From: a virus
Length of the DNA: 64,000 bases
Reading direction: 5' to 3' (one strand)
IMG/VR virus record: IMGVR_UViG_3300027969_000042
Coordinates: 96,001 to 160,000 of that record
Below, piece by piece: positions 1 to 64,000 of this stretch. The stretch's first letter is position 1; each line of letters opens with the position of its first letter. The notes beneath the pieces were generated by a model. The model did not search any database and was not told the DNA's origin. It was given only the letters and a program-made list of their open reading frames with translations. The position numbers were made by a program, and so were the translations under genes.

Positions 1-550
1 AATTTAAAATATCACTAAAACTATGAATATTTAATTCATGTGCGATATTATTATAATAATCATTTAACTGTCTATCAGATTTTCTAACCAATCTACCAAG
101 TGCCATATAGTAAAATTTATCATCTTCTATCTCACAAATAATTAAAAAGGATAATGATTTCTCCAAACATTCATCGAATTCCCAGGATAACTCTTCATCA
201 CTTAGTCCAACAAAGAATCCAATTACTAAAATAATAGCAGATATCCAACCAAGTGCTTGAAATAAGTAAAAACCATCTTGTGTTTCAGTATAACTATATG
301 TATTATTCTTTAAAGGTGTTTTAGTCGTCATAGATGAATAATCACCATCATTAGTTTTTGCAAAAAAGTAGGTATAATCAGTACCATTTTTTACTACAAA
401 GTCGGCAGTTTTTGTTGAATGTATATCTTCTGTATATCCTTGTGAAAAATGAAATCCGATAATAGTAAGTGCTACAAAAATTGTTTTTACAATACTTTTT
501 TTAGCGGTATTATAAATAAGAATAAAAGGAAATAATAATAATCTTTTCAT
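1..550 (-). CDS. Hypothetical membrane protein (3' end runs off the window)
   Basis: Read by hand: ATG at 550, frame open to position 1 (MKRLLLFPFILIYNTAKKSIVKTIFVALTIIGFHF...FQALGWISAIILVIGFFVGL...). Two hydrophobic stretches. Absent from the ORF track because no stop lies in the window. Confidence 0.75.
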   Translation of the reverse strand, partial: MKRLLLFPFILIYNTAKKSIVKTIFVALTIIGFHFSQGYTEDIHSTKTADFVVKNGTDYTYFFAKTNDGDYSSMTTKTPLKNNTYSYTETQDGFYLFQALGWISAIILVIGFFVGLSDEELSWEFDECLEKSLSFLIICEIEDDKFYYMALGRLVRKSDRQLNDYYNNIAHELNIHSFSDILN

Positions 551-558
551 GTAAAAGT

Positions 559-569
559 TTTAATATATA
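559..569 (+). promoter_or_regulatory. TTTAATATATA putative phage late-type promoter (one of at least 19 exact copies)
   Basis: Exact motif 4 nt upstream of ATG 574; recurs upstream of many genes in the correct orientation. Confidence 0.65.
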
Positions 570-573
570 GTTT

Positions 574-1560
574 ATGAATAATTTACACAAATATAATGAT
601 TTTTTATTTGAATCTATAATAAATGATATTTTTTTATTATTAGAATCTGACGAACCTAGTCCTACATTTACTTGGGATATGAAAAAACCTACTGAAGAAA
701 AACCAGTAGAAGAAAAACCTGTTACTTTTGAATGGGATTTAACTAAACCAAGTAATACAACATCAACTGTTTTAGATAAACTAAAATCTTTTTTATCTAA
801 GTTACCAAAAGAACAGATCGCAAAGTACTTCTATAAACTATTAGAAAAGATAAAACTTCTACCTGAAAAAACTAGAAGAAAACTTTTAATAAACTATGCT
901 AGTATATTTTTATTATTTTGTTCAGTTGGTTATTTAGTTGACTATTCTAAAGATCAAAAAGATGATAAGATAGTTAAAGAATTTGTAAAGGTTACTAAAA
1001 AGGCTTCTTTTGAGGTTTCTCAAAAAGCTGTGGCACTTGCAGAAGGAGATTACTCATCTGATAAAGGTGATACAGGAAACTTTGTAGATTTTGAAATGGG
1101 TGGTAAGAAGTTAAAAAGATTTATTGGTAGTAAATACGGTATCTCTGCACCAGTTTTAATGAAATATTTAGGCAAACTACCTAAAAAAGATGATATGATC
1201 AACTTATCATATGAAACTGCATTAGATATTTATAAAAATCAATACTGGGATGATCAAAAAATTGAAAGATTTTGTAATCAATCAGTGGCAGACGTTGTTT
1301 ATGATGGATGTGTAAATCAAGGAATCTCTGGAATGAAATCAGTATTGAGAAATGTTTTAAGAGATAATGGTATTGAAATATCAGATGATGTAAATCCATT
1401 TGAAGGTGATTACATTAAACAACTTAATTCATTAGAACAAAATAAACTATTTGACTCTATTAAAAAGTATCGTGAAGATAGATATAAAGAAGCCAGAACT
1501 TTCAAAAGACATGGTGCTGGCTGGTTAGATAGATTAGAAAAGATAACGTTTATAGACTAA
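574..1560 (+). CDS. Glycoside hydrolase family 108-like lysozyme with C-terminal peptidoglycan-binding region
   Basis: AEGDYSSDKGDTG..SKYGIS, YKNQYWD, YDGCVNQG and C-terminal GWLDRL match GH108/PG_binding_3. One hydrophobic helix (aa ~105-125). N-terminal KYNDFLFES motif. Confidence 0.8.
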   Translation: MNNLHKYNDFLFESIINDIFLLLESDEPSPTFTWDMKKPTEEKPVEEKPVTFEWDLTKPSNTTSTVLDKLKSFLSKLPKEQIAKYFYKLLEKIKLLPEKTRRKLLINYASIFLLFCSVGYLVDYSKDQKDDKIVKEFVKVTKKASFEVSQKAVALAEGDYSSDKGDTGNFVDFEMGGKKLKRFIGSKYGISAPVLMKYLGKLPKKDDMINLSYETALDIYKNQYWDDQKIERFCNQSVADVVYDGCVNQGISGMKSVLRNVLRDNGIEISDDVNPFEGDYIKQLNSLEQNKLFDSIKKYREDRYKEARTFKRHGAGWLDRLEKITFID

Positions 1561-1928
1561 ATATCTTTCTCTTTTCCTTTAACTTTAGTATCACTTAACC
1601 AATGTCTATTATCTTTTGGAAGAAAGTCAAATCCATATTTTTTACCTAAAGCAATCAATAATGGTGTTATAGGAACGGGAATAGGAATACCAGAGATTAA
1701 AACTAATGGCACAAGCTTCACCAAATCCATTGAGTGCTCTTTTAAGAACTTAATTTCACCATCTGTTACTTCTTTATCCTGAATCATTTTTCTAATGATT
1801 AGAATCGATATTTTAGTTTCAGTGGCTTCACGTTTAGTACCTTCCCAAAACTCGTGTGCGAAGTCAGTACCTTTTTTAAGAGTGTCTTTTAAAAACTTCA
1901 GAGTTACTGAATCTTCTTTATGTTCCAT
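1557..1928 (-). CDS. Hypothetical protein with LETM1-like segment
   Basis: EIKFLKEHSMDLVKLVPLVLISGIPIPVPITPLLIALGKK..FLP resembles the LETM1/Mdm38 DLxRLVP...P...LP segment. TTTAATATATA at 1956-1966. Confidence 0.5.
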   Translation of the reverse strand: MEHKEDSVTLKFLKDTLKKGTDFAHEFWEGTKREATETKISILIIRKMIQDKEVTDGEIKFLKEHSMDLVKLVPLVLISGIPIPVPITPLLIALGKKYGFDFLPKDNRHWLSDTKVKGKEKDI

Positions 1929-1982
1929 TATTTTTGTTTTATTTTTACAACCTTATATATATTAAATATTATAAGTTTATTG

Positions 1983-2012
1983 TTGTTTTTACAAAAAAAA
2001 ATCATATATTTG
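1983..2012 (+). promoter_or_regulatory. Bacteroidota-type sigma70 promoter (TTG-N19-TATATTTG)
   Basis: TTG at 1983-1985, 19-nt spacer, TAnnTTTG at 2005-2012, just before ATG 2017. Confidence 0.65.
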
Positions 2013-2016
2013 TACT

Positions 2017-2769
2017 ATGAGAATACTATACTTAGGAGATATACACGGAAACTTTAACTTAATAAATCAATATCTTAAGCGATTTGATATTAAGGATGCT
2101 TACATAATTCAAGTAGGTGACTTTGGTGTAGGATTTAATGGATTATTAAAAGAAAAACGTACATTAGAATTTGCACATACTGAACTTGTAAAACGAAATG
2201 TTATATTATATGCTATTCGTGGTAATCACGATTACAAACCTTACTTTGATAATGACCCATTCGGATTTACTAATATTAAACTTTTAAAAGATTATACTGT
2301 TCTTAATTTAGAAGGTAAAAATATCTTATGTATTGGTGGTGCTGTTAGCATCGATCGTAAAATGCGTAAAACTAAAAATCAAGCGATTGGTCGATATGAC
2401 ATCAAAGGTATGAACGAAAGTTGGTGGCCAGATGAAATCTTCAATTGGGAAGATGATAAGTTGGTTGATTTGCGAGATATTAATATTGTAGTTACTCACA
2501 ATGCACCAGATTACTGTGTACCAGATAACAGCAATGGATTTGGTGATTTTGTAAATCAATTTATCTCAGGAGATCCTGCACTTAAAATGGACCTTTTAGA
2601 TGAAAGAAGATTGATTACTATGGCATTTCAAACTATTAAAATGAATAATGATGTTACACATCATTATTATGGACATTTTCATAGAAGTGATACAACAAAT
2701 ATTGATGGTATCATACATAGAGTATTAGGTGTTGGTGAATTGTGGGAAGAAAGAGAATATGAGGAGTAG
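2017..2769 (+). CDS. Calcineurin-like metallophosphoesterase
   Basis: LGDIHG, QVGDFG, RGNHD, VTHNAP and YGHFH motifs. Confidence 0.9.
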   Translation: MRILYLGDIHGNFNLINQYLKRFDIKDAYIIQVGDFGVGFNGLLKEKRTLEFAHTELVKRNVILYAIRGNHDYKPYFDNDPFGFTNIKLLKDYTVLNLEGKNILCIGGAVSIDRKMRKTKNQAIGRYDIKGMNESWWPDEIFNWEDDKLVDLRDINIVVTHNAPDYCVPDNSNGFGDFVNQFISGDPALKMDLLDERRLITMAFQTIKMNNDVTHHYYGHFHRSDTTNIDGIIHRVLGVGELWEEREYEE

Positions 2770-2953
2770 TACTATAATATGTATTCGTTGGAAGCTAACT
2801 GGAAGACTTGAACACTTTGTCAATTTAGGCAAAGTGTTCACTTATTATGATAGTGATGAATTAGGAGTTTCTCGTTCTATTTTAAATAGAAGAAATCTAT
2901 TTGATGGTTATCAAAATGATATGATTGAAATAATAAAAACATATGTAAAGTAA
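2759..2953 (+). CDS. Small hypothetical protein
   Basis: ATG at 2759 overlaps the upstream stop and is preferred over 2729. Ends at a terminator. Confidence 0.55.
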   Translation: MRSSTIICIRWKLTGRLEHFVNLGKVFTYYDSDELGVSRSILNRRNLFDGYQNDMIEIIKTYVK

Positions 2954-2979
2954 AAACCCACTATTTAAGTGGGTTTTTT
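2952..2979. terminator. Bidirectional intrinsic terminator
   Basis: AAAAACCCACT-ATTTA-AGTGGGTTTTTT between convergent genes. Confidence 0.85.
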
Positions 2980-2983
2980 ATTC

Positions 2984-3736
2984 TTACCAAGTTTGGTTAT
3001 CATCGACCGAACTCATTATTGTATTTGGTGTTATATCTTTAATAAAATTATGTAAATCCTCCATAGCAACTCCAAATTTTGATGATGCACCAGATTTTAT
3101 TAAAACTTCTTCTTCTAAAATTTTATATGTAGGTCTTCCATTTTGTTCATATCCACTATCCTCTGTAAAACAACCTAGTAAGTGTCTTCTAATAGAACCA
3201 CATAATGGTCTAGTAAATGATATTTTACCTGTTATATTAAAGTCATAACTAGAAACTGAAGTTTTAGATAGTTGTAATCCTTCTCCTTTATCTTCAAATT
3301 CGACTTCTACCCAAAATCCCCAAAAGAATCCATTGTCAAAATCACCTTCTGGTATAACATTTTGGAATTTCTCTTTTGTTTCCATATCAACTGGTATTAA
3401 ACCAACTGAAAATACAACATTAAGTTTGTCTTCTTCTAAATAATCTTGTACCATCTCTTCATAAGCATAATCATCAAATAAAAAGTTTAAATAGAAGTCA
3501 CCAGTAACAGTATCTCCTTTTTTATTATACTGAGTAGTTACAGTAGTTTTACCAAACTTTGAATATTCTTTAATATTTTCTTTCCATGCTTTATCTTCTG
3601 CATAATCTCTAAGATTATTTGATCTTGTTTTAAATTCATCGTTACCTGTTTTACGAGCTATATTACTTAATTTCCATGCGGCACTTCTATAAGTACTTGG
3701 ACTTAACTCTTCATTGAATCTCTTTAAGTGTTTCAT
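2984..3736 (-). CDS. Hypothetical protein with capsid-targeting-like N-terminus
   Basis: Starts MKHLKRFNEE; no recognisable catalytic motif. Confidence 0.8.
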   Translation of the reverse strand: MKHLKRFNEELSPSTYRSAAWKLSNIARKTGNDEFKTRSNNLRDYAEDKAWKENIKEYSKFGKTTVTTQYNKKGDTVTGDFYLNFLFDDYAYEEMVQDYLEEDKLNVVFSVGLIPVDMETKEKFQNVIPEGDFDNGFFWGFWVEVEFEDKGEGLQLSKTSVSSYDFNITGKISFTRPLCGSIRRHLLGCFTEDSGYEQNGRPTYKILEEEVLIKSGASSKFGVAMEDLHNFIKDITPNTIMSSVDDNQTW

Positions 3737-4215
3737 TATTTATCTTTTTCGTTTTTTATTATATCGGTATATATTAAGTCTTCTAAATCTTTTTTAACAA
3801 CAACTGTTTTTATATCATTATTAAATGGTGGATTTTTAAGAGGTTTAATCTCATAATCACTATCAATGTTTATATTTTGCATAAATTTCCAATTTACATT
3901 GAATCTCGACTCAGTCGTGTGAAATAAAACCAATAAGTCTGGTTTATATTCATTTAAAAAGTCTTCCGTTATTTGAGTTATGTAGGCATATGTGTCAAGT
4001 GCGTTTTTACTACTCACATTTACTGTACCGAATCCTTCTTCCATTGTGTGGAAGTCTCTTCTCCACATATTATTCTCAATTTTACTAAACTCACATAAGT
4101 AAGTGAAATCACCAAAATCAAACGTATAAACTACAAGCGAATCTCCCTCATCTTTAGTATAGTATATCTTCTTTGGTTCAAAGGTTAGTTCTTCAAATAG
4201 TTTTAAATATCTCAT
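3736..4215 (-). CDS. Hypothetical protein with capsid-targeting-like N-terminus
   Basis: Starts MRYLKLFEE; overlaps both neighbours (translational coupling). Confidence 0.8.
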   Translation of the reverse strand: MRYLKLFEELTFEPKKIYYTKDEGDSLVVYTFDFGDFTYLCEFSKIENNMWRRDFHTMEEGFGTVNVSSKNALDTYAYITQITEDFLNEYKPDLLVLFHTTESRFNVNWKFMQNINIDSDYEIKPLKNPPFNNDIKTVVVKKDLEDLIYTDIIKNEKDK

Positions 4216-5585
4216 TTGAATCCTAAGAATCTTTTTATGAAACCTGGTTTCTTTTCCTCTTTTGGATTTTCTGGATTTCTACTACTTAGTTGTCTTAGTA
4301 TTTCTTGACTTTCTGTAGTATCTATCTTAACGTCGACATTCTCAATTTTTTTACTATCTATAAAATAAAATATAGGTAATATATCCATTTTCTCATTATT
4401 ACTCCAATACTCATTACCATATAAATCCATAACAGGAATTACATAATCTTGTGGTTCTGTATCAACTACTATATAGTGATCATCATTCCAATAGAATACC
4501 AACCATTTACCAACTTGTAGAATAAATTGAGGATTATCTTTAGCTTGTTCTACTGTTATCAAGCCTAATTTTATTCTTATTCCAATGTAAGAAGTGTTCC
4601 TTGGAACTTGAACATACTCTGTAATTGCTTTACCTGCGGAATTTTCAGGAGGTATATCAAGTAAGTATAATTTATTCTTATTAGTGGTAAAAACTCGTAG
4701 TATAGGAGTACTCCTATCTCTTAATTTTAATACCATTGGTGCAAATGAATATGATTTTGATAGTAGTAAATAATTTACGTCATCTTTACTTGGTGTCTTG
4801 ACTTTTAATCTATCTGTAAAAACTTTATCACCATTTATTTTAAAAACACCATCTTTAATATTATCACATCCTAAAAATTTTTGATAGTATGATTTTTTAT
4901 TACCATTTGATAAATTCAAAGTAGTAAAGAAAACTCCATAGAAAGTATGATTTTCTGGTTTTGCTTCACATTTATCATCATTGTCATTATGTGCAACGAA
5001 AGAAATTGTATCATCTGGCTCATGTTTTATACTAATACCAAATCTTACCCAACTTTTATTAGTATTTCTATAAGCATCAGTAAAATAATTATTGTTAGGA
5101 GTAACTATATTTTTCAAATATCTATTATCAATAGCAACCCACTGCTCTGGAAATTTGGATTGATAGTTATCCCAATGACTTTTAGTTTTTAAACACCAAG
5201 CAGGTGAACCTATTTCTAAAATACCCTTGTAAGTATAAACTCTAAAAAATGAGTAGGTAGAATCTTTATAAATCAACTCATAATCTTCTTTTGAAGAAGA
5301 AGTCATTTGATCGTAAAAAGTGTCTAAGATCTGTTCATATGACATTTTATTAAGTTTTCCTAAATCAAGTTTAGAATCTCTCAAAACTTCAAAGATTGAC
5401 TTCAATTCTTCCATATCAGTTACATTATCAACAAATCTAAGTCTTGTTAGAATACCAACATAACTAAACGCAGTACCTACCATCTCTCTTATTTTAAGAT
5501 AGTCTTCATTATCTTCTGTAATTCCATTCTTTCTAAGAATAGATTTAGCTAAAGCAATGTTTTCATTTAGTTTAATATATTTCAT
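4212..5585 (-). CDS. Hypothetical protein with capsid-targeting-like N-terminus
   Basis: Starts MKYIKLNEN; contains IGSPAWCLKTKSHWDNY; TTTAATATATA at 5590-5600. Confidence 0.85.
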   Translation of the reverse strand: MKYIKLNENIALAKSILRKNGITEDNEDYLKIREMVGTAFSYVGILTRLRFVDNVTDMEELKSIFEVLRDSKLDLGKLNKMSYEQILDTFYDQMTSSSKEDYELIYKDSTYSFFRVYTYKGILEIGSPAWCLKTKSHWDNYQSKFPEQWVAIDNRYLKNIVTPNNNYFTDAYRNTNKSWVRFGISIKHEPDDTISFVAHNDNDDKCEAKPENHTFYGVFFTTLNLSNGNKKSYYQKFLGCDNIKDGVFKINGDKVFTDRLKVKTPSKDDVNYLLLSKSYSFAPMVLKLRDRSTPILRVFTTNKNKLYLLDIPPENSAGKAITEYVQVPRNTSYIGIRIKLGLITVEQAKDNPQFILQVGKWLVFYWNDDHYIVVDTEPQDYVIPVMDLYGNEYWSNNEKMDILPIFYFIDSKKIENVDVKIDTTESQEILRQLSSRNPENPKEEKKPGFIKRFLGFK

Positions 5586-5595
5586 CAGTTATATA

Positions 5596-6300
5596 TTAAA
5601 ATTTCTTGTTGAACTTGTATTGAATACCTAGACTTATAGTATGTAATAGTTTAATCTCTGTAGTAGAGTTATAGTTTACTACGTCTTGTACAACAAAGTT
5701 AAGTTTATTTTTAGGCATAATTACAAGTTTTGTAGTACCAATAATAATATACTCGTCAAAGTATTGAACATTTGGTTGATAAAAGTATTCAGATACTATT
5801 TCAAAATCTTTTCTGGTTAGTTTAACTTTACCTCTTAAAGAATGTCTAAAAAATGTTTTAGTTTCACCAGAGTTAAAGATAATATCTTGAAATACTATAG
5901 CATAGGATGTTGATACAGCAAGAGTAGAATCTATTTTCTTTTTAACTCCATAACCTAAACCAAACCAATGATCTTCATCAATTTTTCTAATTAAAGAAGA
6001 ATTAAATTGATAAGTGAAAAATGAGTAATCATCAATTTTTCTTTCTGGAAACTTGTACATTACATTAAATCTTTGTAATAACTCATCTTGTTTATCTGTT
6101 AAAAATGTATAATTGGTATTTGAGTTAATATCAAAATTTTTAAGTATAAGTGTATTATCAGCAATATAATTAAATGCAACACTTCTAGTAGTGTTATCTG
6201 CCTGAACAGTATTACAAGTTATATTATTATCTAAATTAAGTTCTTTCTGTGCAAAAGAAGTACTTGTAAAAAAAAGTAGTAGTAAATATATTTTTCTCAT
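5596..6300 (-). CDS. Putative outer-membrane beta-barrel protein (DUF481-like)
   Basis: Signal peptide MRKIYLLLLFFTSTSFAQ, alternating amphipathic strands with Y/F, C-terminal ISLGIQYKF beta-signal-like strand. Confidence 0.6.
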   Translation of the reverse strand: MRKIYLLLLFFTSTSFAQKELNLDNNITCNTVQADNTTRSVAFNYIADNTLILKNFDINSNTNYTFLTDKQDELLQRFNVMYKFPERKIDDYSFFTYQFNSSLIRKIDEDHWFGLGYGVKKKIDSTLAVSTSYAIVFQDIIFNSGETKTFFRHSLRGKVKLTRKDFEIVSEYFYQPNVQYFDEYIIIGTTKLVIMPKNKLNFVVQDVVNYNSTTEIKLLHTISLGIQYKFNKKF

Positions 6301-6324
6301 TATCTATATATTAAATGAGAAAAT

Positions 6325-6352
6325 AAAAAAACCCACTTAAAGTGGGTTTTTT
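6325..6352. terminator. Intrinsic terminator
   Basis: AAAAAAACCCACT-TAA-AGTGGGTTTTTT downstream of the FKBP gene. Confidence 0.85.
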
Positions 6353-6353
6353 A

Positions 6354-6770
6354 TTATTGAATTTCAATAACTTCAATCTCAAATACAAGATCTTTGCCTG
6401 CTAAAGGATGATTCCCGTCGATAACTACATTATCTTCATTTACCTCTTTAACAAAAACTTGTGCAGATTGACCATTATCTCCTTGTGCTTCTAAAGCTTG
6501 ACCAACTTCAACATCACCTGGCATTTTCTCAAGAGGAACACTCACTATAAGGTCTTCTCTAACTAATCCATATCCCTCTTCAGGAGTAATGCTTGCTGTA
6601 ACTTTATCACCAACAACTTTACCAATAATTGCACTTTCAAATCCTGGAATCAACTGACCAGATCCTACTTCAAATTGAAGAGGTTCTCTTCCTTCTGAAC
6701 TGTCGAATACTTCACCGTCAGTAAATTTACCAACATAATGTACACTAACAACTTTACCGTTTTCTATCAT
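6354..6770 (-). CDS. FKBP-type peptidyl-prolyl isomerase (SlyD/FkpB-like, no His-rich tail)
   Basis: VSVHYVG..DGEVFDSS..REPL.F..G.GQLIPGFE and DGNHPLAGKDL.FEIEV. Confidence 0.95.
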   Translation of the reverse strand: MIENGKVVSVHYVGKFTDGEVFDSSEGREPLQFEVGSGQLIPGFESAIIGKVVGDKVTASITPEEGYGLVREDLIVSVPLEKMPGDVEVGQALEAQGDNGQSAQVFVKEVNEDNVVIDGNHPLAGKDLVFEIEVIEIQ

Positions 6771-6815
6771 TATAAATATATTTTTTTAATTATATAGAAG
6801 AATTTTATTAAGTTG

Positions 6816-7559
6816 TTACTCAATAATAAATAATTTTATATTTCCTTCTAAGTCTTCATATAAAAAAGAACAAGACTCACAAAAATCACCAGTATTATAA
6901 TAATTCTTATCATCTATTTTCTCTATTGCAGGTGTATGTATATGACCAATCATTATAGAATTACAATCCGTTTCTTGCAATTTCTTTATTGATAAGTATT
7001 TAAAGTCATTTACAAATGCAATTGCATCTTTTACTTTTGATTTTAAATATTTTGATAAAGACCAATAATCTAATCCAAAAACCCTTCTTAACTTATTATA
7101 AACTTTATTTATCTTAAAACTTAACTCATAAGCAAAATCACCTAAGATATATAAAAATGGATGTAGTCTTATAAACCCATCAAACTGATCACCGTGACAA
7201 ATAAAAATCTTCTCACCTTTGGTAGTTTCATATTTATACTCATCACATATTAGAATATTTCCTAAATTAATATCAAATTGTTCTTCTTTTATTAGACCTC
7301 TTAAAAAGTGATCATGATTTCCCAATAAGTAAACAACGTTGACACCCTTTCTTGACAGTCTTAAAACTTTTTGTATAACAGTTGAATGATCCTCATTCCA
7401 GTAAAACTTACTTTTTAATGCAGTTAAATCTATGAAGTCACCAATGATTATTAAATTTTCAAATTCATAATCTTTTAAAACATCTAATAATTTATTAGCT
7501 TGTGATTTCTTAGTTCCTAAGTGAACATCTGATATAAATAATGTTCTAACTTTTTGCAT
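6816..7559 (-). CDS. UDP-2,3-diacylglucosamine hydrolase-like metallophosphoesterase
   Basis: LFISDVHLG, IIGDFID, LLGNHD, CHGD, GHIH and NTGDF motifs. Likely start MQKVRT at 7559, overlapping the upstream stop. Confidence 0.85.
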   Translation of the reverse strand: MQKVRTLFISDVHLGTKKSQANKLLDVLKDYEFENLIIIGDFIDLTALKSKFYWNEDHSTVIQKVLRLSRKGVNVVYLLGNHDHFLRGLIKEEQFDINLGNILICDEYKYETTKGEKIFICHGDQFDGFIRLHPFLYILGDFAYELSFKINKVYNKLRRVFGLDYWSLSKYLKSKVKDAIAFVNDFKYLSIKKLQETDCNSIMIGHIHTPAIEKIDDKNYYNTGDFCESCSFLYEDLEGNIKLFIIE

Positions 7560-8523
7560 AATCACTGATTTTTTTAACAATATCTTCAATTGGATCATTC
7601 CAATCATATTTAATACTTTTATAGTTATAAATCCACTCAAATATATTATCATTATTCAAATCATCAGTAAATACACCCATTTTATTAAGTGCTTTTGCAT
7701 TACAAAGTTGTTCGTATTGTCCTTTAATAGGAATAGACCATAACTTTTTACCTAATACCAAAGCTTCTGATGTAGTAGAAAATCCTGAGGCAGTTATTAC
7801 ACCAGAACAATTTAATAAGTCTTTACTAAACTTTTCTTTATCTAGTTTTTTCAATTTTACTATACCATCAGTTGAGTCTTTTAATACATCAGGTGAATAA
7901 ACCTTCCAATTTCCTACACAATAAGTATTTATCTGTTCTGATATAAATTTTGAAGACATTGAAGGTAAATAAACTAAGTAGAACCTTCTATCAGTCACTT
8001 TTTTATTTATGAAGTCATCACTTATAATAGGTAAAGTAATAAATTCATCATACTTTTTATAGTTTATACCGATATGTTCTTTACACGGTGCAAAGAATTT
8101 TATAAAAATTTCTGAGAATATATCTTTAAAGAAAGGTCTAGGTGTTTTGCTTGATCTAAATGAGTATTGATTACCTATACCTAATGATTTTTTATTTGAT
8201 CTTCTTGCAGACCAAGCAGATACTGGTTCAAAATCAGATATTATAAGGTCATATGAACTTACATCATATTTTAAATCTGATAGAAATTGTTTTAGTTTAA
8301 GTGATAATAAAGTTTTTATCCAATCTATACCACCTTTCTTATTATAAAAGAATGATAATCCTTGAAATTGTTTTTTAATTTCAAATGGTAACTTTAATTG
8401 TGAATTGGTACCCGATGTTATAATATCTACATCAAATCCCTCAGACTTTAAAGCATCAATTATCTTTATAGACCTTGTTATATGTCCATTCCCTGTTAGT
8501 TGAATACCATACAGAATCTTCAT
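7546..8523 (-). CDS. GT-B glycosyltransferase (MJ1255/VC2487-like)
   Basis: MKILYGIQLTGNGHITRS, DLIISDFEP, ITASGFST.SEAL.LGK, IPIKGQYEQ.CNA. Confidence 0.85.
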   Translation of the reverse strand: MKILYGIQLTGNGHITRSIKIIDALKSEGFDVDIITSGTNSQLKLPFEIKKQFQGLSFFYNKKGGIDWIKTLLSLKLKQFLSDLKYDVSSYDLIISDFEPVSAWSARRSNKKSLGIGNQYSFRSSKTPRPFFKDIFSEIFIKFFAPCKEHIGINYKKYDEFITLPIISDDFINKKVTDRRFYLVYLPSMSSKFISEQINTYCVGNWKVYSPDVLKDSTDGIVKLKKLDKEKFSKDLLNCSGVITASGFSTTSEALVLGKKLWSIPIKGQYEQLCNAKALNKMGVFTDDLNNDNIFEWIYNYKSIKYDWNDPIEDIVKKISDYAKS

Positions 8524-8525
8524 AG

Positions 8526-10046
8526 TTATCTTGATTTAAAATTTTCAAAACTTTTGATTAAATTACCTTGTTTATCTAATTTAGTAACATCTTTAGTAGC
8601 AATTACTTTATTATCCATATCAGGTGATTTTGGATTGAAATGTTCTGCAGGTTCACTCCACTTTAAACTCAAATTAAAAGGAACACCTGATAAGTCAGAT
8701 ATAATCTTATTCTTAAACATATCAACATATTTTAAACCATCATAAAGAGTCAATTCTACAATTTTATCATCTTCACTACCAGTTTTCTCACCAGACTTTC
8801 CATAGATATTTGAAATTGAACCAATTCCACCGTGACCACCAGAAACAGTAATCTCATCTTGTCCTAATGTGGTATCGGGATTGTGATAACCTAGGTGTTT
8901 TTGAAAGTTTTTTAATAACTCTGTCATATACTTACCTAAATCATCAACTACTTTACTACCTTTTAATGTAGGTAAATTTTCAATTGTATTTATCTTCTTA
9001 TATGCACAAACTTGTAAAGTTGAACCATATTGAAGTAATATGAAATTAGGTTCTGAATCCAGAACACCATCAGCAAAATCTTTCTCAACAATAACTCTTG
9101 CTCTTAAAGCATTTGCCCAAGTTCCAGTTGGTACAAAAACTAAATTACCAATTTTTTGATAACCATCCATTTGAAGATATTGACCATTTTTAAATTGATT
9201 TGTAAATTCTGTCTGTGTATTATAAGTTTTTTTAGAAGACATTGAACCTCTAGTTTTCTTTTGCATTTCTCCTAATCTCCATTGAGAATCCTCAATAAAG
9301 TCTTTTTTATGACCTCTTTTAGGTCCACCCATTATAGCATTATGTTCTGGATAAACTTTCTTCATCACATTAAAAATAGAGTAAATAGAAGCATCTGCAC
9401 AGTTTTGAATAACTGATATAAGTGTTTTCGTATCTGATCTTTTTAAGAACTGATTAAATGCTGCACCAAATTCTAATCTTCTTTTTTTAGACTTTTTAAT
9501 TTCTGATAAATTAAAATCTAAAAGTCTTTGCCAAGGAACTTCATATTCATCATATTTTGCAGCATCAATCATATCAATTACATCTAATTGAAGCGAATCT
9601 TGTGGAACACCGAGTGCTTGACAAACTGCCTCATATCCAGAATCAGTTTTTTTCTTTTGTACCGGTGACTTTTTATATTTTTCTAAATCATCTTCATTGA
9701 ATAATCCGTGGTGATCTAAGTAATAATCTATCATATCATCTCTTTCATCTCCTGGCATAGAAGCGAAATCTAAAACAACATTTATAAGTTTTGGATCTAA
9801 AGTTGTATATTTCCAACCTTCTGTGTAATTAAGTATACCGTATTTAACAATAGTAAATCCTTTGTTAAGTAAGTATTTTTTTACTTCGATTGCAGAGAAA
9901 ATACCATCCATATCATCGTGAGTATAAAGTGCAACATTTTTACCTTCTTTACCTTTTCTTAACCAATACTTTTCATCTACTGGCAATCTTGGTGAAGACT
10001 CTTCTTTGATTAAATCAAATTTATTAAATTGTTTTACGTTTTTCAT
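8526..10046 (-). CDS. DHH/DHHA1-family phosphoesterase
   Basis: YTHDDMDG, VLDF, LDHH and C-terminal SGGHGG motifs. N-terminal KQFNKF..IKEE and C-terminal KSFENF. Confidence 0.75.
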   Translation of the reverse strand: MKNVKQFNKFDLIKEESSPRLPVDEKYWLRKGKEGKNVALYTHDDMDGIFSAIEVKKYLLNKGFTIVKYGILNYTEGWKYTTLDPKLINVVLDFASMPGDERDDMIDYYLDHHGLFNEDDLEKYKKSPVQKKKTDSGYEAVCQALGVPQDSLQLDVIDMIDAAKYDEYEVPWQRLLDFNLSEIKKSKKRRLEFGAAFNQFLKRSDTKTLISVIQNCADASIYSIFNVMKKVYPEHNAIMGGPKRGHKKDFIEDSQWRLGEMQKKTRGSMSSKKTYNTQTEFTNQFKNGQYLQMDGYQKIGNLVFVPTGTWANALRARVIVEKDFADGVLDSEPNFILLQYGSTLQVCAYKKINTIENLPTLKGSKVVDDLGKYMTELLKNFQKHLGYHNPDTTLGQDEITVSGGHGGIGSISNIYGKSGEKTGSEDDKIVELTLYDGLKYVDMFKNKIISDLSGVPFNLSLKWSEPAEHFNPKSPDMDNKVIATKDVTKLDKQGNLIKSFENFKSR

Positions 10047-10081
10047 AGTCTATATATTTTGTTTCAATAATGTAAATTCTA

Positions 10082-10864
10082 TTATCTGTTATTATAATCA
10101 TTTTCTATATAACGCCAAGCATCATTAAAATCTCCAAAATTGAGTCCATTTTGATGTAATAACACCTCTAGTCTATTAAAGTCTACTACTCTACAAAGAT
10201 TATCGTGTATTATAAAATTATAATGTGAAGATGATTGTGTGTTATAAGAAAGTTTAAGTACTTTAACCGGATTGTTTCTATCAGTTACAAACTTATTTTT
10301 ATAAAAAATATAATAATGTCTCCATCTTCCAGTATTTCTTGTTACTTTCCAAACAGATCTGTCTTCATCATTATCTAATTGACTAAGATAAGTATTATCT
10401 TTTTTATATACTCTTGATAAAAGATCACACAAAATTTCATTATAAATTTGAATTCTAATACCATCAATAGGAACTATTTGTTGTAAAGTATTTATACTTG
10501 TCAACTCTTTTTCATTCCAAACGTTATTTTGAATATCTAAAAGATAAAGTGATTTAATAACATATTCTTTTTTTAGAAAATGTAAAAAAGGTATAAATCT
10601 ATCTGATACTGTGTTCCAAAGAAAAGGATGTACCTCTACTCTATTTCTAACATCTGTTTGAAAATTAGTAGTCTTGGATGCTGACGTATCTTCTTTTTTA
10701 TAAATATAAATTTCTAATTTATTTGCAGTATTACCACCATTTTCTTCACAATCACCAACAATAACTTCATATCCCTCATCAAGTAAATAAGCTAGATGAT
10801 TCCTAACAAAATCCTCAACATCTCTAATTTGATATGCCTCATTTATACTTTTTAAATATTTCAT
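10082..10864 (-). CDS. Hypothetical protein with capsid-targeting-like N-terminus
   Basis: Starts MKYLKSINEA. Confidence 0.8.
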   Translation of the reverse strand: MKYLKSINEAYQIRDVEDFVRNHLAYLLDEGYEVIVGDCEENGGNTANKLEIYIYKKEDTSASKTTNFQTDVRNRVEVHPFLWNTVSDRFIPFLHFLKKEYVIKSLYLLDIQNNVWNEKELTSINTLQQIVPIDGIRIQIYNEILCDLLSRVYKKDNTYLSQLDNDEDRSVWKVTRNTGRWRHYYIFYKNKFVTDRNNPVKVLKLSYNTQSSSHYNFIIHDNLCRVVDFNRLEVLLHQNGLNFGDFNDAWRYIENDYNNR

Positions 10865-12237
10865 TACTTTTTAAATCCTTTTATAGCACCTTCTTTATCA
10901 CCTTTATCATCCTCTTCAAATGGAGTATCAAAGAAGTTAGAAGTATCAGTAACAACTTTAACTTCTGAGTCTAAACTAGCGTAAGGTCCAAGTTCACCAG
11001 AACGGAAAACACCACTATACATATTACCATTAAGATATCCACCCATAAAGTAACAATTAGTCAATTCACTTTGTTCTACTTTACAGTTGAATACTTTTGA
11101 ATTATCTACATCAGAGTGTTGAATTTTAGATTTTGTAATTTGTGAATTCTTTATTTCAGATCCAACAAAGAAACAGTCTTCAAAAATTCCTTCTACATTA
11201 CAGTTTATTAAGTCACATCCTTTAATTGTTAAAAGTGATTTAAAGTTTGCATCAACTATTTCAACTATTTGTGTGTTGATAACATAATTTATAATACATT
11301 CTTTTAAATCTTCTGTAGCTTCAACTAAAGCAAATAACTTAGGATAGATTTTATCATAGTAAGTATTTACCATATCATAACTATTATTCTGGTCTATTTG
11401 TATTTGTACACTAGGGAAATCAACAATAAAATTATCATATTTTGAAAGGTTTTTAAATTTTGATATATTTTCTTCTAAGAACTCTTCTAATTTAGAAACA
11501 TCTTCTGCATTAAATAGAGTATCAATAGAGTCAAATACATTTATAATAAATCTATCCATAAAGTAAATTAGTTGACCTAAATTCTTTTCATAGTCTTTAC
11601 CACCAATATATCTCAACTCTAATCTTTGAGTTTCTTTATCGTTATTGATATGTAAGAAGTTTATACCAAAGTACTTATCATTTGGTAATCTTAAATTATT
11701 TTTAACAACTGAGATAGGAATATTGAAAAAGTCATACTCTTTAAAAGGAATCATATTTTTAATACTTTTTGCATAAACATTTGCTTTTCTTGATGGATAA
11801 CATCTATATATCTCATCTTCATCAGTATTTAATATAAGTTTTAGTATATTTAAGTCATTTAAGTTTTTATCCCCGTTAAAGGATAAGTTAAAGTGAATAG
11901 AACATTTCTCGTTGGTGTATCCATAAGTTTGTATAAATTTAATAATTTTAACAAGAAAATACTTAGCATCAAAATAATCTAATGGTCCTGTTACTAATTC
12001 AACCATGTTTGAACCTCCTGATAAATCGGGTTCAATTTTAAAGTTTCTATCATCTGGAGTAAAATCAGAGTGATACTCTCTAAAACCCCAAACCTTAACT
12101 GGGTCTAGTTCTTGGTTAAGTAGTTCTAATGTTTTATAGAAAGAAAGATCTTTCATATAGAACTCGAATTCCATTCCTACTATTGCATTTTTAAGCTTAC
12201 TTGATTGGTTTAAAAATTTATCTGAATATTTTTCCAT
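10864..12237 (-). CDS. Putative amidoligase (COOH-NH2 ligase, Amidoligase_2-like) with C-terminal beta-helix-like repeats
   Basis: VGMEFEF, EPDLS..VELVTGPL, CSIHFNLS, KYFGINF and RLELRYIGG. Repetitive C/N/S-rich pentapeptide-like C-terminus. Confidence 0.7.
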   Translation of the reverse strand: MEKYSDKFLNQSSKLKNAIVGMEFEFYMKDLSFYKTLELLNQELDPVKVWGFREYHSDFTPDDRNFKIEPDLSGGSNMVELVTGPLDYFDAKYFLVKIIKFIQTYGYTNEKCSIHFNLSFNGDKNLNDLNILKLILNTDEDEIYRCYPSRKANVYAKSIKNMIPFKEYDFFNIPISVVKNNLRLPNDKYFGINFLHINNDKETQRLELRYIGGKDYEKNLGQLIYFMDRFIINVFDSIDTLFNAEDVSKLEEFLEENISKFKNLSKYDNFIVDFPSVQIQIDQNNSYDMVNTYYDKIYPKLFALVEATEDLKECIINYVINTQIVEIVDANFKSLLTIKGCDLINCNVEGIFEDCFFVGSEIKNSQITKSKIQHSDVDNSKVFNCKVEQSELTNCYFMGGYLNGNMYSGVFRSGELGPYASLDSEVKVVTDTSNFFDTPFEEDDKGDKEGAIKGFKK

Positions 12238-12309
12238 ATTGTTATATATTAAAAATTATAGGGACTTTAATCGAAATTATATATAAATTGTTAAAAATAA
12301 ATAAAATGA

Positions 12310-12699
12310 ATGGAGTTCTTTTGTGTCTATTGCAAAACTAGGAAAAAATTTGATAAATTTGTAAAGGTGAACGCCATCAAAAATAAATATATCATAGATA
12401 TAAATAAAATAATTAGTGAAGAAGAGGTTGACTTCACGGATGATAAAACGTACCTGAAAATTTTAATTTTTAACAAAATACAACAAGCAATAGATAAAAA
12501 GAAGGACATATACTATATTCCTGACTTCGATAACGAATTCTCAATCGAAAAACTACTTAACCTCAAAAAAATCCTTGGAGAAAACAATTTTAACGTTTTA
12601 ATATTCTACAATGAATTCAGAAGAAATCCAGAAGTTATGGATGATGTTTTCTCAAACCTTTCAAAATTTTCAAATTCTCAAATTATTCGTGATTATTAG
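12310..12699 (+). CDS. Hypothetical protein
   Basis: 129-aa ORF with an A-rich leader, divergent from the amidoligase. Confidence 0.65.
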   Translation: MEFFCVYCKTRKKFDKFVKVNAIKNKYIIDINKIISEEEVDFTDDKTYLKILIFNKIQQAIDKKKDIYYIPDFDNEFSIEKLLNLKKILGENNFNVLIFYNEFRRNPEVMDDVFSNLSKFSNSQIIRDY

Positions 12700-12754
12700 G
12701 TAATCAGAGATTACTAATTTTTTATATATAGTATATAAAAAATAATTATTAGTT

Positions 12755-14989
12755 ATGGCTTTATTAGGCGGTTCTCCACTTGGTCTTATTGGTGTTAGAA
12801 GTTTACCAACTTCCGATGGTATGTCAACATTTAATGGTGGTGCCAGTAGAAAAATATCAGTAAACTCATATAATAATGCAACCAATGGTCAAATGAATGC
12901 AACTGGTGTTTTTACTGGATCAACAGGTACTAGATCTTTATTTAGTGGATCTCCTTCTGCATCACTTGCACCATATGGTAATGTTGGTAAATTAGGAACA
13001 ACAACGGGTGGTGGTATGGACATGTCTGGACCGTATAAAGGTATTAAAAGAAGTAGTTTACATAATAATACTGTATATGATACAAGTTTATTAAATATTA
13101 TTGAACAACTATCTGGTACACAAGCCGAATTAAGACCTTCTGACTTTGCTTATCTTAAAGATGTCGGTGTTTTTCCTAATAATAGACTAATGATCGCAAG
13201 AAGATTTGCATCACCTCATAATGATAATATTTTTCTTAAAGGATTGGCAACTGGACAACCCGTTGCTATTATGATTTCTTGGAAACCACAAGGAGAAGAT
13301 TTCTTAAAAATATCATTTGGTGAAAAGTGGGAAGATGCAGATGCTGACTTTAAAAATGTACTGGATTCATTGGGAGAAGACTTTCTTGGTAAAGAACTTG
13401 GTAAAAGAATTGGTGGTGGTATTGCAGTTGTTCCTTTACCTGGATTTACTGAAACAATCCAAAGAACGGTATTGGCAAAATTGGGTGTTATTGAAGACGA
13501 TATGAAAACTCCACTTCCTTCAGGAAATCCTAATCTTATTAAAATGGCAAAAAGAAGACAAACTATTAAAAGTGAGACTGCTGGGTCAGGATTAAAATGT
13601 ACTGTATCTATAACGATGACTTGTGAGTGGGAACAGAAATTTATATCAGGTATTGATCCAACTATTGCTTGGCAGGATATTCTGGGTAAAATACTAACAT
13701 TTTCGACATCCAGAAGTAATAATTATGGTTTGAAAGGAGCATTTGAAAAAAAAATGAAGGAGTGGATGGATCATCCAGAAAAAATTGTGGAAGATATGGT
13801 AAAATATATTAAAGAAGGGTTAGATAAGGCAAAGGAATCTATACAAGAAATGATAAATGGTATTAAAGAAACACTTGCTCCACAAGATGAGAAATCAAAG
13901 GCAGCAAGAGAGAAAGAAACTGCGGATAAAAATGCAGAAAAATTAAAAGAACTTAGTGCAGACGGTTATGCACAAACACTTGTAGATAGTCTAAAAGAAG
14001 GTTTATCAAGACAACTTAATAAGTATAGAATTGCACTTGAAGGTATAGCAAGATCACTTAGTGGTGCACCTTCTACACCTTGGCATATTACCATTGGTAA
14101 TCCATTAAGACCTATTTTTTGTTCTGGTGATATGTATATGGAATCGGACTTGACACTAGATTTAGGTCCCACATTGGCTTTTAATGATTTACCATCAAAT
14201 ATAAAAGCAACTTTTACACTAGAAAATGCAAGACCTTGGGGTCTACAAGAAATTGCGGCAAAGTTTAACTCTGGTTCTATTAGAGTTGTTACTATTGTTA
14301 AAGATACAAATGATCTAAATCATGGAGAAAAACTTCAAGATCAGATTTATGTTACACCGACAACTGGATCAGCGACAAATCCTACAAATACTCCTGCGAC
14401 TACTAATGCGGTTGCGGCGGCGGCGGCTACTGGTGCAGTTACAGGAGTGGCTGGAGCAACTGTTCCTACAACTGCCGCTCAAGTTACACCGACAATAGCT
14501 ACAGTTGCTGCTGGTCCTCAACTACCACCTCCTGTTCCTACATTTGCAAATAATTTCAATACCGATATTAGTACAGCGGCGGGTCCTTTAACTGCAGGGG
14601 CTGCAGCGGCGGCAGCAAGTGCAAAAAGTGGTTTAGATGGTGTTACTGCCGCAGTAAATAGTGGTCAAGCTCAAGCAGAGGCCTTAGCGGCCAAAGCAAC
14701 AGCTGCGGCTAATGAGGCAGCCACCGCGGCAGGTGCTGCAACCAGTGGTGTAATCAATGGAGCAATTGAAGGTGCCGTAGCGACGGCACAAGCAGGAGTT
14801 GCGGCACAAGCAGGAGTTGCGACGGCACAAAATGCAGTAGCAACATCCGGTGCTAATGTGGCTACAAATGCTGCAACTGCTGCAGGTACAGTAAAAGAAT
14901 CAGTTAATAGTGAAACGATAGTACCAGATGCAAATTCATCAATAGGAACAACATTACAAAACATAAATTGGAGTGGTTTTACACTTTAA
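12755..14989 (+). CDS. Putative tail/baseplate structural protein with long Ala-rich C-terminal tail
   Basis: First gene of the baseplate cluster, ahead of the gp53-like gene. About 170 aa of A/T/G/V-rich low-complexity sequence near the C-terminus. Confidence 0.55.
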   Translation: MALLGGSPLGLIGVRSLPTSDGMSTFNGGASRKISVNSYNNATNGQMNATGVFTGSTGTRSLFSGSPSASLAPYGNVGKLGTTTGGGMDMSGPYKGIKRSSLHNNTVYDTSLLNIIEQLSGTQAELRPSDFAYLKDVGVFPNNRLMIARRFASPHNDNIFLKGLATGQPVAIMISWKPQGEDFLKISFGEKWEDADADFKNVLDSLGEDFLGKELGKRIGGGIAVVPLPGFTETIQRTVLAKLGVIEDDMKTPLPSGNPNLIKMAKRRQTIKSETAGSGLKCTVSITMTCEWEQKFISGIDPTIAWQDILGKILTFSTSRSNNYGLKGAFEKKMKEWMDHPEKIVEDMVKYIKEGLDKAKESIQEMINGIKETLAPQDEKSKAAREKETADKNAEKLKELSADGYAQTLVDSLKEGLSRQLNKYRIALEGIARSLSGAPSTPWHITIGNPLRPIFCSGDMYMESDLTLDLGPTLAFNDLPSNIKATFTLENARPWGLQEIAAKFNSGSIRVVTIVKDTNDLNHGEKLQDQIYVTPTTGSATNPTNTPATTNAVAAAAATGAVTGVAGATVPTTAAQVTPTIATVAAGPQLPPPVPTFANNFNTDISTAAGPLTAGAAAAAASAKSGLDGVTAAVNSGQAQAEALAAKATAAANEAATAAGAATSGVINGAIEGAVATAQAGVAAQAGVATAQNAVATSGANVATNAATAAGTVKESVNSETIVPDANSSIGTTLQNINWSGFTL

Positions 14990-15005
14990 AAAATAAGATA
15001 AAAAA

Positions 15006-15509
15006 ATGGATATATTTTCTTTATATAGAACAGTTAAATTTAACACTACTGATAATGTTTATAATCTTTTTGAACCAACTATTGTTTTCAGAGATGATTC
15101 TACACAAGAATATACGGTAACTGATGCAGATGAGATGCGTATAGATTTAATTTTTCAAAATATGTATAATATAACACCAAATTCAATCTATGAGATGTTA
15201 GAGCATATTGATATTATTTTAAGATTAAATAATATAGATAATCCACTAAATATTAAAGAAGGAATGGTTTTGAAATATCCAATAATGGGTCAATTTGAAT
15301 TTTACAGATATTCAGAAGTTTTAGAAGATACAAATAATGAGACTATTAAACAATTGGGAGTTCAGAATAACCCTAATAAAACTACAAGAGTTGATCCTAA
15401 TAGACAAAATTATATAGAGAATGACTATTCACTATCTCCAGTTGTTTTGGATACACCAAGAGAACCGGTTAGAATAGTAGATGGTAGATTTTCAATAGGA
15501 GGATTATAA
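15006..15509 (+). CDS. Baseplate wedge protein, T4 gp53/LysM-like
   Basis: YTVTDADEMRIDLI..MY...IILRLNNIDNPLNIKEGMVLKYP is a LysM-like gp53 pattern. Confidence 0.7.
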   Translation: MDIFSLYRTVKFNTTDNVYNLFEPTIVFRDDSTQEYTVTDADEMRIDLIFQNMYNITPNSIYEMLEHIDIILRLNNIDNPLNIKEGMVLKYPIMGQFEFYRYSEVLEDTNNETIKQLGVQNNPNKTTRVDPNRQNYIENDYSLSPVVLDTPREPVRIVDGRFSIGGL

Positions 15510-15510
15510 T

Positions 15511-17088
15511 ATGAAAGAGATTAAATCAGTAAGAGTAAGAAGAAGTGATGTAAAGTCAGGTACTTTAGATATTAAGGTAACTATATATGAAGAACGACGT
15601 ACATTTGGTGCAGATGAAAGAATAGTTGCAGGAACTAATAACGATAGACCAGTTTGGATAGCAACGACATATAAAAAGAAAGATTTATATAAAGAGTTTA
15701 CCGATGATCAATTTATAACAGACTTCATTGATATGAATGCTAGAAGTGATGGTGGTGGTAAGGAATATGAAATAATACAAGATCCTTGGGAAAATAAAGT
15801 ACCTATTTGGAGAAAGTATGGATTTGATCCTTACTACTTAAATAATGGTGCAGAGATACAGATAAATTGGAATGAAGGTAATATGGTATCCGGTGGATAT
15901 ACTTATAGTAGTGATACTGGTAAAGAAATAAATACAACATCTCTAATTAGTAAAACACATTGGATTGTTGGTATAGATGACCCATCTAAAGATCAAAATA
16001 GTTTATTACATTTCACTAAAAATAATGAAATTGACTATAGAAAAAAAGCAGTTGATTGTCAAGTATATGGTGGTTTAGTTACTGATCTTTATATAATAAA
16101 AGATATTATTGAAGCTTGGAAAAGAAAAGTTCCTGGTTATGATGAGTTGGCACTTTGTTCACCAAATAATGAAAAGTGTTCTATAATACCTTATAAAAGT
16201 CCTTTAAAACCAGTAGAACCAGAAGTACCACCCACAGTAAGTGTTGCAGTAAATGAGCCACCTAAGGAGAAAATGACAGTAGTTCTACCTCCAGATGTAG
16301 TAAAGGTTAAAAGTGATATAACATCATTTGTAGTTTATGTTGGTAAAGGAAAAGAGAAGGGATTATTGGAAAATCCAAGTGTCGAACAAGATGAATTTGT
16401 TTATGATGACTCACCAGGTATAGATGAATATACAGAATCTGAATTTATTGGTGAAGATGAAGCAAAATGGGAACCATTAAAAGATGTACAAGATGATACT
16501 TTTGATCCTGATACGGATAAAGGTGCTGGAGGTGATGAAACACCTGCACCAGAATCTTTTGTACCGGCAACACAGACTCAAAAAGACTTTATAAAGACTG
16601 CAGTTAGAGCTACTTTATCACAAGGTGAGAAACATGGAAAGTGTGCTCGTTTTACGTTTAATCACGTAAATAACTATATTAGACTTATGCAAGGTAAATC
16701 AGTGCAACAAGGTTCAATTCATAGTGCGGGTGGTAATGCAAATGATTCTGGATATCATAAAAATCTACAAAGTATGGGATATAAAATAATTTCAAATGAA
16801 AGTATTAGTAAGTCTAGTCTAATAAGTAAAATAAACTCTGGTGCTTGGTCTGTTGGAGATGTTATTGTTTATTGGTGTACTGATGGTCCATCTAGTGCAA
16901 GTCATGTTAAGTATGGACACACTCAAATATTTACAAATGGTTATCATAATGATTCAAGTTATAGATGGTCAACTGATAATATGAATAATTATAAGTGTTC
17001 TTTTGTATATAGAACAAAGGATGGTAATTCATACAAGTTTATTCACTTTCAAGCACCTAAAACTAAAAAGTTAAATGACGTAGCATAA
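15511..17088 (+). CDS. Virion-associated protein with C-terminal CHAP/NlpC-like peptidoglycan hydrolase domain
   Basis: GKCARF (Cys), GGNAND, GDVIVY and YGHTQIF (His). Confidence 0.7.
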   Translation: MKEIKSVRVRRSDVKSGTLDIKVTIYEERRTFGADERIVAGTNNDRPVWIATTYKKKDLYKEFTDDQFITDFIDMNARSDGGGKEYEIIQDPWENKVPIWRKYGFDPYYLNNGAEIQINWNEGNMVSGGYTYSSDTGKEINTTSLISKTHWIVGIDDPSKDQNSLLHFTKNNEIDYRKKAVDCQVYGGLVTDLYIIKDIIEAWKRKVPGYDELALCSPNNEKCSIIPYKSPLKPVEPEVPPTVSVAVNEPPKEKMTVVLPPDVVKVKSDITSFVVYVGKGKEKGLLENPSVEQDEFVYDDSPGIDEYTESEFIGEDEAKWEPLKDVQDDTFDPDTDKGAGGDETPAPESFVPATQTQKDFIKTAVRATLSQGEKHGKCARFTFNHVNNYIRLMQGKSVQQGSIHSAGGNANDSGYHKNLQSMGYKIISNESISKSSLISKINSGAWSVGDVIVYWCTDGPSSASHVKYGHTQIFTNGYHNDSSYRWSTDNMNNYKCSFVYRTKDGNSYKFIHFQAPKTKKLNDVA

Positions 17089-17113
17089 AAAAACCTCTTT
17101 AAAAGAGGTTTTT
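17087..17113. terminator. Bidirectional intrinsic terminator
   Basis: A-run-CCTCTTT/AAAAGAGG-T-run between convergent genes. Confidence 0.8.
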
Positions 17114-17117
17114 ATTT

Positions 17118-17384
17118 TTATTGTCCAATAGGTGGCATACCATTATCAGGTGTTGTTGATGCCGTTGCAATAATCATTAGATTATTTAATGCACTCGCAT
17201 AAGAAGAACCTGTTGCATAGATCTTAACTTCAGGCATACTAGCTGCAAAATAACCACCAGCATAAACTTCTGTTTGACTAACTAATAAACTACTACCATT
17301 AGATTGTGTTGCATATATTGCAACTGAACCATTTCTATACATTGGTACGTAGGAAATATTAACTAAATATTTTGGATTTGTCAT
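17118..17384 (-). CDS. Small hypothetical protein
   Basis: 88-aa ORF with its own TTTAATATATA at 17405-17415. Confidence 0.7.
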   Translation of the reverse strand: MTNPKYLVNISYVPMYRNGSVAIYATQSNGSSLLVSQTEVYAGGYFAASMPEVKIYATGSSYASALNNLMIIATASTTPDNGMPPIGQ

Positions 17385-17431
17385 GATAAAAAATTATTTT
17401 CTTTTATATATTAAATATGAAATATTATTTT

Positions 17432-19594
17432 TTAATAAAATTTCTGAAATCTAGCATCACTAACTTCTACTGATACTGTTTGTATTTTTGTACCACTGTA
17501 ATAAACACTTAAATCATAAGTATTAGGAGATACTTCTAAAACAAAAGCACCACTCCATTTTTTTGTACCTAAGTTGTAACCCATACCGAATAAACTCCAT
17601 GGATATTTAGAACCATCGTCACCCCATTTTATTACTTCTTGCCATACTGTAGAATTATTTAAAGATAAAACAATTTTTAGTTCTTTTTCTAAGAAACTTT
17701 TAAATTGATCATCACTTAATAATCTCTCGTTAAAGGTGCTTTCTTTGTTATATCTTTCAATATTTACATTTTTAAGAGTAAACCTAAAAATTTTATCTAT
17801 ATTATTATCATAAATACCAGTTATTTCAACATAGTTAAACCCAGTTATCTGTGGTTCAGTTGTGACTGGAGCTACAGCTGGAGTTGGTGTAACAGGATTT
17901 GTAACTGAATCAATAGTCGGTGTGGCTGTTGTAGCCGCAATAGTTGGTGTATCAGGTGTATCAGGTGTAGTAGGAACAAAATTATCAAACTCACTTTGTT
18001 TACAAAGAGTATAAGTAAATGTTTCTTTTTTGGCAATAGTAACTTGACTTTCACATAATGTTATAAATTGATCCCACTGTGATACTGTTTTAAATACTTG
18101 AGCACCACCAGAATAATTAAATACATTTTCTGCAGATCCTACATCACTTGATTTATGTAGTAAAACAATTGATTTTATATTTATTTTCTCTGATTTATAA
18201 TTATAAATTTTTGTAGAGTCATTTATATGTATAGTAGCCTCGGCAATTTTTAAACACTTATCATTTTTAGGAGGAGTTGCAGTAGGATCTGATATATAAG
18301 TATCTAACTTACATTGATCATTATATTGTCCTAATGCTAATAACCCAACACCCTCTGGTAATAATTCAGTTTTCGGGAAATAACCTGGCATTGTTGTTAT
18401 TTGATATTCTAATAATTCCCAATTTCCATTTTGATTTTTATAGAATACGTTTAATGTATCATCAAATTTATTTGATATACTACCATCGTCTTTTTTAGAT
18501 GATTGGAATGCGACAATATTTAATATCCCAATTTGATCAAATGTTCGGTAACCCTTAGACTTTAAGAAACTAATCAATTTATCTATCTTTGGATTAGATG
18601 TTGTTGATGATAATGGATCGGCAGGTGGATTAGTATTTATAGGACCTGCTACACCATTTGCCACACTTGCACTCGCAACAGTTGTCGAAGTAACACCATT
18701 AGTACTTGCACTCGCACCTTGTCCAGTTATAGGGGCAGTTGTAGGAGTATTTATTGAAGGTTCTACGTGTTTATCATTATACTCTGGTTTAGGACCATCT
18801 ACTGGTTTGAAATTCTCATTAGTCTTTTTAGTTAGATTATTTTCTTTCTTTGTAGAGTTCCAAGCATCTCCAAGTTGTGCAGTATCTTCTCTATGGGTAT
18901 TTTTAACAGTTGAGACTTTATTATTATCTACAATATTTACGTGGTGTGATAAGAAAACAGGATCTCTTAATTGTTTATATTTCATTAAAACTTGTATCAT
19001 AGCAGGGTTAGTAACAACAGGTGCACCTAAGTTACCTAAATAAGGTCCTCCTTTATTTCCCATTAAATTATCAACAAACTCATCAAACCAATCCATCCAA
19101 TGGTTTCCTAAAATTGCTTGTTGTCCTGCAGTTGCATCTCCAATATTTACGTGTCTATTATTGTCCTTTAAATTAAGGTCAATTGTATTGTCTGTAATAT
19201 TGATATTATTGAACTTATGATCTATTTTTAAACCTTCTTTATCGTTTACGTATATTTGAGTTTTATGATCAAATATAAGAGACTTCATAGAAACATAATC
19301 AGTTGCTGATAATGATGTTAGTTTTTTTTCTAAATTTACATTATAGTGATCTGCAGATATAAACTCTGGTTTGTGTTCATCACCTGAATCAAATACAACT
19401 AAAAGTACTTTACCTTTCTCAGGTACATTAAACTCATTACCATTAAGATCCTTCCACGGACTGGCCCATGGAATTGCACTAACTTCAATATCATCAAATA
19501 CATCTAAAACTCTAACTCTTGCACGACCTAATTTTAATGGATCATTATTATCTTCAACAATACCAATATATGTTTTATTTGCTTCTACTCTCAT
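17432..19594 (-). CDS. Baseplate spike/hub protein, T4 gp5-like OB-fold, plus an L,D-transpeptidase-like domain
   Basis: YIGIVEDNNDPLKLGRARVRV..IPWA..VPEKG.VL.VF..GD..P is the gp5 N-terminal OB fold. A later domain reads LNIVAF..NKFDD..TTMPG..GQY..IH..SGGAQV. Confidence 0.8.
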   Translation of the reverse strand: MRVEANKTYIGIVEDNNDPLKLGRARVRVLDVFDDIEVSAIPWASPWKDLNGNEFNVPEKGKVLLVVFDSGDEHKPEFISADHYNVNLEKKLTSLSATDYVSMKSLIFDHKTQIYVNDKEGLKIDHKFNNINITDNTIDLNLKDNNRHVNIGDATAGQQAILGNHWMDWFDEFVDNLMGNKGGPYLGNLGAPVVTNPAMIQVLMKYKQLRDPVFLSHHVNIVDNNKVSTVKNTHREDTAQLGDAWNSTKKENNLTKKTNENFKPVDGPKPEYNDKHVEPSINTPTTAPITGQGASASTNGVTSTTVASASVANGVAGPINTNPPADPLSSTTSNPKIDKLISFLKSKGYRTFDQIGILNIVAFQSSKKDDGSISNKFDDTLNVFYKNQNGNWELLEYQITTMPGYFPKTELLPEGVGLLALGQYNDQCKLDTYISDPTATPPKNDKCLKIAEATIHINDSTKIYNYKSEKINIKSIVLLHKSSDVGSAENVFNYSGGAQVFKTVSQWDQFITLCESQVTIAKKETFTYTLCKQSEFDNFVPTTPDTPDTPTIAATTATPTIDSVTNPVTPTPAVAPVTTEPQITGFNYVEITGIYDNNIDKIFRFTLKNVNIERYNKESTFNERLLSDDQFKSFLEKELKIVLSLNNSTVWQEVIKWGDDGSKYPWSLFGMGYNLGTKKWSGAFVLEVSPNTYDLSVYYSGTKIQTVSVEVSDARFQKFY

Positions 19595-19600
19595 AATTTA

Positions 19601-21832
19601 TTACTTTTTAATAAAGTTAGTAGCACCATTTAAAACGTTACTAACTGCACCACCTGCAAAGTCTGCCAATTCATTTCTAATATCATAAAAAAATCTATCA
19701 GTTGTATTTGTTAGTGCAATACCCATTGGATCTTGTGGACCTACATAGATATTTTGTGGTGGACTAATTCCTTTTTTTCCAACAAAGTCAATTAAAAGTT
19801 TATTTATTGTTCTTGATAATAAACTAACTCTACCATTTACTAATGTTGCTAATTCTTGTTTAGCACTTTTTATAGTTTTATCTTTTAATCTTTCAATAAA
19901 GTTACCAATATTAGTATCTGCTTTTTTGTTAGTTAGCTCTTTTAAAGATGTTGGTATTCCAATTGTTTTATTTTTCTCAGTAAAGTTTTTTATGGCAGAC
20001 TCTGCACTATTTTTTAATAATGTTTTAGGATTATTTAATAACTCTAATTTTTTATTTTGTTCTTTAACTAATTTACTTAGATCTGCACCGATCGCAGTTT
20101 GATCTTTAGCATACCTTTTAAATTTATCTAAGTCAAATTTATCTTCTTCATCCTTTGTTTGTAAATCATCTATCTTCTCATCAATTGAAAATCCTAAAGG
20201 GTTTTCTGGTAAATTAACACCAAATCTATTTAATACTGCTGGTGATTTAACACCATTGTTATTAGTTGTATTAGTACCTGATGTGAAAAATCTAGGTAAA
20301 GAAGTATCGCTTGTAGTTGATTGTGTTCCACCTCTTTGTACTCTTGCACCCGCGTTACCGATTTTCCAAATAGCACCACCATCATATCCAATATATTTAC
20401 CGAAATTTGCAGATGGCATAAATTTTTCAAACTTAACTGTAGAATATTTATAATCAAACTGAATACCATAAGTATCATATGTTGCAATAGCAGCCATATC
20501 AATATCAGGATTGTGAGGCATTGTATTAAAAAAGAACTGACATTCTTTTAAAGAGTAAACATATCTAGATAAGTTATCTTTAATAACCTCTAAATCACCG
20601 TTATCCATAGCTTTTCTAACTCTATTAAAATTTCTACACTCAGAAACTATAATATCACAGTTAAATCTTAGTAGATTTTCAGGTACTATACTTTTACCAT
20701 TTGGTTTAGACCAATATAGTAATTTATATAAATGTGCTAAAGTACCCATTGTCAGTGATACATCCTCTGTAAAATCAAGTGTAATAACATCCGTTCTATA
20801 ATCAACCAGAAATTTTTTCTTATCTGGAGTATTTGATTCTATTAAATTTCCTAATCCACCAATTTTTTTAAGATAATAACTCATATATGATGTTTTTCCA
20901 CCTCTAAAAAGATCTTTAGAACTATCAGTATTTGCATAACCAGGTTTAGTTTTACTCATTGATACTTGTTCATCATTTATATTTACAGTAGTTTTAGTTC
21001 TAAATAGTTTTACAAATTGTTGTTTAAAATCCTCATAGACCGGAATTTTATACTTTATCTCATCAACCCCACTATAAATCTTTAAAAAATCAAGTACAGA
21101 ACCATTTAATAATGGAGAGGATATATCATCTATTATAATCTCAAATCCAAACATAACAGGGTCGTTATTCTCATAAGGTGTTTGTTGAAATTGTGATAAA
21201 CGTAATTCTGATTTACCATTTTCTGGATTTTCAATAGGAGTTAAATTATCAATTATTTGTAAACCATGTTTAAAATAATCAGTTCTTGTATCATTAAATA
21301 ATAAGTAATAATCACGTGTACTATAGGGAGATGATTTCAAATCTTTTGGTTTTTTAGGTAAATTTTTACTCTCACTAAACCTCTCATCAGTATCTAAGAT
21401 AGTAGAATTTGCACCCGGCTTTATTAGTTGTCCCAACCAATCAACATACTCATACTCTCCTACTTTAATTTGATTTACTGTATTAGGAGTTGCTTCTAAT
21501 TTATTTTCAGGACTAGTAGTATTAGTATCACCATTCGCATATTGTTCGGTTGACTTTGGAGTACTACCATATCTAAAATCTTTACTAGGTCCTATAAAAT
21601 ATGGAGACAAAAATCCTTTATCAATACTTGCCTGTGGCCAAGGATTTCCATTTTTAATAATATTATCAATATTTGATCTCAAATCACCTTTAAGCTTATT
21701 AAGTTCAATAGTTTCAATTTGTCCAGTTTCTTTGTTAAAGATAGTATAAGTTCCTGCTTTATACGAGTATTTAGGAGGAGTACCAACAATTGATTCAGCA
21801 CTAGTAGAAGTAGACAGTTTACTTAGATCCAT
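19601..21832 (-). CDS. Putative tail/baseplate structural protein
   Basis: 743-aa ORF co-oriented in the baseplate cluster; no enzyme motif. Confidence 0.5.
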   Translation of the reverse strand: MDLSKLSTSTSAESIVGTPPKYSYKAGTYTIFNKETGQIETIELNKLKGDLRSNIDNIIKNGNPWPQASIDKGFLSPYFIGPSKDFRYGSTPKSTEQYANGDTNTTSPENKLEATPNTVNQIKVGEYEYVDWLGQLIKPGANSTILDTDERFSESKNLPKKPKDLKSSPYSTRDYYLLFNDTRTDYFKHGLQIIDNLTPIENPENGKSELRLSQFQQTPYENNDPVMFGFEIIIDDISSPLLNGSVLDFLKIYSGVDEIKYKIPVYEDFKQQFVKLFRTKTTVNINDEQVSMSKTKPGYANTDSSKDLFRGGKTSYMSYYLKKIGGLGNLIESNTPDKKKFLVDYRTDVITLDFTEDVSLTMGTLAHLYKLLYWSKPNGKSIVPENLLRFNCDIIVSECRNFNRVRKAMDNGDLEVIKDNLSRYVYSLKECQFFFNTMPHNPDIDMAAIATYDTYGIQFDYKYSTVKFEKFMPSANFGKYIGYDGGAIWKIGNAGARVQRGGTQSTTSDTSLPRFFTSGTNTTNNNGVKSPAVLNRFGVNLPENPLGFSIDEKIDDLQTKDEEDKFDLDKFKRYAKDQTAIGADLSKLVKEQNKKLELLNNPKTLLKNSAESAIKNFTEKNKTIGIPTSLKELTNKKADTNIGNFIERLKDKTIKSAKQELATLVNGRVSLLSRTINKLLIDFVGKKGISPPQNIYVGPQDPMGIALTNTTDRFFYDIRNELADFAGGAVSNVLNGATNFIKK

Positions 21833-21875
21833 TAAGTTAAATTATATTTGTAGTATATATAAATATTTTACTTTT

Positions 21876-24020
21876 CTATGCGACTTGTACTCCCGTCAAT
21901 TTAGCGATTTTTTTACCACCTTGTGCAATTAATGAAGCCGATCTAGAACCTAGACTTTTACCAGTTCCTAATTTATACATTCTATGACCACCATTTACTC
22001 TTTCAATAACACTAGATTTTAATAAAGATTCTGAATCTTTCTTACCAGAATTATACTCTTCATTTATTACCTTTAATAATCCTTTAATCCATCCAACTCC
22101 ATTCCACTGTGCATAAATGACATTAAACATTAATCTACCATCAGACTTAATAAGTGCTTGTATATTTTTATCAGGACAATAGTTGTTTAGACTACTATTA
22201 AATTTTGGTTCCATCACACCAGCGGCAAGTTTTACTAATTGACTATATAATGGTTCTTTTGGCATGTGATTCCATCTCCATTTACTTCTTGCACCGGAAC
22301 TATCAATTGCAGACCAAAAGTTTTTTGCAGCAGTACTGGTACTATCTCCTTGTTTTCTATCTAAACCAAACATGGTTTCACCACTAGTACTATATCTACT
22401 ATCTTTAACCCTACCATCCTTTGTCATATCTGGATGAAAATATCCTCCCTCTAAATTAGAAATAACTGCCTCTGTAACTTGTGTAAAAGTCATCGACTTT
22501 GTCAGCTTACTTGGTTTTAATTTGGCACTTGCTTCAAAATTTCCAGCCCCATTATTACCTGAAACAGAGTCAGATGTGTCATTAAGTCTTGCCTCAGCCA
22601 TATCCATTTGTACTTCTGCCAACTCTTCCATTTGTTCTAATGCAAATTCATCTTGACCAGCAAACTCATCCTCAACATATTCACTACCATAAACATCTAC
22701 ACCATCATCATATAATAAAGTTTCATCTTCTTGACCAATAATGAATAAATTACCAAAGTCTGCATTTGAAAATATATCCAACTGTTCTACATTAAAAGTA
22801 AACTCTTGTGTTCCAATTGTACTTGTAGTTGGACCAGGAATCGAACTTTCTGATGCCCCAGTTACGGTACTTGCCGATGAACCCACTGGTAAATCACTTG
22901 GTGGTACTACTGGAGGACCATCTGGTTCTGTATATTTAAGATAAATTGATAAACCATAAGTACCTTCGATTATATTTTGTAAAGCAAGAATTGCATCAGT
23001 TGCAAGATTATTTTTAGTCGAAGTACTTTTACCACCATTAAATGTAATAGTTCCAGAATTATTTGGTACTACTACTTTAGTCTTTGGATTTGTCCATGGA
23101 TTTGGTAATCCATTTAATGTACTATTAGGTATTATGTAATTTCCACTTTCAATAAAAACTATTTTACCTTGTACTTTCTTCTCAATATCACTCAATGGAT
23201 TTATTACACTCAATATATAATCAGTGTTTGTACCGGATTGTGTTCCAGACTGTGTTCCAGAAGTTTGAGATGGAAAAAAACCATCACCTGCTTCTAAAAC
23301 TGCCAGAAAATATTTAGATTGTTCAGCAGTACCTAAAGGTAACCGAGTACCTGTATGATAATAACCTTTTAAATAATCATCAGTCAACTCATCTTCAATT
23401 CTCATAAAAATACTAGAGTAGTCTTTATATTTTAAATTTGATACAGATATTTTTGTATTATATATAACTCTATATAAAGAATGCATCCAAAAGTCAAACC
23501 AAGCTTTACCACCTAAGTTTTTTAGTTGTTTATATGATTTCAAACTTTCAAAACTACCATCTTTAGTTCTTAATATATTATATAAATCCTGGTGTGTTTT
23601 AAGACCTGTTTCATATTGTTCTGCCAAGTATGACATAGTTGCGTAAGTATATCCTTCGGTGTATAAAGAGGTTGGAGTTATTAGATTATCATCTCTATCA
23701 TATTTTCTATCGACATAATCTTCTACAATCTCAGGGTTTGACCTATAATTATTATATTGGATACTATAGTTTTTAGGTCCACTTGCAGGATAAGACCAGT
23801 CAAATAATTGACCTAATGTTGTTACATCAAATCCGTCTATTGTAAATTTATCAGTGATACCTAAAACATCCATTTTTGGCATCTTTAGTGTAAAGGGATC
23901 CGTAAGTGCAATTGCAGTTTGTCTAGCTGCTAAGTAAGCATCTACCTCACTTTGTGCATTTGCTATCTCTACATCTACTGCAGTATTCCATGCATCAATA
24001 AGCTCTTGTATCTTTGACAT
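21876..24020 (-). CDS. Virion protein with C-terminal GH108-like lysozyme domain
   Basis: ISNLEGGYFHPD...SGETMFGLD motif. N-terminal half is paralogous to the next gene. TQSG repeats. Ends in TAG. Confidence 0.7.
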   Translation of the reverse strand: MSKIQELIDAWNTAVDVEIANAQSEVDAYLAARQTAIALTDPFTLKMPKMDVLGITDKFTIDGFDVTTLGQLFDWSYPASGPKNYSIQYNNYRSNPEIVEDYVDRKYDRDDNLITPTSLYTEGYTYATMSYLAEQYETGLKTHQDLYNILRTKDGSFESLKSYKQLKNLGGKAWFDFWMHSLYRVIYNTKISVSNLKYKDYSSIFMRIEDELTDDYLKGYYHTGTRLPLGTAEQSKYFLAVLEAGDGFFPSQTSGTQSGTQSGTNTDYILSVINPLSDIEKKVQGKIVFIESGNYIIPNSTLNGLPNPWTNPKTKVVVPNNSGTITFNGGKSTSTKNNLATDAILALQNIIEGTYGLSIYLKYTEPDGPPVVPPSDLPVGSSASTVTGASESSIPGPTTSTIGTQEFTFNVEQLDIFSNADFGNLFIIGQEDETLLYDDGVDVYGSEYVEDEFAGQDEFALEQMEELAEVQMDMAEARLNDTSDSVSGNNGAGNFEASAKLKPSKLTKSMTFTQVTEAVISNLEGGYFHPDMTKDGRVKDSRYSTSGETMFGLDRKQGDSTSTAAKNFWSAIDSSGARSKWRWNHMPKEPLYSQLVKLAAGVMEPKFNSSLNNYCPDKNIQALIKSDGRLMFNVIYAQWNGVGWIKGLLKVINEEYNSGKKDSESLLKSSVIERVNGGHRMYKLGTGKSLGSRSASLIAQGGKKIAKLTGVQVA

Positions 24021-24026
24021 TATTCA

Positions 24027-26981
24027 TTAAATATTTTTTATAGTTGCTTTTACTTCTTTACCATTTGTAGAAACTTCAGTAATTGTCAATTTAAACGCTT
24101 TACCAGAATTGTTCTGAACAAGGAATACCTGACCAACTTTATAAACACTATTTGGTGGTACGGCAGTTGATAATATAGGTTGTGTTTGACCCGGTACTAC
24201 AGGATTTTCGTTATTCTGTGTATTTGTTTCTGCATTTGTAGGTGCAGAATTTGCATCTTTTTTCAACTCATCATCTGTTTTACTAAGCTCTTTTCTAACA
24301 GCGGTAACTTTTTGAGTTAAATTGCCTTGTGTCCAAGTATATGATATATCAATAATAACCCATTCACCTGTTAAACGTTTTTGTGAGATCTCATCATTAT
24401 TAACAGAAGTTTTCATATTTATAAAGTTTAACTGTATCTTCATAAATTTATATAAATTGAAATTTGCGTTAGGAAGTTCTAAATCAACAGAAATTCTAGC
24501 CATATTATCAAAGTTTACTTTATTCTGTGTTTCTGAATAATAGTATTGTTTATGTACATTCTCAGTATCCATTTTACCAGAGTATCTTGTACGATAATTA
24601 TCTTTAATACTTTTATCATCAGACGGAGAACCTTTTAGTATAATACTTTTTGATCCATCTGATGTCTGTGAATCAACATCAAATACTAAAAATTGCTTTT
24701 TTAAACTATCATATGTTTTTGATACTGTGAAGTGACCATTATTAAGAGAAGTTTGTGTTGAATTATTATTTACTCTATACCTATTAAAGAAAAATGAACT
24801 ACTATTTTGACTTAAATCATTACTCAATTGTAATTTTACAACCTTTTCACTTTCTTCTTTTGTATTTAAGTGATTTAAACCTCTCGAATTTATACCAACA
24901 TCTTTAGATATATCTCTAATCCATTCTTTTTCAATATCTACATAATTGAAACAATAATAAAAGTCTACATAACCTATAAGAAATGTTTTATCTGAAATAT
25001 ATGAATGTGAAATAATATCAGTAATAAATGTTCTAAATAGCTTACCATTATTTACCCAGGTCATACTATCAGAAGTATTTGTAATATTAGAATTAAATCC
25101 TATTCCCAACTCCTTACACATTTTTTGCAATGTCTCAAATGAAGTTCCTTTATAACTCTGAAATCTTATTTTATAAAAATCTTGAAGGTCTAGTGTACCG
25201 ACTATTGTATAAGTTTTACTTTTATTTTCTTGGAAATTATTTAATTTAAACTTTAGATGTATTGATTTTAGATTCTTTGAACCAGAATTTAAAAATATCT
25301 CAAATTTACTATCATCAAGTGGAAATCCATCTTTTTTCATAACTCCCATTGAGTCAACAAAAACAATAGATACCATAGGTACTAGACCATCATAATATAA
25401 ATTCAGTGAGTTTATATATCGTTGATCTATCTGAACACCAGAATACCAGAAAAATGGAGTAAATCCAAGAGCACCTGCTACTTCTGCATTATCTTTATTA
25501 TTTTGTAATGCATCAAATTCAATAGGTTTTAGTTTAATTGTTGGTTTATCTATCTGTGCAATTATTGGACGTGTGCCTTGTATATCTTTTGGTTCTTGTT
25601 CACCACCTCTTGACTTATCTTGTGCTATAACATCATCTTCTGGTAAAACTTTTATTGTAACTTCAGATGTTTCTATAAGATTTGAATCAGGTATTACCGA
25701 AATAACATAATCACCAGGTGCATCAAATTGAATACCTGCAAAATTCACAAAACCATCTTTAACTGTTTGTTCTACTTCACCTATTAGTTCACCAGGACCA
25801 CTTTTCTTTTGTAGCTTAATCTTTATTCCAGTTGCATCAAAAGTACTTTGAGTCATACCAGATTGAGTTGCAGTTAAAGGTGCAGAAGACTGAGTACCAG
25901 ATTGAGTACCAGATTCAGGTCCGGATACTAAAGAAGTGTCAGATGGTGTATATTGTAACTTTAATTCTATTCCCCAGTGATAATCTATAAGATTTTGTAG
26001 ATTTCTAATTGCATCATCTGCTATTATTGTATCACTTAAATTACCTGTATTATTAAGAGGTCTACCATCATATGAAATAGTACCATTTTTATCAACTTGT
26101 TTATCTGTCTTTGGATTTTTCCATGGATTCGGTAAGTTATTTAATACAGATTTTGCAATTCTATCTTTTCCTTGTTCAGAAAATTTAAGTGTACCTTCTA
26201 TCTTTTTATCATTATCACTTTTTGGATCTTTTACTGATATTTTATATTCTACATTAGGTACATTAGATTGTGTAGTAGATTGAGTACCAGATTGAGTACC
26301 AGATTGAGTACCAGATTGAGTCGCAGCTACAACACCAGGTGGAAGTTGATAGTTATCGCCTGCTTCAATAAAAGCATCGTAAAGAATTGGAAGTGTAGTA
26401 ATCCAACTTGTTGAAACATCTGCAATATCACCATAATTATATTTGAATTCTGAAATAAAATCACTATAATCATCAGTAAACTCATCAGAATTTTTATAAT
26501 CTGATATTGATTTTTTCTCATCTTTTAAAAATTTAAGTGCAGATGACATGAACGCATCAAACCATTTTTGTGCACCATATTTTCTAAGGTCATTAATAAA
26601 TTTTACTTGTAGTGAAGCTCCATATGTTTTTTTAAGAATATCTTCTAGTGGTTTTGCTCCAGTATCTTGATCCTTAAGCTCTGCAAAAACATCACCGAGA
26701 CTAGTAGGATCATTTCCACTAGGAAACCATCTTTCACCACCTTCTGGATTATGATAGATATACTTAAATAGATCTCCAACTGTACTTACAGCGGGATCTC
26801 TACGATAAACACCATCACTATCTGGTTCTTTCTTATAGGGCCAAGAACAAATTTTACCATAGGTTATTGCAATAGCAGACGCTCTTGCAGTTTTATATTC
26901 GGCTACTTTACCAGTATAAAAGTTAAGTTTTGCTAAAGTGAGAGTCTCAAAATTATCAATGAAAATTTGTATTTTTGACAT
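24027..26981 (-). CDS. Baseplate hub-like (gp27/late-control-D-like) protein with N-terminal duplicated module
   Basis: Position next to the gp5-like gene. C-terminal half has hub-like features (SFETLQKMCKELGIGF, RLTGEWVIIDISY). Confidence 0.5.
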   Translation of the reverse strand: MSKIQIFIDNFETLTLAKLNFYTGKVAEYKTARASAIAITYGKICSWPYKKEPDSDGVYRRDPAVSTVGDLFKYIYHNPEGGERWFPSGNDPTSLGDVFAELKDQDTGAKPLEDILKKTYGASLQVKFINDLRKYGAQKWFDAFMSSALKFLKDEKKSISDYKNSDEFTDDYSDFISEFKYNYGDIADVSTSWITTLPILYDAFIEAGDNYQLPPGVVAATQSGTQSGTQSGTQSTTQSNVPNVEYKISVKDPKSDNDKKIEGTLKFSEQGKDRIAKSVLNNLPNPWKNPKTDKQVDKNGTISYDGRPLNNTGNLSDTIIADDAIRNLQNLIDYHWGIELKLQYTPSDTSLVSGPESGTQSGTQSSAPLTATQSGMTQSTFDATGIKIKLQKKSGPGELIGEVEQTVKDGFVNFAGIQFDAPGDYVISVIPDSNLIETSEVTIKVLPEDDVIAQDKSRGGEQEPKDIQGTRPIIAQIDKPTIKLKPIEFDALQNNKDNAEVAGALGFTPFFWYSGVQIDQRYINSLNLYYDGLVPMVSIVFVDSMGVMKKDGFPLDDSKFEIFLNSGSKNLKSIHLKFKLNNFQENKSKTYTIVGTLDLQDFYKIRFQSYKGTSFETLQKMCKELGIGFNSNITNTSDSMTWVNNGKLFRTFITDIISHSYISDKTFLIGYVDFYYCFNYVDIEKEWIRDISKDVGINSRGLNHLNTKEESEKVVKLQLSNDLSQNSSSFFFNRYRVNNNSTQTSLNNGHFTVSKTYDSLKKQFLVFDVDSQTSDGSKSIILKGSPSDDKSIKDNYRTRYSGKMDTENVHKQYYYSETQNKVNFDNMARISVDLELPNANFNLYKFMKIQLNFINMKTSVNNDEISQKRLTGEWVIIDISYTWTQGNLTQKVTAVRKELSKTDDELKKDANSAPTNAETNTQNNENPVVPGQTQPILSTAVPPNSVYKVGQVFLVQNNSGKAFKLTITEVSTNGKEVKATIKNI
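26277..26321. repeat. 12-nt tandem repeat (AGATTGAGTACC x3.75) encoding TQSG repeats
   Basis: Seen directly. Related TQSG tracts near 25880-25915 and 23230-23265. Confidence 0.9.
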
Positions 26982-27024
26982 TAAATATAATAAATTTTAT
27001 CTATTATATATAAAGATAGTGTCG

Positions 27025-28638
27025 TTACAAATTAATTTTTATTATCTTATATGGGTATTTTCTTTTATTATAAAATCCCTCTCTTTCTTTAAAATGTCTA
27101 TAAAGTATATTAGACATATCATTTGGATTGAATATATCAACTAAATCAAAGATGTTTACTTTATCTTTGTCAGTGTGTAAACGAAGTCCACGACCAATAC
27201 TTTGAATAATAATCTGCTCTGATTTGAATGAGTCAGTAAATATAACATTGAAAATAGCATTTATACTCACACCGGTAGAAAGTGTTCCAAAAGAAGCTAC
27301 AAGTACTTTAACTTTATCAGAAGTTACCTCCATCAATTTTTTAATCTCTTCTCTTTTCCTACCACTTATCTCACCATCAATATAATAGAATTCTTTATCT
27401 GGTAATTCATCTTTTAATTTCTGAAATATTCTTTGTCCATTTTCAATAGTGTGAAATAATAATAAAGTATTATTAGTACACTTTTCAACAATCTTTCTAA
27501 TAAAGACTAATCTTTTCTCAGATTGATGAGCATAAGCTTTCTCTAAATCAAATGCTGCCTTACCATCACCACTCTTTCTTATCAATTTCAATCTTTCATG
27601 AAACTCTAAGTCATTATGGTTCATTATAACGGCCTTTATTTCCATTGGAGTAATAATACCCTTCTTCTTTAATTCATCCGCAGAAACCTCTGTTATTTTA
27701 GGTCCTAAAACGGCCTGTATATTAAGTATCTCACAAGTATCATCTGTCGGAAAAGTACCAGATACTCCAAATCGACAATAAGCATGTGTAAATGTACTTT
27801 CTAGAATAGATGAAATTGTTTTTGCTTTGGCGCCGTGGGCTTCATCGGTCGCAATTGTATGAAATTGTTGAAAGAATTTTTTAGGCCACTTCTCTAAAGA
27901 TTGATAAGTACCAATATAAACATTAGGATTTTCTGTACCAGAAAACTTTCTTGGTCTGTCAGACATTACTTCTTCTACTCTAACAGTACAAGGTATATGT
28001 CCATTATTTAGATCTTCAAATTTATCAATTTTACTTTCTCTCATTTGCAGAAGGTTATTCAAACCATAGTTATACTCTATAATATTATCATAAAACTGTG
28101 TAACTAAAGTAATTGAAGGAACGATTATTAGAAATTTTGCATCTGGATCAGTATGTTTTAAAGTATAAAACATAACTATTGATATGATGAGTGACTTACC
28201 ACCTGAAGTTGCTACTTCTGCCATACAAAATCTATTCTTTAAAATTTTATAAGCCGCTTCAATTTGATGGTCGTATGGCATAAAAGGAACTATTTCACCA
28301 TCTTTCTTCATTTTATGAGTTTTGAAGAAGTCTTTACAGAAGTCTTGAACTTTTTCTAAAGTAACATCTCTATTGATTGGAAAATCTTCTTTATTTTCAA
28401 CTATAAAAGGAGCATCAATTTCTTTACAACCTCGCATAGCTTCTTTCCACAAACCTAAGTTTATTTTACCATCTCTAAAGTAAGATTTTTTACCATCCCA
28501 TACTCCCATTTTCACCGCTGGTTGGTATCTCCAACCTTTGACATGACGAGTTAACCACAGTGATAACTGATGATATTCAACTCTACTTGCTTCTGTGACT
28601 ACTAACTCTTCTTTATCTTTATCATATCTAAGTTTCAT
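27025..28638 (-). CDS. uvsW: UvsW-like SF2 DNA helicase
   Basis: ATSGGKS (Walker A), TDEAH, GVSGT, TLSTGVSI and QSIGRGLR motifs. Likely start MKLRY at 28638. Confidence 0.9.
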   Translation of the reverse strand: MKLRYDKDKEELVVTEASRVEYHQLSLWLTRHVKGWRYQPAVKMGVWDGKKSYFRDGKINLGLWKEAMRGCKEIDAPFIVENKEDFPINRDVTLEKVQDFCKDFFKTHKMKKDGEIVPFMPYDHQIEAAYKILKNRFCMAEVATSGGKSLIISIVMFYTLKHTDPDAKFLIIVPSITLVTQFYDNIIEYNYGLNNLLQMRESKIDKFEDLNNGHIPCTVRVEEVMSDRPRKFSGTENPNVYIGTYQSLEKWPKKFFQQFHTIATDEAHGAKAKTISSILESTFTHAYCRFGVSGTFPTDDTCEILNIQAVLGPKITEVSADELKKKGIITPMEIKAVIMNHNDLEFHERLKLIRKSGDGKAAFDLEKAYAHQSEKRLVFIRKIVEKCTNNTLLLFHTIENGQRIFQKLKDELPDKEFYYIDGEISGRKREEIKKLMEVTSDKVKVLVASFGTLSTGVSINAIFNVIFTDSFKSEQIIIQSIGRGLRLHTDKDKVNIFDLVDIFNPNDMSNILYRHFKEREGFYNKRKYPYKIIKINL

Positions 28639-28761
28639 CTCATTATTATATATAAAAACCTTGTGTTTGTTTAGTTTATGAAGCATTTGTCGTTTTTTTG
28701 GGGTTTTTTACAAAGGGGAAAGAGTAAATTGAATATATAATAAAAAAATAAATTAAATATT

Positions 28762-29073
28762 ATGGGATTATTCAAATTCTTAAAAGGAATTTTTGGAGCA
28801 AAAGAGACAGAAACTTGTCCAACTCCAGAAGTAAAAGTACCAGTTGTAAAAGCTGAGGAAATTAAAAAAGAAGTAGTAAAAGAAGTACCGGTACAAGCTG
28901 TGGAAACTAAAGTAACTGCTAAAGAGATTAAAGCAAAAAGAACACCTGCTATTAAGAAAACTGAAGAGGTTAAAGTAGAAGAGGTTTCAACAGAAGTTGT
29001 TGCTGAGAAAAAAGCTAAACCACGTAGAAGAAGAAAGCCAAAAGCTAAACCAGAAAACGGAGATCAAGCATAA
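28762..29073 (+). CDS. Lys/Glu-rich small protein with basic C-terminus
   Basis: KKAKPRRRRKPKAKP tail; followed by a terminator. Confidence 0.75.
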   Translation: MGLFKFLKGIFGAKETETCPTPEVKVPVVKAEEIKKEVVKEVPVQAVETKVTAKEIKAKRTPAIKKTEEVKVEEVSTEVVAEKKAKPRRRRKPKAKPENGDQA

Positions 29074-29075
29074 TT

Positions 29076-29105
29076 AAAAAACCACTCATATGAGTGGTTT
29101 TTTTT
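29076..29105. terminator. Bidirectional intrinsic terminator
   Basis: AAAAAACCACTCA-TA-TGAGTGGTTTTTTTT. Confidence 0.85.
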
Positions 29106-29107
29106 AT

Positions 29108-29569
29108 TTAAAAGAATCCTATATTATTATCCAATAAATCATCTATTTTCTTTTCACGCTTAATCGCTTTTAAACGTAGATCATCTTCAAATTTATACAA
29201 TCTTATATTATATCTTTTACTATTAGGATCATAAGTCAAATCATAAAATCCAATAACTTCAGTATCTTTTAAATAACCAATAACACTTTGTGCTAAATCA
29301 TCTAATGTAGAGTTTTGTGATGTCGCCACACTATAGGTATTTTGCAAAACTTGACTACCTACAATTTTACTAAGAACACCATTAGGTGCATTTAAAATTT
29401 TAGTTGTTCTATCAGAAATCTTTTCAAAGAATGATTTAAGTTCAGAATCCGAAATTTCATTTTTTGGAAATAAAGTATTACTCACACTAAATACACTAAA
29501 CTTATGTTTTACGTCAGCTACTAACTTTTGAACTTTTTCATCATCCGATAGAAATGTTATATCTTCCAT
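29108..29569 (-). CDS. Hypothetical protein (C-terminal REKKIDDLL motif)
   Basis: 153-aa ORF downstream of clpP. Confidence 0.75.
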   Translation of the reverse strand: MEDITFLSDDEKVQKLVADVKHKFSVFSVSNTLFPKNEISDSELKSFFEKISDRTTKILNAPNGVLSKIVGSQVLQNTYSVATSQNSTLDDLAQSVIGYLKDTEVIGFYDLTYDPNSKRYNIRLYKFEDDLRLKAIKREKKIDDLLDNNIGFF

Positions 29570-29574
29570 TCATA

Positions 29575-30234
29575 TTATTTTCTTTTTAATATTATCTCAT
29601 CGATAATTCCATACTTTTTTGCATCTGGTGCAGTCATCCAATAATCTCTATCACCATCTTTAGCAACTTTATCAAAAGCTTGTCCAGATTTATCAGAAAT
29701 TATTTCATAAAGTTCTTTTTTCAAAGAGTTTATCTCTTTTACTTCAATCTCTAAATCAGATGCTTGTTGATATCCAGCATATGATAATGGTTGATGTATC
29801 ATTGTTCTACTTCTTTTAAGAGCCATTCTTTTACCTTTTGTACCAGAACATAGAATTACCGCAGCCATTGATGCAGCAAGCCCCGTATTGATTGTAACAA
29901 TGTCTGGTTTAACAAAGTCCATTACATCAAGTAAACCTAATCCAGTATAAACTGAACCACCTGGAGAATCAATATAAATTGATATGTCATCATCACTTTC
30001 GGATTCTAAATAAAGAAGTTGTGCTTTGATTATGTTTGTAACATACTCATCAACTTCAGTAGATAAAAAGATAATCCTGTCATCTAATAACTTTGAGAAA
30101 ACATCAACAGACATACCATTATCCTCTAATAACATAGGAGTGCTGTTTTTTCTTTGTAAATGTTTAAAGTAATTGTCTTGAAAGGTACTTGAAATAGATT
30201 GACTTCGTAGAAATTTTTGTAAGTCGTTTTTCAT
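29575..30234 (-). CDS. clpP: ATP-dependent Clp protease proteolytic subunit
   Basis: DVFSKLLDDRIIFL, YIDSPGG, GLAASMAA (Ser), MIHQP (His) and DRDYWM (Asp). Confidence 0.95.
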   Translation of the reverse strand: MKNDLQKFLRSQSISSTFQDNYFKHLQRKNSTPMLLEDNGMSVDVFSKLLDDRIIFLSTEVDEYVTNIIKAQLLYLESESDDDISIYIDSPGGSVYTGLGLLDVMDFVKPDIVTINTGLAASMAAVILCSGTKGKRMALKRSRTMIHQPLSYAGYQQASDLEIEVKEINSLKKELYEIISDKSGQAFDKVAKDGDRDYWMTAPDAKKYGIIDEIILKRK

Positions 30235-30294
30235 TTATGGGTATTATTTTTTGTTTTTATTATAAAATAGAGTAAAAGTTTAATATATACTAAT

Positions 30295-30945
30295 ATGAAG
30301 TATTTAAAGATTTTTGAAACATTTGATAGAAATAATACACTATATGTATTCGACTTTGATGATACACTTGTAAACACACCAGAGTTTGAAGAGTTTGTTA
30401 TTGAATACTTAACAGAAGACGTTTCTATAAAAGAAATAGTTGATAAATCAACTGCAAGTATTGGAGTAAATAAGTCAGACTTAAAATGGCAAGATGGTAG
30501 AATTTATGTAGAAGATCCAGGTGAGAACATTGAAGTTAAAGGAAACTGGGTTAGAAAGGGTAAAAGGGTTTATCTTATGTCACCAGATATATTTGGTATG
30601 ACTGATTTAAGTTTACCAACTGAAGTATTAGAATTGGCAGAATTTTATAATTCAATTGAGAATAAATGTATAGTAACTGCTCGTTCAGAAAAGATTAGAG
30701 ATAAAATTGAAAAAGTTATGAAAGAGTTAGGATTAGAATATCCTAAATATGGACTTCATATGTATCCTTATGAAAATCACTATAATGCAGGTGGTTGGAA
30801 AGGTGAAAAGATTGTTGAACTGGTTGAGAAAACTGGATTTAATAAGGTTATATTTTACGATGATAATATAAAGTATTTAAAAGGTGCTACTAAAGTCATT
30901 AAGAATAAACTACCGAATCTTGATTACAAGTATGTAAAAGTGTAA
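30295..30945 (+). CDS. HAD-superfamily phosphatase
   Basis: YVFDFDDTL, IVTARS and FYDDN motifs; starts MKYLKIFETF. Confidence 0.8.
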   Translation: MKYLKIFETFDRNNTLYVFDFDDTLVNTPEFEEFVIEYLTEDVSIKEIVDKSTASIGVNKSDLKWQDGRIYVEDPGENIEVKGNWVRKGKRVYLMSPDIFGMTDLSLPTEVLELAEFYNSIENKCIVTARSEKIRDKIEKVMKELGLEYPKYGLHMYPYENHYNAGGWKGEKIVELVEKTGFNKVIFYDDNIKYLKGATKVIKNKLPNLDYKYVKV

Positions 30946-30992
30946 AAAAGAGGTTTAATAATTTAATATATAATAAAAAAATAATAACATAT

Positions 30993-31301
30993 ATGAAAAC
31001 TAAAGTTGAAGTACTTGGATATGAAATCGAAATTGAAGAAGTTGATGGTGTTGTAACTGTTAAAGCTGAATTAGATGGTGAAACAGTTGAGGAATTCACT
31101 CTTGAAACTCCTGAAGAAGGACAAGGTCAAGATGAAGAATCAGATGACGACGTTAAAGGATTTAAAGATTTTGATGGTCAAGACGAAGAAGAAGATTTCG
31201 GAGACGAAGAATCAGAAGGTCAAGAATCAGAAGAAGAAGATGAGGATGAAGACGAAGGTCAGACACTAGAATCTTTTCAATCTTTTTTCAATAAAAGATA
31301 A
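30993..31301 (+). CDS. Very acidic small protein (possible prohead-core type)
   Basis: About 40% D/E; C-terminal LESFQSFF; TTTAATATATA at 30962-30972. Confidence 0.7.
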   Translation: MKTKVEVLGYEIEIEEVDGVVTVKAELDGETVEEFTLETPEEGQGQDEESDDDVKGFKDFDGQDEEEDFGDEESEGQESEEEDEDEDEGQTLESFQSFFNKR

Positions 31302-31306
31302 ATAAG

Positions 31307-31332
31307 AAAGAGGATTTAGTCCTCTTTTTTTT
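31307..31332 (+). terminator. Intrinsic terminator
   Basis: AAAGAGGA-TTTAG-TCCTCTTTTTTTT. Confidence 0.8.
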
Positions 31333-31373
31333 ATAAATAAAATTTAATATATAATAAAAAATATTATAATACT

Positions 31374-32528
31374 ATGTTATTAAAATTTAATAATTTCATC
31401 AAAGAAAGTGTTTCTGGTAAAGGAACTTTACTTTTTTATGCATTTGATTGGGATGACAATATACTAAACATGCCAACTGAAATTATGGTACAAACCGAAG
31501 ATGGTGAAGAAGTTGGTATGAGTACCGCAGACTTTGCGGTTTATCGTTCTAAAATAGGAAAAGAAGATTTTGAATATGATGGGAAAACTATTGTTGGTTT
31601 AGACTATAATACAGCATTTAGAAACTTTAGAGATATTGAAGATCCAGAAATATTCAAAAAAGATGTTGCCAAAGCATTACAAATGGAGGCATTTGCACCT
31701 GCTTGGGAAGATTTTATTGAATGTTTAACTAATGGTTCTGTATTTGCTATTATTACTGCAAGAGGACACGAATCAGAAGGTATGAGAAAAGGTGTTGAAT
31801 ATATTATTGATAGTTTAGATCAACAAGATAAAGAGAAAATGCATGATAGTTTACTTATGTTCCTTCAACTTTTTGGTAAATCAAGAAATGAAGAAAGTTA
31901 TGAAAGTATTACAAATTTCTCTCAAAGTGAATTAGTTAAAAACTACTTAGATTTATGTCACTTTGTTGGTGTTTCTGCACCTTCAAGAGGTGGTTCACCT
32001 GCTAATCCAGAAGCAGCAAAAGAAGATGCTTTAAGAGAATTTATTACTGATGTAAATGGATATGCAGAAAAAATTGGATTTGTTGCAAAAGTTGGTTTCT
32101 CTGATGATGACCCAGGAAATGTTAAACATATGAAAGATGCTCTTTCGAGTGAAGACTTAGATCATGAAGAATTATGGCCATTCATTAAAGAGTTTATTAT
32201 TAAAGATACTAATAAACCCGAAAATGTAGTTAAGACTAATATACCAACAAGAAGAGTTAAATCATTTGGTGATTTTAATGAGAGTCAAAGTCAAACTACA
32301 GGACTACAAAGTTCTACTATTTCTATGCAACCAGAAACTAATCTAATGATTATGGCTGGTAAGACTGATGATTTCAGTGCAAATGGTGATGAAACTCGTC
32401 AAGATCCTTATGGTAATAGATTAAAAGCACAAGCAAGAAGATTAGGTAATCAAGAATGGTGTGCTTGTTGTGACAACTCAAAGGCCGAATGTGATTGTGG
32501 TGACGATTGTGACTGTGATCGTAAATAA
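31374..32528 (+). CDS. HAD-superfamily protein with Cys-rich C-terminus
   Basis: YAFDWDDNIL, IITARGH and GFSDDD motifs; ends WCACCDNSKAECDCGDDCDCDRK. Confidence 0.7.
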   Translation: MLLKFNNFIKESVSGKGTLLFYAFDWDDNILNMPTEIMVQTEDGEEVGMSTADFAVYRSKIGKEDFEYDGKTIVGLDYNTAFRNFRDIEDPEIFKKDVAKALQMEAFAPAWEDFIECLTNGSVFAIITARGHESEGMRKGVEYIIDSLDQQDKEKMHDSLLMFLQLFGKSRNEESYESITNFSQSELVKNYLDLCHFVGVSAPSRGGSPANPEAAKEDALREFITDVNGYAEKIGFVAKVGFSDDDPGNVKHMKDALSSEDLDHEELWPFIKEFIIKDTNKPENVVKTNIPTRRVKSFGDFNESQSQTTGLQSSTISMQPETNLMIMAGKTDDFSANGDETRQDPYGNRLKAQARRLGNQEWCACCDNSKAECDCGDDCDCDRK

Positions 32529-32530
32529 TA

Positions 32531-32561
32531 AAAAAAAATCCTCTTTTTAAGAGGATTTTTT
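32531..32561. terminator. Intrinsic terminator
   Basis: A-run-TCCTCTT-TTT-AAGAGGA-T-run. Confidence 0.8.
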
Positions 32562-32597
32562 ATTTAAACTTAGTAAGCTTTTTACAATATATTCTGT

Positions 32598-33794
32598 ATG
32601 GATAAAGTCTATATTAAAAATATTCTTCAAAAAATTCTTAACAAAGAGTTTGCAAATGTTCAAAAACGTAGAGTAAATGATTACTCAGACCGTTTGAACT
32701 TTGCTTGTCCATTTTGTGGAGATAGTCATCGAAATAACCATGCAAAACGTGGTAATCTTTATTTTAACCGATTAGTTTTTATTTGTTTCAATTGTGATAA
32801 GAAAACCACATTCGATAGAATGTGTAAAGAATTTAATGAACAAATTGATCCTGATAAGAAATTAGAAATGATTGAACACTTAGATTCAATTATGACTTAT
32901 AATGATTACCAAAGTGAATTTACTGATGCAAAATTTGATAACTTAATCGATTTAACTGATTTAGAAAAATCTATTGAACTAAATCTTACTCCATTTTCTG
33001 ACTTTAAGCCGATTCAAGTAAACGGTGGTATCTACAAGTACCTAATTGGTCGTGGTATAGAACCAGATAAACATAAAAATATCTACCAAGCAAAGTATTG
33101 GAAAAATGAAGATGAGTCTGAATGGATTATAATAATGCTTAATCGTAGAGATACTAAGTTGTTAGGAATGCAAGTTCGTAATCTTAAAGAAGGTCGAAAA
33201 AGAATGTTTAAAATCTATAATTATGAAAATATATTAGAGTGGGTAAATCTAGCTAAGGAAGAACCTAAACAAGTTGATATAAATGAGTTAGTTATTTATA
33301 ACAAGTTATCTTATTATTTTAATATACTTAATGTTGACTTCGATAGAATGATTACTGTTTTTGAAGGTTACTTAGATTCATTATTTTACCCTAACTCAAT
33401 TGGTTTAGTTGGGGTAAATACAGATTTTAGATTTTTAGAAAATAGTGGATTTGATCTACAATACTTTTTCGATAATGATGAGGCCGGATTTAAGAAGTCA
33501 GAAGAGAAGTTAAAAGAAGGATATACAGTATTCTTATGGAATAAATTATTTGAGAGTATTGTTGACCAAAAGAATTCTAATGATCCTTTTAGTTTATTAC
33601 ATAGAATTAGTAAAGTAAAAGATATAAATAAATTATGTCAACTAACACCAGATGCGTTTAAAAAGTTAAAACTTCCATTATTTTTCAGTAAAGATACGTT
33701 GGATGTAAAATGGATTCCTAAATTCAAACGTAAGAGAAATAATAAAGAAGAAGTTGATTATAATAAAAAATTTGAAGAATTTAAAAAATTATAA
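32598..33794 (+). CDS. DNA primase (T4 gp61-like)
   Basis: Zn finger ACPFCGDS..CFNC; TOPRIM VFEGYLDS and FFDNDEAG. Confidence 0.85.
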   Translation: MDKVYIKNILQKILNKEFANVQKRRVNDYSDRLNFACPFCGDSHRNNHAKRGNLYFNRLVFICFNCDKKTTFDRMCKEFNEQIDPDKKLEMIEHLDSIMTYNDYQSEFTDAKFDNLIDLTDLEKSIELNLTPFSDFKPIQVNGGIYKYLIGRGIEPDKHKNIYQAKYWKNEDESEWIIIMLNRRDTKLLGMQVRNLKEGRKRMFKIYNYENILEWVNLAKEEPKQVDINELVIYNKLSYYFNILNVDFDRMITVFEGYLDSLFYPNSIGLVGVNTDFRFLENSGFDLQYFFDNDEAGFKKSEEKLKEGYTVFLWNKLFESIVDQKNSNDPFSLLHRISKVKDINKLCQLTPDAFKKLKLPLFFSKDTLDVKWIPKFKRKRNNKEEVDYNKKFEEFKKL

Positions 33795-33854
33795 GCTATT
33801 TTATTTATTTTTTTGTGTTTTTTGTTTTAATATATAAAATAAAAAAGACTTATT

Positions 33855-34178
33855 ATGGCAGAACAAGTTAAAAAGAAGTTAGGATTCTTTGGAAGTATCA
33901 AATGGTTCTTCACAGAGATTATGAAAATCTATTCCACACAAGATTCTTACTTTTCTAAAAAAAGAGTTGAGTCAGGTATTGGATTTGTAATTGCAGAGTG
34001 GGGAATGATATTTTTCCTATTAAGCAAATTTGAAACAATGACTATGATTGAGTTTGGTGGATGGGCTTCTATTCAGTTTCTTGTAGCAGGTTATATGGTT
34101 AGCCAAATACAAAGCGAAAAGAAAGCATCAGACGTTAGTAATTCAGCAGATGCAACGGTTGAGGAAAATCAACAGTAA
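33855..34178 (+). CDS. Small membrane protein (two hydrophobic helices)
   Basis: GIGFVIAEWGMIFFLL and FGGWASIQFLVAGYMV; TTTAATATATA at 33826-33836. Confidence 0.7.
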   Translation: MAEQVKKKLGFFGSIKWFFTEIMKIYSTQDSYFSKKRVESGIGFVIAEWGMIFFLLSKFETMTMIEFGGWASIQFLVAGYMVSQIQSEKKASDVSNSADATVEENQQ

Positions 34179-34181
34179 AAC

Positions 34182-34209
34182 AAAAACCACTCAAATGAGT
34201 GGTTTTTTT
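34182..34209. terminator. Bidirectional intrinsic terminator
   Basis: AAAAACCACTCA-AA-TGAGTGGTTTTTTT. Confidence 0.85.
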
Positions 34210-34224
34210 ATATCTATTAAAATA

Positions 34225-34767
34225 TTATTTTAATCTTCTTTCTCTTCTTGAGAATTTATAACTTTTAGCTTCAAATTCAGGATCAATTCTGTCTTCTTCT
34301 TCTAATCTAGGAGCAACTCTTTCAGAACCACCTTGTAAATAAGAAACAACTTGATCAACTGTATCAAATTTCTTTCTATCAACGTGGAACTTTTCAGTTT
34401 CAGAAGGAAAAATAATTTCTTTTCCATCAAATTCTAATTTGTTGTTTTGAACTGCATCCGATTCTAATCCTAATGCTTGTGCCAATTCTTTTAATCTACT
34501 AGAATAAACATCTTCTTGTTCTTCTTCTTCACCACCTTCAAACTCTTGTTCAAATGGATTATTTTTAGCCAATGGATTATCTTGTTCACTTGGAACATCA
34601 TCTGGGATAACACCTGGTCTAGTTGGTCTAGGAGCAGTAGGTCTATCTGTATCTGGTCTAGATGGAGTTTCCGTTTCTCTTCTTGTAGGTGCAGGAGCTT
34701 GTTCAGGTCCAGCAGTAAACTCTTCATTTATTTTGTCATCTACGAATTGATTATACTTTTTAATCAT
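34225..34767 (-). CDS. Hypothetical Pro/Glu-rich protein with capsid-targeting-like N-terminus
   Basis: Starts MIKKYNQFVDDKINEE; contains a PAPTRRETETPSRP tract. Confidence 0.8.
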   Translation of the reverse strand: MIKKYNQFVDDKINEEFTAGPEQAPAPTRRETETPSRPDTDRPTAPRPTRPGVIPDDVPSEQDNPLAKNNPFEQEFEGGEEEEQEDVYSSRLKELAQALGLESDAVQNNKLEFDGKEIIFPSETEKFHVDRKKFDTVDQVVSYLQGGSERVAPRLEEEDRIDPEFEAKSYKFSRRERRLK

Positions 34768-34815
34768 ATCAAATAATTATTTTTTTATTATATATTAAAT
34801 TTAAAATACCTGTTT

Positions 34816-35289
34816 TTACTCTAATTCTTGAACCACATAGTCTATAAAGCTATCTAATTCATATTCTAATCCACCACAAAACTCAAAAACATCATATTCC
34901 ACTACTTTACCCTTATCATTTACAACTTTTAAAAAATCAAGTGAATAAGCACCGGTATTATAAAGTATTATTTTACCTTTTAAGTTTCCTTCTATTGTTT
35001 TATGTGATTTTTCTAAATCTGGTACATATAAAGTACCAATATATTCAATACCATCTTCTTCATACTTTATATCATCTAATTCAAATTTAAAGTAATCATC
35101 CTCAAAAATAGTATCAGTACTTAAAATCCTCATCTTAGTTTTAACTGCTTCTTCATCACCTAAAGAAACTGCGTCTAAAAAGTCTTTTTCATGTATAGTC
35201 AAAGATATTATGCCATACTTAGATATTTTATCCAGTAATTCATCAGTCTTTTCTTGACCGGAAAATTCTTCTGTTACTATACTTTTCAT
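34816..35289 (-). CDS. Hypothetical protein with N-terminal DUF6576-like motif
   Basis: DELLDKISKYGIISLTIHEKDFL. Confidence 0.7.
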   Translation of the reverse strand: MKSIVTEEFSGQEKTDELLDKISKYGIISLTIHEKDFLDAVSLGDEEAVKTKMRILSTDTIFEDDYFKFELDDIKYEEDGIEYIGTLYVPDLEKSHKTIEGNLKGKIILYNTGAYSLDFLKVVNDKGKVVEYDVFEFCGGLEYELDSFIDYVVQELE

Positions 35290-35304
35290 ACAACTATATA
35301 TTGT

Positions 35305-35511
35305 TTATATATCATTAAAAAGATCATCAATCCTCTTATCTCGCTTAAATTGAAGGGAGAAGTCTTTATCATTTTCAAATCTATACTTAAAATCATTAAA
35401 AGCACTTTCACTAATTCTTAGTAGAGAAAATGAACCTCTACTTAATTTACCTTCCGTAAGTCTGTTATCTAAATGTTTTAGATAATATGGATATATTTCA
35501 TCTTCTTTCAT
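35305..35511 (-). CDS. Small hypothetical protein (C-terminal RDKRIDDLF)
   Basis: 68-aa ORF co-oriented with its neighbours. Confidence 0.65.
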   Translation of the reverse strand: MKEDEIYPYYLKHLDNRLTEGKLSRGSFSLLRISESAFNDFKYRFENDKDFSLQFKRDKRIDDLFNDI

Positions 35512-35542
35512 ATTTTATATATTATTTTTTTATATATACATT

Positions 35543-36271
35543 ATGAAATGGATAAAATTAAATGAAAGCTCCTTAAAATTAGGGAACGTAATGACTAAGA
35601 AATATGGTGAATTTAACTCAATAGATTGGTTAAATGGTAAAATCAAGGAATATATCCAAGAGGTATATGAGCCATTTGGTTTTAAATATGGAGTGAATCA
35701 AGATTTAAACATAGAAGGTCAGATTATAAGTAGCGAATATATCAGTAAAATGGTAAATAACTATACGGTATTCAAATCAATAATTAGAGAAAACTCTATT
35801 AGAACAGAAGCCGCATTCTATCACTATATGACTAATAATATGAAAGAGATATATCACTGGAAAGGTAGATACTTTAAACGTATTACTTTACCTGTTTTAA
35901 TCAATACCTCCAGAAGAGGAAATGTAGGAGAACAAGATTCTTTAAGATTTTTTAAACAATCTTTACAAGAAAAGAAAGGAATATCAGTAAACTTTATTAC
36001 ACCAACAGTTGAAGAAGATATTTCTGGAATTGATGGAAAATTTATTTACTTAGGTAAAGAAGTAACTATTCAAGTTAAACCTTATGATAAAGCAGTTATT
36101 AGCGAATCAACAAGAAAAGTGAAAGTTCACTCACAAGGATCATTATCGTTGAATACAGACTACCTAATACTTTATAAAGGACAATCATTTATTATTGTAA
36201 GAGGTAAAGATGTTACAATAGAAGGAAATTTCTTCACATTTCAAGAAGATAAAGTAGTAGCAAAAACATAA
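35543..36271 (+). CDS. PD-(D/E)XK restriction-endonuclease-like protein
   Basis: GNVGE...EEDISGIDG...TIQVKP arrangement; starts MKWIKLNES. Confidence 0.6.
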   Translation: MKWIKLNESSLKLGNVMTKKYGEFNSIDWLNGKIKEYIQEVYEPFGFKYGVNQDLNIEGQIISSEYISKMVNNYTVFKSIIRENSIRTEAAFYHYMTNNMKEIYHWKGRYFKRITLPVLINTSRRGNVGEQDSLRFFKQSLQEKKGISVNFITPTVEEDISGIDGKFIYLGKEVTIQVKPYDKAVISESTRKVKVHSQGSLSLNTDYLILYKGQSFIIVRGKDVTIEGNFFTFQEDKVVAKT

Positions 36272-36278
36272 AGTATAT

Positions 36279-36590
36279 ATGAAAAGAATTGATACATTTA
36301 ATAAGTTTAATGAAAGTGAAGACAATAAAAGGTTTGTAGGTCCTAATGGAGAGTTTCAACCTACTGAACAACCAAAAGAAGGAACTACTACTATAAAATT
36401 TATGGAAGAACTACTTGAATGGATATATTATCATGATAGCATGCCTTTTGAAGAAAAAATGAAATTCATAACTGGTATTGAAGAGCAGATACAATTACTT
36501 CTAAATGGTGATGGAGGTGGTGCACCATTTGGCATGCCAATCAATTATATACCAACTTGGTCAACAAAACTAAAAAAAGATTTAAAATAA
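36279..36590 (+). CDS. Hypothetical protein with capsid-targeting-like N-terminus
   Basis: Starts MKRIDTFNKFNES. Confidence 0.75.
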   Translation: MKRIDTFNKFNESEDNKRFVGPNGEFQPTEQPKEGTTTIKFMEELLEWIYYHDSMPFEEKMKFITGIEEQIQLLLNGDGGGAPFGMPINYIPTWSTKLKKDLK

Positions 36591-36619
36591 AAATCCTCTC
36601 AATATTGAGAGGATTTTTT
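36589..36619. terminator. Bidirectional intrinsic terminator
   Basis: AAAAATCCTCTCAA-TA-TTGAGAGGATTTTTT. Confidence 0.85.
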
Positions 36620-36620
36620 A

Positions 36621-38072
36621 TTAGAAGCCTCCGAAGATGTCCATCACGACCGACAACCTTTTAGTTATTTCAGGTAAACCTAATGGTTCAATAATTGAAT
36701 TGATTGGAGAAAGTATAGCTTTCGCGAACTGTTCGTCATAATCTATCTCTGGAGCGAACTCATGAGGGTATGAACCTCTCATATAAGCAAACTGATCATT
36801 CACAGTTTTATCCTTACAAACATAATACTTAATCTTTGTACCCGATTTAATAAATTCATATTTCTGTTGTGCTGCTCTATCCAAATTTAATAAGTAATTA
36901 TGATAAGCAGCTGCTTTGACTGCGAAGTGAGCACCATTTACATATCTCAAAGGTAAAACCTTATCATCAATAATTTTAGCATCATAGTTAGAACAAGAAG
37001 ACTGCATTGCAATATCATCAATATCAGCTAGCTCAAACTCTTTTCTAAGATTTTTAACTAACTTCAATAATTCTTTTATGTTGAATGTATCTGGATTAGA
37101 AAATAAGTATCTTACAATATCTACAATCTTATCTCTTGCAAATAAAGGTGTAGATGATCTTACAAGTTCAACTCCTTTAGGGAATATGTAAGTCATAGGA
37201 TCAAAGTTGATACCATCTTCATGTACAATATGCTGAATATATTTCTTTTTAGCAATATTGATAATTGATTCAGAAATCTTTTCTAACTCAAAGTCTTCTT
37301 TATTCTCTACTCCAAATGAAGCAGCATAATCTTCTAAACATTGTTTGAAATATCCACCATACCTAAAATGGTCTAAGCCTTGAATTAGTTCTAATTCACT
37401 AGTCCAATTCCATTTTATTTCTGATGTAAATACACCATCATTTATCATACCATTAAGATTTCTATCTTTAATAAAATACCCATCAAATACTAATAGGTCA
37501 TACGCATTACAAATTGTATCTTTTAATTCACTAACTGAATGAACAACGGCAACGCAGTTTGGATTATTATGTCTTACTTTTTCTTTTGAAAGAACAATAA
37601 ACTTTTTATCAATCTTATCAACTTCACTTAAAACTAAATTCTCCCAATCACAATGATCAATTGCTGGTTTAAATGATACAAATAATGAGTCAGTATCAGC
37701 ATAAATACTAACATGTTCATTTTTATCAATTTGAGTAACATTTTTTATTCCTACTTTATCGTGTACTTCAAAATCAAGATGCCATTGGTTATACCAATAA
37801 TCTTCATTTACTCTATCCATTGTTTTTGTAAGATCACGACCTTGTGCCGTTATTGTGCCTGCTACGTGATTATTATATAATATGAAGTAGGCCGTTGCGA
37901 ATGCTCCGCTAATTTCCCCCACCACATAACGTAGTGGGGGCTAAGCATAGGAGCCATTAAGCACAAGCTTCAATGCTGTCTGCATTGCGTTATAGTATTC
38001 AACATCTTTTTTTAGTTGTACTGCTTGTATCTTTAATGACTCTATTTTTAATTTTTTTTCTTCTCTTGTCAT
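36621..38072 (-). CDS. gp43: Family-B DNA polymerase, C-terminal subunit (gp43B-like), interrupted by a 39-nt insert with in-frame TAG
   Basis: ATG at 38072 gives MTREEKKLKIESL...QTALKLVLNGSY, then the insert, then GAFATAYFILYNNHVAGTITAQGR (motif B). YADTDSLF (motif C), KKKY and VKGV-like FPKGVELVRSSTP follow. The ORF track caught only the part from GTG 37925. Confidence 0.9.
37908..37946 (-). other. 39-nt hairpin insertion in PolB motif B
   Basis: GCT TAG CCCCCACTAC GTTAT GTGGTGGGGG AAATTAGC sits between the Tyr (TAT) and Gly (GGA) codons. 10-bp GC-rich stem, 5-nt loop. Confidence 0.9.
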
Positions 38073-38136
38073 AAATATTATATGAATATATATATAAAAG
38101 TTTTAAAGGAACATATGGGGCTTTAATATATATGTT

Positions 38137-39000
38137 ATGATAAAGAATGACAAAATTAAAGTAAATATTTCATATAGGAATATTACACATTATATTAAAT
38201 TAGGATATAATCCTATTTTAAATAAAGAATTAGAAATCGAAACTAATCATTTATCAACATCATCACATGTTAAGATTGATGTTATATGTAAAATATGTGG
38301 AATCGAGAATAATATTATGTATTATAAATATATTGATAATGTTGAAAGACACGGTTTCTATGGTTGTAGAAAATGCTCCAGACAAAAAGCGGCAATGACA
38401 TCATTAGAGAAATATGGAGTTGATAATTATAGTAAAACAAATGAATGGAAGGATAGAGTTGAAAAAACAAATATTGATAAATTCGGTTATAAAACAAATT
38501 TATTATCACCTGATTATAAAGAAAGTATATCAAATATATTACTTGATAAATATGGTACAAAAAATTGGTGGGAGATAAGAAATACTAATAAAAAATCAAA
38601 GTTAGTTATAATTGATAATATTATTAAAAATGTAATAATATATTCCGAAGATTTATATGATAACGGATTTATAAATGATAATTACCTTCTGTATAGAAAT
38701 GAATGTAGAAGAATAACAAATTCTAATATTAAAAATCTAATGATTGAATGGAATGGTACTGATTACTATACTAAAGAGAATATATCGAATAATTTTACTC
38801 TACCACATAATGATCCTGGGTACCCAACAATAGATCATAAAGAATCGGTTTATTTTGGATTTACTAATAATATAAGTTCCGAAGATATAGGTTCACTAGA
38901 AAATTTATGTATTACAAAAAGAGGTATAAACTCAACAAAAAGAGATTTATGTGAATTGGAGTTTTTAGAAAAGTTTTTAAATAAAAAAGAAGAACATTAG
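38137..39000 (+). CDS. Free-standing HNH-type homing endonuclease
   Basis: CKICG and GCRKCS Zn motifs; C-terminal PTIDHK...NLCITKRGINSTK. Divergent from polB; TTTAATATATA at 38122-38132. Confidence 0.7.
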   Translation: MIKNDKIKVNISYRNITHYIKLGYNPILNKELEIETNHLSTSSHVKIDVICKICGIENNIMYYKYIDNVERHGFYGCRKCSRQKAAMTSLEKYGVDNYSKTNEWKDRVEKTNIDKFGYKTNLLSPDYKESISNILLDKYGTKNWWEIRNTNKKSKLVIIDNIIKNVIIYSEDLYDNGFINDNYLLYRNECRRITNSNIKNLMIEWNGTDYYTKENISNNFTLPHNDPGYPTIDHKESVYFGFTNNISSEDIGSLENLCITKRGINSTKRDLCELEFLEKFLNKKEEH

Positions 39001-39530
39001 TTCTTCTTTTTTGGTTTTAATATCATAAGCCATTTACTAGACTCAAGTTTTGGTATATTTTCGGCAGATCCAAACTCGTCCAACATTGTGGCAAATTTTA
39101 GCATTACTAGTTGTCCTCTATCTGGATTACCTTTTTGTCTTCCTTTTAATTGAATAACACATTTTACTTTATCATTATCCAAAAGGAACTCTTTACCCTT
39201 CTTAGCTTTAATCTCTAAATCGTGATCTGAAATCTCACAAGAAAGTTTTATTTCTTTTAATTCTGATTTAATTGCATTTTTCTTTTGTTCTTTTAACATT
39301 TTCTCGATGTTATAAAGGAACTTACCATAATCTTCAATTTTGGCAATAGGTGGATCTTGATTCTCATTTATTAAAATAAGATCTTTTCCTTCTTCATCTG
39401 CAAGACGAAGTGCGTCTTTAGTTCTGATTATTTCTGGTGCTGCACCGGTAACGATTAGTCTAACTTCAAATGACTTAATGTCGTCATTTATTTTATGTTT
39501 TCTTTTATTATTTGGTTGTTTTTTATTCAA
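38997..39530 (-). CDS. infC: Translation initiation factor IF-3
   Basis: INDDI..EVRLI, DALRLADEEGKDLILI, PPIAKIEDYGKFLY, KEIKL..I..HD..K, DKVKC.I..KGR. Starts at TTG; an in-frame TAA lies 5 codons upstream. Confidence 0.92.
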   Translation of the reverse strand: MNKKQPNNKRKHKINDDIKSFEVRLIVTGAAPEIIRTKDALRLADEEGKDLILINENQDPPIAKIEDYGKFLYNIEKMLKEQKKNAIKSELKEIKLSCEISDHDLEIKAKKGKEFLLDNDKVKCVIQLKGRQKGNPDRGQLVMLKFATMLDEFGSAENIPKLESSKWLMILKPKKKN

Positions 39531-39732
39531 TGTTGAATAGCTTTATTATTTTTATTTGTCTGTTTATATATTTGTTTTTAAAATCGTAAGAATTCTTTTT
39601 CCAGATTTCCCACCATTTGTTTTTTGATTTCAGTGATTCTAGTGGTATTTTGATTACTAATCTTTGATCGTTACCAATTATATTCCAATCCCAAGTCATT
39701 TTATTACTCATCGTCGTCCAGCATCTGTTCAA
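39523..39732 (-). CDS. Small hypothetical protein
   Basis: Overlaps both neighbours; C-terminal RQIKIIKLF. Confidence 0.55.
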   Translation of the reverse strand: MNRCWTTMSNKMTWDWNIIGNDQRLVIKIPLESLKSKNKWWEIWKKNSYDFKNKYINRQIKIIKLFNIE

Positions 39733-40486
39733 AGCTCAACATTAAATTTGAGTTATTGTCTTTTATAAGCATGAAATTTTCAAAAATAAGGAACTCTATA
39801 TTTTCCATCTTATCATTTATACAACTTAAAAATCTTTTATTTAGTATCAAAGTTGCGTTTCTATCATCGTTTAAATTATCTACTTCTAATTCCCAAGAAG
39901 ATTTCTCTGATAAAGTAACAACTCCTTTAACAACGTCCATATTTATGATTCTCTCACCATTTATACCAGATAACTTTTTAATGTCTAAGAAATCACTATT
40001 AGGAATATTAAAAGTCCATTTTTTATTTCTAACATCTAATCTAGTTGCCAGTGCTACTTTACCAATATCTCTTATTGTCCCACCTTCACCACCTAACCAG
40101 TTTACTTTAAATTTACCAGAAGATATTTGAAGACCTCTTGCAATATATAATGAATCATCATCTGGTGATTCTTTATAAGAAACATCAAATCCTATTTTAT
40201 CCATATCTTTTATGAATGCCAAGTTTTTAACGAACTTTTTAGCAGAAGGTATGATAATATCTAATGAAAAATCTTCCATATCATTATCAAAGTACTCTTT
40301 TGTAGGTAAAAGAAAGTTTTTGAATGCCAAAATAACATTACCACCACCTAACATTGCATACATTAAAATATTTTCATTATCTATCTTTAATTTAACGGTG
40401 TCATCAATGGATGCTACGGTATTTAACTTCTCGATGAAGTCACTAAACATACTTGGTACTACTTTTAACTTTACTTTTCCTGCCAT
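39704..40486 (-). CDS. Probable DNA sliding clamp (gp45/PCNA-like)
   Basis: 260 aa with a two-repeat alpha/beta pattern (FSDFIEKLNTVASIDDTVKLKID; FLDIKKLSGI..INMDV), located among replication genes. Confidence 0.55.
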   Translation of the reverse strand: MAGKVKLKVVPSMFSDFIEKLNTVASIDDTVKLKIDNENILMYAMLGGGNVILAFKNFLLPTKEYFDNDMEDFSLDIIIPSAKKFVKNLAFIKDMDKIGFDVSYKESPDDDSLYIARGLQISSGKFKVNWLGGEGGTIRDIGKVALATRLDVRNKKWTFNIPNSDFLDIKKLSGINGERIINMDVVKGVVTLSEKSSWELEVDNLNDDRNATLILNKRFLSCINDKMENIEFLIFENFMLIKDNNSNLMLSFEQMLDDDE

Positions 40487-40556
40487 ATTTAATTTAATTA
40501 TTAGAGATTATATGAAAAAGTTGATTTTTTGTTTAATAGTTTTTAATATATAATTT

Positions 40557-41528
40557 ATGATTAAAAACTGGAACCAATTTATCAACGAGAATGTCACTAA
40601 CCCAGATAGTTATTTAGACATGAGAATGCAAGAAATCAAAGATTTACTTGACAACACTGAAAATAGTGATACACTTATATATGAGTGGGAGAATAAAGAT
40701 GACCATGAGTTGTTTATAAATTTCTCAGCAAATGGTATGAATGTTAGATATGAATTTGACATTGATGATATGAAAGTTACTAAAATTGCAAATGATGTAC
40801 TTGACTACGAAGAACAAGTTGAATCAATGGAAGCAGGAGTTGAAATGATTGAAAAAGATATTCACTCTATATTAGGTATATCTGAAAGTAAAGTAAATGA
40901 AGCAATCGTTGATTATAAAAATGAGGCAGTAGATGGTTTAATGGGAGAAATCAATACATATCCGAGACATCATAGATTTCAAATACCAGAATTGACTGCA
41001 CTCGGAGCAGAGTATGATATAGAAATTGTAGATTATAATACTTTTTTAAATGATTTACCCGAAAGAGATAAAGCAACTGCACCTCCAAGATCGGCTCAGT
41101 TTTTTGCTTTAGTAAATCCGGTTACTAAAAGACCTAGAATTGTTTTAAATTTACCAATGCCTTTTATACCAAAAGACTTCTTTGATCAAGTTCCACTTGG
41201 TGACATACTTAAACATGAACAAATTCACGTAGGGCAACATTCTAGAAGACCTAATATAGATATGGCATTACCAGAACCAAAAGATCAGAAAAAATATTTC
41301 TCTAATAAAGATGAAGTTATGGCGTTTGCCTTCTCAGTTGCTAAGGAAATAGTTACTATGTTTCCAACAATCACAACTCCTAAAGAGGGAATAGATAAAC
41401 TTACTCAAAACCCAGGTAGATTTAGACTATATGGTGATATTAAAAGAAATGTTGATCCATTTATCTTAAAAAGATACCACAAATATATATACTTATATTT
41501 AGAAGACTTATTGAAAACAGAAGAATAA
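40557..41528 (+). CDS. Protein with capsid-targeting-like N-terminus and HExxH metallopeptidase-like motif
   Basis: Starts MIKNWNQFINEN; ILKHEQIHVGQH with downstream DEVMAFA. Confidence 0.65.
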   Translation: MIKNWNQFINENVTNPDSYLDMRMQEIKDLLDNTENSDTLIYEWENKDDHELFINFSANGMNVRYEFDIDDMKVTKIANDVLDYEEQVESMEAGVEMIEKDIHSILGISESKVNEAIVDYKNEAVDGLMGEINTYPRHHRFQIPELTALGAEYDIEIVDYNTFLNDLPERDKATAPPRSAQFFALVNPVTKRPRIVLNLPMPFIPKDFFDQVPLGDILKHEQIHVGQHSRRPNIDMALPEPKDQKKYFSNKDEVMAFAFSVAKEIVTMFPTITTPKEGIDKLTQNPGRFRLYGDIKRNVDPFILKRYHKYIYLYLEDLLKTEE

Positions 41529-41794
41529 TGAAACACTTAAAATTATTTGAAGAATTCAATTTTGATATTGAACCATTTGATGTTCATGGTAGTGAACTTG
41601 AAGTTTTTATTGATGACCAAGAATTCTCATTTAAAGTAATAAATGGAGAAGTTAGTTTCTCAAGTGAAGATGACTTTGAAAGAGCATTTGAAATTGGTAT
41701 TGAATTAGATGATGAGTTAAGATCTTATATACTTGATGAGTATAATAAAATGTTAAGTAAAACTAGAATGAAAAGATTTGGTTTCTTTAAATAA
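41528..41794 (+). CDS. Small hypothetical protein with capsid-targeting-like N-terminus
   Basis: Starts MKHLKLFEEF. Confidence 0.75.
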   Translation: MKHLKLFEEFNFDIEPFDVHGSELEVFIDDQEFSFKVINGEVSFSSEDDFERAFEIGIELDDELRSYILDEYNKMLSKTRMKRFGFFK

Positions 41795-42121
41795 TTAAAG
41801 CATTTCATTTACATTCTCTCTTATAAACTTTTCTATTTCCTTTAATTTCTTTCTTGATGTTTTTACATCAAGTTGTATTCTCCAATTACCTACTTTATTT
41901 TCATCATCTTCAGTAATTTCTCTTACATCTAATTTTAATTCAAGTAACTCTTCAAATAACTCAGGTTTTGAAAGTAAATCTTCTTTAGTAAATGTTCTAC
42001 TTATTTTAGGAAATACATAATCACCATTTTCATTAGGTTCAGTAATATCTCCTTTTTGTAGAATTATTTCTTCACCAAATCCGGTATTTAATATAAAGTC
42101 GTTTATTAGTCTAAATTTCAT
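41795..42121 (-). CDS. Hypothetical protein
   Basis: 108-aa ORF convergent with the upstream pair. Confidence 0.7.
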   Translation of the reverse strand: MKFRLINDFILNTGFGEEIILQKGDITEPNENGDYVFPKISRTFTKEDLLSKPELFEELLELKLDVREITEDDENKVGNWRIQLDVKTSRKKLKEIEKFIRENVNEML

Positions 42122-42203
42122 AATGATTATATCAAAGTTGATAACTTTGTTTAAACTAATTTACATTTTCATGTATAACATAAGAACATTAAAAATATCT
42201 AAA

Positions 42204-43274
42204 ATGAAATTAAACAAAAAGTTTTTAAAAGAGTACTTGAATAGTACTTCTCCAACAGGTTTTGAGTATGAATTAGGTGGACAAAAAGTTTGGATGGACA
42301 ATATTGAAAAATATGTCGATTCTGTTGAACTTGATAATTATGGTACTGCCTATGGTGTTACCGGTAATTTAGAGTCTGACTTTAAAGTTGTTATCGAAGC
42401 ACACTCTGATGAAATCAGTTGGTTTGTAAACTACATTGACTCAAAAGGATATATTAGAGTTATCAGAAATGGTGGCTCTGACGTACAAATTGCTCCTTCT
42501 ATGAGAGTAAATCTATGGGGTGAAAAGGGTGCCGTTACAGGTGTCTTTGGACATCCAGCGATACATATCTCTGATAGAAAGAAAGAGGTTGATTTAAACT
42601 CAATTTTTATCGATATTGGTGCTTCTTCAAAAGAAGATGTTGCTAAAATGGGTATTAAAGTTGGTACAGTAGTTACTTTTAAAGATGAGTTGATGAAACT
42701 TGGTAATGATTACTACTCTGGTAGAGCACTTGACAATAGAATTGGTGGTTTTATGATTGCCGAGGTTGCAAGAAAATTGAAAGAGAAAGGTAAAAAACTA
42801 CCATTTAAACTTTACATTGTTAATTCAGTTCAAGAAGAAATTGGATTACGTGGTGCTGAAATGATTGCACACACAATTAAGCCAAATGTTGCTATTATAA
42901 CTGATGTTTGTCATGAGACATCGTCACCTTGTTATACTGCAAGTAAACAAGGCGATCATATTGCTGGTGATGGAGGTGTTATTACAAGAGGTCCTGCAGT
43001 TCATAATAAATTGAGAAAATTGATTTTGGATACCGCAACGGCTAAAAAAATCCCTCACCAGTTAGCAGCTTCTTCGAGATCAACTGGAACAGATACCGAT
43101 GCATTTGCTTATGCGAATGGTGGTACTCCTTCTGCACTTATTTCTTTAGCACTCAAGTACATGCACACAACTTGTGAAACTGTTCATAAGGAAGATATTA
43201 AAAATGTTATAGAGTTGATTTACGAAACTCTTCTAAATATTGAAGAAAATCATGACTTTAAATACAACTCTTAA
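42204..43274 (+). CDS. M42-family aminopeptidase
   Basis: EAHSDEI, RALDNRIG, SVQEEIG, TDVCHE and KYMHTTCE. Likely start MKLNKK at 42204; TAACTTTG at 42142-42149. Confidence 0.92.
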   Translation: MKLNKKFLKEYLNSTSPTGFEYELGGQKVWMDNIEKYVDSVELDNYGTAYGVTGNLESDFKVVIEAHSDEISWFVNYIDSKGYIRVIRNGGSDVQIAPSMRVNLWGEKGAVTGVFGHPAIHISDRKKEVDLNSIFIDIGASSKEDVAKMGIKVGTVVTFKDELMKLGNDYYSGRALDNRIGGFMIAEVARKLKEKGKKLPFKLYIVNSVQEEIGLRGAEMIAHTIKPNVAIITDVCHETSSPCYTASKQGDHIAGDGGVITRGPAVHNKLRKLILDTATAKKIPHQLAASSRSTGTDTDAFAYANGGTPSALISLALKYMHTTCETVHKEDIKNVIELIYETLLNIEENHDFKYNS

Positions 43275-43278
43275 AAAC

Positions 43279-43307
43279 AACCCATCTTTTAAAAAGATGG
43301 GTTTTTT
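43279..43307 (+). terminator. Intrinsic terminator
   Basis: AACCCATCTTTT/AAAAAGATGGGTTTTTT. Confidence 0.85.
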
Positions 43308-43323
43308 ATTTAATATATAGTTT

Positions 43324-43773
43324 ATGAAATATATTAAACATTATGAAGGTTTTATACCAAAAGGTGGGTTATATGGTGCAGAGAAGGGTACGAAAGTACC
43401 ATTATCACAATATGGTGGTATGTTATATAACTCTGAACAAGAAGCTAAAAAAAGAGTTGCTGTTGCAGACTTAAAAATTGGTGATAAAATTAAATTTATA
43501 AAATCTACATCATTATTTAGAAGATTGATGCCATCATTTACTCACAAAGTGGCTGGACACGGTGAAGAATATTTCTTAAAAAATGAAGTTTATGAATTTG
43601 TTAATTATTGGAGTGATTTTGCAAGAGATTCTGGTTGGGATTATGATGAAACTATAGCAATGGAATTTGAATGTTTAGAGTCTGCTAAATCAAATAGGAT
43701 AGGAACTACATTTGTTTTTTCACTAAGACATTTTCACGAATACAAAGACGAAGGTAAATTTATAATAATATAA
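43324..43773 (+). CDS. Hypothetical protein with capsid-targeting-like N-terminus
   Basis: Starts MKYIKHYEGF; TTTAATATATA at 43309-43319. Confidence 0.75.
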   Translation: MKYIKHYEGFIPKGGLYGAEKGTKVPLSQYGGMLYNSEQEAKKRVAVADLKIGDKIKFIKSTSLFRRLMPSFTHKVAGHGEEYFLKNEVYEFVNYWSDFARDSGWDYDETIAMEFECLESAKSNRIGTTFVFSLRHFHEYKDEGKFIII

Positions 43774-44837
43774 TGATTAGCAAGTATAACCAATTTTTAA
43801 TAAATGAATCTAAACTTATACTAGAAGCATTTTTAAGTGCAGATACAAGTTTCTTATCTAAATTAGATAAAATTTCAAGACAGTCAAATTTTTCATCTAC
43901 AATTGCACATATGCTTTTATCTAGAATTAATGATAAAGACTGGGTTTCTGAGATAGATTTAAAACAAGATTTCTTTAAAACAACTGATGATAAAGATAAA
44001 GTATCTTTTATTCAAACAAACAGAGTAAAAGATGATGTAGATCCATATACAATGGCTGGTAGAAGTGATCTTAAAGTTGGTAGAGCAATAAAATACATAG
44101 CAAAAGATTTATATGATATTAAGATTACTGATAAACAAATAGAAGATTTTGTAAATGTTTATAAATCAATTGCAGATGAAGGAGAAGCAGATTTTCAATT
44201 TTATGTTGGAGAAGAAATAAAATCAGGTTATGCTGAAGAGAATTACTTTGATAGAAACTTAGGAACTCTGGGTAGCTCTTGTATGACTGGACACCCATCA
44301 TTTCTTAAAATATACGCTAAAAATGAAAAGAAAGTTAGATTACTAGTTCTTCTCGAAGATGGTAAAATATGTGGTAGAGCATTAGTTTGGAAATTAGATA
44401 AATCTCCTTGTGATGCAGAATATTTTATGGATAGGGTTTATACAAACCGTGATTATGAAGTAAATAAATTTACACAATATGCTGAGAAAAATGGATGGTT
44501 ATACAAACAAAGTATGACTTGTGGTGATTCTGCAGCAGTAAAGTTTAAATATAATGGAAAAGAATTATTAGGAGAAATATCTGTTAAGATAGATGGTAAA
44601 CATTCCAAATATCCTTATATGGATACTTTATTTTGTTTAAATAAAGATAAAGATGAACTTTCTAATGTTCCTTCTTGGAAATGTTATAGATTATGGGACA
44701 CCGATGGTGATCGCGAAAGATGTGATGACTGTGAAGGTAAATCAAAGAATAAGAATCTATGTTATGGTTGTTCAGAAGGTGTAATGGTTTTAAAACAATC
44801 AGGTATTGAAATAGACGTTGAGAAGGGAAGAGGTTAA
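43773..44837 (+). CDS. Conserved phage protein (SCM...GRALVW...DRVY family)
   Basis: Starts MISKYNQFLINES; LGSSCM, GRALVW, MDRVY and YPYMDT. Paralog of 56996-58135. Confidence 0.75.
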   Translation: MISKYNQFLINESKLILEAFLSADTSFLSKLDKISRQSNFSSTIAHMLLSRINDKDWVSEIDLKQDFFKTTDDKDKVSFIQTNRVKDDVDPYTMAGRSDLKVGRAIKYIAKDLYDIKITDKQIEDFVNVYKSIADEGEADFQFYVGEEIKSGYAEENYFDRNLGTLGSSCMTGHPSFLKIYAKNEKKVRLLVLLEDGKICGRALVWKLDKSPCDAEYFMDRVYTNRDYEVNKFTQYAEKNGWLYKQSMTCGDSAAVKFKYNGKELLGEISVKIDGKHSKYPYMDTLFCLNKDKDELSNVPSWKCYRLWDTDGDRERCDDCEGKSKNKNLCYGCSEGVMVLKQSGIEIDVEKGRG

Positions 44838-44919
44838 ATTATAAATATTCTTATTATTATTTCCATTCTCTTATATCGTCTTAATACAGTAGCCATTAAA
44901 AATGGATTTACACTAGTCA

Positions 44920-45414
44920 TTATTTACCTAAGTAATTCATCAACTCAATCATATTCTTAACTGCAAATCCTAATGATTCAAGATTTTTAACAGTATCTCT
45001 CATATAAGAAATATAAGCTTCTATAATTTCCATTGCTCTATCATTTTCTGCTAAATGCCCATCAATTAAAATACCCTTTTCTCCCATATTTGTTTTGATA
45101 CCAAATCCAGTTGCATAAAAAACAAACTTATCTTGTTTAAGTTTTTTAATTTTAGTCATTTCTCTACTTCGTTTATTTAAAAAGAAGTTTATTTGCTCAT
45201 TTAACATTTGTCTATATGAAAGTGCAATAGCTTGAGTATCTAATATTACTTTAGAATTTGCAGGATTTACTAAATCTAATGATAATGATTTAAAAAGTGG
45301 ATCAACATTTTTACTCCACTCTGATCTTTTATCATTGAAGTACTCTTCTAACTTATCGTTAGTTTCTTTAGCTTTAGTAATTCTATCTATTTCTTCTTGA
45401 CTAAATAAATTCAT
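44920..45414 (-). CDS. UvsY-like recombination mediator
   Basis: Helical 164 aa; C-terminus VKNLESLGFAVKNMIELMNYLGK resembles the T4 UvsY C-terminal xxxRGFAIKH pattern. Confidence 0.55.
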   Translation of the reverse strand: MNLFSQEEIDRITKAKETNDKLEEYFNDKRSEWSKNVDPLFKSLSLDLVNPANSKVILDTQAIALSYRQMLNEQINFFLNKRSREMTKIKKLKQDKFVFYATGFGIKTNMGEKGILIDGHLAENDRAMEIIEAYISYMRDTVKNLESLGFAVKNMIELMNYLGK

Positions 45415-45415
45415 A

Positions 45416-45817
45416 TTAAATATCCATTTTTTTTAATTTATAACCTCTTAACAAACCTTTTTGATTAGTATTTGTGAATGTATTATTTATTAAATCTCCA
45501 ACCGTCTTTTCGAGATTATCTTGAATATATTCCTCAAAAATATTTGTCCATTTTTCCACTAATTCAGTATCTTCAACTACGATAGTATCCATATTAGAAA
45601 AAATATCAATACATTTATTTCGATTATCTATTACAATTGTAAAGTCTGATATATAAAGTCCATTTTTTGAGAAACTAATTTCTGTCTCTTCTTCTTGTTC
45701 AACTTTGATATTTAAGTAGTAATGTCTGTAGCCATATTTCATCTTTTTTAATAAAGAAATATCTTCACTCTCGATATTATTGAAAAGATGTGTTAAAAAG
45801 CTGTCTAATTCGTTCAT
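45416..45817 (-). CDS. Hypothetical protein
   Basis: 133-aa ORF co-oriented with the UvsY-like gene. Confidence 0.7.
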   Translation of the reverse strand: MNELDSFLTHLFNNIESEDISLLKKMKYGYRHYYLNIKVEQEEETEISFSKNGLYISDFTIVIDNRNKCIDIFSNMDTIVVEDTELVEKWTNIFEEYIQDNLEKTVGDLINNTFTNTNQKGLLRGYKLKKMDI

Positions 45818-45897
45818 TCATAGGCCATTATTTTTTAATTCCTAATTAAGGAGTTAAACTTCAACTTATATGAAATACTAACATGTTAGTTTAAAAG

Positions 45898-45926
45898 AAA
45901 AAGCCTCATTTTTAGTGAGGCTTTTT
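45898..45926 (-). terminator. Intrinsic terminator
   Basis: AAAAAGCCTCA-TTTTTAG-TGAGGCTTTTT. Confidence 0.8.
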
Positions 45927-45928
45927 AA

Positions 45929-46618
45929 TTATTTTGTAAAGAAACTTTTCAAATGGGTCATTGGATTAGAATCATTTTTTTCAGAATCATCACCATCAAA
46001 ACTACCATCATGTGTAGCAAGTCCAAAATCCTCTTCTGGATTATTGTGTCCTGCAATAAAATCAAATACTTCTTCAATATCATCTTTAGAAGATGTAATA
46101 TGATCAGAAGCCCAATCATGTTCTGTTAGCATTGCATCGATTTCTGATTTATCCATTTTTAATAATTCATCAACTAATCTTTTGATAGTTTCTAAATTAC
46201 TAAAAAACATATAATTCTCTTGTTCACTATGTTCTTTAACTGCTTTAAGTTTACTTAAAGTTTTTGCCAACTCTAATCTTCTTTTTTTAGTAGCATCTTT
46301 TTTATCTAATTGAGTACCCGGTTTTTTCTTATCTTTATCCTTAGCTTTTAATTTAGAAAGTTCTGAGTCTATTTCTTTCTTAGAAATCTTTTCATCATCT
46401 TTTTTACCTAAAGATTTTTTTAATGCACCAGGATGTTTAATTGCATCTTTGATCCAATTTTTCTTCTCATTGAATTCTTCTGAGTTTTCATCAGTTAGTT
46501 CATCAGTTAGTTCATCTGTTTCCTCATCTTTTTCACCATAACACATACAATGTTCAATTGGATCTTGACAATTCATACACATTTCCTCTTTATCGAAATT
46601 CTCAAATTTCTTAATCAT
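45929..46618 (-). CDS. Highly charged hypothetical protein with capsid-targeting-like termini
   Basis: Starts MIKKFENF; WIKDAIKHPGALKKSL..RLELAKTL; ends LKSFFTK. Confidence 0.8.
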   Translation of the reverse strand: MIKKFENFDKEEMCMNCQDPIEHCMCYGEKDEETDELTDELTDENSEEFNEKKNWIKDAIKHPGALKKSLGKKDDEKISKKEIDSELSKLKAKDKDKKKPGTQLDKKDATKKRRLELAKTLSKLKAVKEHSEQENYMFFSNLETIKRLVDELLKMDKSEIDAMLTEHDWASDHITSSKDDIEEVFDFIAGHNNPEEDFGLATHDGSFDGDDSEKNDSNPMTHLKSFFTK

Positions 46619-46648
46619 AACTTTTTAATTATTTTTATATACTATATA

Positions 46649-47554
46649 TTAAAGTTTTTTATCGAATAAATATAAATCATATAAAGCATTACCTTTTACA
46701 TTCTTAATACTTTTTAAAACATCACCAGTTATAGAATCAAGTACTTTAAAAATACCTAAATTTACTTGCTTATCAGTTAAAACTCTAACTGTATTACCAG
46801 GTTGTCCTAATGCACCTAATACAGCAATATACTTATTACCATAAATACTTTTTAAGAATGATATTCTTAGACCCGCCATATCTTTATTGTTATTTACATA
46901 AACATTTTCAAATGGTTTCATTAAGTCTAATTTAGATTCTTCTGTTTCTTTAACTTGTATAGAAGCAAAAGTTTTATCTTTTTCACCAATAGTAACTTCT
47001 TCTCTGTTTTGAATTTTGTTCTGATTTACAAGTGCTTGTTGATTTCTTCTAATTTCATTGAAATCTGCTCTAACAACAATACCACCTCTCATACCTTTAT
47101 CATTCATATTATAACCTGTGGGAGGCAATCTATAGAACGATCCAGTAAAAGTCATAGAAAGTATCCTATCTGTTCTAAAAAGTCTCCAAATCTTATTTAT
47201 ATGTCTTCTTTGAGATACTGACCATCCATTTAAGTGCCAACCTCTCAATAACATCTTACCTTTAGATGAACGTCCAAGTACCATAGGGTATATAACTCTC
47301 TCGTGACCAGCAAAGTGTTTATCTTTTTCTCCTTTGTAGTTTAGTAAAAACATCATACCATATTTGATGGCTTTAGTCATTATTTGATCAGAATATTTAA
47401 TCGGTTGATTGATAGGTATATTCGCAATATCCTTAACATTCTTTAATGAAAAACGTGGAATATACTCATTATCTTCTATTAAGTTATAATGTTCTTTAAG
47501 AACAAACTCAACAGGTTTATTATTATAAAAGTCTCTAAGTTGTTTTAAATTCAT
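46649..47554 (-). CDS. WYL-domain-containing protein
   Basis: LNY....ERVIYPMVLG...LLRGW...WRLFRTDRILSM fits the WYL R.FR.DRI signature. Confidence 0.65.
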   Translation of the reverse strand: MNLKQLRDFYNNKPVEFVLKEHYNLIEDNEYIPRFSLKNVKDIANIPINQPIKYSDQIMTKAIKYGMMFLLNYKGEKDKHFAGHERVIYPMVLGRSSKGKMLLRGWHLNGWSVSQRRHINKIWRLFRTDRILSMTFTGSFYRLPPTGYNMNDKGMRGGIVVRADFNEIRRNQQALVNQNKIQNREEVTIGEKDKTFASIQVKETEESKLDLMKPFENVYVNNNKDMAGLRISFLKSIYGNKYIAVLGALGQPGNTVRVLTDKQVNLGIFKVLDSITGDVLKSIKNVKGNALYDLYLFDKKL

Positions 47555-47587
47555 AAACTATATATTAAATACATAATTCCTAAAAAC

Positions 47588-47619
47588 AAAAAAGAGAAAC
47601 ATTTCTGTTTCTCTTTTTT
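47588..47619 (-). terminator. Intrinsic terminator
   Basis: AAAAAAGAGAAAC-ATTTCT-GTTTCTCTTTTTT. Confidence 0.8.
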
Positions 47620-47663
47620 CACATCAAACAAAATGATTGAAAAATTGTCAGTGTTTTTTTTGA

Positions 47664-47852
47664 TTACTTAACTACTTCAGTAGTTTTAGTAGTATCAACA
47701 GCAGTTGAATCTAAAGCAGTTGAATCAACTTTAGTAGTGTCAACAGCAGTTGAATCAACAGTTGTTGTAGTTGCATCTACAGTTTCAGTTTTTTTGCAAG
47801 ATGTTAAAGAAATTGCAGTGATTGCCATTACAGCGAATAATACTTTTTTCAT
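47664..47852 (-). CDS. Small Bacteroidota-type lipoprotein
   Basis: MKKVLFAVMAITAISLTS-CKK lipobox followed by (V/L)DSTAVDTT repeats; start at 47852. Confidence 0.8.
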   Translation of the reverse strand: MKKVLFAVMAITAISLTSCKKTETVDATTTTVDSTAVDTTKVDSTALDSTAVDTTKTTEVVK

Positions 47853-47970
47853 AGTTTTTTTGTTTTTTAATTTTTTTACATGATTATATATCATGAAAAT
47901 TATCTTTTGTTTAGTAAAAAGTGAAAATATTTTTTTAATATATAGTTCTAATAAAAAACACAATTAAATA

Positions 47971-48693
47971 ATGTCAATAAACAGTAGAGAGGATGCAAAT
48001 AAATATTATCAAGTAGTAAATAAGCTAGTTGATGAGTATATTGATAAGTGGAAGATTAAACCTACTAATTTAAAAAGATATTTAAAGAATGGTTCTGATA
48101 AATTTGAAAAGTTTATAGATAGAAATGGTTTAAAAGATATAAATGGTATTAAACAGGTTATAAATGATGTTATTGAAGATAGAGTTCATATGGAATCAGA
48201 TGGAGTTTTAACATTTGAAAGATTTAAAGTGTTTGAGTCAGATGAATTTAAAATTACTTCAATTATTCAATGTCTTTATAAAGGTATTGGTAAAACTGAT
48301 ATTAAAGCTGAGAAGTTTTTAGCAGATCATTTTGATGCAAATTTAAGTCAGATAGATATAGTTGATACAGATAAACATATGTTTAAAATTAGTAATTGGG
48401 AAAATGAAGATCTATTAGTAATTGTTTACAATAAAGATGAATTTGATATTATTAAAGAGAATATTAAAGAGTATTTGTATGATGAACTTCTTAAACAACA
48501 AATTGATCTAATTGTTGGAGTATCTTTAAAACTAAATACAGTTGTGGATAAAGATAAATTCGATACAGATATAGAATCTAAATTGACTGATAATTTAATA
48601 ACTGATTTAATAAATGATTCTCTTGAGATGAACTATACAAAGTTTGACTTTGAGAAAACGGATGATTATTATCTTTGGATTAAGAAACAATAA
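47971..48693 (+). CDS. Hypothetical protein
   Basis: 240 aa; internal LTFERFKVFES; TTTAATATATA at 47934-47944. Confidence 0.8.
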   Translation: MSINSREDANKYYQVVNKLVDEYIDKWKIKPTNLKRYLKNGSDKFEKFIDRNGLKDINGIKQVINDVIEDRVHMESDGVLTFERFKVFESDEFKITSIIQCLYKGIGKTDIKAEKFLADHFDANLSQIDIVDTDKHMFKISNWENEDLLVIVYNKDEFDIIKENIKEYLYDELLKQQIDLIVGVSLKLNTVVDKDKFDTDIESKLTDNLITDLINDSLEMNYTKFDFEKTDDYYLWIKKQ

Positions 48694-48695
48694 AT

Positions 48696-48722
48696 AAAAA
48701 GAGAGTTTAACTCTCTTTTTTT
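48696..48722 (+). terminator. Intrinsic terminator
   Basis: AAAAAGAGAG-TTTAA-CTCTCTTTTTTT. Confidence 0.8.
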
Positions 48723-48772
48723 ATTATTATGAAAATAATATTTTAATATATACATAAAAACATTAATTATAT

Positions 48773-49792
48773 ATGTCATTTTTATACAAATATGGTACTG
48801 CGAGTAATTACGAATCTAAACGTTGGTCAACCGTACAGAATTTATTAGATCAAATAAAAGATAATAATGCGAATTTGATTTTTGCAAATCATGTAAGAGA
48901 TGCAGTATTTACTTTATGGGAGAGAGTAAGTGATGTTGAAATAACTGTGGCATCTGCTTCATTAGCTTCGCCATATTTTCAAAATCCAAATCCCACAACT
49001 ATTGGAGTTGGTGGTATTCCAGAAGGAACAACATTCTCTACTCCACACACGATACAACAAATGTTTGATGCTCTTTTATATCCATATGCGGCACCAATAT
49101 TAAGTTTATCTACTATAGCCAATAAAGAATATGGTCAACCTCTAAATTCTACAATAACTTGGAGTGTTATTAAAAAGTCTAATACAATTACATCAATTAA
49201 TGTTGATGGTCAAATAATATTTCCAGTAAATGGTGGTGATCAAAGTGGAACAAAGGTAGTAACAGGAACATGGAGTACTCCAGCGGTTTCTACTCCAAAT
49301 ACTTTTACAATGACAGTTAGTGATGGATCAACAACGACAACAAGTACATCGTACGAGTGGATGAATAAAATATATTGGGGAAGATTAGATCTGACATCAA
49401 TATTAAATCCAGACTTATCAGATCCTATTACACGTAATTCACGTATAGCAACAATAGTATCAAATTTTTTCCCTACATCTAATAGTGGAAGTTTACTAAT
49501 TCGAGGATTGACCGGAGCAGGTGTTTCTCCAGGTAATATGTTATCTAAAGTAAAGAATAAAACTTATGCCAATATAAATGGTGCTGGTGGATATTTATTA
49601 TTTGCTTGGCCAAGTAATGTTCCAAATGCAACAACACCTGCATTTTCAGTAAATGGACTTACAAGTACGGGTTTTAGTAGACTATTAACTGGTTTTAGTT
49701 TTATAAACACACATGGTATTATAACAAACTATGAAGTTTGGATATCAAATACTGCACAGAATTCACCATTGAATCCTGTAATAATAAGTTAA
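48773..49792 (+). CDS. Putative virion structural protein (Ig-like/beta-rich)
   Basis: T/S/G/N-rich beta-type sequence; first gene of the tail-fibre operon. Confidence 0.55.
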   Translation: MSFLYKYGTASNYESKRWSTVQNLLDQIKDNNANLIFANHVRDAVFTLWERVSDVEITVASASLASPYFQNPNPTTIGVGGIPEGTTFSTPHTIQQMFDALLYPYAAPILSLSTIANKEYGQPLNSTITWSVIKKSNTITSINVDGQIIFPVNGGDQSGTKVVTGTWSTPAVSTPNTFTMTVSDGSTTTTSTSYEWMNKIYWGRLDLTSILNPDLSDPITRNSRIATIVSNFFPTSNSGSLLIRGLTGAGVSPGNMLSKVKNKTYANINGAGGYLLFAWPSNVPNATTPAFSVNGLTSTGFSRLLTGFSFINTHGIITNYEVWISNTAQNSPLNPVIIS

Positions 49793-49810
49793 AAAAAATA
49801 TAGAATATAA

Positions 49811-52800
49811 ATGTCACAAAATATAGGAACTTTAGTATCATCCGCAATTCGTCCAAATGATTCATTAGATCAAATTGCCTCAGCATTTGCCAATGAAATA
49901 AAAGGTGGTGCTCACGGGTATGAAACGTATGATGATATGAATAACATAATAGAAGCGAGAAGAGAATGGGGAATGTTAGTAACTGTTTATAATGATTCCG
50001 ATTCTGATCTTAACGGCACATATCAGCTTAAATATGGTAATACTAATAACAATGTGTTCGATATATTAGATAATTCAAATTGGGTAAAACTCAATTTAGG
50101 TGATAATGCATCAACTGAATGGGTTGACTCAGTAATTTCAATTCTAAGTATTGAGCCTACATTAGAACCTTTTCCAGGTGACAGATACTTATTAGCAACT
50201 ATACCAAATTTACTTCCATCAGGTACAAACTGGGATAATTATTCATACGGAACAATAATTGTAGAGTATAGTAACATAGGTACATGGAAGCTTACTATTC
50301 CAACTAATGGTATGACTGTTAGAGTTGATAATGATGATAATTCAATTTATAAATATGAGGGTAATTATCCTACTGGAATATGGAAACAAGAGAAGACAAC
50401 ACAAGTATTTTATATTGAACCAACTTCAATAGGTGGTTTAACCTACTCAGTAAGTACAGATCCAATATTTAATGCATATAGTAGAGACTTAATATTTTTA
50501 ACTAAATTTAATACTGCTAATACTGGTACTGCATCAATCAATATAAATGGATTAGGATATAGAAATATTAAAATTGCAACTAAAAATGGAGTAAGAGATC
50601 TTATAATAAGTGATATTGTAACAAATGGTATTTATAGTTTAACATATAATGGAACTTACTTTCAAATGACTAAACCATTTCCATCAGATAGTTATAACAT
50701 CGAGTATTATATTGGACCAGGTGAGGTTGTTACTGTTCAAGAATATGAACAATATTGGGTTTATGGTGATTTAACAATAGACGGGGGTGTAATGCAAAAC
50801 TATGGTCATGTAGTTGTGGCAAATGGTTCAGTAAATCTTGTAAATAGTGGAGTTTTTAATAATAATGGGTCAGGTGAGTTGATTTTAGTTGACTTATTTA
50901 ACACTCCTATTTTTAATACAACAGATACTATTCAATTATCATCCGTGATGACCATAAATGGTCCTTCTGTTTCTGCAATAGTTTTAAACAATAGTTTAAC
51001 ACCGTCACATATAAATTCGGTAAATACTGCAACTGCAAGTTGGATTCTTTCTAATAATGGAAGTTCATTTGAGTGGGTTTTACCAACATCAGTTAGTGGT
51101 ACAGTAAGCCAAGGAGTAACAGGTGCAACAGGACCTCAAGGAGCAACAGGACCTCAAGGAGCAACAGGTTCACCAGGAGAAATGGGTGCAACAGGACCTC
51201 AAGGAGCAACAGGTTCACCAGGAGAAATGGGTGCAACAGGAGCAGGTGTTACATCTTCATTTTATTTGAAAGGAACATCTAACTATTCATATGATACAAC
51301 ATCTGATATTTACAGAACTGGATCAATAAATATTGGAACAGGAACTGCTACTGATGGTAGATTTGTTGTTTCATCTTCTGGTGGTACGACTTCACTAGTA
51401 GTTGATGAAAGTGGAAATATTTATAACTATAGTATTAATCTTAATACTAAGTTTGGTTATCAATCATTAAATTCTGTAACAAGTAGTTTCATATCTATGG
51501 GTCAATTTAATGTAGCAATTGGTTATCAATCATTATATTCCACTACATCTGGTGCTAGTAATACGGGACTTGGTGTGATTTCATTATATTCAAACACAAC
51601 TGGATATAATAATACTGCTCTTGGTTTTATTTCATTAAGTCAGAATACAACTGGATATAATAATGTTGCGATTGGAAGTAATACATTAAGTAGTAACACA
51701 ACTGGATATCTTAATACTGCACTTGGAAACGCGGCATTATTTAAAAATACAACTGGATATTATAATATAGCACTTGGTTTTTATTCGGGTAGTACTATAT
51801 CAGGAACAGGAGATATAAATACAGGAATTGGTGTAACAAACTCAAATAATTCTATCTTTATAGGTTATGATACAAGACCTTCTGCAGGAAATAATACAAA
51901 TGAAATAGTAATTGGACATGGTGCCACAGGAAATGGTTCTAATACAGCTACTTTAGGTAATAATGATATAACAAAAACGTATCTAAAAGGCACAATAAAT
52001 GGAGATTCTTTTGTAAAAAATGGTGGAACTTCATCTCAATATTTGATGGCCGATGGTAGTGTATCATTAGGACCAAGTTTTTCAGGATTGCCTCTTTCAG
52101 GAGGAACATTAACAGGTCCATTAAGTGGAACTAGAGCATCTTTTTCACAATCATCATCTTTAGATACATTATTTGCGTATAATGGAACAACTAATGCAAC
52201 GGCTATTAGTGGTGGTGCTGCTAATGGTATTAGTGGATATTTTGCAAATAATTCAACTACAAATCCTGTACTGAAATTATTAGGTTTATCTTCAACTACA
52301 CTGATTGATGGTAGAAATACTAGTGATGTAACTACTTTTTCTGTAACATCAGCTGGTAAAGTAACCGGAACTTCTTTTGTAAAAAGTGGTGGAACTTCAT
52401 CTGAATATTTGATGGCCGATGGTTCAACAACTATAGTAAATAGATTGTTTAATTTCTCTTCTAATACTTACCAAACTGTTTCTGGAACTGTATCAGCTAC
52501 TTCCTCTGTAATGTCTTCAAGTATATTTAGTACTGGTGATGTATTAAGAGTGCAAAGTATAATTACTTTAAGTGTTGCTTCTACAGCTACTGCATCAATT
52601 TCATACTTTATAAATTCCACCGAATCACTTATTGGTGCCACACAAATAGCTACTTATGATGGACCAGTAGGTAATAGATTTATATGGACAGATAGAAATT
52701 TCTGGTCAGTAGGAGGAACGTTTAATTCAAGAAATTTTGGAAACTCATCACAGACATCGGTATCTAATAGTAGTGCGTCATTAGGATCAGTTGCAATACC

Positions 52801-52885
52801 AAGTACATTTTATATATTAGTAACTGTAAAAACAACTGGAACTGATTTGGCATGTATATCCTCAGTTGTAATACAAAAATTATAA
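49811..52885 (+). CDS. Tail fibre / adhesin-like protein with collagen-like and NTTG repeats
   Basis: GATGPQ/GATGSPGEM collagen tract; repeated N.A(L/I)G..SL.SNTTG.N units; duplicated FVK.GGTSS.YLMADGS. Confidence 0.75.
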   Translation: MSQNIGTLVSSAIRPNDSLDQIASAFANEIKGGAHGYETYDDMNNIIEARREWGMLVTVYNDSDSDLNGTYQLKYGNTNNNVFDILDNSNWVKLNLGDNASTEWVDSVISILSIEPTLEPFPGDRYLLATIPNLLPSGTNWDNYSYGTIIVEYSNIGTWKLTIPTNGMTVRVDNDDNSIYKYEGNYPTGIWKQEKTTQVFYIEPTSIGGLTYSVSTDPIFNAYSRDLIFLTKFNTANTGTASININGLGYRNIKIATKNGVRDLIISDIVTNGIYSLTYNGTYFQMTKPFPSDSYNIEYYIGPGEVVTVQEYEQYWVYGDLTIDGGVMQNYGHVVVANGSVNLVNSGVFNNNGSGELILVDLFNTPIFNTTDTIQLSSVMTINGPSVSAIVLNNSLTPSHINSVNTATASWILSNNGSSFEWVLPTSVSGTVSQGVTGATGPQGATGPQGATGSPGEMGATGPQGATGSPGEMGATGAGVTSSFYLKGTSNYSYDTTSDIYRTGSINIGTGTATDGRFVVSSSGGTTSLVVDESGNIYNYSINLNTKFGYQSLNSVTSSFISMGQFNVAIGYQSLYSTTSGASNTGLGVISLYSNTTGYNNTALGFISLSQNTTGYNNVAIGSNTLSSNTTGYLNTALGNAALFKNTTGYYNIALGFYSGSTISGTGDINTGIGVTNSNNSIFIGYDTRPSAGNNTNEIVIGHGATGNGSNTATLGNNDITKTYLKGTINGDSFVKNGGTSSQYLMADGSVSLGPSFSGLPLSGGTLTGPLSGTRASFSQSSSLDTLFAYNGTTNATAISGGAANGISGYFANNSTTNPVLKLLGLSSTTLIDGRNTSDVTTFSVTSAGKVTGTSFVKSGGTSSEYLMADGSTTIVNRLFNFSSNTYQTVSGTVSATSSVMSSSIFSTGDVLRVQSIITLSVASTATASISYFINSTESLIGATQIATYDGPVGNRFIWTDRNFWSVGGTFNSRNFGNSSQTSVSNSSASLGSVAIPSTFYILVTVKTTGTDLACISSVVIQKL
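51111..51245 (+). repeat. Collagen-like Gly-X-Y tandem repeats (18-nt and 45-nt units)
   Basis: GGTGCAACAGGACCTCAAGGAGCAACAGGTTCACCAGGAGAAATG-like unit repeated. Confidence 0.9.
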
Positions 52886-52898
52886 ACAATAGAAATCT

Positions 52899-53639
52899 AT
52901 GAAGAAATATTTTGAATTTGTACAAGCTGATTTTGAACCAGTAAAATCATTTCATTTAAAAGATGAATTGAATCCTAAATTATGGACTGATTTTGAACTT
53001 GATCAAGAGGTTAGAGAAGATTTATTAAGAATTGCACAAGACTTTTATAATTCTACCGATTTAAACGTAGATGTTAAAGATGTCATTCTAACAGGTTCAT
53101 TATCAAACTATAACTGGTCAGAAAAATATTCTGATTATGATTTACATATCTTAATAAACTTCAATGAAGTAAGTGAAGATGTTGAACTAGTTAAAAAATA
53201 TGTTGATGCTGCGAAAAACAACTTCAATAAAGATCATGACATTTTAATAAGAGGTTATGAAGTAGAAGTTTATATACAAGATGTTTCAGAACCACATAAA
53301 GCAACTGGAATGTTTTCATTACTCAACAATAGATGGATTGTAAAACCAGAGAAAGTTGATTTTACACCTGATGATGATGAAATCAGAGAGAAAGGTAAGT
53401 CAGTAATGATGCTGGTTGATGATTTAGAAGATGAAGTAGACGAAGATAAGTACGAACAATTTAGTGAAAAGATTAAAAAAGTTTGGGAGAAGATAAAAAA
53501 CTACAGAAAAAGTGGTTTAGATAGTGAAGGTGGTGAACTTTCATTAGGTAATTTAGTATTTAAACTACTAAGAAGAAATGGGTATATTGAAAAAGTTATG
53601 AAACTTAAAAGATATGCTTATGATAAACAATTTGAATAA
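52899..53639 (+). CDS. Pol-beta-superfamily nucleotidyltransferase
   Basis: LTGSLSNYNWS..SDYDLHIL (GS...DxD) and VEVYIQD. Confidence 0.75.
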   Translation: MKKYFEFVQADFEPVKSFHLKDELNPKLWTDFELDQEVREDLLRIAQDFYNSTDLNVDVKDVILTGSLSNYNWSEKYSDYDLHILINFNEVSEDVELVKKYVDAAKNNFNKDHDILIRGYEVEVYIQDVSEPHKATGMFSLLNNRWIVKPEKVDFTPDDDEIREKGKSVMMLVDDLEDEVDEDKYEQFSEKIKKVWEKIKNYRKSGLDSEGGELSLGNLVFKLLRRNGYIEKVMKLKRYAYDKQFE

Positions 53640-53641
53640 TT

Positions 53642-54346
53642 ATGAACATTAGAATATCAGAGATAGAAGAAGCATTTAAAGAGATTTTCAGTGAAGAAGA
53701 AGGTGTAGTTACATCAATCGACACCGTTTATGAAAAGTCTGATGATGGGCAGTTTTTAAAACTTGTAATTTGTTTACACGGTTTATCAACTGAAGACATA
53801 TCTATTATACACACCAAATTTATATTTAAAACTGATCTAAATAAAAGAAATATTATAGATAATTCATTTATTTACTTATATGATATAAACTGTGTTTATC
53901 ATAAAATAGAATTTACTAGTATTATTGATATGAAAAAGAAAATTGATGATATTATTGAATCAAATAACTTTGGAGAAGATATACAAATACTTTCCGACTT
54001 TATTGAAGCACCTGCGATGTTCTTAAATTACTATATGAAAAGAGCAAAGATTACCGAGTATTCAGTATTTGAAGTTGAGTATGAACCTAAGTTTAAAATG
54101 GTTTCTTGTGATAAAACTACATTCGACTTTAAAGTAAATATAAATAATAGTTATGATATTGAATTATCAATACATAAAATTGATAAAGACATTACAGAAG
54201 ATCCAGAAGATCAGGATAAATATAAATTCCAATTTAGATTTATGGATGAAATAGAAACGATTGAAGTTGATGGAATAAAAAACATTCACTATTTAATTGG
54301 TTCAAATATTGCCAAATTATTAGATAGAAAATTAAAAAATCAATAA
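53642..54346 (+). CDS. Hypothetical protein
   Basis: 234-aa ORF in the operon. Confidence 0.8.
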   Translation: MNIRISEIEEAFKEIFSEEEGVVTSIDTVYEKSDDGQFLKLVICLHGLSTEDISIIHTKFIFKTDLNKRNIIDNSFIYLYDINCVYHKIEFTSIIDMKKKIDDIIESNNFGEDIQILSDFIEAPAMFLNYYMKRAKITEYSVFEVEYEPKFKMVSCDKTTFDFKVNINNSYDIELSIHKIDKDITEDPEDQDKYKFQFRFMDEIETIEVDGIKNIHYLIGSNIAKLLDRKLKNQ

Positions 54347-54351
54347 AAAAT

Positions 54352-55053
54352 ATGAGTAGAATTAAGAAATATGAGGACTTTCTAAACGAAGGTAAAATTA
54401 CACAATTTGTATTAAAAACATTACTTAATACAAGTGGATATATCCAATCTATTATTAAAAGAATAAAAGGTACTTATATACCATTTACTTTCAAAGATAA
54501 AAAGGTGGAAAATGATTTTGAAAATAAAATGTTTGAACTATTTGATTATTCAGTATTTGATACTATTAAATACCATTTTACTAAAAATCAAAAAGAAATG
54601 GCAAATAAAACATCACTTTCTGATTTAATCAAATCGAGAACTGGTGTTGATGTTTATCAATTATCGGACTCTATTTTAGGTCTATTAAAAATAGAGAATA
54701 TTAAAGTTGCAGAAGGTAAGGAAGAAGAAGCAAATAAAGTATTACAAAATGCAATAGATACCACTAAGAAAATGATTTCATTTATTAAAAAGATTGATGA
54801 TGAAATTGAGGATGATAGACAATTTATGAAAGATCTTAAAGATTTAGGAGAATTATTTAAAGGATTAGATCCAAGAACTTCAAATCTAAGAGATAAAGAT
54901 GATACTTTAGCTGCGTTTGATAAAGTTGGTAGTAAACTAGATGATATGCAAGAACCAAAAGAATTAGATGATATACTTGATAAGATAAGTAAATTCGGTA
55001 TGAGTTCTTTAACTGAGAAAGAAAAAGATGATTTAGAGAAGTTAAGTAAATAA
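54352..55053 (+). CDS. Protein with capsid-targeting-like N-terminus and C-terminal DUF6576-like motif
   Basis: Starts MSRIKKYEDFLNEG; ends LDDILDKISKFGMSSLTEKEKDDLEKLSK. Confidence 0.75.
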   Translation: MSRIKKYEDFLNEGKITQFVLKTLLNTSGYIQSIIKRIKGTYIPFTFKDKKVENDFENKMFELFDYSVFDTIKYHFTKNQKEMANKTSLSDLIKSRTGVDVYQLSDSILGLLKIENIKVAEGKEEEANKVLQNAIDTTKKMISFIKKIDDEIEDDRQFMKDLKDLGELFKGLDPRTSNLRDKDDTLAAFDKVGSKLDDMQEPKELDDILDKISKFGMSSLTEKEKDDLEKLSK

Positions 55054-55055
55054 AT

Positions 55056-55082
55056 AAAAAAGAGGATTATAAATCCTCTTTT
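55056..55082. terminator. Bidirectional intrinsic terminator
   Basis: AAAAAAGAGGATT-ATA-AATCCTCTTTT. Confidence 0.85.
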
Positions 55083-56032
55083 ATTTCTTCTTTGATATTT
55101 AACATTTTTCCAGTTTCTGGATCATAATTCATAATCAGTAATTCAATACCCTTTTCCTTATCAACTCCCTCTACTTTATTCTTAATAACTGCAGATGGTC
55201 TATGAAACTCTTTTGAAGTCCAAAGATACTCGTCTCTTGGTAATAATTCTTCTAATAAAGGAAAATAGTAATATGATAATGACCATCTACTTTTAGAACT
55301 CTTTAATAATTCTAATAAACGTCTATGTGAAGAAATCCCAAAGGTGTTCTCTGTGTCACAACCATACCAAAATAATCTTCTACCATCATCATCATTTTTT
55401 AAGTCGTTAAAACGAGCGTAAGGTGGGTCTAAATACATGTATGTATCGTCTGCATCATACATTGTGATAACATCTTCAAAGTCTAAATTATGAAAGTCTG
55501 TAATTTTTTGTAACCTTTCAGTGTATTTGTTTTTTTCTAATTTATTGATTAGAATTAAAAGATTTAATTTGTTTGTTTTTTTCTTAAATCCAGTAAAACC
55601 ACCGCCTCTTGGATAAACAGAACTAAAGCTTGATGTAATTAGGAATGCGTAAATCGCGCCTACTTTAAAATCACCAATCTCAAAGTTCATATCATCTAAG
55701 AAATCATTAGTAACATAAGTTCTATAAATAGCTTTAAAGAAATCCCATTTTTTATCTAATTCAGTTTCAGTAGTGTAAAGTAAACCACCTGGTGCTAATA
55801 AAGATTTAAGTTCTACTAAAAAATCTTGTGGTTGAGAACAACATTTCATTAGATTCGCTTGATGTCTGTTTCTATCATTAAATACAACATTAGTAAACTC
55901 TAAATTAGAATCTAAATATATTGCGAATGAACCAGAAAATGGTTCGATGTATGTTTTACAATCCGTTGGAATGTTAGGTGTGATAAAGGATTGAAAGTTT
56001 GCCTTGCCCCCAAAATAGCTTATGACGCTCAT
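55067..56032 (-). CDS. dam: DNA adenine methyltransferase (Dam/D12 class)
   Basis: YFGGK, YIEPFSGS, ND, YLDPPY and SY motifs. Confidence 0.9.
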   Translation of the reverse strand: MSVISYFGGKANFQSFITPNIPTDCKTYIEPFSGSFAIYLDSNLEFTNVVFNDRNRHQANLMKCCSQPQDFLVELKSLLAPGGLLYTTETELDKKWDFFKAIYRTYVTNDFLDDMNFEIGDFKVGAIYAFLITSSFSSVYPRGGGFTGFKKKTNKLNLLILINKLEKNKYTERLQKITDFHNLDFEDVITMYDADDTYMYLDPPYARFNDLKNDDDGRRLFWYGCDTENTFGISSHRRLLELLKSSKSRWSLSYYYFPLLEELLPRDEYLWTSKEFHRPSAVIKNKVEGVDKEKGIELLIMNYDPETGKMLNIKEEIKEDL

Positions 56033-56047
56033 TTTTTTTATTATTTT

Positions 56048-56881
56048 TTAAGATTTTCTATATTTAATCTTTGTTTTACTTATAGAGATTGCTCTATCAA
56101 AAGTTTCTTTTTTTCTATCTAAATAAATAGTTGCATCTTTATAAAAAAATTCATAAAATCTTTCTATGTCACTAAAAGATCCCCAGTCTATAACACTATA
56201 TGTTCCTTTTGGACATCTTATCTTATTCTTTTTTATTCCACAATAATTCACTAATTTATCAACATAGACTTCTATAAAGTCTTTACTACCTGAACATATA
56301 TTTACTTGACCTCTATCAGTTGTATCTCTGGAACCTTCTCTCTTTTTATGTATGGATATACATCCATCACCATCAAATACACCTCTCATAAAGTGACGTT
56401 CTAAATTTTTAGGTATTTCAGGATATCTAACTATCATTGTTTTTACCGGATAAATACCTAAATTAAATAAATCACTTTTCATTTTTTCGGATGTGACGGT
56501 CAAACTACTACAATTACTACCGTCATTTTTAGTAAAAATATTACCTTCAAATTTTATATACTCTTTAAACTTATAAAGTATATCAGTATCTTTTTGTATT
56601 ATACTAACTTGTGGAGTTCTACTATTGATATTACCATCTGCAACTATAAATCCTAAAAAGTATGCTTTGTCTTCTGTATCTATATTTTCAAAGTAATCTT
56701 CATTTAGATTGTACTTTTTAACTTTATTTTTTATAATGTCACCATTATCAATAATTACTTTTTTATAATGTCTATCTGAAATACCATATTCATTTATTAT
56801 GTCCTTTCTTTTAATACCATTTTGTCTTTTAAAAACTATCTCTAGTTCTTCTTCCTTTGTAAGTTCTTTTAATTTTCTCAT
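56048..56881 (-). CDS. Free-standing double-motif LAGLIDADG homing endonuclease
   Basis: KAYFLGFIVADGNI and FMRGVFDGDGCI; ends YLDRKKE.F. Confidence 0.88.
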   Translation of the reverse strand: MRKLKELTKEEELEIVFKRQNGIKRKDIINEYGISDRHYKKVIIDNGDIIKNKVKKYNLNEDYFENIDTEDKAYFLGFIVADGNINSRTPQVSIIQKDTDILYKFKEYIKFEGNIFTKNDGSNCSSLTVTSEKMKSDLFNLGIYPVKTMIVRYPEIPKNLERHFMRGVFDGDGCISIHKKREGSRDTTDRGQVNICSGSKDFIEVYVDKLVNYCGIKKNKIRCPKGTYSVIDWGSFSDIERFYEFFYKDATIYLDRKKETFDRAISISKTKIKYRKS

Positions 56882-56942
56882 ATATTATATATAAAAATTG
56901 TTTAGTTCCCTCCAAAGTAATTTGATAATTTTCATAATTTAT

Positions 56943-56973
56943 TTTGGTATATAATTTTTTTTTATTACTTTTG
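56943..56973 (+). promoter_or_regulatory. Bacteroidota-type sigma70 promoter (TTTG-N19-TACTTTTG)
   Basis: TTTG at 56943-56946, 19-nt spacer, TAnnTTTG at 56966-56973, upstream of ATG 56996. Confidence 0.7.
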
Positions 56974-56995
56974 TCAAGATAAAAAATAGAAAAGT

Positions 56996-58135
56996 ATGCT
57001 TATATATAAAGGGATTGAATACAAACCGGGTAGTAAAGTAATTGCAAATGTAGATGGTATCCAAATTGAAGGTAAAATTCAACAAGAGGACCCATACTAC
57101 TATATTTGTCATAATGAACCCGAAAAATCAGGAAATCAAGCCCACGATAGACTAGGATATAGTTACTCTTGGGCATTTAAGCAAGAAGGTGATGGAACAC
57201 TTACCGATGGTGTTGTTATATTAGGTCTAAATGGTGTTGAAAACTTAAAAGATAAATTTGAAATATCCCAAAAGTTACTTACTTTTTTTCAAAGTAAAAG
57301 AATTGATATTCTTTCGATAGAAGATAAAAGGATGTTTCCAGATTATAATAAGTTTGATATATCAGAAACCAAAGGAATGATTAAATTAGTAGATTCTACA
57401 AAAAATAGAAGTACTGATTTAAAATTTGGAAGATTTTTAAATTCATTCTCTAAACAATATAAAGACACATTTAAAATGGAGTCTTTATTTGATAATAAAA
57501 AAGTAGAGAAAACTCATAATGATTATGTATCATATCAAACTGGTGATCACATTAGAGTAGAGTATTTAACAGGTAAACAAATCTTAGAAGGGTATAAAAG
57601 AGAAAATTATCAAGCATCTAAATCATCATTAGGTGGTTCTTGTATGACAGATAAACTAAGTTATCTAGATCTTTATACAAAAAATCCTAATAAGGTAAGT
57701 ATGGTTGCAATTAAAGTGTTTGATAAATTTGTTGGTAGATGTTTAGTATGGACTACTAATTGTGGGCAAAAGATAATGGACAAACCTTACATTTGTGATG
57801 AATGGGTTTTATCTAAATTTGACGAAGTTAGAGAAAAAGAAGGATATTTATCATTTCAAGATGTTATAAACTCATCAATAAAATTATTTATTGATTTGGA
57901 TACCACTGATATTGATGAATGGCCGTATTTAGATACATTTATGTACTTAACTTTTCATCAAAAGAAAGTTATTGTTGAACAACCAGTAGAAGTTCTTACA
58001 TTAAATCTATTTAATCGTAAAACAGAGGTGTTAGAAGATGATTATTCTAAAGGTATATTACAATCTTATCCACCAAACGGTTATTCTATGAGACTTAGAG
58101 CAACTAATGGTAGATATGAAGATAATAGAAATTAA
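56996..58135 (+). CDS. Conserved phage protein (SCM...GRCLVW family), paralog of 43773-44837
   Basis: DLKFGRFL, LGGSCM, GRCLVW, MDKPY and WPYLDT. Confidence 0.75.
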   Translation: MLIYKGIEYKPGSKVIANVDGIQIEGKIQQEDPYYYICHNEPEKSGNQAHDRLGYSYSWAFKQEGDGTLTDGVVILGLNGVENLKDKFEISQKLLTFFQSKRIDILSIEDKRMFPDYNKFDISETKGMIKLVDSTKNRSTDLKFGRFLNSFSKQYKDTFKMESLFDNKKVEKTHNDYVSYQTGDHIRVEYLTGKQILEGYKRENYQASKSSLGGSCMTDKLSYLDLYTKNPNKVSMVAIKVFDKFVGRCLVWTTNCGQKIMDKPYICDEWVLSKFDEVREKEGYLSFQDVINSSIKLFIDLDTTDIDEWPYLDTFMYLTFHQKKVIVEQPVEVLTLNLFNRKTEVLEDDYSKGILQSYPPNGYSMRLRATNGRYEDNRN

Positions 58136-58164
58136 AAAAAGCTTAGAGAAATCTAAGCTTTTTT
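58135..58164. terminator. Bidirectional intrinsic terminator
   Basis: AAAAAAGCTTAGA-GAAA-TCTAAGCTTTTTT. Confidence 0.85.
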
Positions 58165-58662
58165 GTCTTTAAATAAAACATCAAAAAGATTTGGTTTTTT
58201 AACACCATTTAATTCACTTCTTATATCCATTAGAAGTTTACCTAATTTATTTTTACCTTTACCAACACACTTTTCACAAGTACATTGACCCCAGAAATTA
58301 TCGTGCCAATAATTTCCCTCAATAATAGTAACATCACCGGTTGAAAGTAACATTTCTTTTAATGCTTCATCTTTGAACTTTTCTTTAACTGCCCATTCCA
58401 TAAATCCAAATTTCTTTGAATCCCACTCTGAACGTACTTTTATAACCTTACCTAATTGTTTTGCCTTACCAGGTGCCATATTAGAAACTAGTTCTCTAAA
58501 ATCAGCAGATGTATAGTATTTACCATCAATCATTTGATCATTGTTACACTTCATTGCAACATAATATGTCTCAACACTATTATAAGTAATACCTTGGTAT
58601 TCTATTTTACACGGATAGAAGTTTGATAGAAATCCATATCTACCATCAAATTTTGTTATCAT
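58153..58662 (-). CDS. NADAR family protein (YbiA/DUF1768, T4 gp30.3-like)
   Basis: FLSNFY, SVETYY.A.K, LLSTGD..IIEGNYWHDNFWG and GKNKLGKLLM.IR. Confidence 0.9.
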   Translation of the reverse strand: MITKFDGRYGFLSNFYPCKIEYQGITYNSVETYYVAMKCNNDQMIDGKYYTSADFRELVSNMAPGKAKQLGKVIKVRSEWDSKKFGFMEWAVKEKFKDEALKEMLLSTGDVTIIEGNYWHDNFWGQCTCEKCVGKGKNKLGKLLMDIRSELNGVKKPNLFDVLFKDKKA

Positions 58663-58679
58663 AATTTTATATATTTATA

Positions 58680-58709
58680 AAAAAACCCACTCATTGAGTG
58701 GGTTTTTTT
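58680..58709 (-). terminator. Intrinsic terminator directly 3' of tmRNA
   Basis: AAAAAACCCACTCA-T-TGAGTGGGTTTTTTT. Confidence 0.85.
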
Positions 58710-58713
58710 GTTG

Positions 58714-59090
58714 TGGAGATGACGTTGTACTGCCCAACGTGTCTTTCTCAGTTAAAAATAACTATTCGTTTACAGGTTTAGTAAGTTTTTCTAAGTCTTA
58801 CAAAATAATTAGTTTTTGAATCTCAAACTACTAATAAAAAGGTTTCACTTTTAAACTGGTGACCACAGCTGTAGAATTTTTGGTGTATTAGTCTTATTTG
58901 ATTAAGCTACTACTAAATCTCTATTAGAGATCAAATTGTTTTGTAAGCAAGCTACTAAATCTTCACTTGTTCCTACTTGATTAACGTTGCCGTTTAAAAT
59001 TGTATCAACTAATTTATTAATCGGTCATTGTAGACCACCCGATACCTGCATAATCACTCTTAGTCCGCAAATCAATTCTGAAACACCCCC
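58714..59090 (-). ncRNA. ssrA: tmRNA (one-piece, ~377 nt)
   Basis: 5' GGGGGUG pairs with 3' CAUCUCC-A, including G3.U70. T-arm ACGUUG-GGCAGUA-CAACGU. Internal tag ORF 58991-58902 GNVNQVGTSEDLVACLQNNLISNRDLVVA*. CCA is not encoded (CAA follows). Confidence 0.92.
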
Positions 59091-59157
59091 AAGTTGTTAT
59101 TGTTTATATATTAGATAAAAAAAGCCAAAAAGTTTAGTTTTTGACTTTATTTTTTTA

Positions 59158-60435
59158 TTATTCCAGAACGTTATCAGTAAACCACTTAATAACTAGTTCT
59201 TTTGGTATCACATCACCATAATACTCTGTATATTCTTCACCACCTTTTTTAATGACATATGATGTATCATCGGTGTTTATACTATCAAAGTATTTAACAT
59301 ACTCTTCAAAGCTCTTAAAACGCATCCCTAATACACTGACCGAGTCGTCATTAAAGATCATCATCTTATAATCATCTGGACTAATATCAATACCAAATAG
59401 GTTACCTAAATATGTATTTAATTTCTTAACATCTTTAAAATCAAATCTAACATCTTTCTGACCTTCGATTTGAACTAAAATATCATCTAAAATTGTTACT
59501 TTAATATCAACATCTTCAAACCAAGTATTAAATACAAGTGTATCTGTATTATATGTATCATACTCTAATGTATTTGTGTGAAGTAAGTCATATTTATTTA
59601 AAATACTTTTAACTTCTTTTACAACACTCTTATTAGAGAAACGATGTCTTGGTGCAATTTTATATTTTGGTTCAAAATAAGTTACTTTTCTTTCAGTTGG
59701 TAGGTTCTCCCAATCAATTTTACAAGCAGCTTCTGCAACTTTTTTAGTATAAGATAAATCTACATACTCTGTTTTATAGTGTTCATTCCATCCACCTGCA
59801 CTAATATTAGTACATTCTGGAATAATATCTAAGAAAGTGGCAGTATCTGTATAATAAGCATTTGGGTCTGGTTTAGACTCAACACCTAAATTGGTTAGTT
59901 CATCTGATAAAGCATCTGCAAAATCAATAGAACAACAAAATCTACCTTTCTGTCTTAGAACAACAGAACCGGTTTGTTTTCTATCAAATGCAACTGCTCT
60001 TTTAAATTTTTTGAAGAATTCTGGGTTTGCTTTTAAAGCATTTTGTGACCCCCATAAACCACCACTTAAAATTGGCTCTTCTCCTAAGAAGAAATAATAA
60101 GTTCCAGGTATTCCTTTAGAAATCATATATAATAAAATAGACATTCCTAATTTATTATCACCACCTAATATGGTTGTTTCATCAGTTTTAATAATATCAC
60201 CTTCAATAACGTGATTTACCTTTTCATATTTAGTACAATAAGTATCTAAGTGAGTTGTAAATAATGTTTCTGAATTACCTAGTTGAATATAATAGTTGCC
60301 AATAGAATCTTTTTTATATCCTTTTGGTAGATATTTTTCTAATTTGGTTTCATCACCATAAGGAATTGTATATTCAGTTAGTTTCAAAAAAGTATCCTTT
60401 ATATCTAAAGGATTTATACTTTCATTTTTTGCCAT
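59158..60435 (-). CDS. M28/M20-like zinc peptidase-fold protein
   Basis: FTTHLDT, LGGDNKLG, FFLGEE, AFDRK, YTDTA and GWNEH. TATATTTG upstream at 60453-60460. Confidence 0.8.
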   Translation of the reverse strand: MAKNESINPLDIKDTFLKLTEYTIPYGDETKLEKYLPKGYKKDSIGNYYIQLGNSETLFTTHLDTYCTKYEKVNHVIEGDIIKTDETTILGGDNKLGMSILLYMISKGIPGTYYFFLGEEPILSGGLWGSQNALKANPEFFKKFKRAVAFDRKQTGSVVLRQKGRFCCSIDFADALSDELTNLGVESKPDPNAYYTDTATFLDIIPECTNISAGGWNEHYKTEYVDLSYTKKVAEAACKIDWENLPTERKVTYFEPKYKIAPRHRFSNKSVVKEVKSILNKYDLLHTNTLEYDTYNTDTLVFNTWFEDVDIKVTILDDILVQIEGQKDVRFDFKDVKKLNTYLGNLFGIDISPDDYKMMIFNDDSVSVLGMRFKSFEEYVKYFDSINTDDTSYVIKKGGEEYTEYYGDVIPKELVIKWFTDNVLE

Positions 60436-60465
60436 AATTGTTTAATTTTTTACAAATATACAAAA

Positions 60466-61053
60466 TTAAAATGGACTTTCATCATCTTCTCCAAAATCTT
60501 CATCAGTATCATCATTTAATCCTTCATCATAATAGAATCCAAATTCTAAGGTTTGACCTCTTTGATTTTCCCACATATCAAATTCTGAATCATATTGAGG
60601 TAATATATCCATTTTTAATTTATTTAAAAGATCAAAAACATTTATTACATCACTTAATCTTTCTCTATGACCCATAGAACATCTAATAGATAAATCTAAA
60701 TTATCATTAGTAATAGATACATTTTCAATACCTTTATTTTTAAACATACCTCTTAATAGATATTTTAAGTGTTCCATATCATCATCTTCAATATCTTCAT
60801 CACTTAAATCTGGATCTCTATCACCATCTTTATTATCATAATGATCAAAGTTATGAGCTATTCCACCATAATACTCACTATCATAAAAATCTTCATCATC
60901 ATCAGATATTTCACCAGACATATCAAAACGAGATGGTAAAGAGTTACTCTTTTTTCTAGAACCACCTGCCCAATCATCATTCCAATCTTGATCTGTACCT
61001 TCCCAGGCATCATCATCAACTCTTTCTATAAATCTTTTATACTTTTGTATCAT
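60466..61053 (-). CDS. Acidic hypothetical protein with capsid-targeting-like N-terminus
   Basis: Starts MIQKYKRFIER; D/E-rich. Confidence 0.75.
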   Translation of the reverse strand: MIQKYKRFIERVDDDAWEGTDQDWNDDWAGGSRKKSNSLPSRFDMSGEISDDDEDFYDSEYYGGIAHNFDHYDNKDGDRDPDLSDEDIEDDDMEHLKYLLRGMFKNKGIENVSITNDNLDLSIRCSMGHRERLSDVINVFDLLNKLKMDILPQYDSEFDMWENQRGQTLEFGFYYDEGLNDDTDEDFGEDDESPF

Positions 61054-61054
61054 A

Positions 61055-62431
61055 TTATTTTAATTCTATTTTGATGGTTGTTTCGTCAAAAACAACGTAA
61101 GGGTCTGCGGTTCTGTGCTTATATAATAAACCTTGTACTTGTGATAATGTATCAAAGATAGTTTTAACATCAGCAAGATCTAAATCTATTTTAATAAATA
61201 TTTTATCTTGAACACCAACTACTTTAACATCTAAACCAAATATAGATTTTTTAACAGTATCAATTAAAGTTTTATGTTTTCTTAATAATTCTTCATTTAT
61301 ACCTACTTTTCTTACAGCTGGTAATTGTGACCAATTTACTTTTAAAGAAGCTTTTGCCAATTTCTCTAAATAAGTCATATTTTGTATCTCTCTAAATGTA
61401 TGCTCGTTATTATATCCAACCGATACGTTAGTACATTCTGATATATCATCAATAAATGATGCAGAATCCGTAAATACTCCCGTTGGATCAGTAGATAAAT
61501 TTAATCCACTTTTATTATATTCTTTACAAAGTGCGGTAGCAAATTCATTTGAACAACAAACTCTACCATATTGAGAAGTAATAACCGAACCGGTTTTTCT
61601 TCTATCAAAAGAAACACATTTTTTAACATTTTTTAGAAACTCAAATGAACTATATTCACTTGCCAAATCTCTTGAACCAATACCACCTCTTTCTTCCCCA
61701 ATAAAGAAGTAATAAATACCTGGTATTTTGTTTTCCATCATATATAACATTACTGCTACTCCTGCTTTATCATCTGCACCTAATATAGAAGTACCATCAG
61801 TATAAATATACTCATCACCATCTTCTATTTTTGATAATAATTTAGTAGGTAATTGAGATCTATCTGCAGTATCTAAGTGAGATGTAAACATTGTAGTATC
61901 ATCTCCTGCGATTACTTTATAATAATTACCAAATTTATCTAATTCTAGGTCTGGTAAAAACTCTAAAACCTCAGTTTCGTGACCCATAGGATAAGTTTTT
62001 GTTACCAATGATAAGAATGTTGAACGAACATCTTTAGGATTATAAACAAATGGTTTATGTTCAATTGGTGTACCAACTGGTTGTACTGCAACTTTTACTC
62101 CTTTTTTAAGATTTACAATTGTAGTAGAGAATTTTCTAATACTTTCTTCATCATAAACACCCGGAAAATAACTTCTCAAAAATGTTCCAATTTTGATATA
62201 TTGTCTTCTTCCACCTATTATAGCATCAAAGAAATAATCTGAATCAGAGATATCCAATCTTGATATATTCATATCATTCGCATATTTAGACCTAGGATCT
62301 GCCATCCAGTTAAGTTCATATGCAATATAATCATCATGATCATCTTCCATTGTAGTTAGAAGTTTTACTAACCTAGCAGAAAATGCAATCTTTATTTCAT
62401 CTTCATATTTCATTTTATAATCATTTGCCAT
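61055..62431 (-). CDS. M28/M20-like zinc peptidase-fold protein with extra N-terminal domain
   Basis: FTSHLDT, LGADDKAG, FFIGEERGGIGS, SFDRR, FTDS and GYNNEH. N-terminal IKIGTFL segment. Confidence 0.8.
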   Translation of the reverse strand: MANDYKMKYEDEIKIAFSARLVKLLTTMEDDHDDYIAYELNWMADPRSKYANDMNISRLDISDSDYFFDAIIGGRRQYIKIGTFLRSYFPGVYDEESIRKFSTTIVNLKKGVKVAVQPVGTPIEHKPFVYNPKDVRSTFLSLVTKTYPMGHETEVLEFLPDLELDKFGNYYKVIAGDDTTMFTSHLDTADRSQLPTKLLSKIEDGDEYIYTDGTSILGADDKAGVAVMLYMMENKIPGIYYFFIGEERGGIGSRDLASEYSSFEFLKNVKKCVSFDRRKTGSVITSQYGRVCCSNEFATALCKEYNKSGLNLSTDPTGVFTDSASFIDDISECTNVSVGYNNEHTFREIQNMTYLEKLAKASLKVNWSQLPAVRKVGINEELLRKHKTLIDTVKKSIFGLDVKVVGVQDKIFIKIDLDLADVKTIFDTLSQVQGLLYKHRTADPYVVFDETTIKIELK

Positions 62432-62464
62432 TTAAAATGTTTTTATTTTTATTATATATTAAAA

Positions 62465-62857
62465 TTATATAGTGACTTCGTGTGCATTTTTATAATCAAC
62501 CATAACTTGACCATCATTCATACCTGGTTTTTTACTAACAAATCTACGTTTACAGTAAACTACAGTTGCTTTATCAGTACCTTTTGCCTTACTATTATCT
62601 TTTGCAATTTCAGCAAATCTTCTAATTAATTCAGGAGTTGGTATATTATCTCTAACAATGATAACAACATGACTTCCAGGAACACCTTTTACGTGCATCC
62701 ATATATCGTCATTATCAGCAACATTAAACGTTAGATGGTCATTAGACTTTGCATCTTTACCCAGATGTACTAAAAATCCATCAATTTCCATCTTCTTAAT
62801 ATTTGGAAACTTATCTTTCTTGGATTCATTAAACTGTGAATATTTCTTTAATCTCAT
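62465..62857 (-). CDS. Stand-alone NFACT RNA-binding (DUF814) domain protein
   Basis: GKDAKSNDHLT....DDIWMHVKGVPGSHVVI...A.IA..NSK....V.Y..RRFVSK..G...GQV. Likely start MRLKKYSQFNES at 62857. Confidence 0.88.
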   Translation of the reverse strand: MRLKKYSQFNESKKDKFPNIKKMEIDGFLVHLGKDAKSNDHLTFNVADNDDIWMHVKGVPGSHVVIIVRDNIPTPELIRRFAEIAKDNSKAKGTDKATVVYCKRRFVSKKPGMNDGQVMVDYKNAHEVTI

Positions 62858-62882
62858 AATGTATATATTATTTATATAAAAC

Positions 62883-62910
62883 AAAAAAAGACCCAATTGG
62901 GTCTTTTTTT
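62883..62910 (-). terminator. Intrinsic terminator after capsid gene
   Basis: AAAAAAAGACCC-AATT-GGGTCTTTTTTT. Confidence 0.85.
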
Positions 62911-62929
62911 GAAATATTATAACTAATAA

Positions 62930-64000
62930 TTAGTTAAGTAATCCTAGTGAATCAGAAACTTGGATAGTCATGAACTGTTTTTGTGGGTACCAACCAACTT
63001 CAGTTACTGCATATCTTGATCTAAGTAACATTCTTGGTGCGAATGTAGCCTCAGAGATGATGCTAATTGACTGAGCCATTAAGTAAGGTACGAAAATAAT
63101 ACCTGGTTGATCAGGATTATTTTTTCTTCCTAAAACGATTCTGTTATCGTTATATCTCATGTATGGATCAACATAGATAGAGATGTCTCCGATTGAACCT
63201 ACTGGGTACAATTGACCTTGAGAGTTCATTTTAGATTTTAATGGATTGATAGTATAACCTGCAATATCTTGTAATGCTGCAGCAAGACCCCCGTTTGTGA
63301 TTAAGTATTGAGCTGGCCCAACACGTCCTTCTGTTGCGATGTAGTTAGAAGCATGAGCAATTTTCGTGATCAATTTTCTTTGTACAGCGTGAGTAGTCTC
63401 ACCACCAACAGTATTTGCACTTCCTGCATATTTAGTATCTAAGTCAAAGATTGTTTGACCAGAAATAGCAGATGAGAAAGTAGTTCCAGCTGCAGGAGCA
63501 GATTGTCTATTTAAAGCACCCATTTCAAAGATTTTGTTAACAATTTGTTTAGAAATTGTTTGAGACAATTCATTAACAAGGATTGATTCCATTTTTTGAA
63601 CGATATCCATACCTGTGTTAGCTTTAATGTCCTCAATTTCAGTTCTTCTAAGTGCAGAAGATACTTCAATAGTACCAACAGCAACTGTTTTAGAAGAGAT
63701 TTTTGGTCCGATAACACCAGCATAACTATCATCATCTGTTTGTCTATCCATTGGATAAGCACCAGCTGCTGATGAAGTTGGTCCATACCAGTTTGCAGAG
63801 AAACCAGGAATGTGATCTTCTAAAGCAGAAACTAAAGAGATTGCCTTAGTTCCTGAAACTGTTGCACCAGCAAGATTACTGATAGTCTCAGTCATTGCTT
63901 GAGTTGCTCCAAATGTATTTTTTTGAACATCAAAAGCCCATGCATTTGTGTTTTGAACACCAGCGTTAATACCTGCAGCAGTATTATTTTGTCTATATGC
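62930..64000 (-). CDS. T4 gp23-family major capsid (or vertex) protein, 5' end beyond the window
   Basis: EIEDIKA..GMD...MESILVNE...I.KQI, IYVDPY, GIIFVPY and F.PRMLLRSRYA. Frame checked open from 63895 to 64000. Confidence 0.85.
   Translation of the reverse strand, partial: AYRQNNTAAGINAGVQNTNAWAFDVQKNTFGATQAMTETISNLAGATVSGTKAISLVSALEDHIPGFSANWYGPTSSAAGAYPMDRQTDDDSYAGVIGPKISSKTVAVGTIEVSSALRRTEIEDIKANTGMDIVQKMESILVNELSQTISKQIVNKIFEMGALNRQSAPAAGTTFSSAISGQTIFDLDTKYAGSANTVGGETTHAVQRKLITKIAHASNYIATEGRVGPAQYLITNGGLAAALQDIAGYTINPLKSKMNSQGQLYPVGSIGDISIYVDPYMRYNDNRIVLGRKNNPDQPGIIFVPYLMAQSISIISEATFAPRMLLRSRYAVTEVGWYPQKQFMTIQVSDSLGLLN

Follow-up and report, generated by a model that had tools for sequence, protein, structure and literature searches.

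A common 10-residue N-terminal peptide opens about a quarter of the genes in a genome fragment of a huge, uncultured Bacteroidota phage. In our proposal, which we regard as probable, this tag serves capsid targeting and processing in the manner of T4, a known mechanism that would here be greatly expanded in scale. Because the tag matches both the peptide that loads proteins into the T4 head and a repeat in the phage's own scaffold, dozens of unrelated proteins are probably packed, trimmed and injected. The window analyzed here is a stretch of 64,000 nt (positions 96,001-160,000 of IMG/VR record IMGVR_UViG_3300027969_000042) within a contig of 177.5 kb.

A shared peptide on unrelated proteins

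The consensus of the tag is hydrophobic-K-K-[F/Y]-x-x-F-[I/L]-x-E, with M or M-K-Y in front, and its distance from the start Met varies among the tagged ORFs. We trained an 11-column weight matrix on N-termini from the contig itself. At a threshold of 7.8, which 1 in 5000 internal positions reach, it recognizes 36 of the 177 ORFs of the whole contig, against 0.25 expected from the internal rate; a regular expression for the M-K-Y-L-K variant adds seven more, so that the observation reaches past the window. When residues 2-18 of each protein were shuffled, 1.5 matches passed on average and never more than 6 (500 shuffles), and de novo EM on the N-termini gave a log-likelihood of 362, compared with 190-210 for shuffled sequences. 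Because the shuffles, and EM run on them, fall far below the real N-termini, the motif is not an effect of composition, an outcome that the original prediction had named as one that would refute it. About four of the matrix matches are probably false (the portal, 79650, 163124 and window position 56881).

Information content peaks at column 3, an aromatic (2.95 bits), and at column 6, a Phe (2.88 bits). The hydrophobic and Lys columns 0-2 come next, followed by the Glu of column 9 with 1.57 bits, and conservation drops away beyond column 10. At column 7, the P3 position, just about half of the tags have I, L or V; in the M-K-Y-L-K-x-F-N-E form the P3 residue is Phe. Since synonymous codons in the tags vary freely, as much as in the gene bodies, the tag is selected as a peptide; where its residues do change, similar ones take their place (F/Y/W, I/L/M, K/R). 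The tag is also modular. BLAST among the tagged bodies (residue 21 onward) returned zero matches between them at E<1e-3, bearing out the claim that these proteins are unrelated, and the bodies have different folds and belong to different Pfam families, each found once. About half of the tagged genes are operon-internal, and orthologues with only 31-45% identity still keep the tag. In the complete relative LR745206 (635 kb), 106 of 904 ORFs are tagged.

Tagged genes in the window and their products

All 20 N-termini listed by the original prediction are where it had placed them, on the correct strands. Sixteen share the motif by the matrix (scores 12-24); those at 5585, 10864 and 35543 carry degenerate forms seen by regular expression only, and the one at 61053 fails with a score of 1.5, its orthologue in LR745206 passing. 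These ORFs and the relevant neighbors are as follows.

574..1560, plus strand: GH108 lysozyme-domain ORF, 328 aa; tag in the first 14 codons, matrix 21.6; GH108 at residues 153-250 (Pfam E=6e-13), PHROG endolysin; promoter-like element 4 nt upstream of ATG
2984..3736, minus strand: tagged ORF of an orphan family that recurs in relatives, 250 aa; matrix 17.3; LR745206 orthologue (35% identity) tagged too, several tagged copies in IMG/VR loci
3736..4215, minus strand: tagged operon-internal ORF, 159 aa; matrix 19.5; no Pfam match
4212..5585, minus strand: degenerate-tag ORF, 457 aa; regular expression only; orthologue's tag form truncated; promoter-like element 4 nt upstream of ATG
8526..10046, minus strand: tagged ORF, 506 aa; matrix 12.0; DHH phosphoesterase call weak, its Pfam match (E=0.003) staying under the cut-off
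10082..10864, minus strand: degenerate-tag ORF, 260 aa; regular expression only; orthologue tagged
29575..30234, minus strand: phage ClpP, untagged; Pfam CLP_protease E=4e-66
30295..30945, plus strand: tagged ORF, 216 aa, HAD motif I at residue 19 (regular expression); matrix 14.8; no Pfam match; promoter-like element 5 nt upstream of ATG
31374..32528, plus strand: tagged ORF, 384 aa, HAD-like motif I at residue 24; matrix 19.4; orthologue tagged (42% identity)
34225..34767, minus strand: tagged ORF, 180 aa, Pro/Ala-rich linker after the tag; matrix 20.9; tag kept in orthologue at 38% identity
35543..36271, plus strand: degenerate-tag ORF, 242 aa; regular expression only; full tag in orthologue
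36279..36590, plus strand: tagged ORF, 103 aa; matrix 14.5
40557..41528, plus strand: tagged ORF, 323 aa, HExxH at residue 220 (regular expression); matrix 19.3; promoter-like element 4 nt upstream of ATG
41528..41794, plus strand: tagged operon-internal ORF, 88 aa; matrix 20.4
42204..43274, plus strand: probable extra tagged ORF; tag masked by a mis-called start, longest frame from 42123
43324..43773, plus strand: tagged ORF, 149 aa; matrix 15.3; promoter-like element 4 nt before ATG
43773..44837, plus strand: tagged ORF, 354 aa; matrix 16.7; untagged paralogue at 56996-58135 (E=4e-15)
45929..46618, minus strand: tagged ORF, 229 aa; matrix 23.7
52899..53639, plus strand: tagged ORF, 246 aa, immediately downstream of a 1024-aa fibre gene; matrix 18.8; orthologue tagged at 73% identity; no Pfam match
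54352..55053, plus strand: tagged ORF, 233 aa, C-terminal DUF6576 (Pfam E=1e-10); matrix 23.1
59158-60435 and 61055-62431, minus strand: two paralogous M28-like peptidase genes; PHROG peptidase E=2e-63 and 6e-52, weak Pfam M28
60466..61053, minus strand: weak-tag ORF, 195 aa, between the two M28-like peptidase genes; matrix 1.5, orthologue 9.3
62465..62857, minus strand: tagged NFACT-R protein, 130 aa, immediately downstream of the major capsid gene; matrix 21.8; Pfam NFACT-R_1 E=1e-13
62930..64000, minus strand: major capsid gene, 3' part (575 aa; continues to 64657, past the window); Pfam Gp23 E=1e-27
64745-66937 in window numbering, outside the window: gp21-like protease-scaffold gene, next after the capsid gene; PHROG match, gp21 motifs, repeats

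In the longer frame 42123-43274, an internal matrix match of 11.7 lies at residue 28, the Met encoded at 42204, and residue 1 of the LR745206 orthologue aligns to that same residue (84% identity). Every one of 104 metagenomic orthologues of the NFACT-R protein opens with the tag, in which Glu11 is invariant. Its AlphaFold model places residues 1-15 (pLDDT<50) off the domain, and the tag is thus predicted to be disordered and outside the fold.

The functions first assigned to these proteins fared unevenly. Pfam backs GH108 and NFACT-R, DHH weakly, and also the DUF6576 C-terminus; LR745206 encodes a tagged DHH+wHTH protein. The two HAD enzymes and the HExxH protein are seen by regular expression only, as HAD motif I and one HExxH, and no Pfam support was found for the nuclease-like and nucleotidyltransferase calls. 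The housekeeping genes said to lack the tag (primase, helicase, clamp, polB, Dam, IF3, ClpP and baseplate) do lack it. The reading of the whole set as a takeover and anti-defence toolkit leans on a few annotated members, about 85% of the tagged proteins being orphans. Among the proteins that carry the tag are an RNA ligase, a CCA-adding enzyme, a NUDIX protein and an Acb1-like phosphodiesterase. So are two hydrolases of the cell wall, and a GH19 endolysin elsewhere in the contig is untagged. The tagged bodies, of 62-691 aa, are acidic (median pI 4.8 vs 5.5; 72-80% acidic). A tblastn search with one tagged family matched uncultured records only.

The tag resembles the T4 signal and the phage's own scaffold

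The likeness to T4 capsid targeting seen by the original prediction was upheld in objective tests, namely the column information above and the contig's matrix run on 258 T4 ORFs, where gp61.1 ranked 1st, IPIII and IPII 3rd and 4th, and gp24, a known gp21 substrate in T4, 5th. The capsid-targeting sequence (CTS) of T4 IPI, IPII and IPIII is likewise an N-terminal peptide of about 10 residues (Mullaney and Black 1996, reviewed in PMC9026906), and it shares with the tag Lys 2, an aromatic at 4, Phe 7, Ile/Leu 8 and Glu 10. Targeting in T4 depends on residues 4 and 7, and processing on residues 8 and 10 (PMC9026906). Both peptides stand on unrelated bodies in phages with a gp23 capsid and a gp21-type protease, and the proteins that carry them turn over fast between relatives.

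The tie to the head machinery is stronger than the original prediction could see, as the scaffold repeat, the N-E-S ending and the promoter class attest. Judged by its genes, the head is of T4 type, with a gp23-type capsid, a gp21-family protease and a helical repeat scaffold fused to that protease. The portal is 25% identical to gp20, and gp4 and other T4-type core genes are present. The protease-scaffold protein matches the PHROG head maturation protease (E=2e-27); its His and Ser catalytic motifs align with T4 gp21, its N-terminal I-V-E resembles T4's L-I-E, and Pfam S77 falls below its cut-off on this protein.

Within the protease-scaffold protein, the pattern [FYW]xx[FYW][ILVM]xE occurs 10 times with an exact 14-residue period, a density of 13.7 per 1000 aa; elsewhere in the proteome the density is 0.23 per 1000. 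At the DNA level the repeat is a 42-nt unit in 10.6 copies (TRF), and AlphaFold predicts a single long helix for the region (pLDDT 90). The same pattern is found in 8 of 43 tagged N-termini and in 0 of 134 untagged ones; LR745206 behaves alike, and in T4 the pattern picks out IPII, IPIII and the site of gp23 maturation. N-E-S, on which many tags end, shows a 23-fold enrichment in the protease-scaffold protein, and a tag-closing NE[SGAN] is present in 14/43 tagged vs 0/134 untagged N-termini. Tagged bodies, unlike the controls, have a weak deficit of the site [LI]xE (ratio 0.87, z=-2.1), and the capsid protein's own putative cleavage region scores poorly with the matrix.

Tagged genes share a promoter class

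An upstream [TA]ATATATA element precedes 26/42 tagged vs 49/134 untagged genes of the contig (p=0.004) and 49/106 vs 172/798 in LR745206 (p=2e-7); the host-type TAnnTTTG box shows no enrichment before tagged genes. The protease, fibre and giant virion genes likewise have the element upstream, a gene content that may point to late expression of the tagged genes. Because PhoH and a Dam-like methylase have it too, the promoter-like element is not strictly a virion-gene one. The capsid protein and other abundant late proteins are without a tag. A separate C-terminal tag in the genome excludes the N-terminal one (1/106, p=2e-4), and the genes that bear it almost never have the element (2%).

Proposed mechanism and alternatives

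We propose that the tag copies one 14-residue helical unit of the head scaffold, itself part of a fusion with the gp21-like prohead protease. The tagged proteins would be produced late, alongside the virion proteins, and the free, disordered tag would fold into an amphipathic helix on joining the scaffold coiled coil, so that the bound protein is enclosed as the gp23-type shell forms. The protease would then cleave behind the Glu, in many cases at N-E|S or [I/L]-x-E|, as on the scaffold, and the freed protein would remain with the DNA and be ejected into the next host. Besides the likeness to T4, the scaffold repeat and the promoter class, the weak [LI]xE deficit and the pair of tagged hydrolases beside an untagged endolysin speak for this reading. 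Against it speak the acidic bodies, the unprecedented number of cargo species, the mixed P3 residue, the element upstream of PhoH and the methylase, the excess of tags where the promoter-like box adjoins the ATG, the poor matrix score at the capsid cleavage region and the S77 match below cut-off. We also entertain, while leaning slightly against it, the wider proposal that in the largest known phages more than 100 late cargo proteins per genome are addressed to the head by one scaffold coiled-coil unit and freed by the fused protease, while the mutually exclusive C-terminal tag sends an early-gene set to another destination, which would amount to two-label protein sorting in a bacterial virus.

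It is unlikely, in our estimation, that the tag instead docks proteins onto the scaffold or some other late assembly and has no part in delivery, the tagged proteins being, for example, assembly helpers that are then removed or degraded. All of the scaffold and late-expression links would fit this equally well, acidic cargo would sit poorly in a DNA-filled head, and T4 scaffold fragments for the most part exit the head (PMC9026906). However, an RNA ligase, a CCA-adding enzyme, a NUDIX protein, an Acb1-like phosphodiesterase and hydrolases make little sense at the procapsid unless they are travelling, and the precedent in T4 is delivery.

We find it distinctly improbable that the tag aids translation, through a start-region or nascent-peptide effect on late, often leaderless mRNAs, and that its likeness to T4 is coincidental. 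Tags are enriched where the promoter-like box ends 4-5 nt before the ATG (33-44% vs 13-28% with a leader), and the tag residues are ones with AT-rich codons. Yet residue order counts and not composition, the conservation lies in the protein and not in the codons, and the fixed-distance Glu would be left unexplained. Tags are all but missing from leaderless genes whose box is of the host type (5%), many tagged genes are operon-internal, and the abundant late proteins noted above do without. Moreover, zero ORFs are tagged in PTm1, an AT-rich Tenacibaculum phage of equal GC content and the same host class. PTm1 has a protease-scaffold fusion yet no tags, which was counted against the capsid-targeting reading.

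That the tag is a degron seems a shade less credible again; either the phage ClpP, together with a host unfoldase, or the M28-like peptidases beside the capsid gene would recognize it, and it would time the removal of tagged proteins. The ClpP is bona fide, and three paralogous peptidases adjoin tagged genes. N-terminal degrons of ClpX begin Met-basic-hydrophobic, and the tag is predicted to be exposed and disordered. This explanation leaves unexplained the scaffold-repeat match, the N-E-S common to the tag and the prohead protease-scaffold protein, and the match to T4 residues, and late co-expression with virion genes would be odd for proteins marked for destruction. Least credible is that the tag has no function, whether as a relic inherited from a common ancestor or as a recombination cassette of promoter and first codons that spread from gene to gene: the upstream element is indeed common to many tagged genes, but the bodies are of different folds and families, the codons differ, the offset from Met is variable, and tags persist in operon-internal genes and in highly diverged orthologues.

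Comparison with known systems

Capsid targeting as proposed here has counterparts outside phages. Microcompartment encapsulation peptides and encapsulin cargo-loading peptides are short amphipathic helices that, with a flexible linker, load unrelated enzymes into a shell, and encapsulin shells have the HK97 fold, as do phage capsids. Unlike the proposed tag, they bind the shell protein, with no protease removal and no delivery to another cell, and the analogy is functional only. T-even phages carry about 3 to 8 CTS proteins, whereas 40+ proteins are tagged in the fragment and 106 in the complete relative; more than 100 cargo species per genome would, to our knowledge, be well past any known case. 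The proposed cargo of >100 proteins includes RNA-repair enzymes, cyclic-nucleotide-type phosphodiesterases and cell-wall hydrolases. In contrast to the T4 CTS, the tag often has M-I or M-K-Y in front and copies the tandem repeat of a protease-fused scaffold. The description of T4 internal proteins as small, basic and DNA-associated also fails for the tagged bodies, which are acidic, up to 691 aa long and in many cases enzyme-like.

Among other phages, phiKZ, 201phi2-1 and SPN3US likewise have many head-internal proteins that are cut after Glu by a gp21-related protease, with 19 processed head proteins in 201phi2-1 and >50 head proteins in SPN3US (PMC9026906, PMC5694885). Their propeptides, unlike the tag, are long, dissimilar and cut at several sites, with no short common tag known. 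The Dar anti-restriction proteins of P1 are loaded into the head via N-terminal determinants and injected against defence, but they are few, load in an ordered hierarchy and share no decapeptide (PMC9024508).

If the capsid-targeting reading is correct, huge phages arrive with dozens to >100 enzymes and small effectors and not as bare DNA, which would change views of how they take over hosts and escape defence, and a simple sequence rule would predict the injected proteome of an uncultured phage clade. A tag that equals one scaffold repeat gives capsid targeting a physical rationale, one that may also apply to T4, where tag and gp23 cleavage region are alike. For protein delivery, a natural tag of 10 residues with which proteins of up to 691 aa are loaded into a very large capsid would be of practical interest. 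The uncultured clade that bears the tag is common in freshwater and other metagenomes.

A recurrent N-terminal peptide

Many ORFs of the contig begin with a peptide of about ten residues, here called the tag, which has the consensus hydrophobic-K-K-[F/Y]-[N/E]-[Q/E]-F-[I/L/T/N]-x-E. It begins at the Met itself or after M, M-x or M-K-Y, and there is no conservation beyond its column 10. All 20 N-termini that were listed in the original prediction are present in the sequence. When [LIVM][KR]x[FYW]xx[FYIL] is required to start within residues 1–6, as a stringent pattern, 24 of the 177 contig ORFs match, with 0.62 expected from internal positions. An 11-column weight matrix, refined from these ORFs and used at a threshold of 1 in 5000 internal positions, passes 36 ORFs, with 0.25 expected, and a regular expression for the M-K-Y-L-K variant adds 7 more. 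About four matrix matches appear to be false, and one tag is concealed by a mis-called start at 42123. An unseeded EM search gave the consensus M-K-Y-L-K-L-F-E-E-F (log-likelihood 362, compared with 190–210 on shuffles).

Amino acid composition had been named as a possible source of the motif. When residues 2–18 are shuffled inside every protein, 1.5 matches remain on average (maximum 6 in 500 shuffles) compared with the 36 real ORFs, and the Tenacibaculum phage PTm1, with the same GC content and the same host class, is untagged. These two results rule out a composition artefact.

Source genome and relatives

The contig, of which the window is bases 96,001–160,000, is viral, measures 177,545 bp at 29% GC and has ends without overlap. 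Pfam places its major capsid protein in the T4 gp23 family (Gp23, E=1e-27). This protein is 70–71% identical to those of the uncultured 635–642-kb phages LR745206 and LR756502, 52–53% to those of 636–735-kb phages, 35% to that of LR756500 (462 kb), and 29% to those of PTm1 and of Lak phages. Those of these genomes above 634 kb have been termed 'Mahaphage', with Bacteroidetes as predicted hosts (PMC7162821). BLAST matches to T4 include gp20, gp4, gp5, gp41, gp43, gp44, gp46, gp61, UvsX, UvsW and NrdA, and 127 of the 177 contig ORFs have reciprocal best hits in LR745206. Based on the capsid family, the T4 core matches and these reciprocal hits, the contig is a piece of a distant huge phage with a T4 core. 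Megablast of the sequence gave no match, tblastn of the capsid protein returned solely uncultured huge phages above 35% identity, tblastn of one tagged family matched uncultured records alone, and no cultured relative with a virion proteome was found. CheckV completeness is unreliable for this clade, both for the contig (74%) and for the IMG/VR fragment G011 (281,114 bp, classed as provirus, 94%), since G011 is merely collinear with 355–540 kb of LR745206; the head module is absent from G011.

The tag is widespread among these relatives:

Tagged ORFs in related genomes
LR745206 (635 kb, complete): 106 of 904 ORFs; 1.8 expected by chance
G011 (281-kb fragment): 48 of 386 ORFs
LR756500 (400 kb sampled): about 20 of 543 ORFs; 1.5 expected by chance
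PTm1 (29.7% GC, flavobacterial host): 5 weak of 308 ORFs; 0.85 expected by chance

The consensus in LR756500 is M-K-Y-I-K-E-Y-E-E-F-[I/L]-N-E. When a single codon-specific version of the tag was scanned against IMG/VR, at least 119 stretches matched, and 208 of the 965 ORFs in 80 fetched loci are tagged. Of 46 among the parent contigs, 21 encode this capsid protein; the remaining ones appear to be pieces of genomes from the same clade. The T4 capsid-targeting sequence (CTS) is already known, as is its presence on a few internal proteins that evolve fast (PMC9026906, PMC3012670). The literature searched gave no account of this tag in huge phages; neither the expansion of a T4-type tag to 12–24% of ORFs in the largest phages nor a tag identical in pattern to a scaffold repeat appears there.

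The tag as a modular peptide

The tag is a modular peptide. Its codons vary at least as much as those of gene bodies (AAG 27% vs 19%, AAC 36% vs 20%, GAG 27% vs 21% of synonymous codons), and amino acid exchanges are conservative; on this codon variability we rejected a nucleotide-level element or recombination cassette. As predicted, the tagged proteins are otherwise unrelated: their bodies (residue 21 on) lack mutual BLAST similarity, and among 93 tagged LR745206 proteins about 11 have a Pfam domain, every family once only. The all-against-all BLAST and the Pfam tally together rule out a single paralogous family. Both orthologues are tagged for 20 of the 26 tagged contig ORFs with a counterpart in LR745206, the remainder being mostly threshold misses, and the tag is kept at body identities of 31–45%, even where the adjoining linker is unalignable. 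The NFACT-R protein has the tag at the start of 104 of 104 metagenomic orthologues, with the tag Glu invariant; in its AlphaFold model, residues 1–15 (pLDDT <50) make no contact with the domain (pLDDT ~90). On the LR745206 homologue of T4 RnlA, the tag sits on an N-terminal extension of ~75 residues.

Promoter-like classes and a second label

Two promoter-like classes, [TA]ATATATA and TAnnTTTG, lie upstream of genes. The end of [TA]ATATATA lies 4–5 nt or 19–25 nt before the ATG of ~75 contig genes, with examples at:

Window 561–569: [TA]ATATATA, ahead of the ORF at 574
Window 30281–30289: [TA]ATATATA
Window 40544–40552: [TA]ATATATA
Window 43311–43319: [TA]ATATATA

The 4–5 nt spacing implies leaderless or nearly leaderless mRNAs. 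[TA]ATATATA is found ahead of the genes for the protease, the fibre and gp4 and ahead of most giant ORFs (in LR745206, 32 of the 65 ORFs of at least 500 aa); it is not found ahead of helicases, primase, polymerase, RNR or clamp loader. TAnnTTTG, the Bacteroidota sigma-A -7 box, lies ahead of small clustered ORFs, with the same 4–5 nt peak in LR745206. On the contig, [TA]ATATATA precedes 26 of 42 tagged and 49 of 134 untagged genes (p=0.004), and in LR745206, 49 of 106 and 172 of 798 (p=2e-7), with the caveats that it also precedes PhoH and a methylase and that tags are commonest where the promoter box abuts the ATG. TAnnTTTG is not enriched on tagged genes.

A C-terminal helix tag, [RK]xx[KR][ILV]xx[ILV]-hydrophobic, occurs on 89 LR745206 ORFs and is present on the contig too. 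It coincides with the N-terminal tag on one LR745206 ORF only (p=2e-4), and [TA]ATATATA lies ahead of 2% of C-terminally tagged ORFs; the two labels therefore mark two gene sets.

Likeness to the scaffold repeat and to T4

A 730-aa protein, the product of the gene adjoining the capsid gene, joins a gp21-like head protease to a helical-repeat scaffold. Residues 1 to ~170 align with T4 gp21 and share its His and Ser motifs, with Pfam S77 staying below cut-off; an N-terminal I-V-E compares with L-I-E in T4. Residues 305–445 form ten tandem 14-residue repeats, Y-S-E-Y-[I/L/V]-A-E-N-L-D-K-N-I-x (period 42, 10.6 copies by TRF), modeled by AlphaFold as a single long helix (pLDDT 90). The pattern [FYW]xx[FYW][ILVM]xE, which is the core of the T4 CTS, is present ten times in this protein, a density of 13.7 per 1000 aa compared with 0.23 elsewhere. 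Eight of the 43 tagged N-termini have it and none of the 134 untagged ones; LR745206 is alike. N-E-S occurs six times in the same protein (8.2 vs 0.36 per 1000), and NE[SGAN] ends 14 of the 43 tags and none of the 134 other N-termini. PTm1 has the protease-scaffold fusion yet no tags. PHROGs searches with large virion-like proteins and tagged orphans gave mostly no match.

The capsid protein contains Y-A-E-F-H-S-I-N-E right before the segment that aligns with mature gp23; H-S-I-N-E lies inside two tags, and one tagged protein runs on as a capsid-like N-arm. An internal tag ahead of the capsid cleavage site is no more than suggested by H-S-I-N-E and Y-x-x-F, and the matrix score is poor. Of the two small ORFs below, one has a tag in place of the capsid propeptide and the other the C-terminal tag at its end.

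Genome 95409–95912 (+), just before the window: small ORF with pieces of the capsid N-terminal region
Genome 21341–21667 (-): small ORF with pieces of the capsid N-terminal region
Window numbering about 65260–65530 (outside the window): protease-scaffold residues 470–560, very acidic and Glu-rich, after the 14-residue repeats, with short repeats of their own, E-F-A-E-E-A-K (TRF likewise)

The T4 internal proteins IPII and IPIII begin M-K-T-Y-Q-E-F-I-A-E (read from AF158101). Our matrix, built from this phage alone, ranks gp61.1 first among 258 T4 ORFs, thymidylate synthase second (which is chance), IPIII third, IPII fourth, gp24, a known gp21 substrate, fifth and IPI eighth. T4 CTS residues 4 and 7 are needed for targeting, and 8 and 10 for processing (PMC9026906). 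In the tag, the two columns of highest information match residues 4 and 7. The conserved Glu of column 9 matches residue 10, and column 7, filled by I/L/V in about half of tags, matches residue 8. The pattern [FYW]xx[FYW][ILVM]xE occurs in T4 in IPII, IPIII, two further small N-termini and the gp23 maturation site.

In T4 the CTS core (aromatic-x-x-F-[I/L]-x-E, then A after the cut) is repeated at the gp23 maturation cut (residues 59–65), and the N-terminus of the scaffold gp22 has a weaker form, so that in T4 too the tag resembles a copied head-protein processing site. Two T4 ORFs also have such starts:

AF158101 18966–19130 (-): gp61.1 (54 aa), CTS-like N-terminus on par with the internal proteins
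AF158101 20112–20408 (-): ORF overlapping gene 61.4, equally CTS-like when read from an upstream ATG

Proposed route and alternatives

From these sequence relations, which are observed, we infer binding, cutting, packaging and ejection, and consider it fairly probable that the tag serves a T4-type route. Tagged proteins would be made late, with the N-terminal peptide free. The tag would mimic one scaffold repeat and enter the scaffold coiled coil, and the tagged protein would be enclosed in the procapsid. The fused gp21-like protease would cleave the tag after its Glu, and the freed protein would stay in the head and be ejected.

It is also conceivable, if rather unlikely, that the route stops early, with the tag docking on the scaffold and no delivery following. 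An aid to the translation of leaderless late mRNAs is improbable: codons are variable in the tag, residue order matters, abundant late proteins are untagged, and so are leaderless genes with the host-type box. We give marginally less credence to a degron that the phage ClpP or the M28-like peptidases would read, and hardly any to a relic or recombination cassette.

The prohead protease being of gp21 type, the phage ClpP must have another purpose. The three M28-like peptidases are paralogous; the two in the window lie just downstream of the capsid gene, interleaved with tagged genes.

Window 29575–30234 (-): full-length ClpP, Pfam E=4e-66
Window 59158–60435 (-): M28-like peptidase
Window 61055–62431 (-): M28-like peptidase
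Genome 49500–50693 (-): M28-like peptidase

Cargo

From the window cargo named in the original prediction, the GH108 lysozyme and NFACT-R were borne out; two proteins have HAD motif I and one has HExxH, both seen by regular expression, and the DHH assignment is weak. DUF6576 is also among the tagged window proteins, and the remaining tagged ones are orphans. The cargo is acidic, and the canonical P3 residue is missing in half of tags. [LI]xE is weakly depleted in the bodies of the cargo proteins (z about -2), which we take as a hint only. Tagged enzymes in LR745206 comprise a CCA-adding-type nucleotidyltransferase, T4-type RNA ligase 1, NUDIX, a 2H/Acb1-like phosphoesterase fused to a DEDD exonuclease, GH108, an M15 peptidase and DHH+wHTH. 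One copy each of all tagged proteins amounts to 1.1 MDa for the contig and 2.5 MDa for LR745206, which is small beside a 635-kb genome, estimated at about 410 MDa. A GH19 endolysin without the tag is present, and the tagged hydrolases are therefore extra.

Follow-up and report, generated by a model that had tools for sequence, protein, structure and literature searches.

The window, i.e., the whole 64,000-nt stretch of viral DNA analyzed here (positions 96,001 to 160,000 of IMG/VR record IMGVR_UViG_3300027969_000042), encoded on its minus strand the C-terminal half of a family-B DNA polymerase (PolB), and this gene was interrupted by a 39-nt gap close to its start. With the frame kept from the ATG at 38072, MTREEKK...LNGSY was followed by GCT TAG CCCCCACTAC GTTAT GTGGTGGGGG AAATT AGC and then by GGA GCA TTC. 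Two ORFs were called over the interrupted gene (37941..38072 and 36621..37925), and a free-standing endonuclease gene lay upstream in the divergent orientation. The features of the locus were as follows:

36621..37907, minus strand: exon 2 of the gene for the PolB C-terminal half, resuming at GGA (GAFATAYF...) and containing motif C (YADTDS); the end coordinate takes in the stop codon
37908..37946, minus strand: 39-nt coding gap, composed of GCU, UAG, the hairpin, an A-rich spacer and the landing triplet AGC; missing from relatives L007, L001, and L002
37908..37915, minus strand: 3′ part of the gap, AAAUUAGC, in which UUAGC pairs with gap nucleotides GCU(U)AG to form the lower stem
37908-37910, minus strand: AGC, last triplet of the gap and putative undecoded landing triplet
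37916..37940, minus strand: upper hairpin, CCCCCACUAC / GUUAU loop / GUGGUGGGGG, 10 bp
37941..37943, minus strand: in-frame UAG stop, second codon past the take-off codon
37947-37949, minus strand: proposed take-off codon UAU, final codon of exon 1
37947..38072, minus strand: exon 1 of the same gene, codons 1–42 (MTREEKK...KLVLNGSY), with a start common to all relatives
38137..39000, plus strand: free-standing HNH-type homing endonuclease gene (DUF7487, 287 aa), starting 64 nt upstream of the polymerase start codon

The gapless relatives L001, L002, and L007 read ...KLVLNGSYGAFAT... at this position. The insert was thus exactly 39 nt, with a boundary that is ambiguous by 1 nt (a shared G), and it was missing from a relative that was 98% identical. 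It fell at the precise junction of the Tyr and Gly codons in PolB motif B, and the joined flanks (KLVLNGSY|GAF) restored the motif (KxxxNxxYG) of family-B DNA polymerases. Pfam DNA_pol_B matched the gene (E = 5.6e-14), and a profile of the uninterrupted relatives aligned the segment to motif B of 1s5j, HSV UL30, and Pol alpha; a profile was required, as the single-sequence PDB search with L007 gave no match. The initial annotation had described a stop-containing hairpin inserted in the YG of motif B whose exact removal would restore an ungapped motif, and both statements held against the uninterrupted relatives, which read LNGSYGAF. It had also named an assembly artifact as a possible objection. 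The identical gap was found in the independent assemblies L086, L167, L169, L171, and L173, which ruled out such an artifact. At least 23 contigs, derived from many samples, carried the exact exon 1 ORF, in each case alongside the endonuclease and polymerase genes.

The two polymerase halves were ~42 kb apart, and this split was common to all 139 relatives examined, gapped or gapless. Exon 2 was intact (428 codons, no stops), with dN/dS values of 0.04–0.12 between the window and its relatives; pairs of gap-bearing sequences gave 0.06–0.16, the same as gapless pairs. No second C-terminal PolB half was found on the 177.5-kb contig, which is ~74% complete. These results answered the further objection that the gene might be a pseudogene. 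The polymerase gene is essential and functional, and the insertion in its motif B is precise, widespread, and maintained by selection.

The 39-nt gap alone folded at -21.3 kcal/mol (z -4.0); when the exon flanks GCUCC/GGAGC were added, the value fell to -30.7 kcal/mol (z -5.0) and UAU was bulged. The GC-rich 10-bp stem, the pairing GCT...AGC ends, the extension by the flanking exons, and the UAU bulge, all proposed earlier from the letters, were reproduced by folding. The hairpin was the second most stable 45-nt fold on the 177.5-kb contig, ~7 SD under the mean; this was determined by a minimum free energy (MFE) scan, since the one U.G pair of the stem hides the hairpin from a perfect-stem scan. 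That pair exists solely in the sense-strand RNA. The hairpin motif occurred once in the window, and none was expected from shuffled sequences. A dispersed repeat or MITE was rejected, as the hairpin was single-copy in the contig and its sequence was confined to polB relatives in IMG/VR, and so was an intrinsic terminator, as no U-run followed the hairpin on either strand.

The stems varied in a manner that kept their pairing. Some 3′ arms were misplaced in the MAFFT alignment, and pair statistics were also taken from per-sequence folds. In 26 stems, 240 Watson-Crick and 19 G.U pairs were counted without any mismatch, and the sense strand was the more stable in 24 of the 26, owing to the G.U pairs. 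Covariation was found in both the upper stem and the lower stem, which takes in the UAG: U2-A in L012 stood against C2-G in the window and L170, and the lower stem was GCUUAA/UUAAGC in L094 and GUCUAA/UUAGAC in L008 and L020. The stem of L008 also took in the take-off codon. In the window sub-family, the helix closed the gap at its first and last nucleotides. The gap's 3′ part was A/U-rich in the window, and the spacers of the family were A-rich (e.g., UGAAAAUU, CAAAAAGA, and UAAAUGA).

A total of 40 unique homologous gaps of 36–49 nt were identified at six codon positions (33–42) of the PolB gene. Their lengths were distributed over the three frames (10/16/14 modulo 3, n = 40), and the gaps are therefore not translatable through. 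A stop codon stood at codon +1 or +2 in 32 of the 40 (+1 in 4, +2 in 28), and in most members a common sense codon separated the take-off codon from the stop (GCU in the window; UUU or GUU elsewhere). A C-run began 6 nt past the take-off codon in 30/40 and within 5–8 nt in all 40; the stems were 7–17 bp long. The G5 arm ended 5 nt before AGC in the window, and 4–10 nt before the landing triplet in most members.

The last triplet of the gap was synonymous with the codon preceding the gap in 28/40, and this was seen at all six sites. Matched pairs comprised GCU>GCA/GCU, CUU>CUA, GUU>GUA, UCU>UCA, GGU>GGU, and UAU>UAU/UAC, the last being found in L160, L094, L138, L139, and L165. The window did not conform: its take-off codon UAU (Tyr) was combined with AGC, which does not pair with tRNA-Tyr (at most a U.G plus a third-position match), making it the poorest match in the family. 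Twelve of the 17 gaps at the Tyr site had no true Tyr landing codon, and the variants closest to the window gap use AAC (2 of 3). Between the hairpin and the landing site, competing cognate triplets were not observed (0 vs. 1.8 expected), a difference that was not significant. Shine-Dalgarno-like motifs were depleted upstream of the phage start codons (3.7% vs. 8.6% background); because the phage leaders are without such motifs, Shine-Dalgarno-guided landing in the window phage is doubtful. Two residues of exon 1 were enriched among gap-bearing sequences, Ser12 (28/39 vs. 8/53) and Gln16 (23/39 vs. 11/53), and shared ancestry of the cassette may be the simple explanation.

The endonuclease matched Pfam DUF7487 and the PHROG homing-endonuclease families 12131 and 3339, and its C-terminal motif was conserved (PTIDHK...NLCITKR.INS.K). 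Searches of PDB and NCBIfam with this protein gave no useful match, and a Mob annotation was absent among the endonuclease matches listed. Its best public homologue, in LR756501, does not adjoin a polymerase gene. Of 38 unique gap loci, 24 had an HNH gene upstream, and of 54 gapless loci none did (Fisher p = 1e-12, kinship ignored). Compared with gapless L007, the window was 92–99% identical in exon 2 and just 78–83% identical in exon 1, while its exon 1 was 87–95% identical to those of gap-bearing L011 and L012. Compared with L086, 165 of 165 nt were identical over exon 1 plus gap, and exon 2 was 93% identical. The mosaic breakpoints were at the gap. The AGC cassette was present in at least two gap variants, in polymerase backgrounds differing by 7–13%, in many samples, and all copies were intact. 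As judged by these comparisons, exon 1 plus the gap evidently moves between polymerase backgrounds, together with the HNH endonuclease gene.

We consider it probable, from the sequence evidence, that the 39 nt constitute a programmed translational-bypass (ribosome-hopping) gap belonging to a mobile homing-endonuclease cassette. The ribosome would first translate codons 1–42. Once peptidyl-tRNA-Tyr occupies UAU in the P site, the gap would refold into a two-part hairpin from the first A-site nucleotide; this hairpin would take in GCU and UAG, and A-site decoding would be hindered. A stem-loop positioned near the mRNA entry is able to block the A site (Bao et al., bioRxiv 10.1101/2020.02.05.936120). 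The peptidyl-tRNA would then unpair, the mRNA would slide by 39 nt, and decoding would restart at GGA to give ...LNGSY-GAFATAYF..., with the predicted junction peptide LVLNGSYGAFATAYF. Matched take-off and landing codons are a signature of gene 60 (Manning & Atkins, bioRxiv 10.1101/2022.08.31.505936). A mini-Shine-Dalgarno landing aid, as known from T4, may not apply here, because the phage genes are without Shine-Dalgarno motifs. The unmatched AGC of the window, and the common sense codon that most members, unlike gene 60, carry ahead of the stop, also speak against bypass. At the DNA level, the gap would break up motif B, the likely target of the neighboring endonuclease, so that the carrier genome would be immune to cutting and gapless relatives would be cut and converted. 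A hop from GCU to GCA had already been considered wrong in the initial annotation, and homology indeed set UAU as the last decoded codon and GGA as the resume codon; by reasoning, neither this hop nor one from the codon that precedes the stop keeps both the right frame and the Gly. That annotation had left four routes for a bypass or mini-intron element: bypass is now favored and precise RNA excision is kept, while read-through and re-initiation were rejected as general mechanisms.

Excision of the gap from the mRNA at UAU|G...C|GGA, by a protein endonuclease with sealing by an RNA ligase or by self-cleaving chemistry, was considered unlikely. The contig encodes an Rnl2-type RNA-ligase-family protein, and gap length and frame are unconstrained in the family, as would be the case for an intron. 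The covarying helix that closes the gap of the window sub-family at both ends, and which the exons can extend, would also suit an RNA-processing enzyme, and the mismatch of AGC to tRNA-Tyr points in the same direction. However, splicing leaves unexplained the synonymous end triplets in 28/40, the phase-0 siting, and the in-frame stop at +1/+2. The distance from the hairpin to the 3′ junction was variable (4–10 nt, up to 14), the 3′ junction was in a single-stranded tail in L008, L020, and L094, and no conserved junction nucleotides were seen. No Rfam match was obtained beyond a chance-level one (16.6 vs. 40 bits), and no RtcB was found. To our knowledge, no bacterium or phage is known to have introns of 36–49 nt. 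A group I or group II ribozyme core is much larger than such gaps, and a bulge-helix-bulge was rejected, as the folds showed one bulge (UAU) and no symmetric 3-nt bulges around a 4-bp helix.

It is very improbable that the gene is a dead or dying copy, i.e., that the cassette inactivated it, that AGC reflects decay, and that the phage uses another polymerase or is defective. In favor of it, take-off and landing match less well in the window than anywhere else in the family, and the ~74% completeness of the contig leaves room for another polymerase gene. Nevertheless, exon 2 is open and has low dN/dS (0.04–0.12), its C-terminal half has no second copy on the contig, and the AGC cassette occurs intact in two or more gap variants and in diverged backgrounds.

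Read-through of the UAG, by a suppressor or leaky termination, would insert 13 additional residues between Tyr and Gly of the polymerase (...SYA-X-PPLRYVVGEISGAF...), and it is hardly credible, although the 39-nt window gap is divisible by 3 and holds one stop only. The frame is shifted by 30 of the 40 gaps, among them a 40-nt variant in relatives with a 98% identical exon 1, the gap sequence evolves as an RNA structure and not as codons, and the insertion would fall within the invariant YG of motif B. No tRNA genes were found on the contig. A recoded TAG was also rejected, as TAG terminated 12 long ORFs backed by a nearby stop and coding density under code 11 was 89%. Termination at UAG with re-initiation at the in-frame GUG (37925), giving a 43-aa peptide and a 434-aa chain that reassemble, draws on the position of this GUG in the 3′ arm of the window hairpin and on a polymerase that is already split once, but it is scarcely conceivable, as any in-frame start existed in just 7 of 26 gaps, all buried in the stem, many gaps have a stop directly before the resume codon, close relatives with the 40-nt gap have no in-frame start, and the split would fall inside motif B.

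If the translational bypass is true, the PolB gaps would form a second bypass family, and hopping would be a recurring solution when a homing endonuclease must break a protein-invariant target. The gene that carries this family is another essential one, and the host of these phages is apparently Shine-Dalgarno-less. If the gap is instead excised, it would represent an intron type new to bacterial viruses. The window sub-family suggests that landing is guided by RNA structure rather than by codon pairing. The 40 natural variants provide a ready-made mutagenesis series for testing which bypass features are essential, with six take-off codons, matched and unmatched landing triplets, a stop at +1, at +2, or absent, and stems of 7–17 bp. 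Gene callers split the interrupted polymerase into a 43-aa ORF and a truncated ORF, and such genes are therefore mis-annotated in metagenomic phage catalogs.

Split gp43 (43A/43B) DNA polymerases were reportedly described by Petrov, Karam and co-workers in some T4-related phages. As in those phages, two genes here encoded the family-B polymerase, and the break lay in the fingers region a short way ahead of motif B. Unlike those, the halves were ~42 kb apart, and the split was present in all 139 relatives with or without the gap.

The hairpin resembled A-site-blocking frameshift stem-loops in its stability and in being set at a constant, short spacing 3′ of the P-site codon. Hairpins of this type impede tRNA binding in the A site, into which they can dock (Bao et al., bioRxiv 10.1101/2020.02.05.936120). 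Such effects would account for inefficient decoding of the sense codon that follows take-off. Those stem-loops, however, act in a -1 shift on a slippery heptamer, whereas the gaps had no slippery site and 36–49 nt would be skipped.

The mitochondrial “byp” elements of Magnusiomyces capitatus are said to be 27–55 nt long, in a report in PNAS by Lang and colleagues from 2014. Both they and the PolB gaps are short, mobile, GC-rich hairpin inserts that interrupt coding sequence in an AT-rich genome, in which take-off and landing codons match and take-off is followed by a stop or an unreadable codon. The byps are scattered over many mitochondrial genes of a yeast; in contrast, the phage gaps are within ~10 codons of one gene, tied to an endonuclease, and single-copy in the genome.

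For a bypass of tens of nucleotides, we know of one proven bacterial or phage example, T4 gene 60. Its 50-nt bypass was reportedly placed by Bonocora and colleagues, in 2011, within a MobA homing-endonuclease element. The PolB gaps differ from it in several respects. They are located in PolB motif B instead of a topoisomerase large-subunit gene, at six insertion positions instead of one (±1 codon), and they are 36–49 nt long. Their hairpin is C5/G5-clamped and usually starts 6 nt past the take-off codon, whereas the T4 stem includes the take-off codon. Their stop mostly occupies the second codon of the gap, not the first. Transcription of the endonuclease gene is divergent, and this gene lies in the intergenic spacer of an already split gene; it is therefore not the cause of the split. 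The host is apparently without Shine-Dalgarno-led initiation. The likenesses are as numerous: a noncoding gap, tens of nucleotides long, that lies 33–46 codons into a split-gene fragment and interrupts a highly conserved region of an essential replication gene; a single tRNA able to read both the take-off and the landing codon (28/40 in the family, not in the window); a stop at the gap start, a covarying 5′ stem-loop, and an A/U-rich 3′ part; and a linked HNH homing endonuclease. In both, the gap is retained in some lineages from which the nuclease has been lost, and GIY-YIG enzymes replace the nuclease in others. The elements of Manning & Atkins are confined to the topoisomerase gene (bioRxiv 10.1101/2022.08.31.505936). 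The PolB gap family would be an analogue, rather than a demonstrated homologue, of gene 60/mobA in another gene.

On the minus strand, the polymerase gene opened at an ATG (38072) and encoded MTREEKK...KLVLNGSY (exon 1, 37947–38072), which was followed by the gap (37908–37946) and then by GGA GCA TTC in the same frame (exon 2, 36621–37907). The gap read GCT TAG CCCCCACTAC GTTAT GTGGTGGGGG AAATT AGC. The same 474-aa gene contained an uninterrupted ...KLVLNGSYGAFAT... in LR745206 and LR756502, two uncultured huge phages of 630–640 kb, and in L007, a 98% identical IMG/VR relative; therefore, the insert comprised exactly 39 extra nt between TAT and GGA. The hairpin motif occurred once in the window, against a chance expectation of none, and the gap hairpin ranked second in stability among the 45-nt folds of the phage contig (177.5 kb, 29% GC). 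The gap by itself folded at -21.3 kcal/mol (z -4.0); adding the exon flanks brought the fold to -30.7 kcal/mol (z -5.0) and reproduced the bulged UAU described in the initial annotation. The antisense fold was weaker, because one stem pair is U.G. An assembly artefact, which the initial annotation had named as a possible refutation, was ruled out, since the identical gap was present in independent assemblies (L086, L167, L169, L171, and L173) and JGI, ENA, and Logan samples together provided at least 23 contigs bearing the exact 43-aa exon 1 ORF, with the same neighbours every time.

The interrupted gene encoded the C-terminal half of a family-B polymerase (Pfam DNA_pol_B; PHROG DNA polymerase family). 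When a profile of uninterrupted relatives was aligned to solved family-B polymerases, the interruption fell within their motif B, ahead of motif C. The exonuclease/N-terminal half was a separate 514-codon open frame ~42 kb distant, outside the window (contig about 90.5–92.1 kb; loci L003 and L006), and no second C-terminal half was found on the contig. In all 139 relatives, the C-terminal half had the same MTKEEK start, which indicated that the split was ancestral to the clade and not made by an endonuclease. Exon 2 was intact in the gap-bearing genes, and its dN/dS (0.06–0.16) equalled that of gapless pairs (0.11); between the window and L007 it was 0.036. This purifying selection indicates that the gap-bearing polymerase genes are functional. 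TAG was an ordinary stop in this phage, terminating 12 long ORFs on the contig, and coding density under code 11 was 89%. The contig had no tRNA genes; ARAGORN detected neither tRNA nor tmRNA in the window, and 58714–59090 had no Rfam match at gathering thresholds.

Among the 139 relatives parsed (IMG/VR and metagenomes), 58 had a gap, and these collapsed to 40 unique gap sequences. The gaps were located after codon 33 (Ala), 34 (Leu), 37 (Val), 40 (Gly), 41 (Ser), or 42 (Tyr) of an ORF with the invariant start MTKEEK... They were 36–49 nt long and fell into the three frames as 10/16/14. A C-run began 6 nt past the pre-gap codon in 30 of the 40 gaps and 5–8 nt past it in all, and an in-frame stop was gap codon 1 in four and codon 2 in 28. 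The last gap triplet was synonymous with the pre-gap codon in 28/40, at all six sites (GCU>GCA/GCU, CUU>CUA, GUU>GUA, UCU>UCA, GGU>GGU, UAU>UAU/UAC). At the Tyr site, the junction was set by homology alone and the C-run spacing was also 6 nt, which supported interpreting each synonymous pair as a take-off codon and its landing codon. In the 26 elements examined in detail, stems of 9–11 bp comprised 240 Watson-Crick and 19 G.U pairs without mismatch. Inner pairs covaried freely and the sense strand was more stable in 24 of the 26, indicating that the hairpin acts in the mRNA. The Leu-site gap of L057, a stop-plus-CCCCC hairpin, was left out by the gap parser. Exon 2 may be further interrupted, possibly by an intein, an intron, or a second gap, in L057–L059 and L067, where the match extended over about 500 nt more, and in L047, L054, L060, L066, and L076–L078, whose match began at residue 58.

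Other annotated genes in the window:
38137–39000, plus strand: endonuclease ORF, 287 aa (Pfam DUF7487, PHROG homing-endonuclease families, HNH-type C-terminal motif)
38997–39530, minus strand: IF-3, a phage-encoded translation initiation factor (PHROG 9787; Pfam IF3_N and IF3_C, E 1e-19 to 1e-24)
42123–43274, plus strand: glutamyl aminopeptidase of family M42, phage-encoded (Pfam match, E 1.6e-73)

The endonuclease ORF was divergent to the polymerase gene and started 64 nt upstream of its start. The IF-3 gene lay directly upstream of this cassette, its stop overlapping the endonuclease gene end. Endonuclease homologues occupied the same position in 24 unique gap-bearing loci vs. 0/54 gapless loci (Fisher p = 1.2e-12, ignoring phylogeny). 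In two gapless relatives, L007 and L010, an IF3-sized upstream ORF directly adjoined the polymerase gene, without an intervening endonuclease. The HNH gene was absent in 14 gap lineages, two of which (L061 and L094) had a GIY-YIG/NUMOD3 enzyme in its place. A GIY-YIG and NUMOD3 enzyme was also upstream of the polymerase gene in one gapless lineage (L049–L051), and this lineage additionally had an N-terminal HNH-like fragment downstream of the gene. Endonuclease clades roughly matched the gap site (short clade, Gly/Ser/Tyr; long clade, Ala/Leu/Val). The nearest public homologue (L166, LR756501.1 730708–731454) shared 34% identity and belonged to a 735-kb huge phage. No polymerase gene was near that locus, so this endonuclease family occupies other sites too.

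Exon 2 of the window shared 92–99% identity with gapless L007, whereas exon 1 shared 78–83% with L007 and 87–95% with gap-bearing L011 and L012. Exon 1 plus gap was identical to that of L086 (165/165 nt), and exon 2 was just 93% identical. Between L139 and L138, exon 2 differed by 28% and the gaps were nearly identical. These comparisons indicate that a cassette of exon 1 and gap moves between polymerase backgrounds.

The T4 gene 60/MobA element has paired take-off/landing codons, a stop opening the gap, a covarying 5′ stem-loop, and an A/U-rich 3′ part; it is endonuclease-linked, with the nuclease occasionally lost or replaced, and lies 33–46 codons into a split-gene fragment (Manning & Atkins, bioRxiv 10.1101/2022.08.31.505936). 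As a family, the polymerase gaps matched this element in these features. On this basis, we infer that the window gap is probably a programmed translational bypass, in support of the candidate bypass element initially proposed. Peptidyl-tRNA-Tyr would take off from UAU42, 39 nt would be skipped, and decoding would restart at GGA. In the window sub-family, the six nt past take-off, UAG included, paired with a 3′ partner, and this lower pairing covaried (U2-A in L012 vs. C2-G in the window and L170; GCUUAA/UUAAGC in L094; GUCUAA/UUAGAC in L008/L020). Thus, as in T4, the first A-site nucleotide would also be the first of the refolded structure. Hairpins so near the P site can interfere with tRNA binding at the A site and can dock there (Bao et al., bioRxiv 10.1101/2020.02.05.936120), which could explain the tolerated sense codon ahead of the stop. 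Ser12 (28/39 vs. 8/53 gapless) and Gln16 (23/39 vs. 11/53) were enriched in gap-bearing exon 1; this could be a nascent-peptide bypass signal or merely the shared ancestry of the cassette.

Some features fitted a bypass less well. The window landing triplet AGC does not pair with tRNA-Tyr, relatives use AAC (2/3 positions), and a Tyr codon was the landing triplet in just 5/17 Tyr-site gaps. In this sub-family, the helix, and not the anticodon, may determine the landing site. Across 134 long ORFs of the whole contig, start codons were without SD motifs (3.7% vs. 8.6% background) and leaders were A-rich (72% A at -11), so that the mini-SD role known from T4 may not apply to the G-run here. Bacteroidota hosts typically initiate translation in this way.

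Removal of the gap from the RNA as a mini-intron is an unlikely explanation. It was retained because the gap-closing helix of the window sub-family would fit an RNA-processing enzyme as well, and the contig had an Rnl2/RNA_ligase-family gene (PF09414; contig 53534–53992, minus strand; L081); RtcB was absent from the contig. Re-initiation within the stem, another proposed route, failed as a general mechanism, since an in-frame start existed in just 7/26 gaps, always within the stem, and in many gaps a stop directly preceded the resume codon. A 40-nt gap, GCTTAACCCCCACCACATATGTGGTGGGGGTGAAATTAGC, was present in very close relatives whose exon 1 is 98% identical to that of the window; in this variant the frame was shifted, the in-frame start was absent, and C-G replaced the window's U.G pair. 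General UAG read-through was rejected, as 30/40 gaps shift the frame, and so does this variant. By parsimony, the in-frame gap length of the window is incidental.

As for the function of the proposed bypass, the gap would disrupt the DNA of motif B, whose protein sequence has little freedom to vary, and would shield its carrier from its own endonuclease. Such self-protection would be like that shown for MobA (Manning & Atkins, bioRxiv 10.1101/2022.08.31.505936). In full-text literature searches, no account of a phage polymerase gene with a bypass gap was found, Rfam contained no family matching the gap, and a survey of gene 60 elements reported them in topoisomerase genes only (Manning & Atkins, bioRxiv 10.1101/2022.08.31.505936). 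The polymerase gap and its endonuclease are apparently a second, independent, putative phage bypass-plus-homing cassette.
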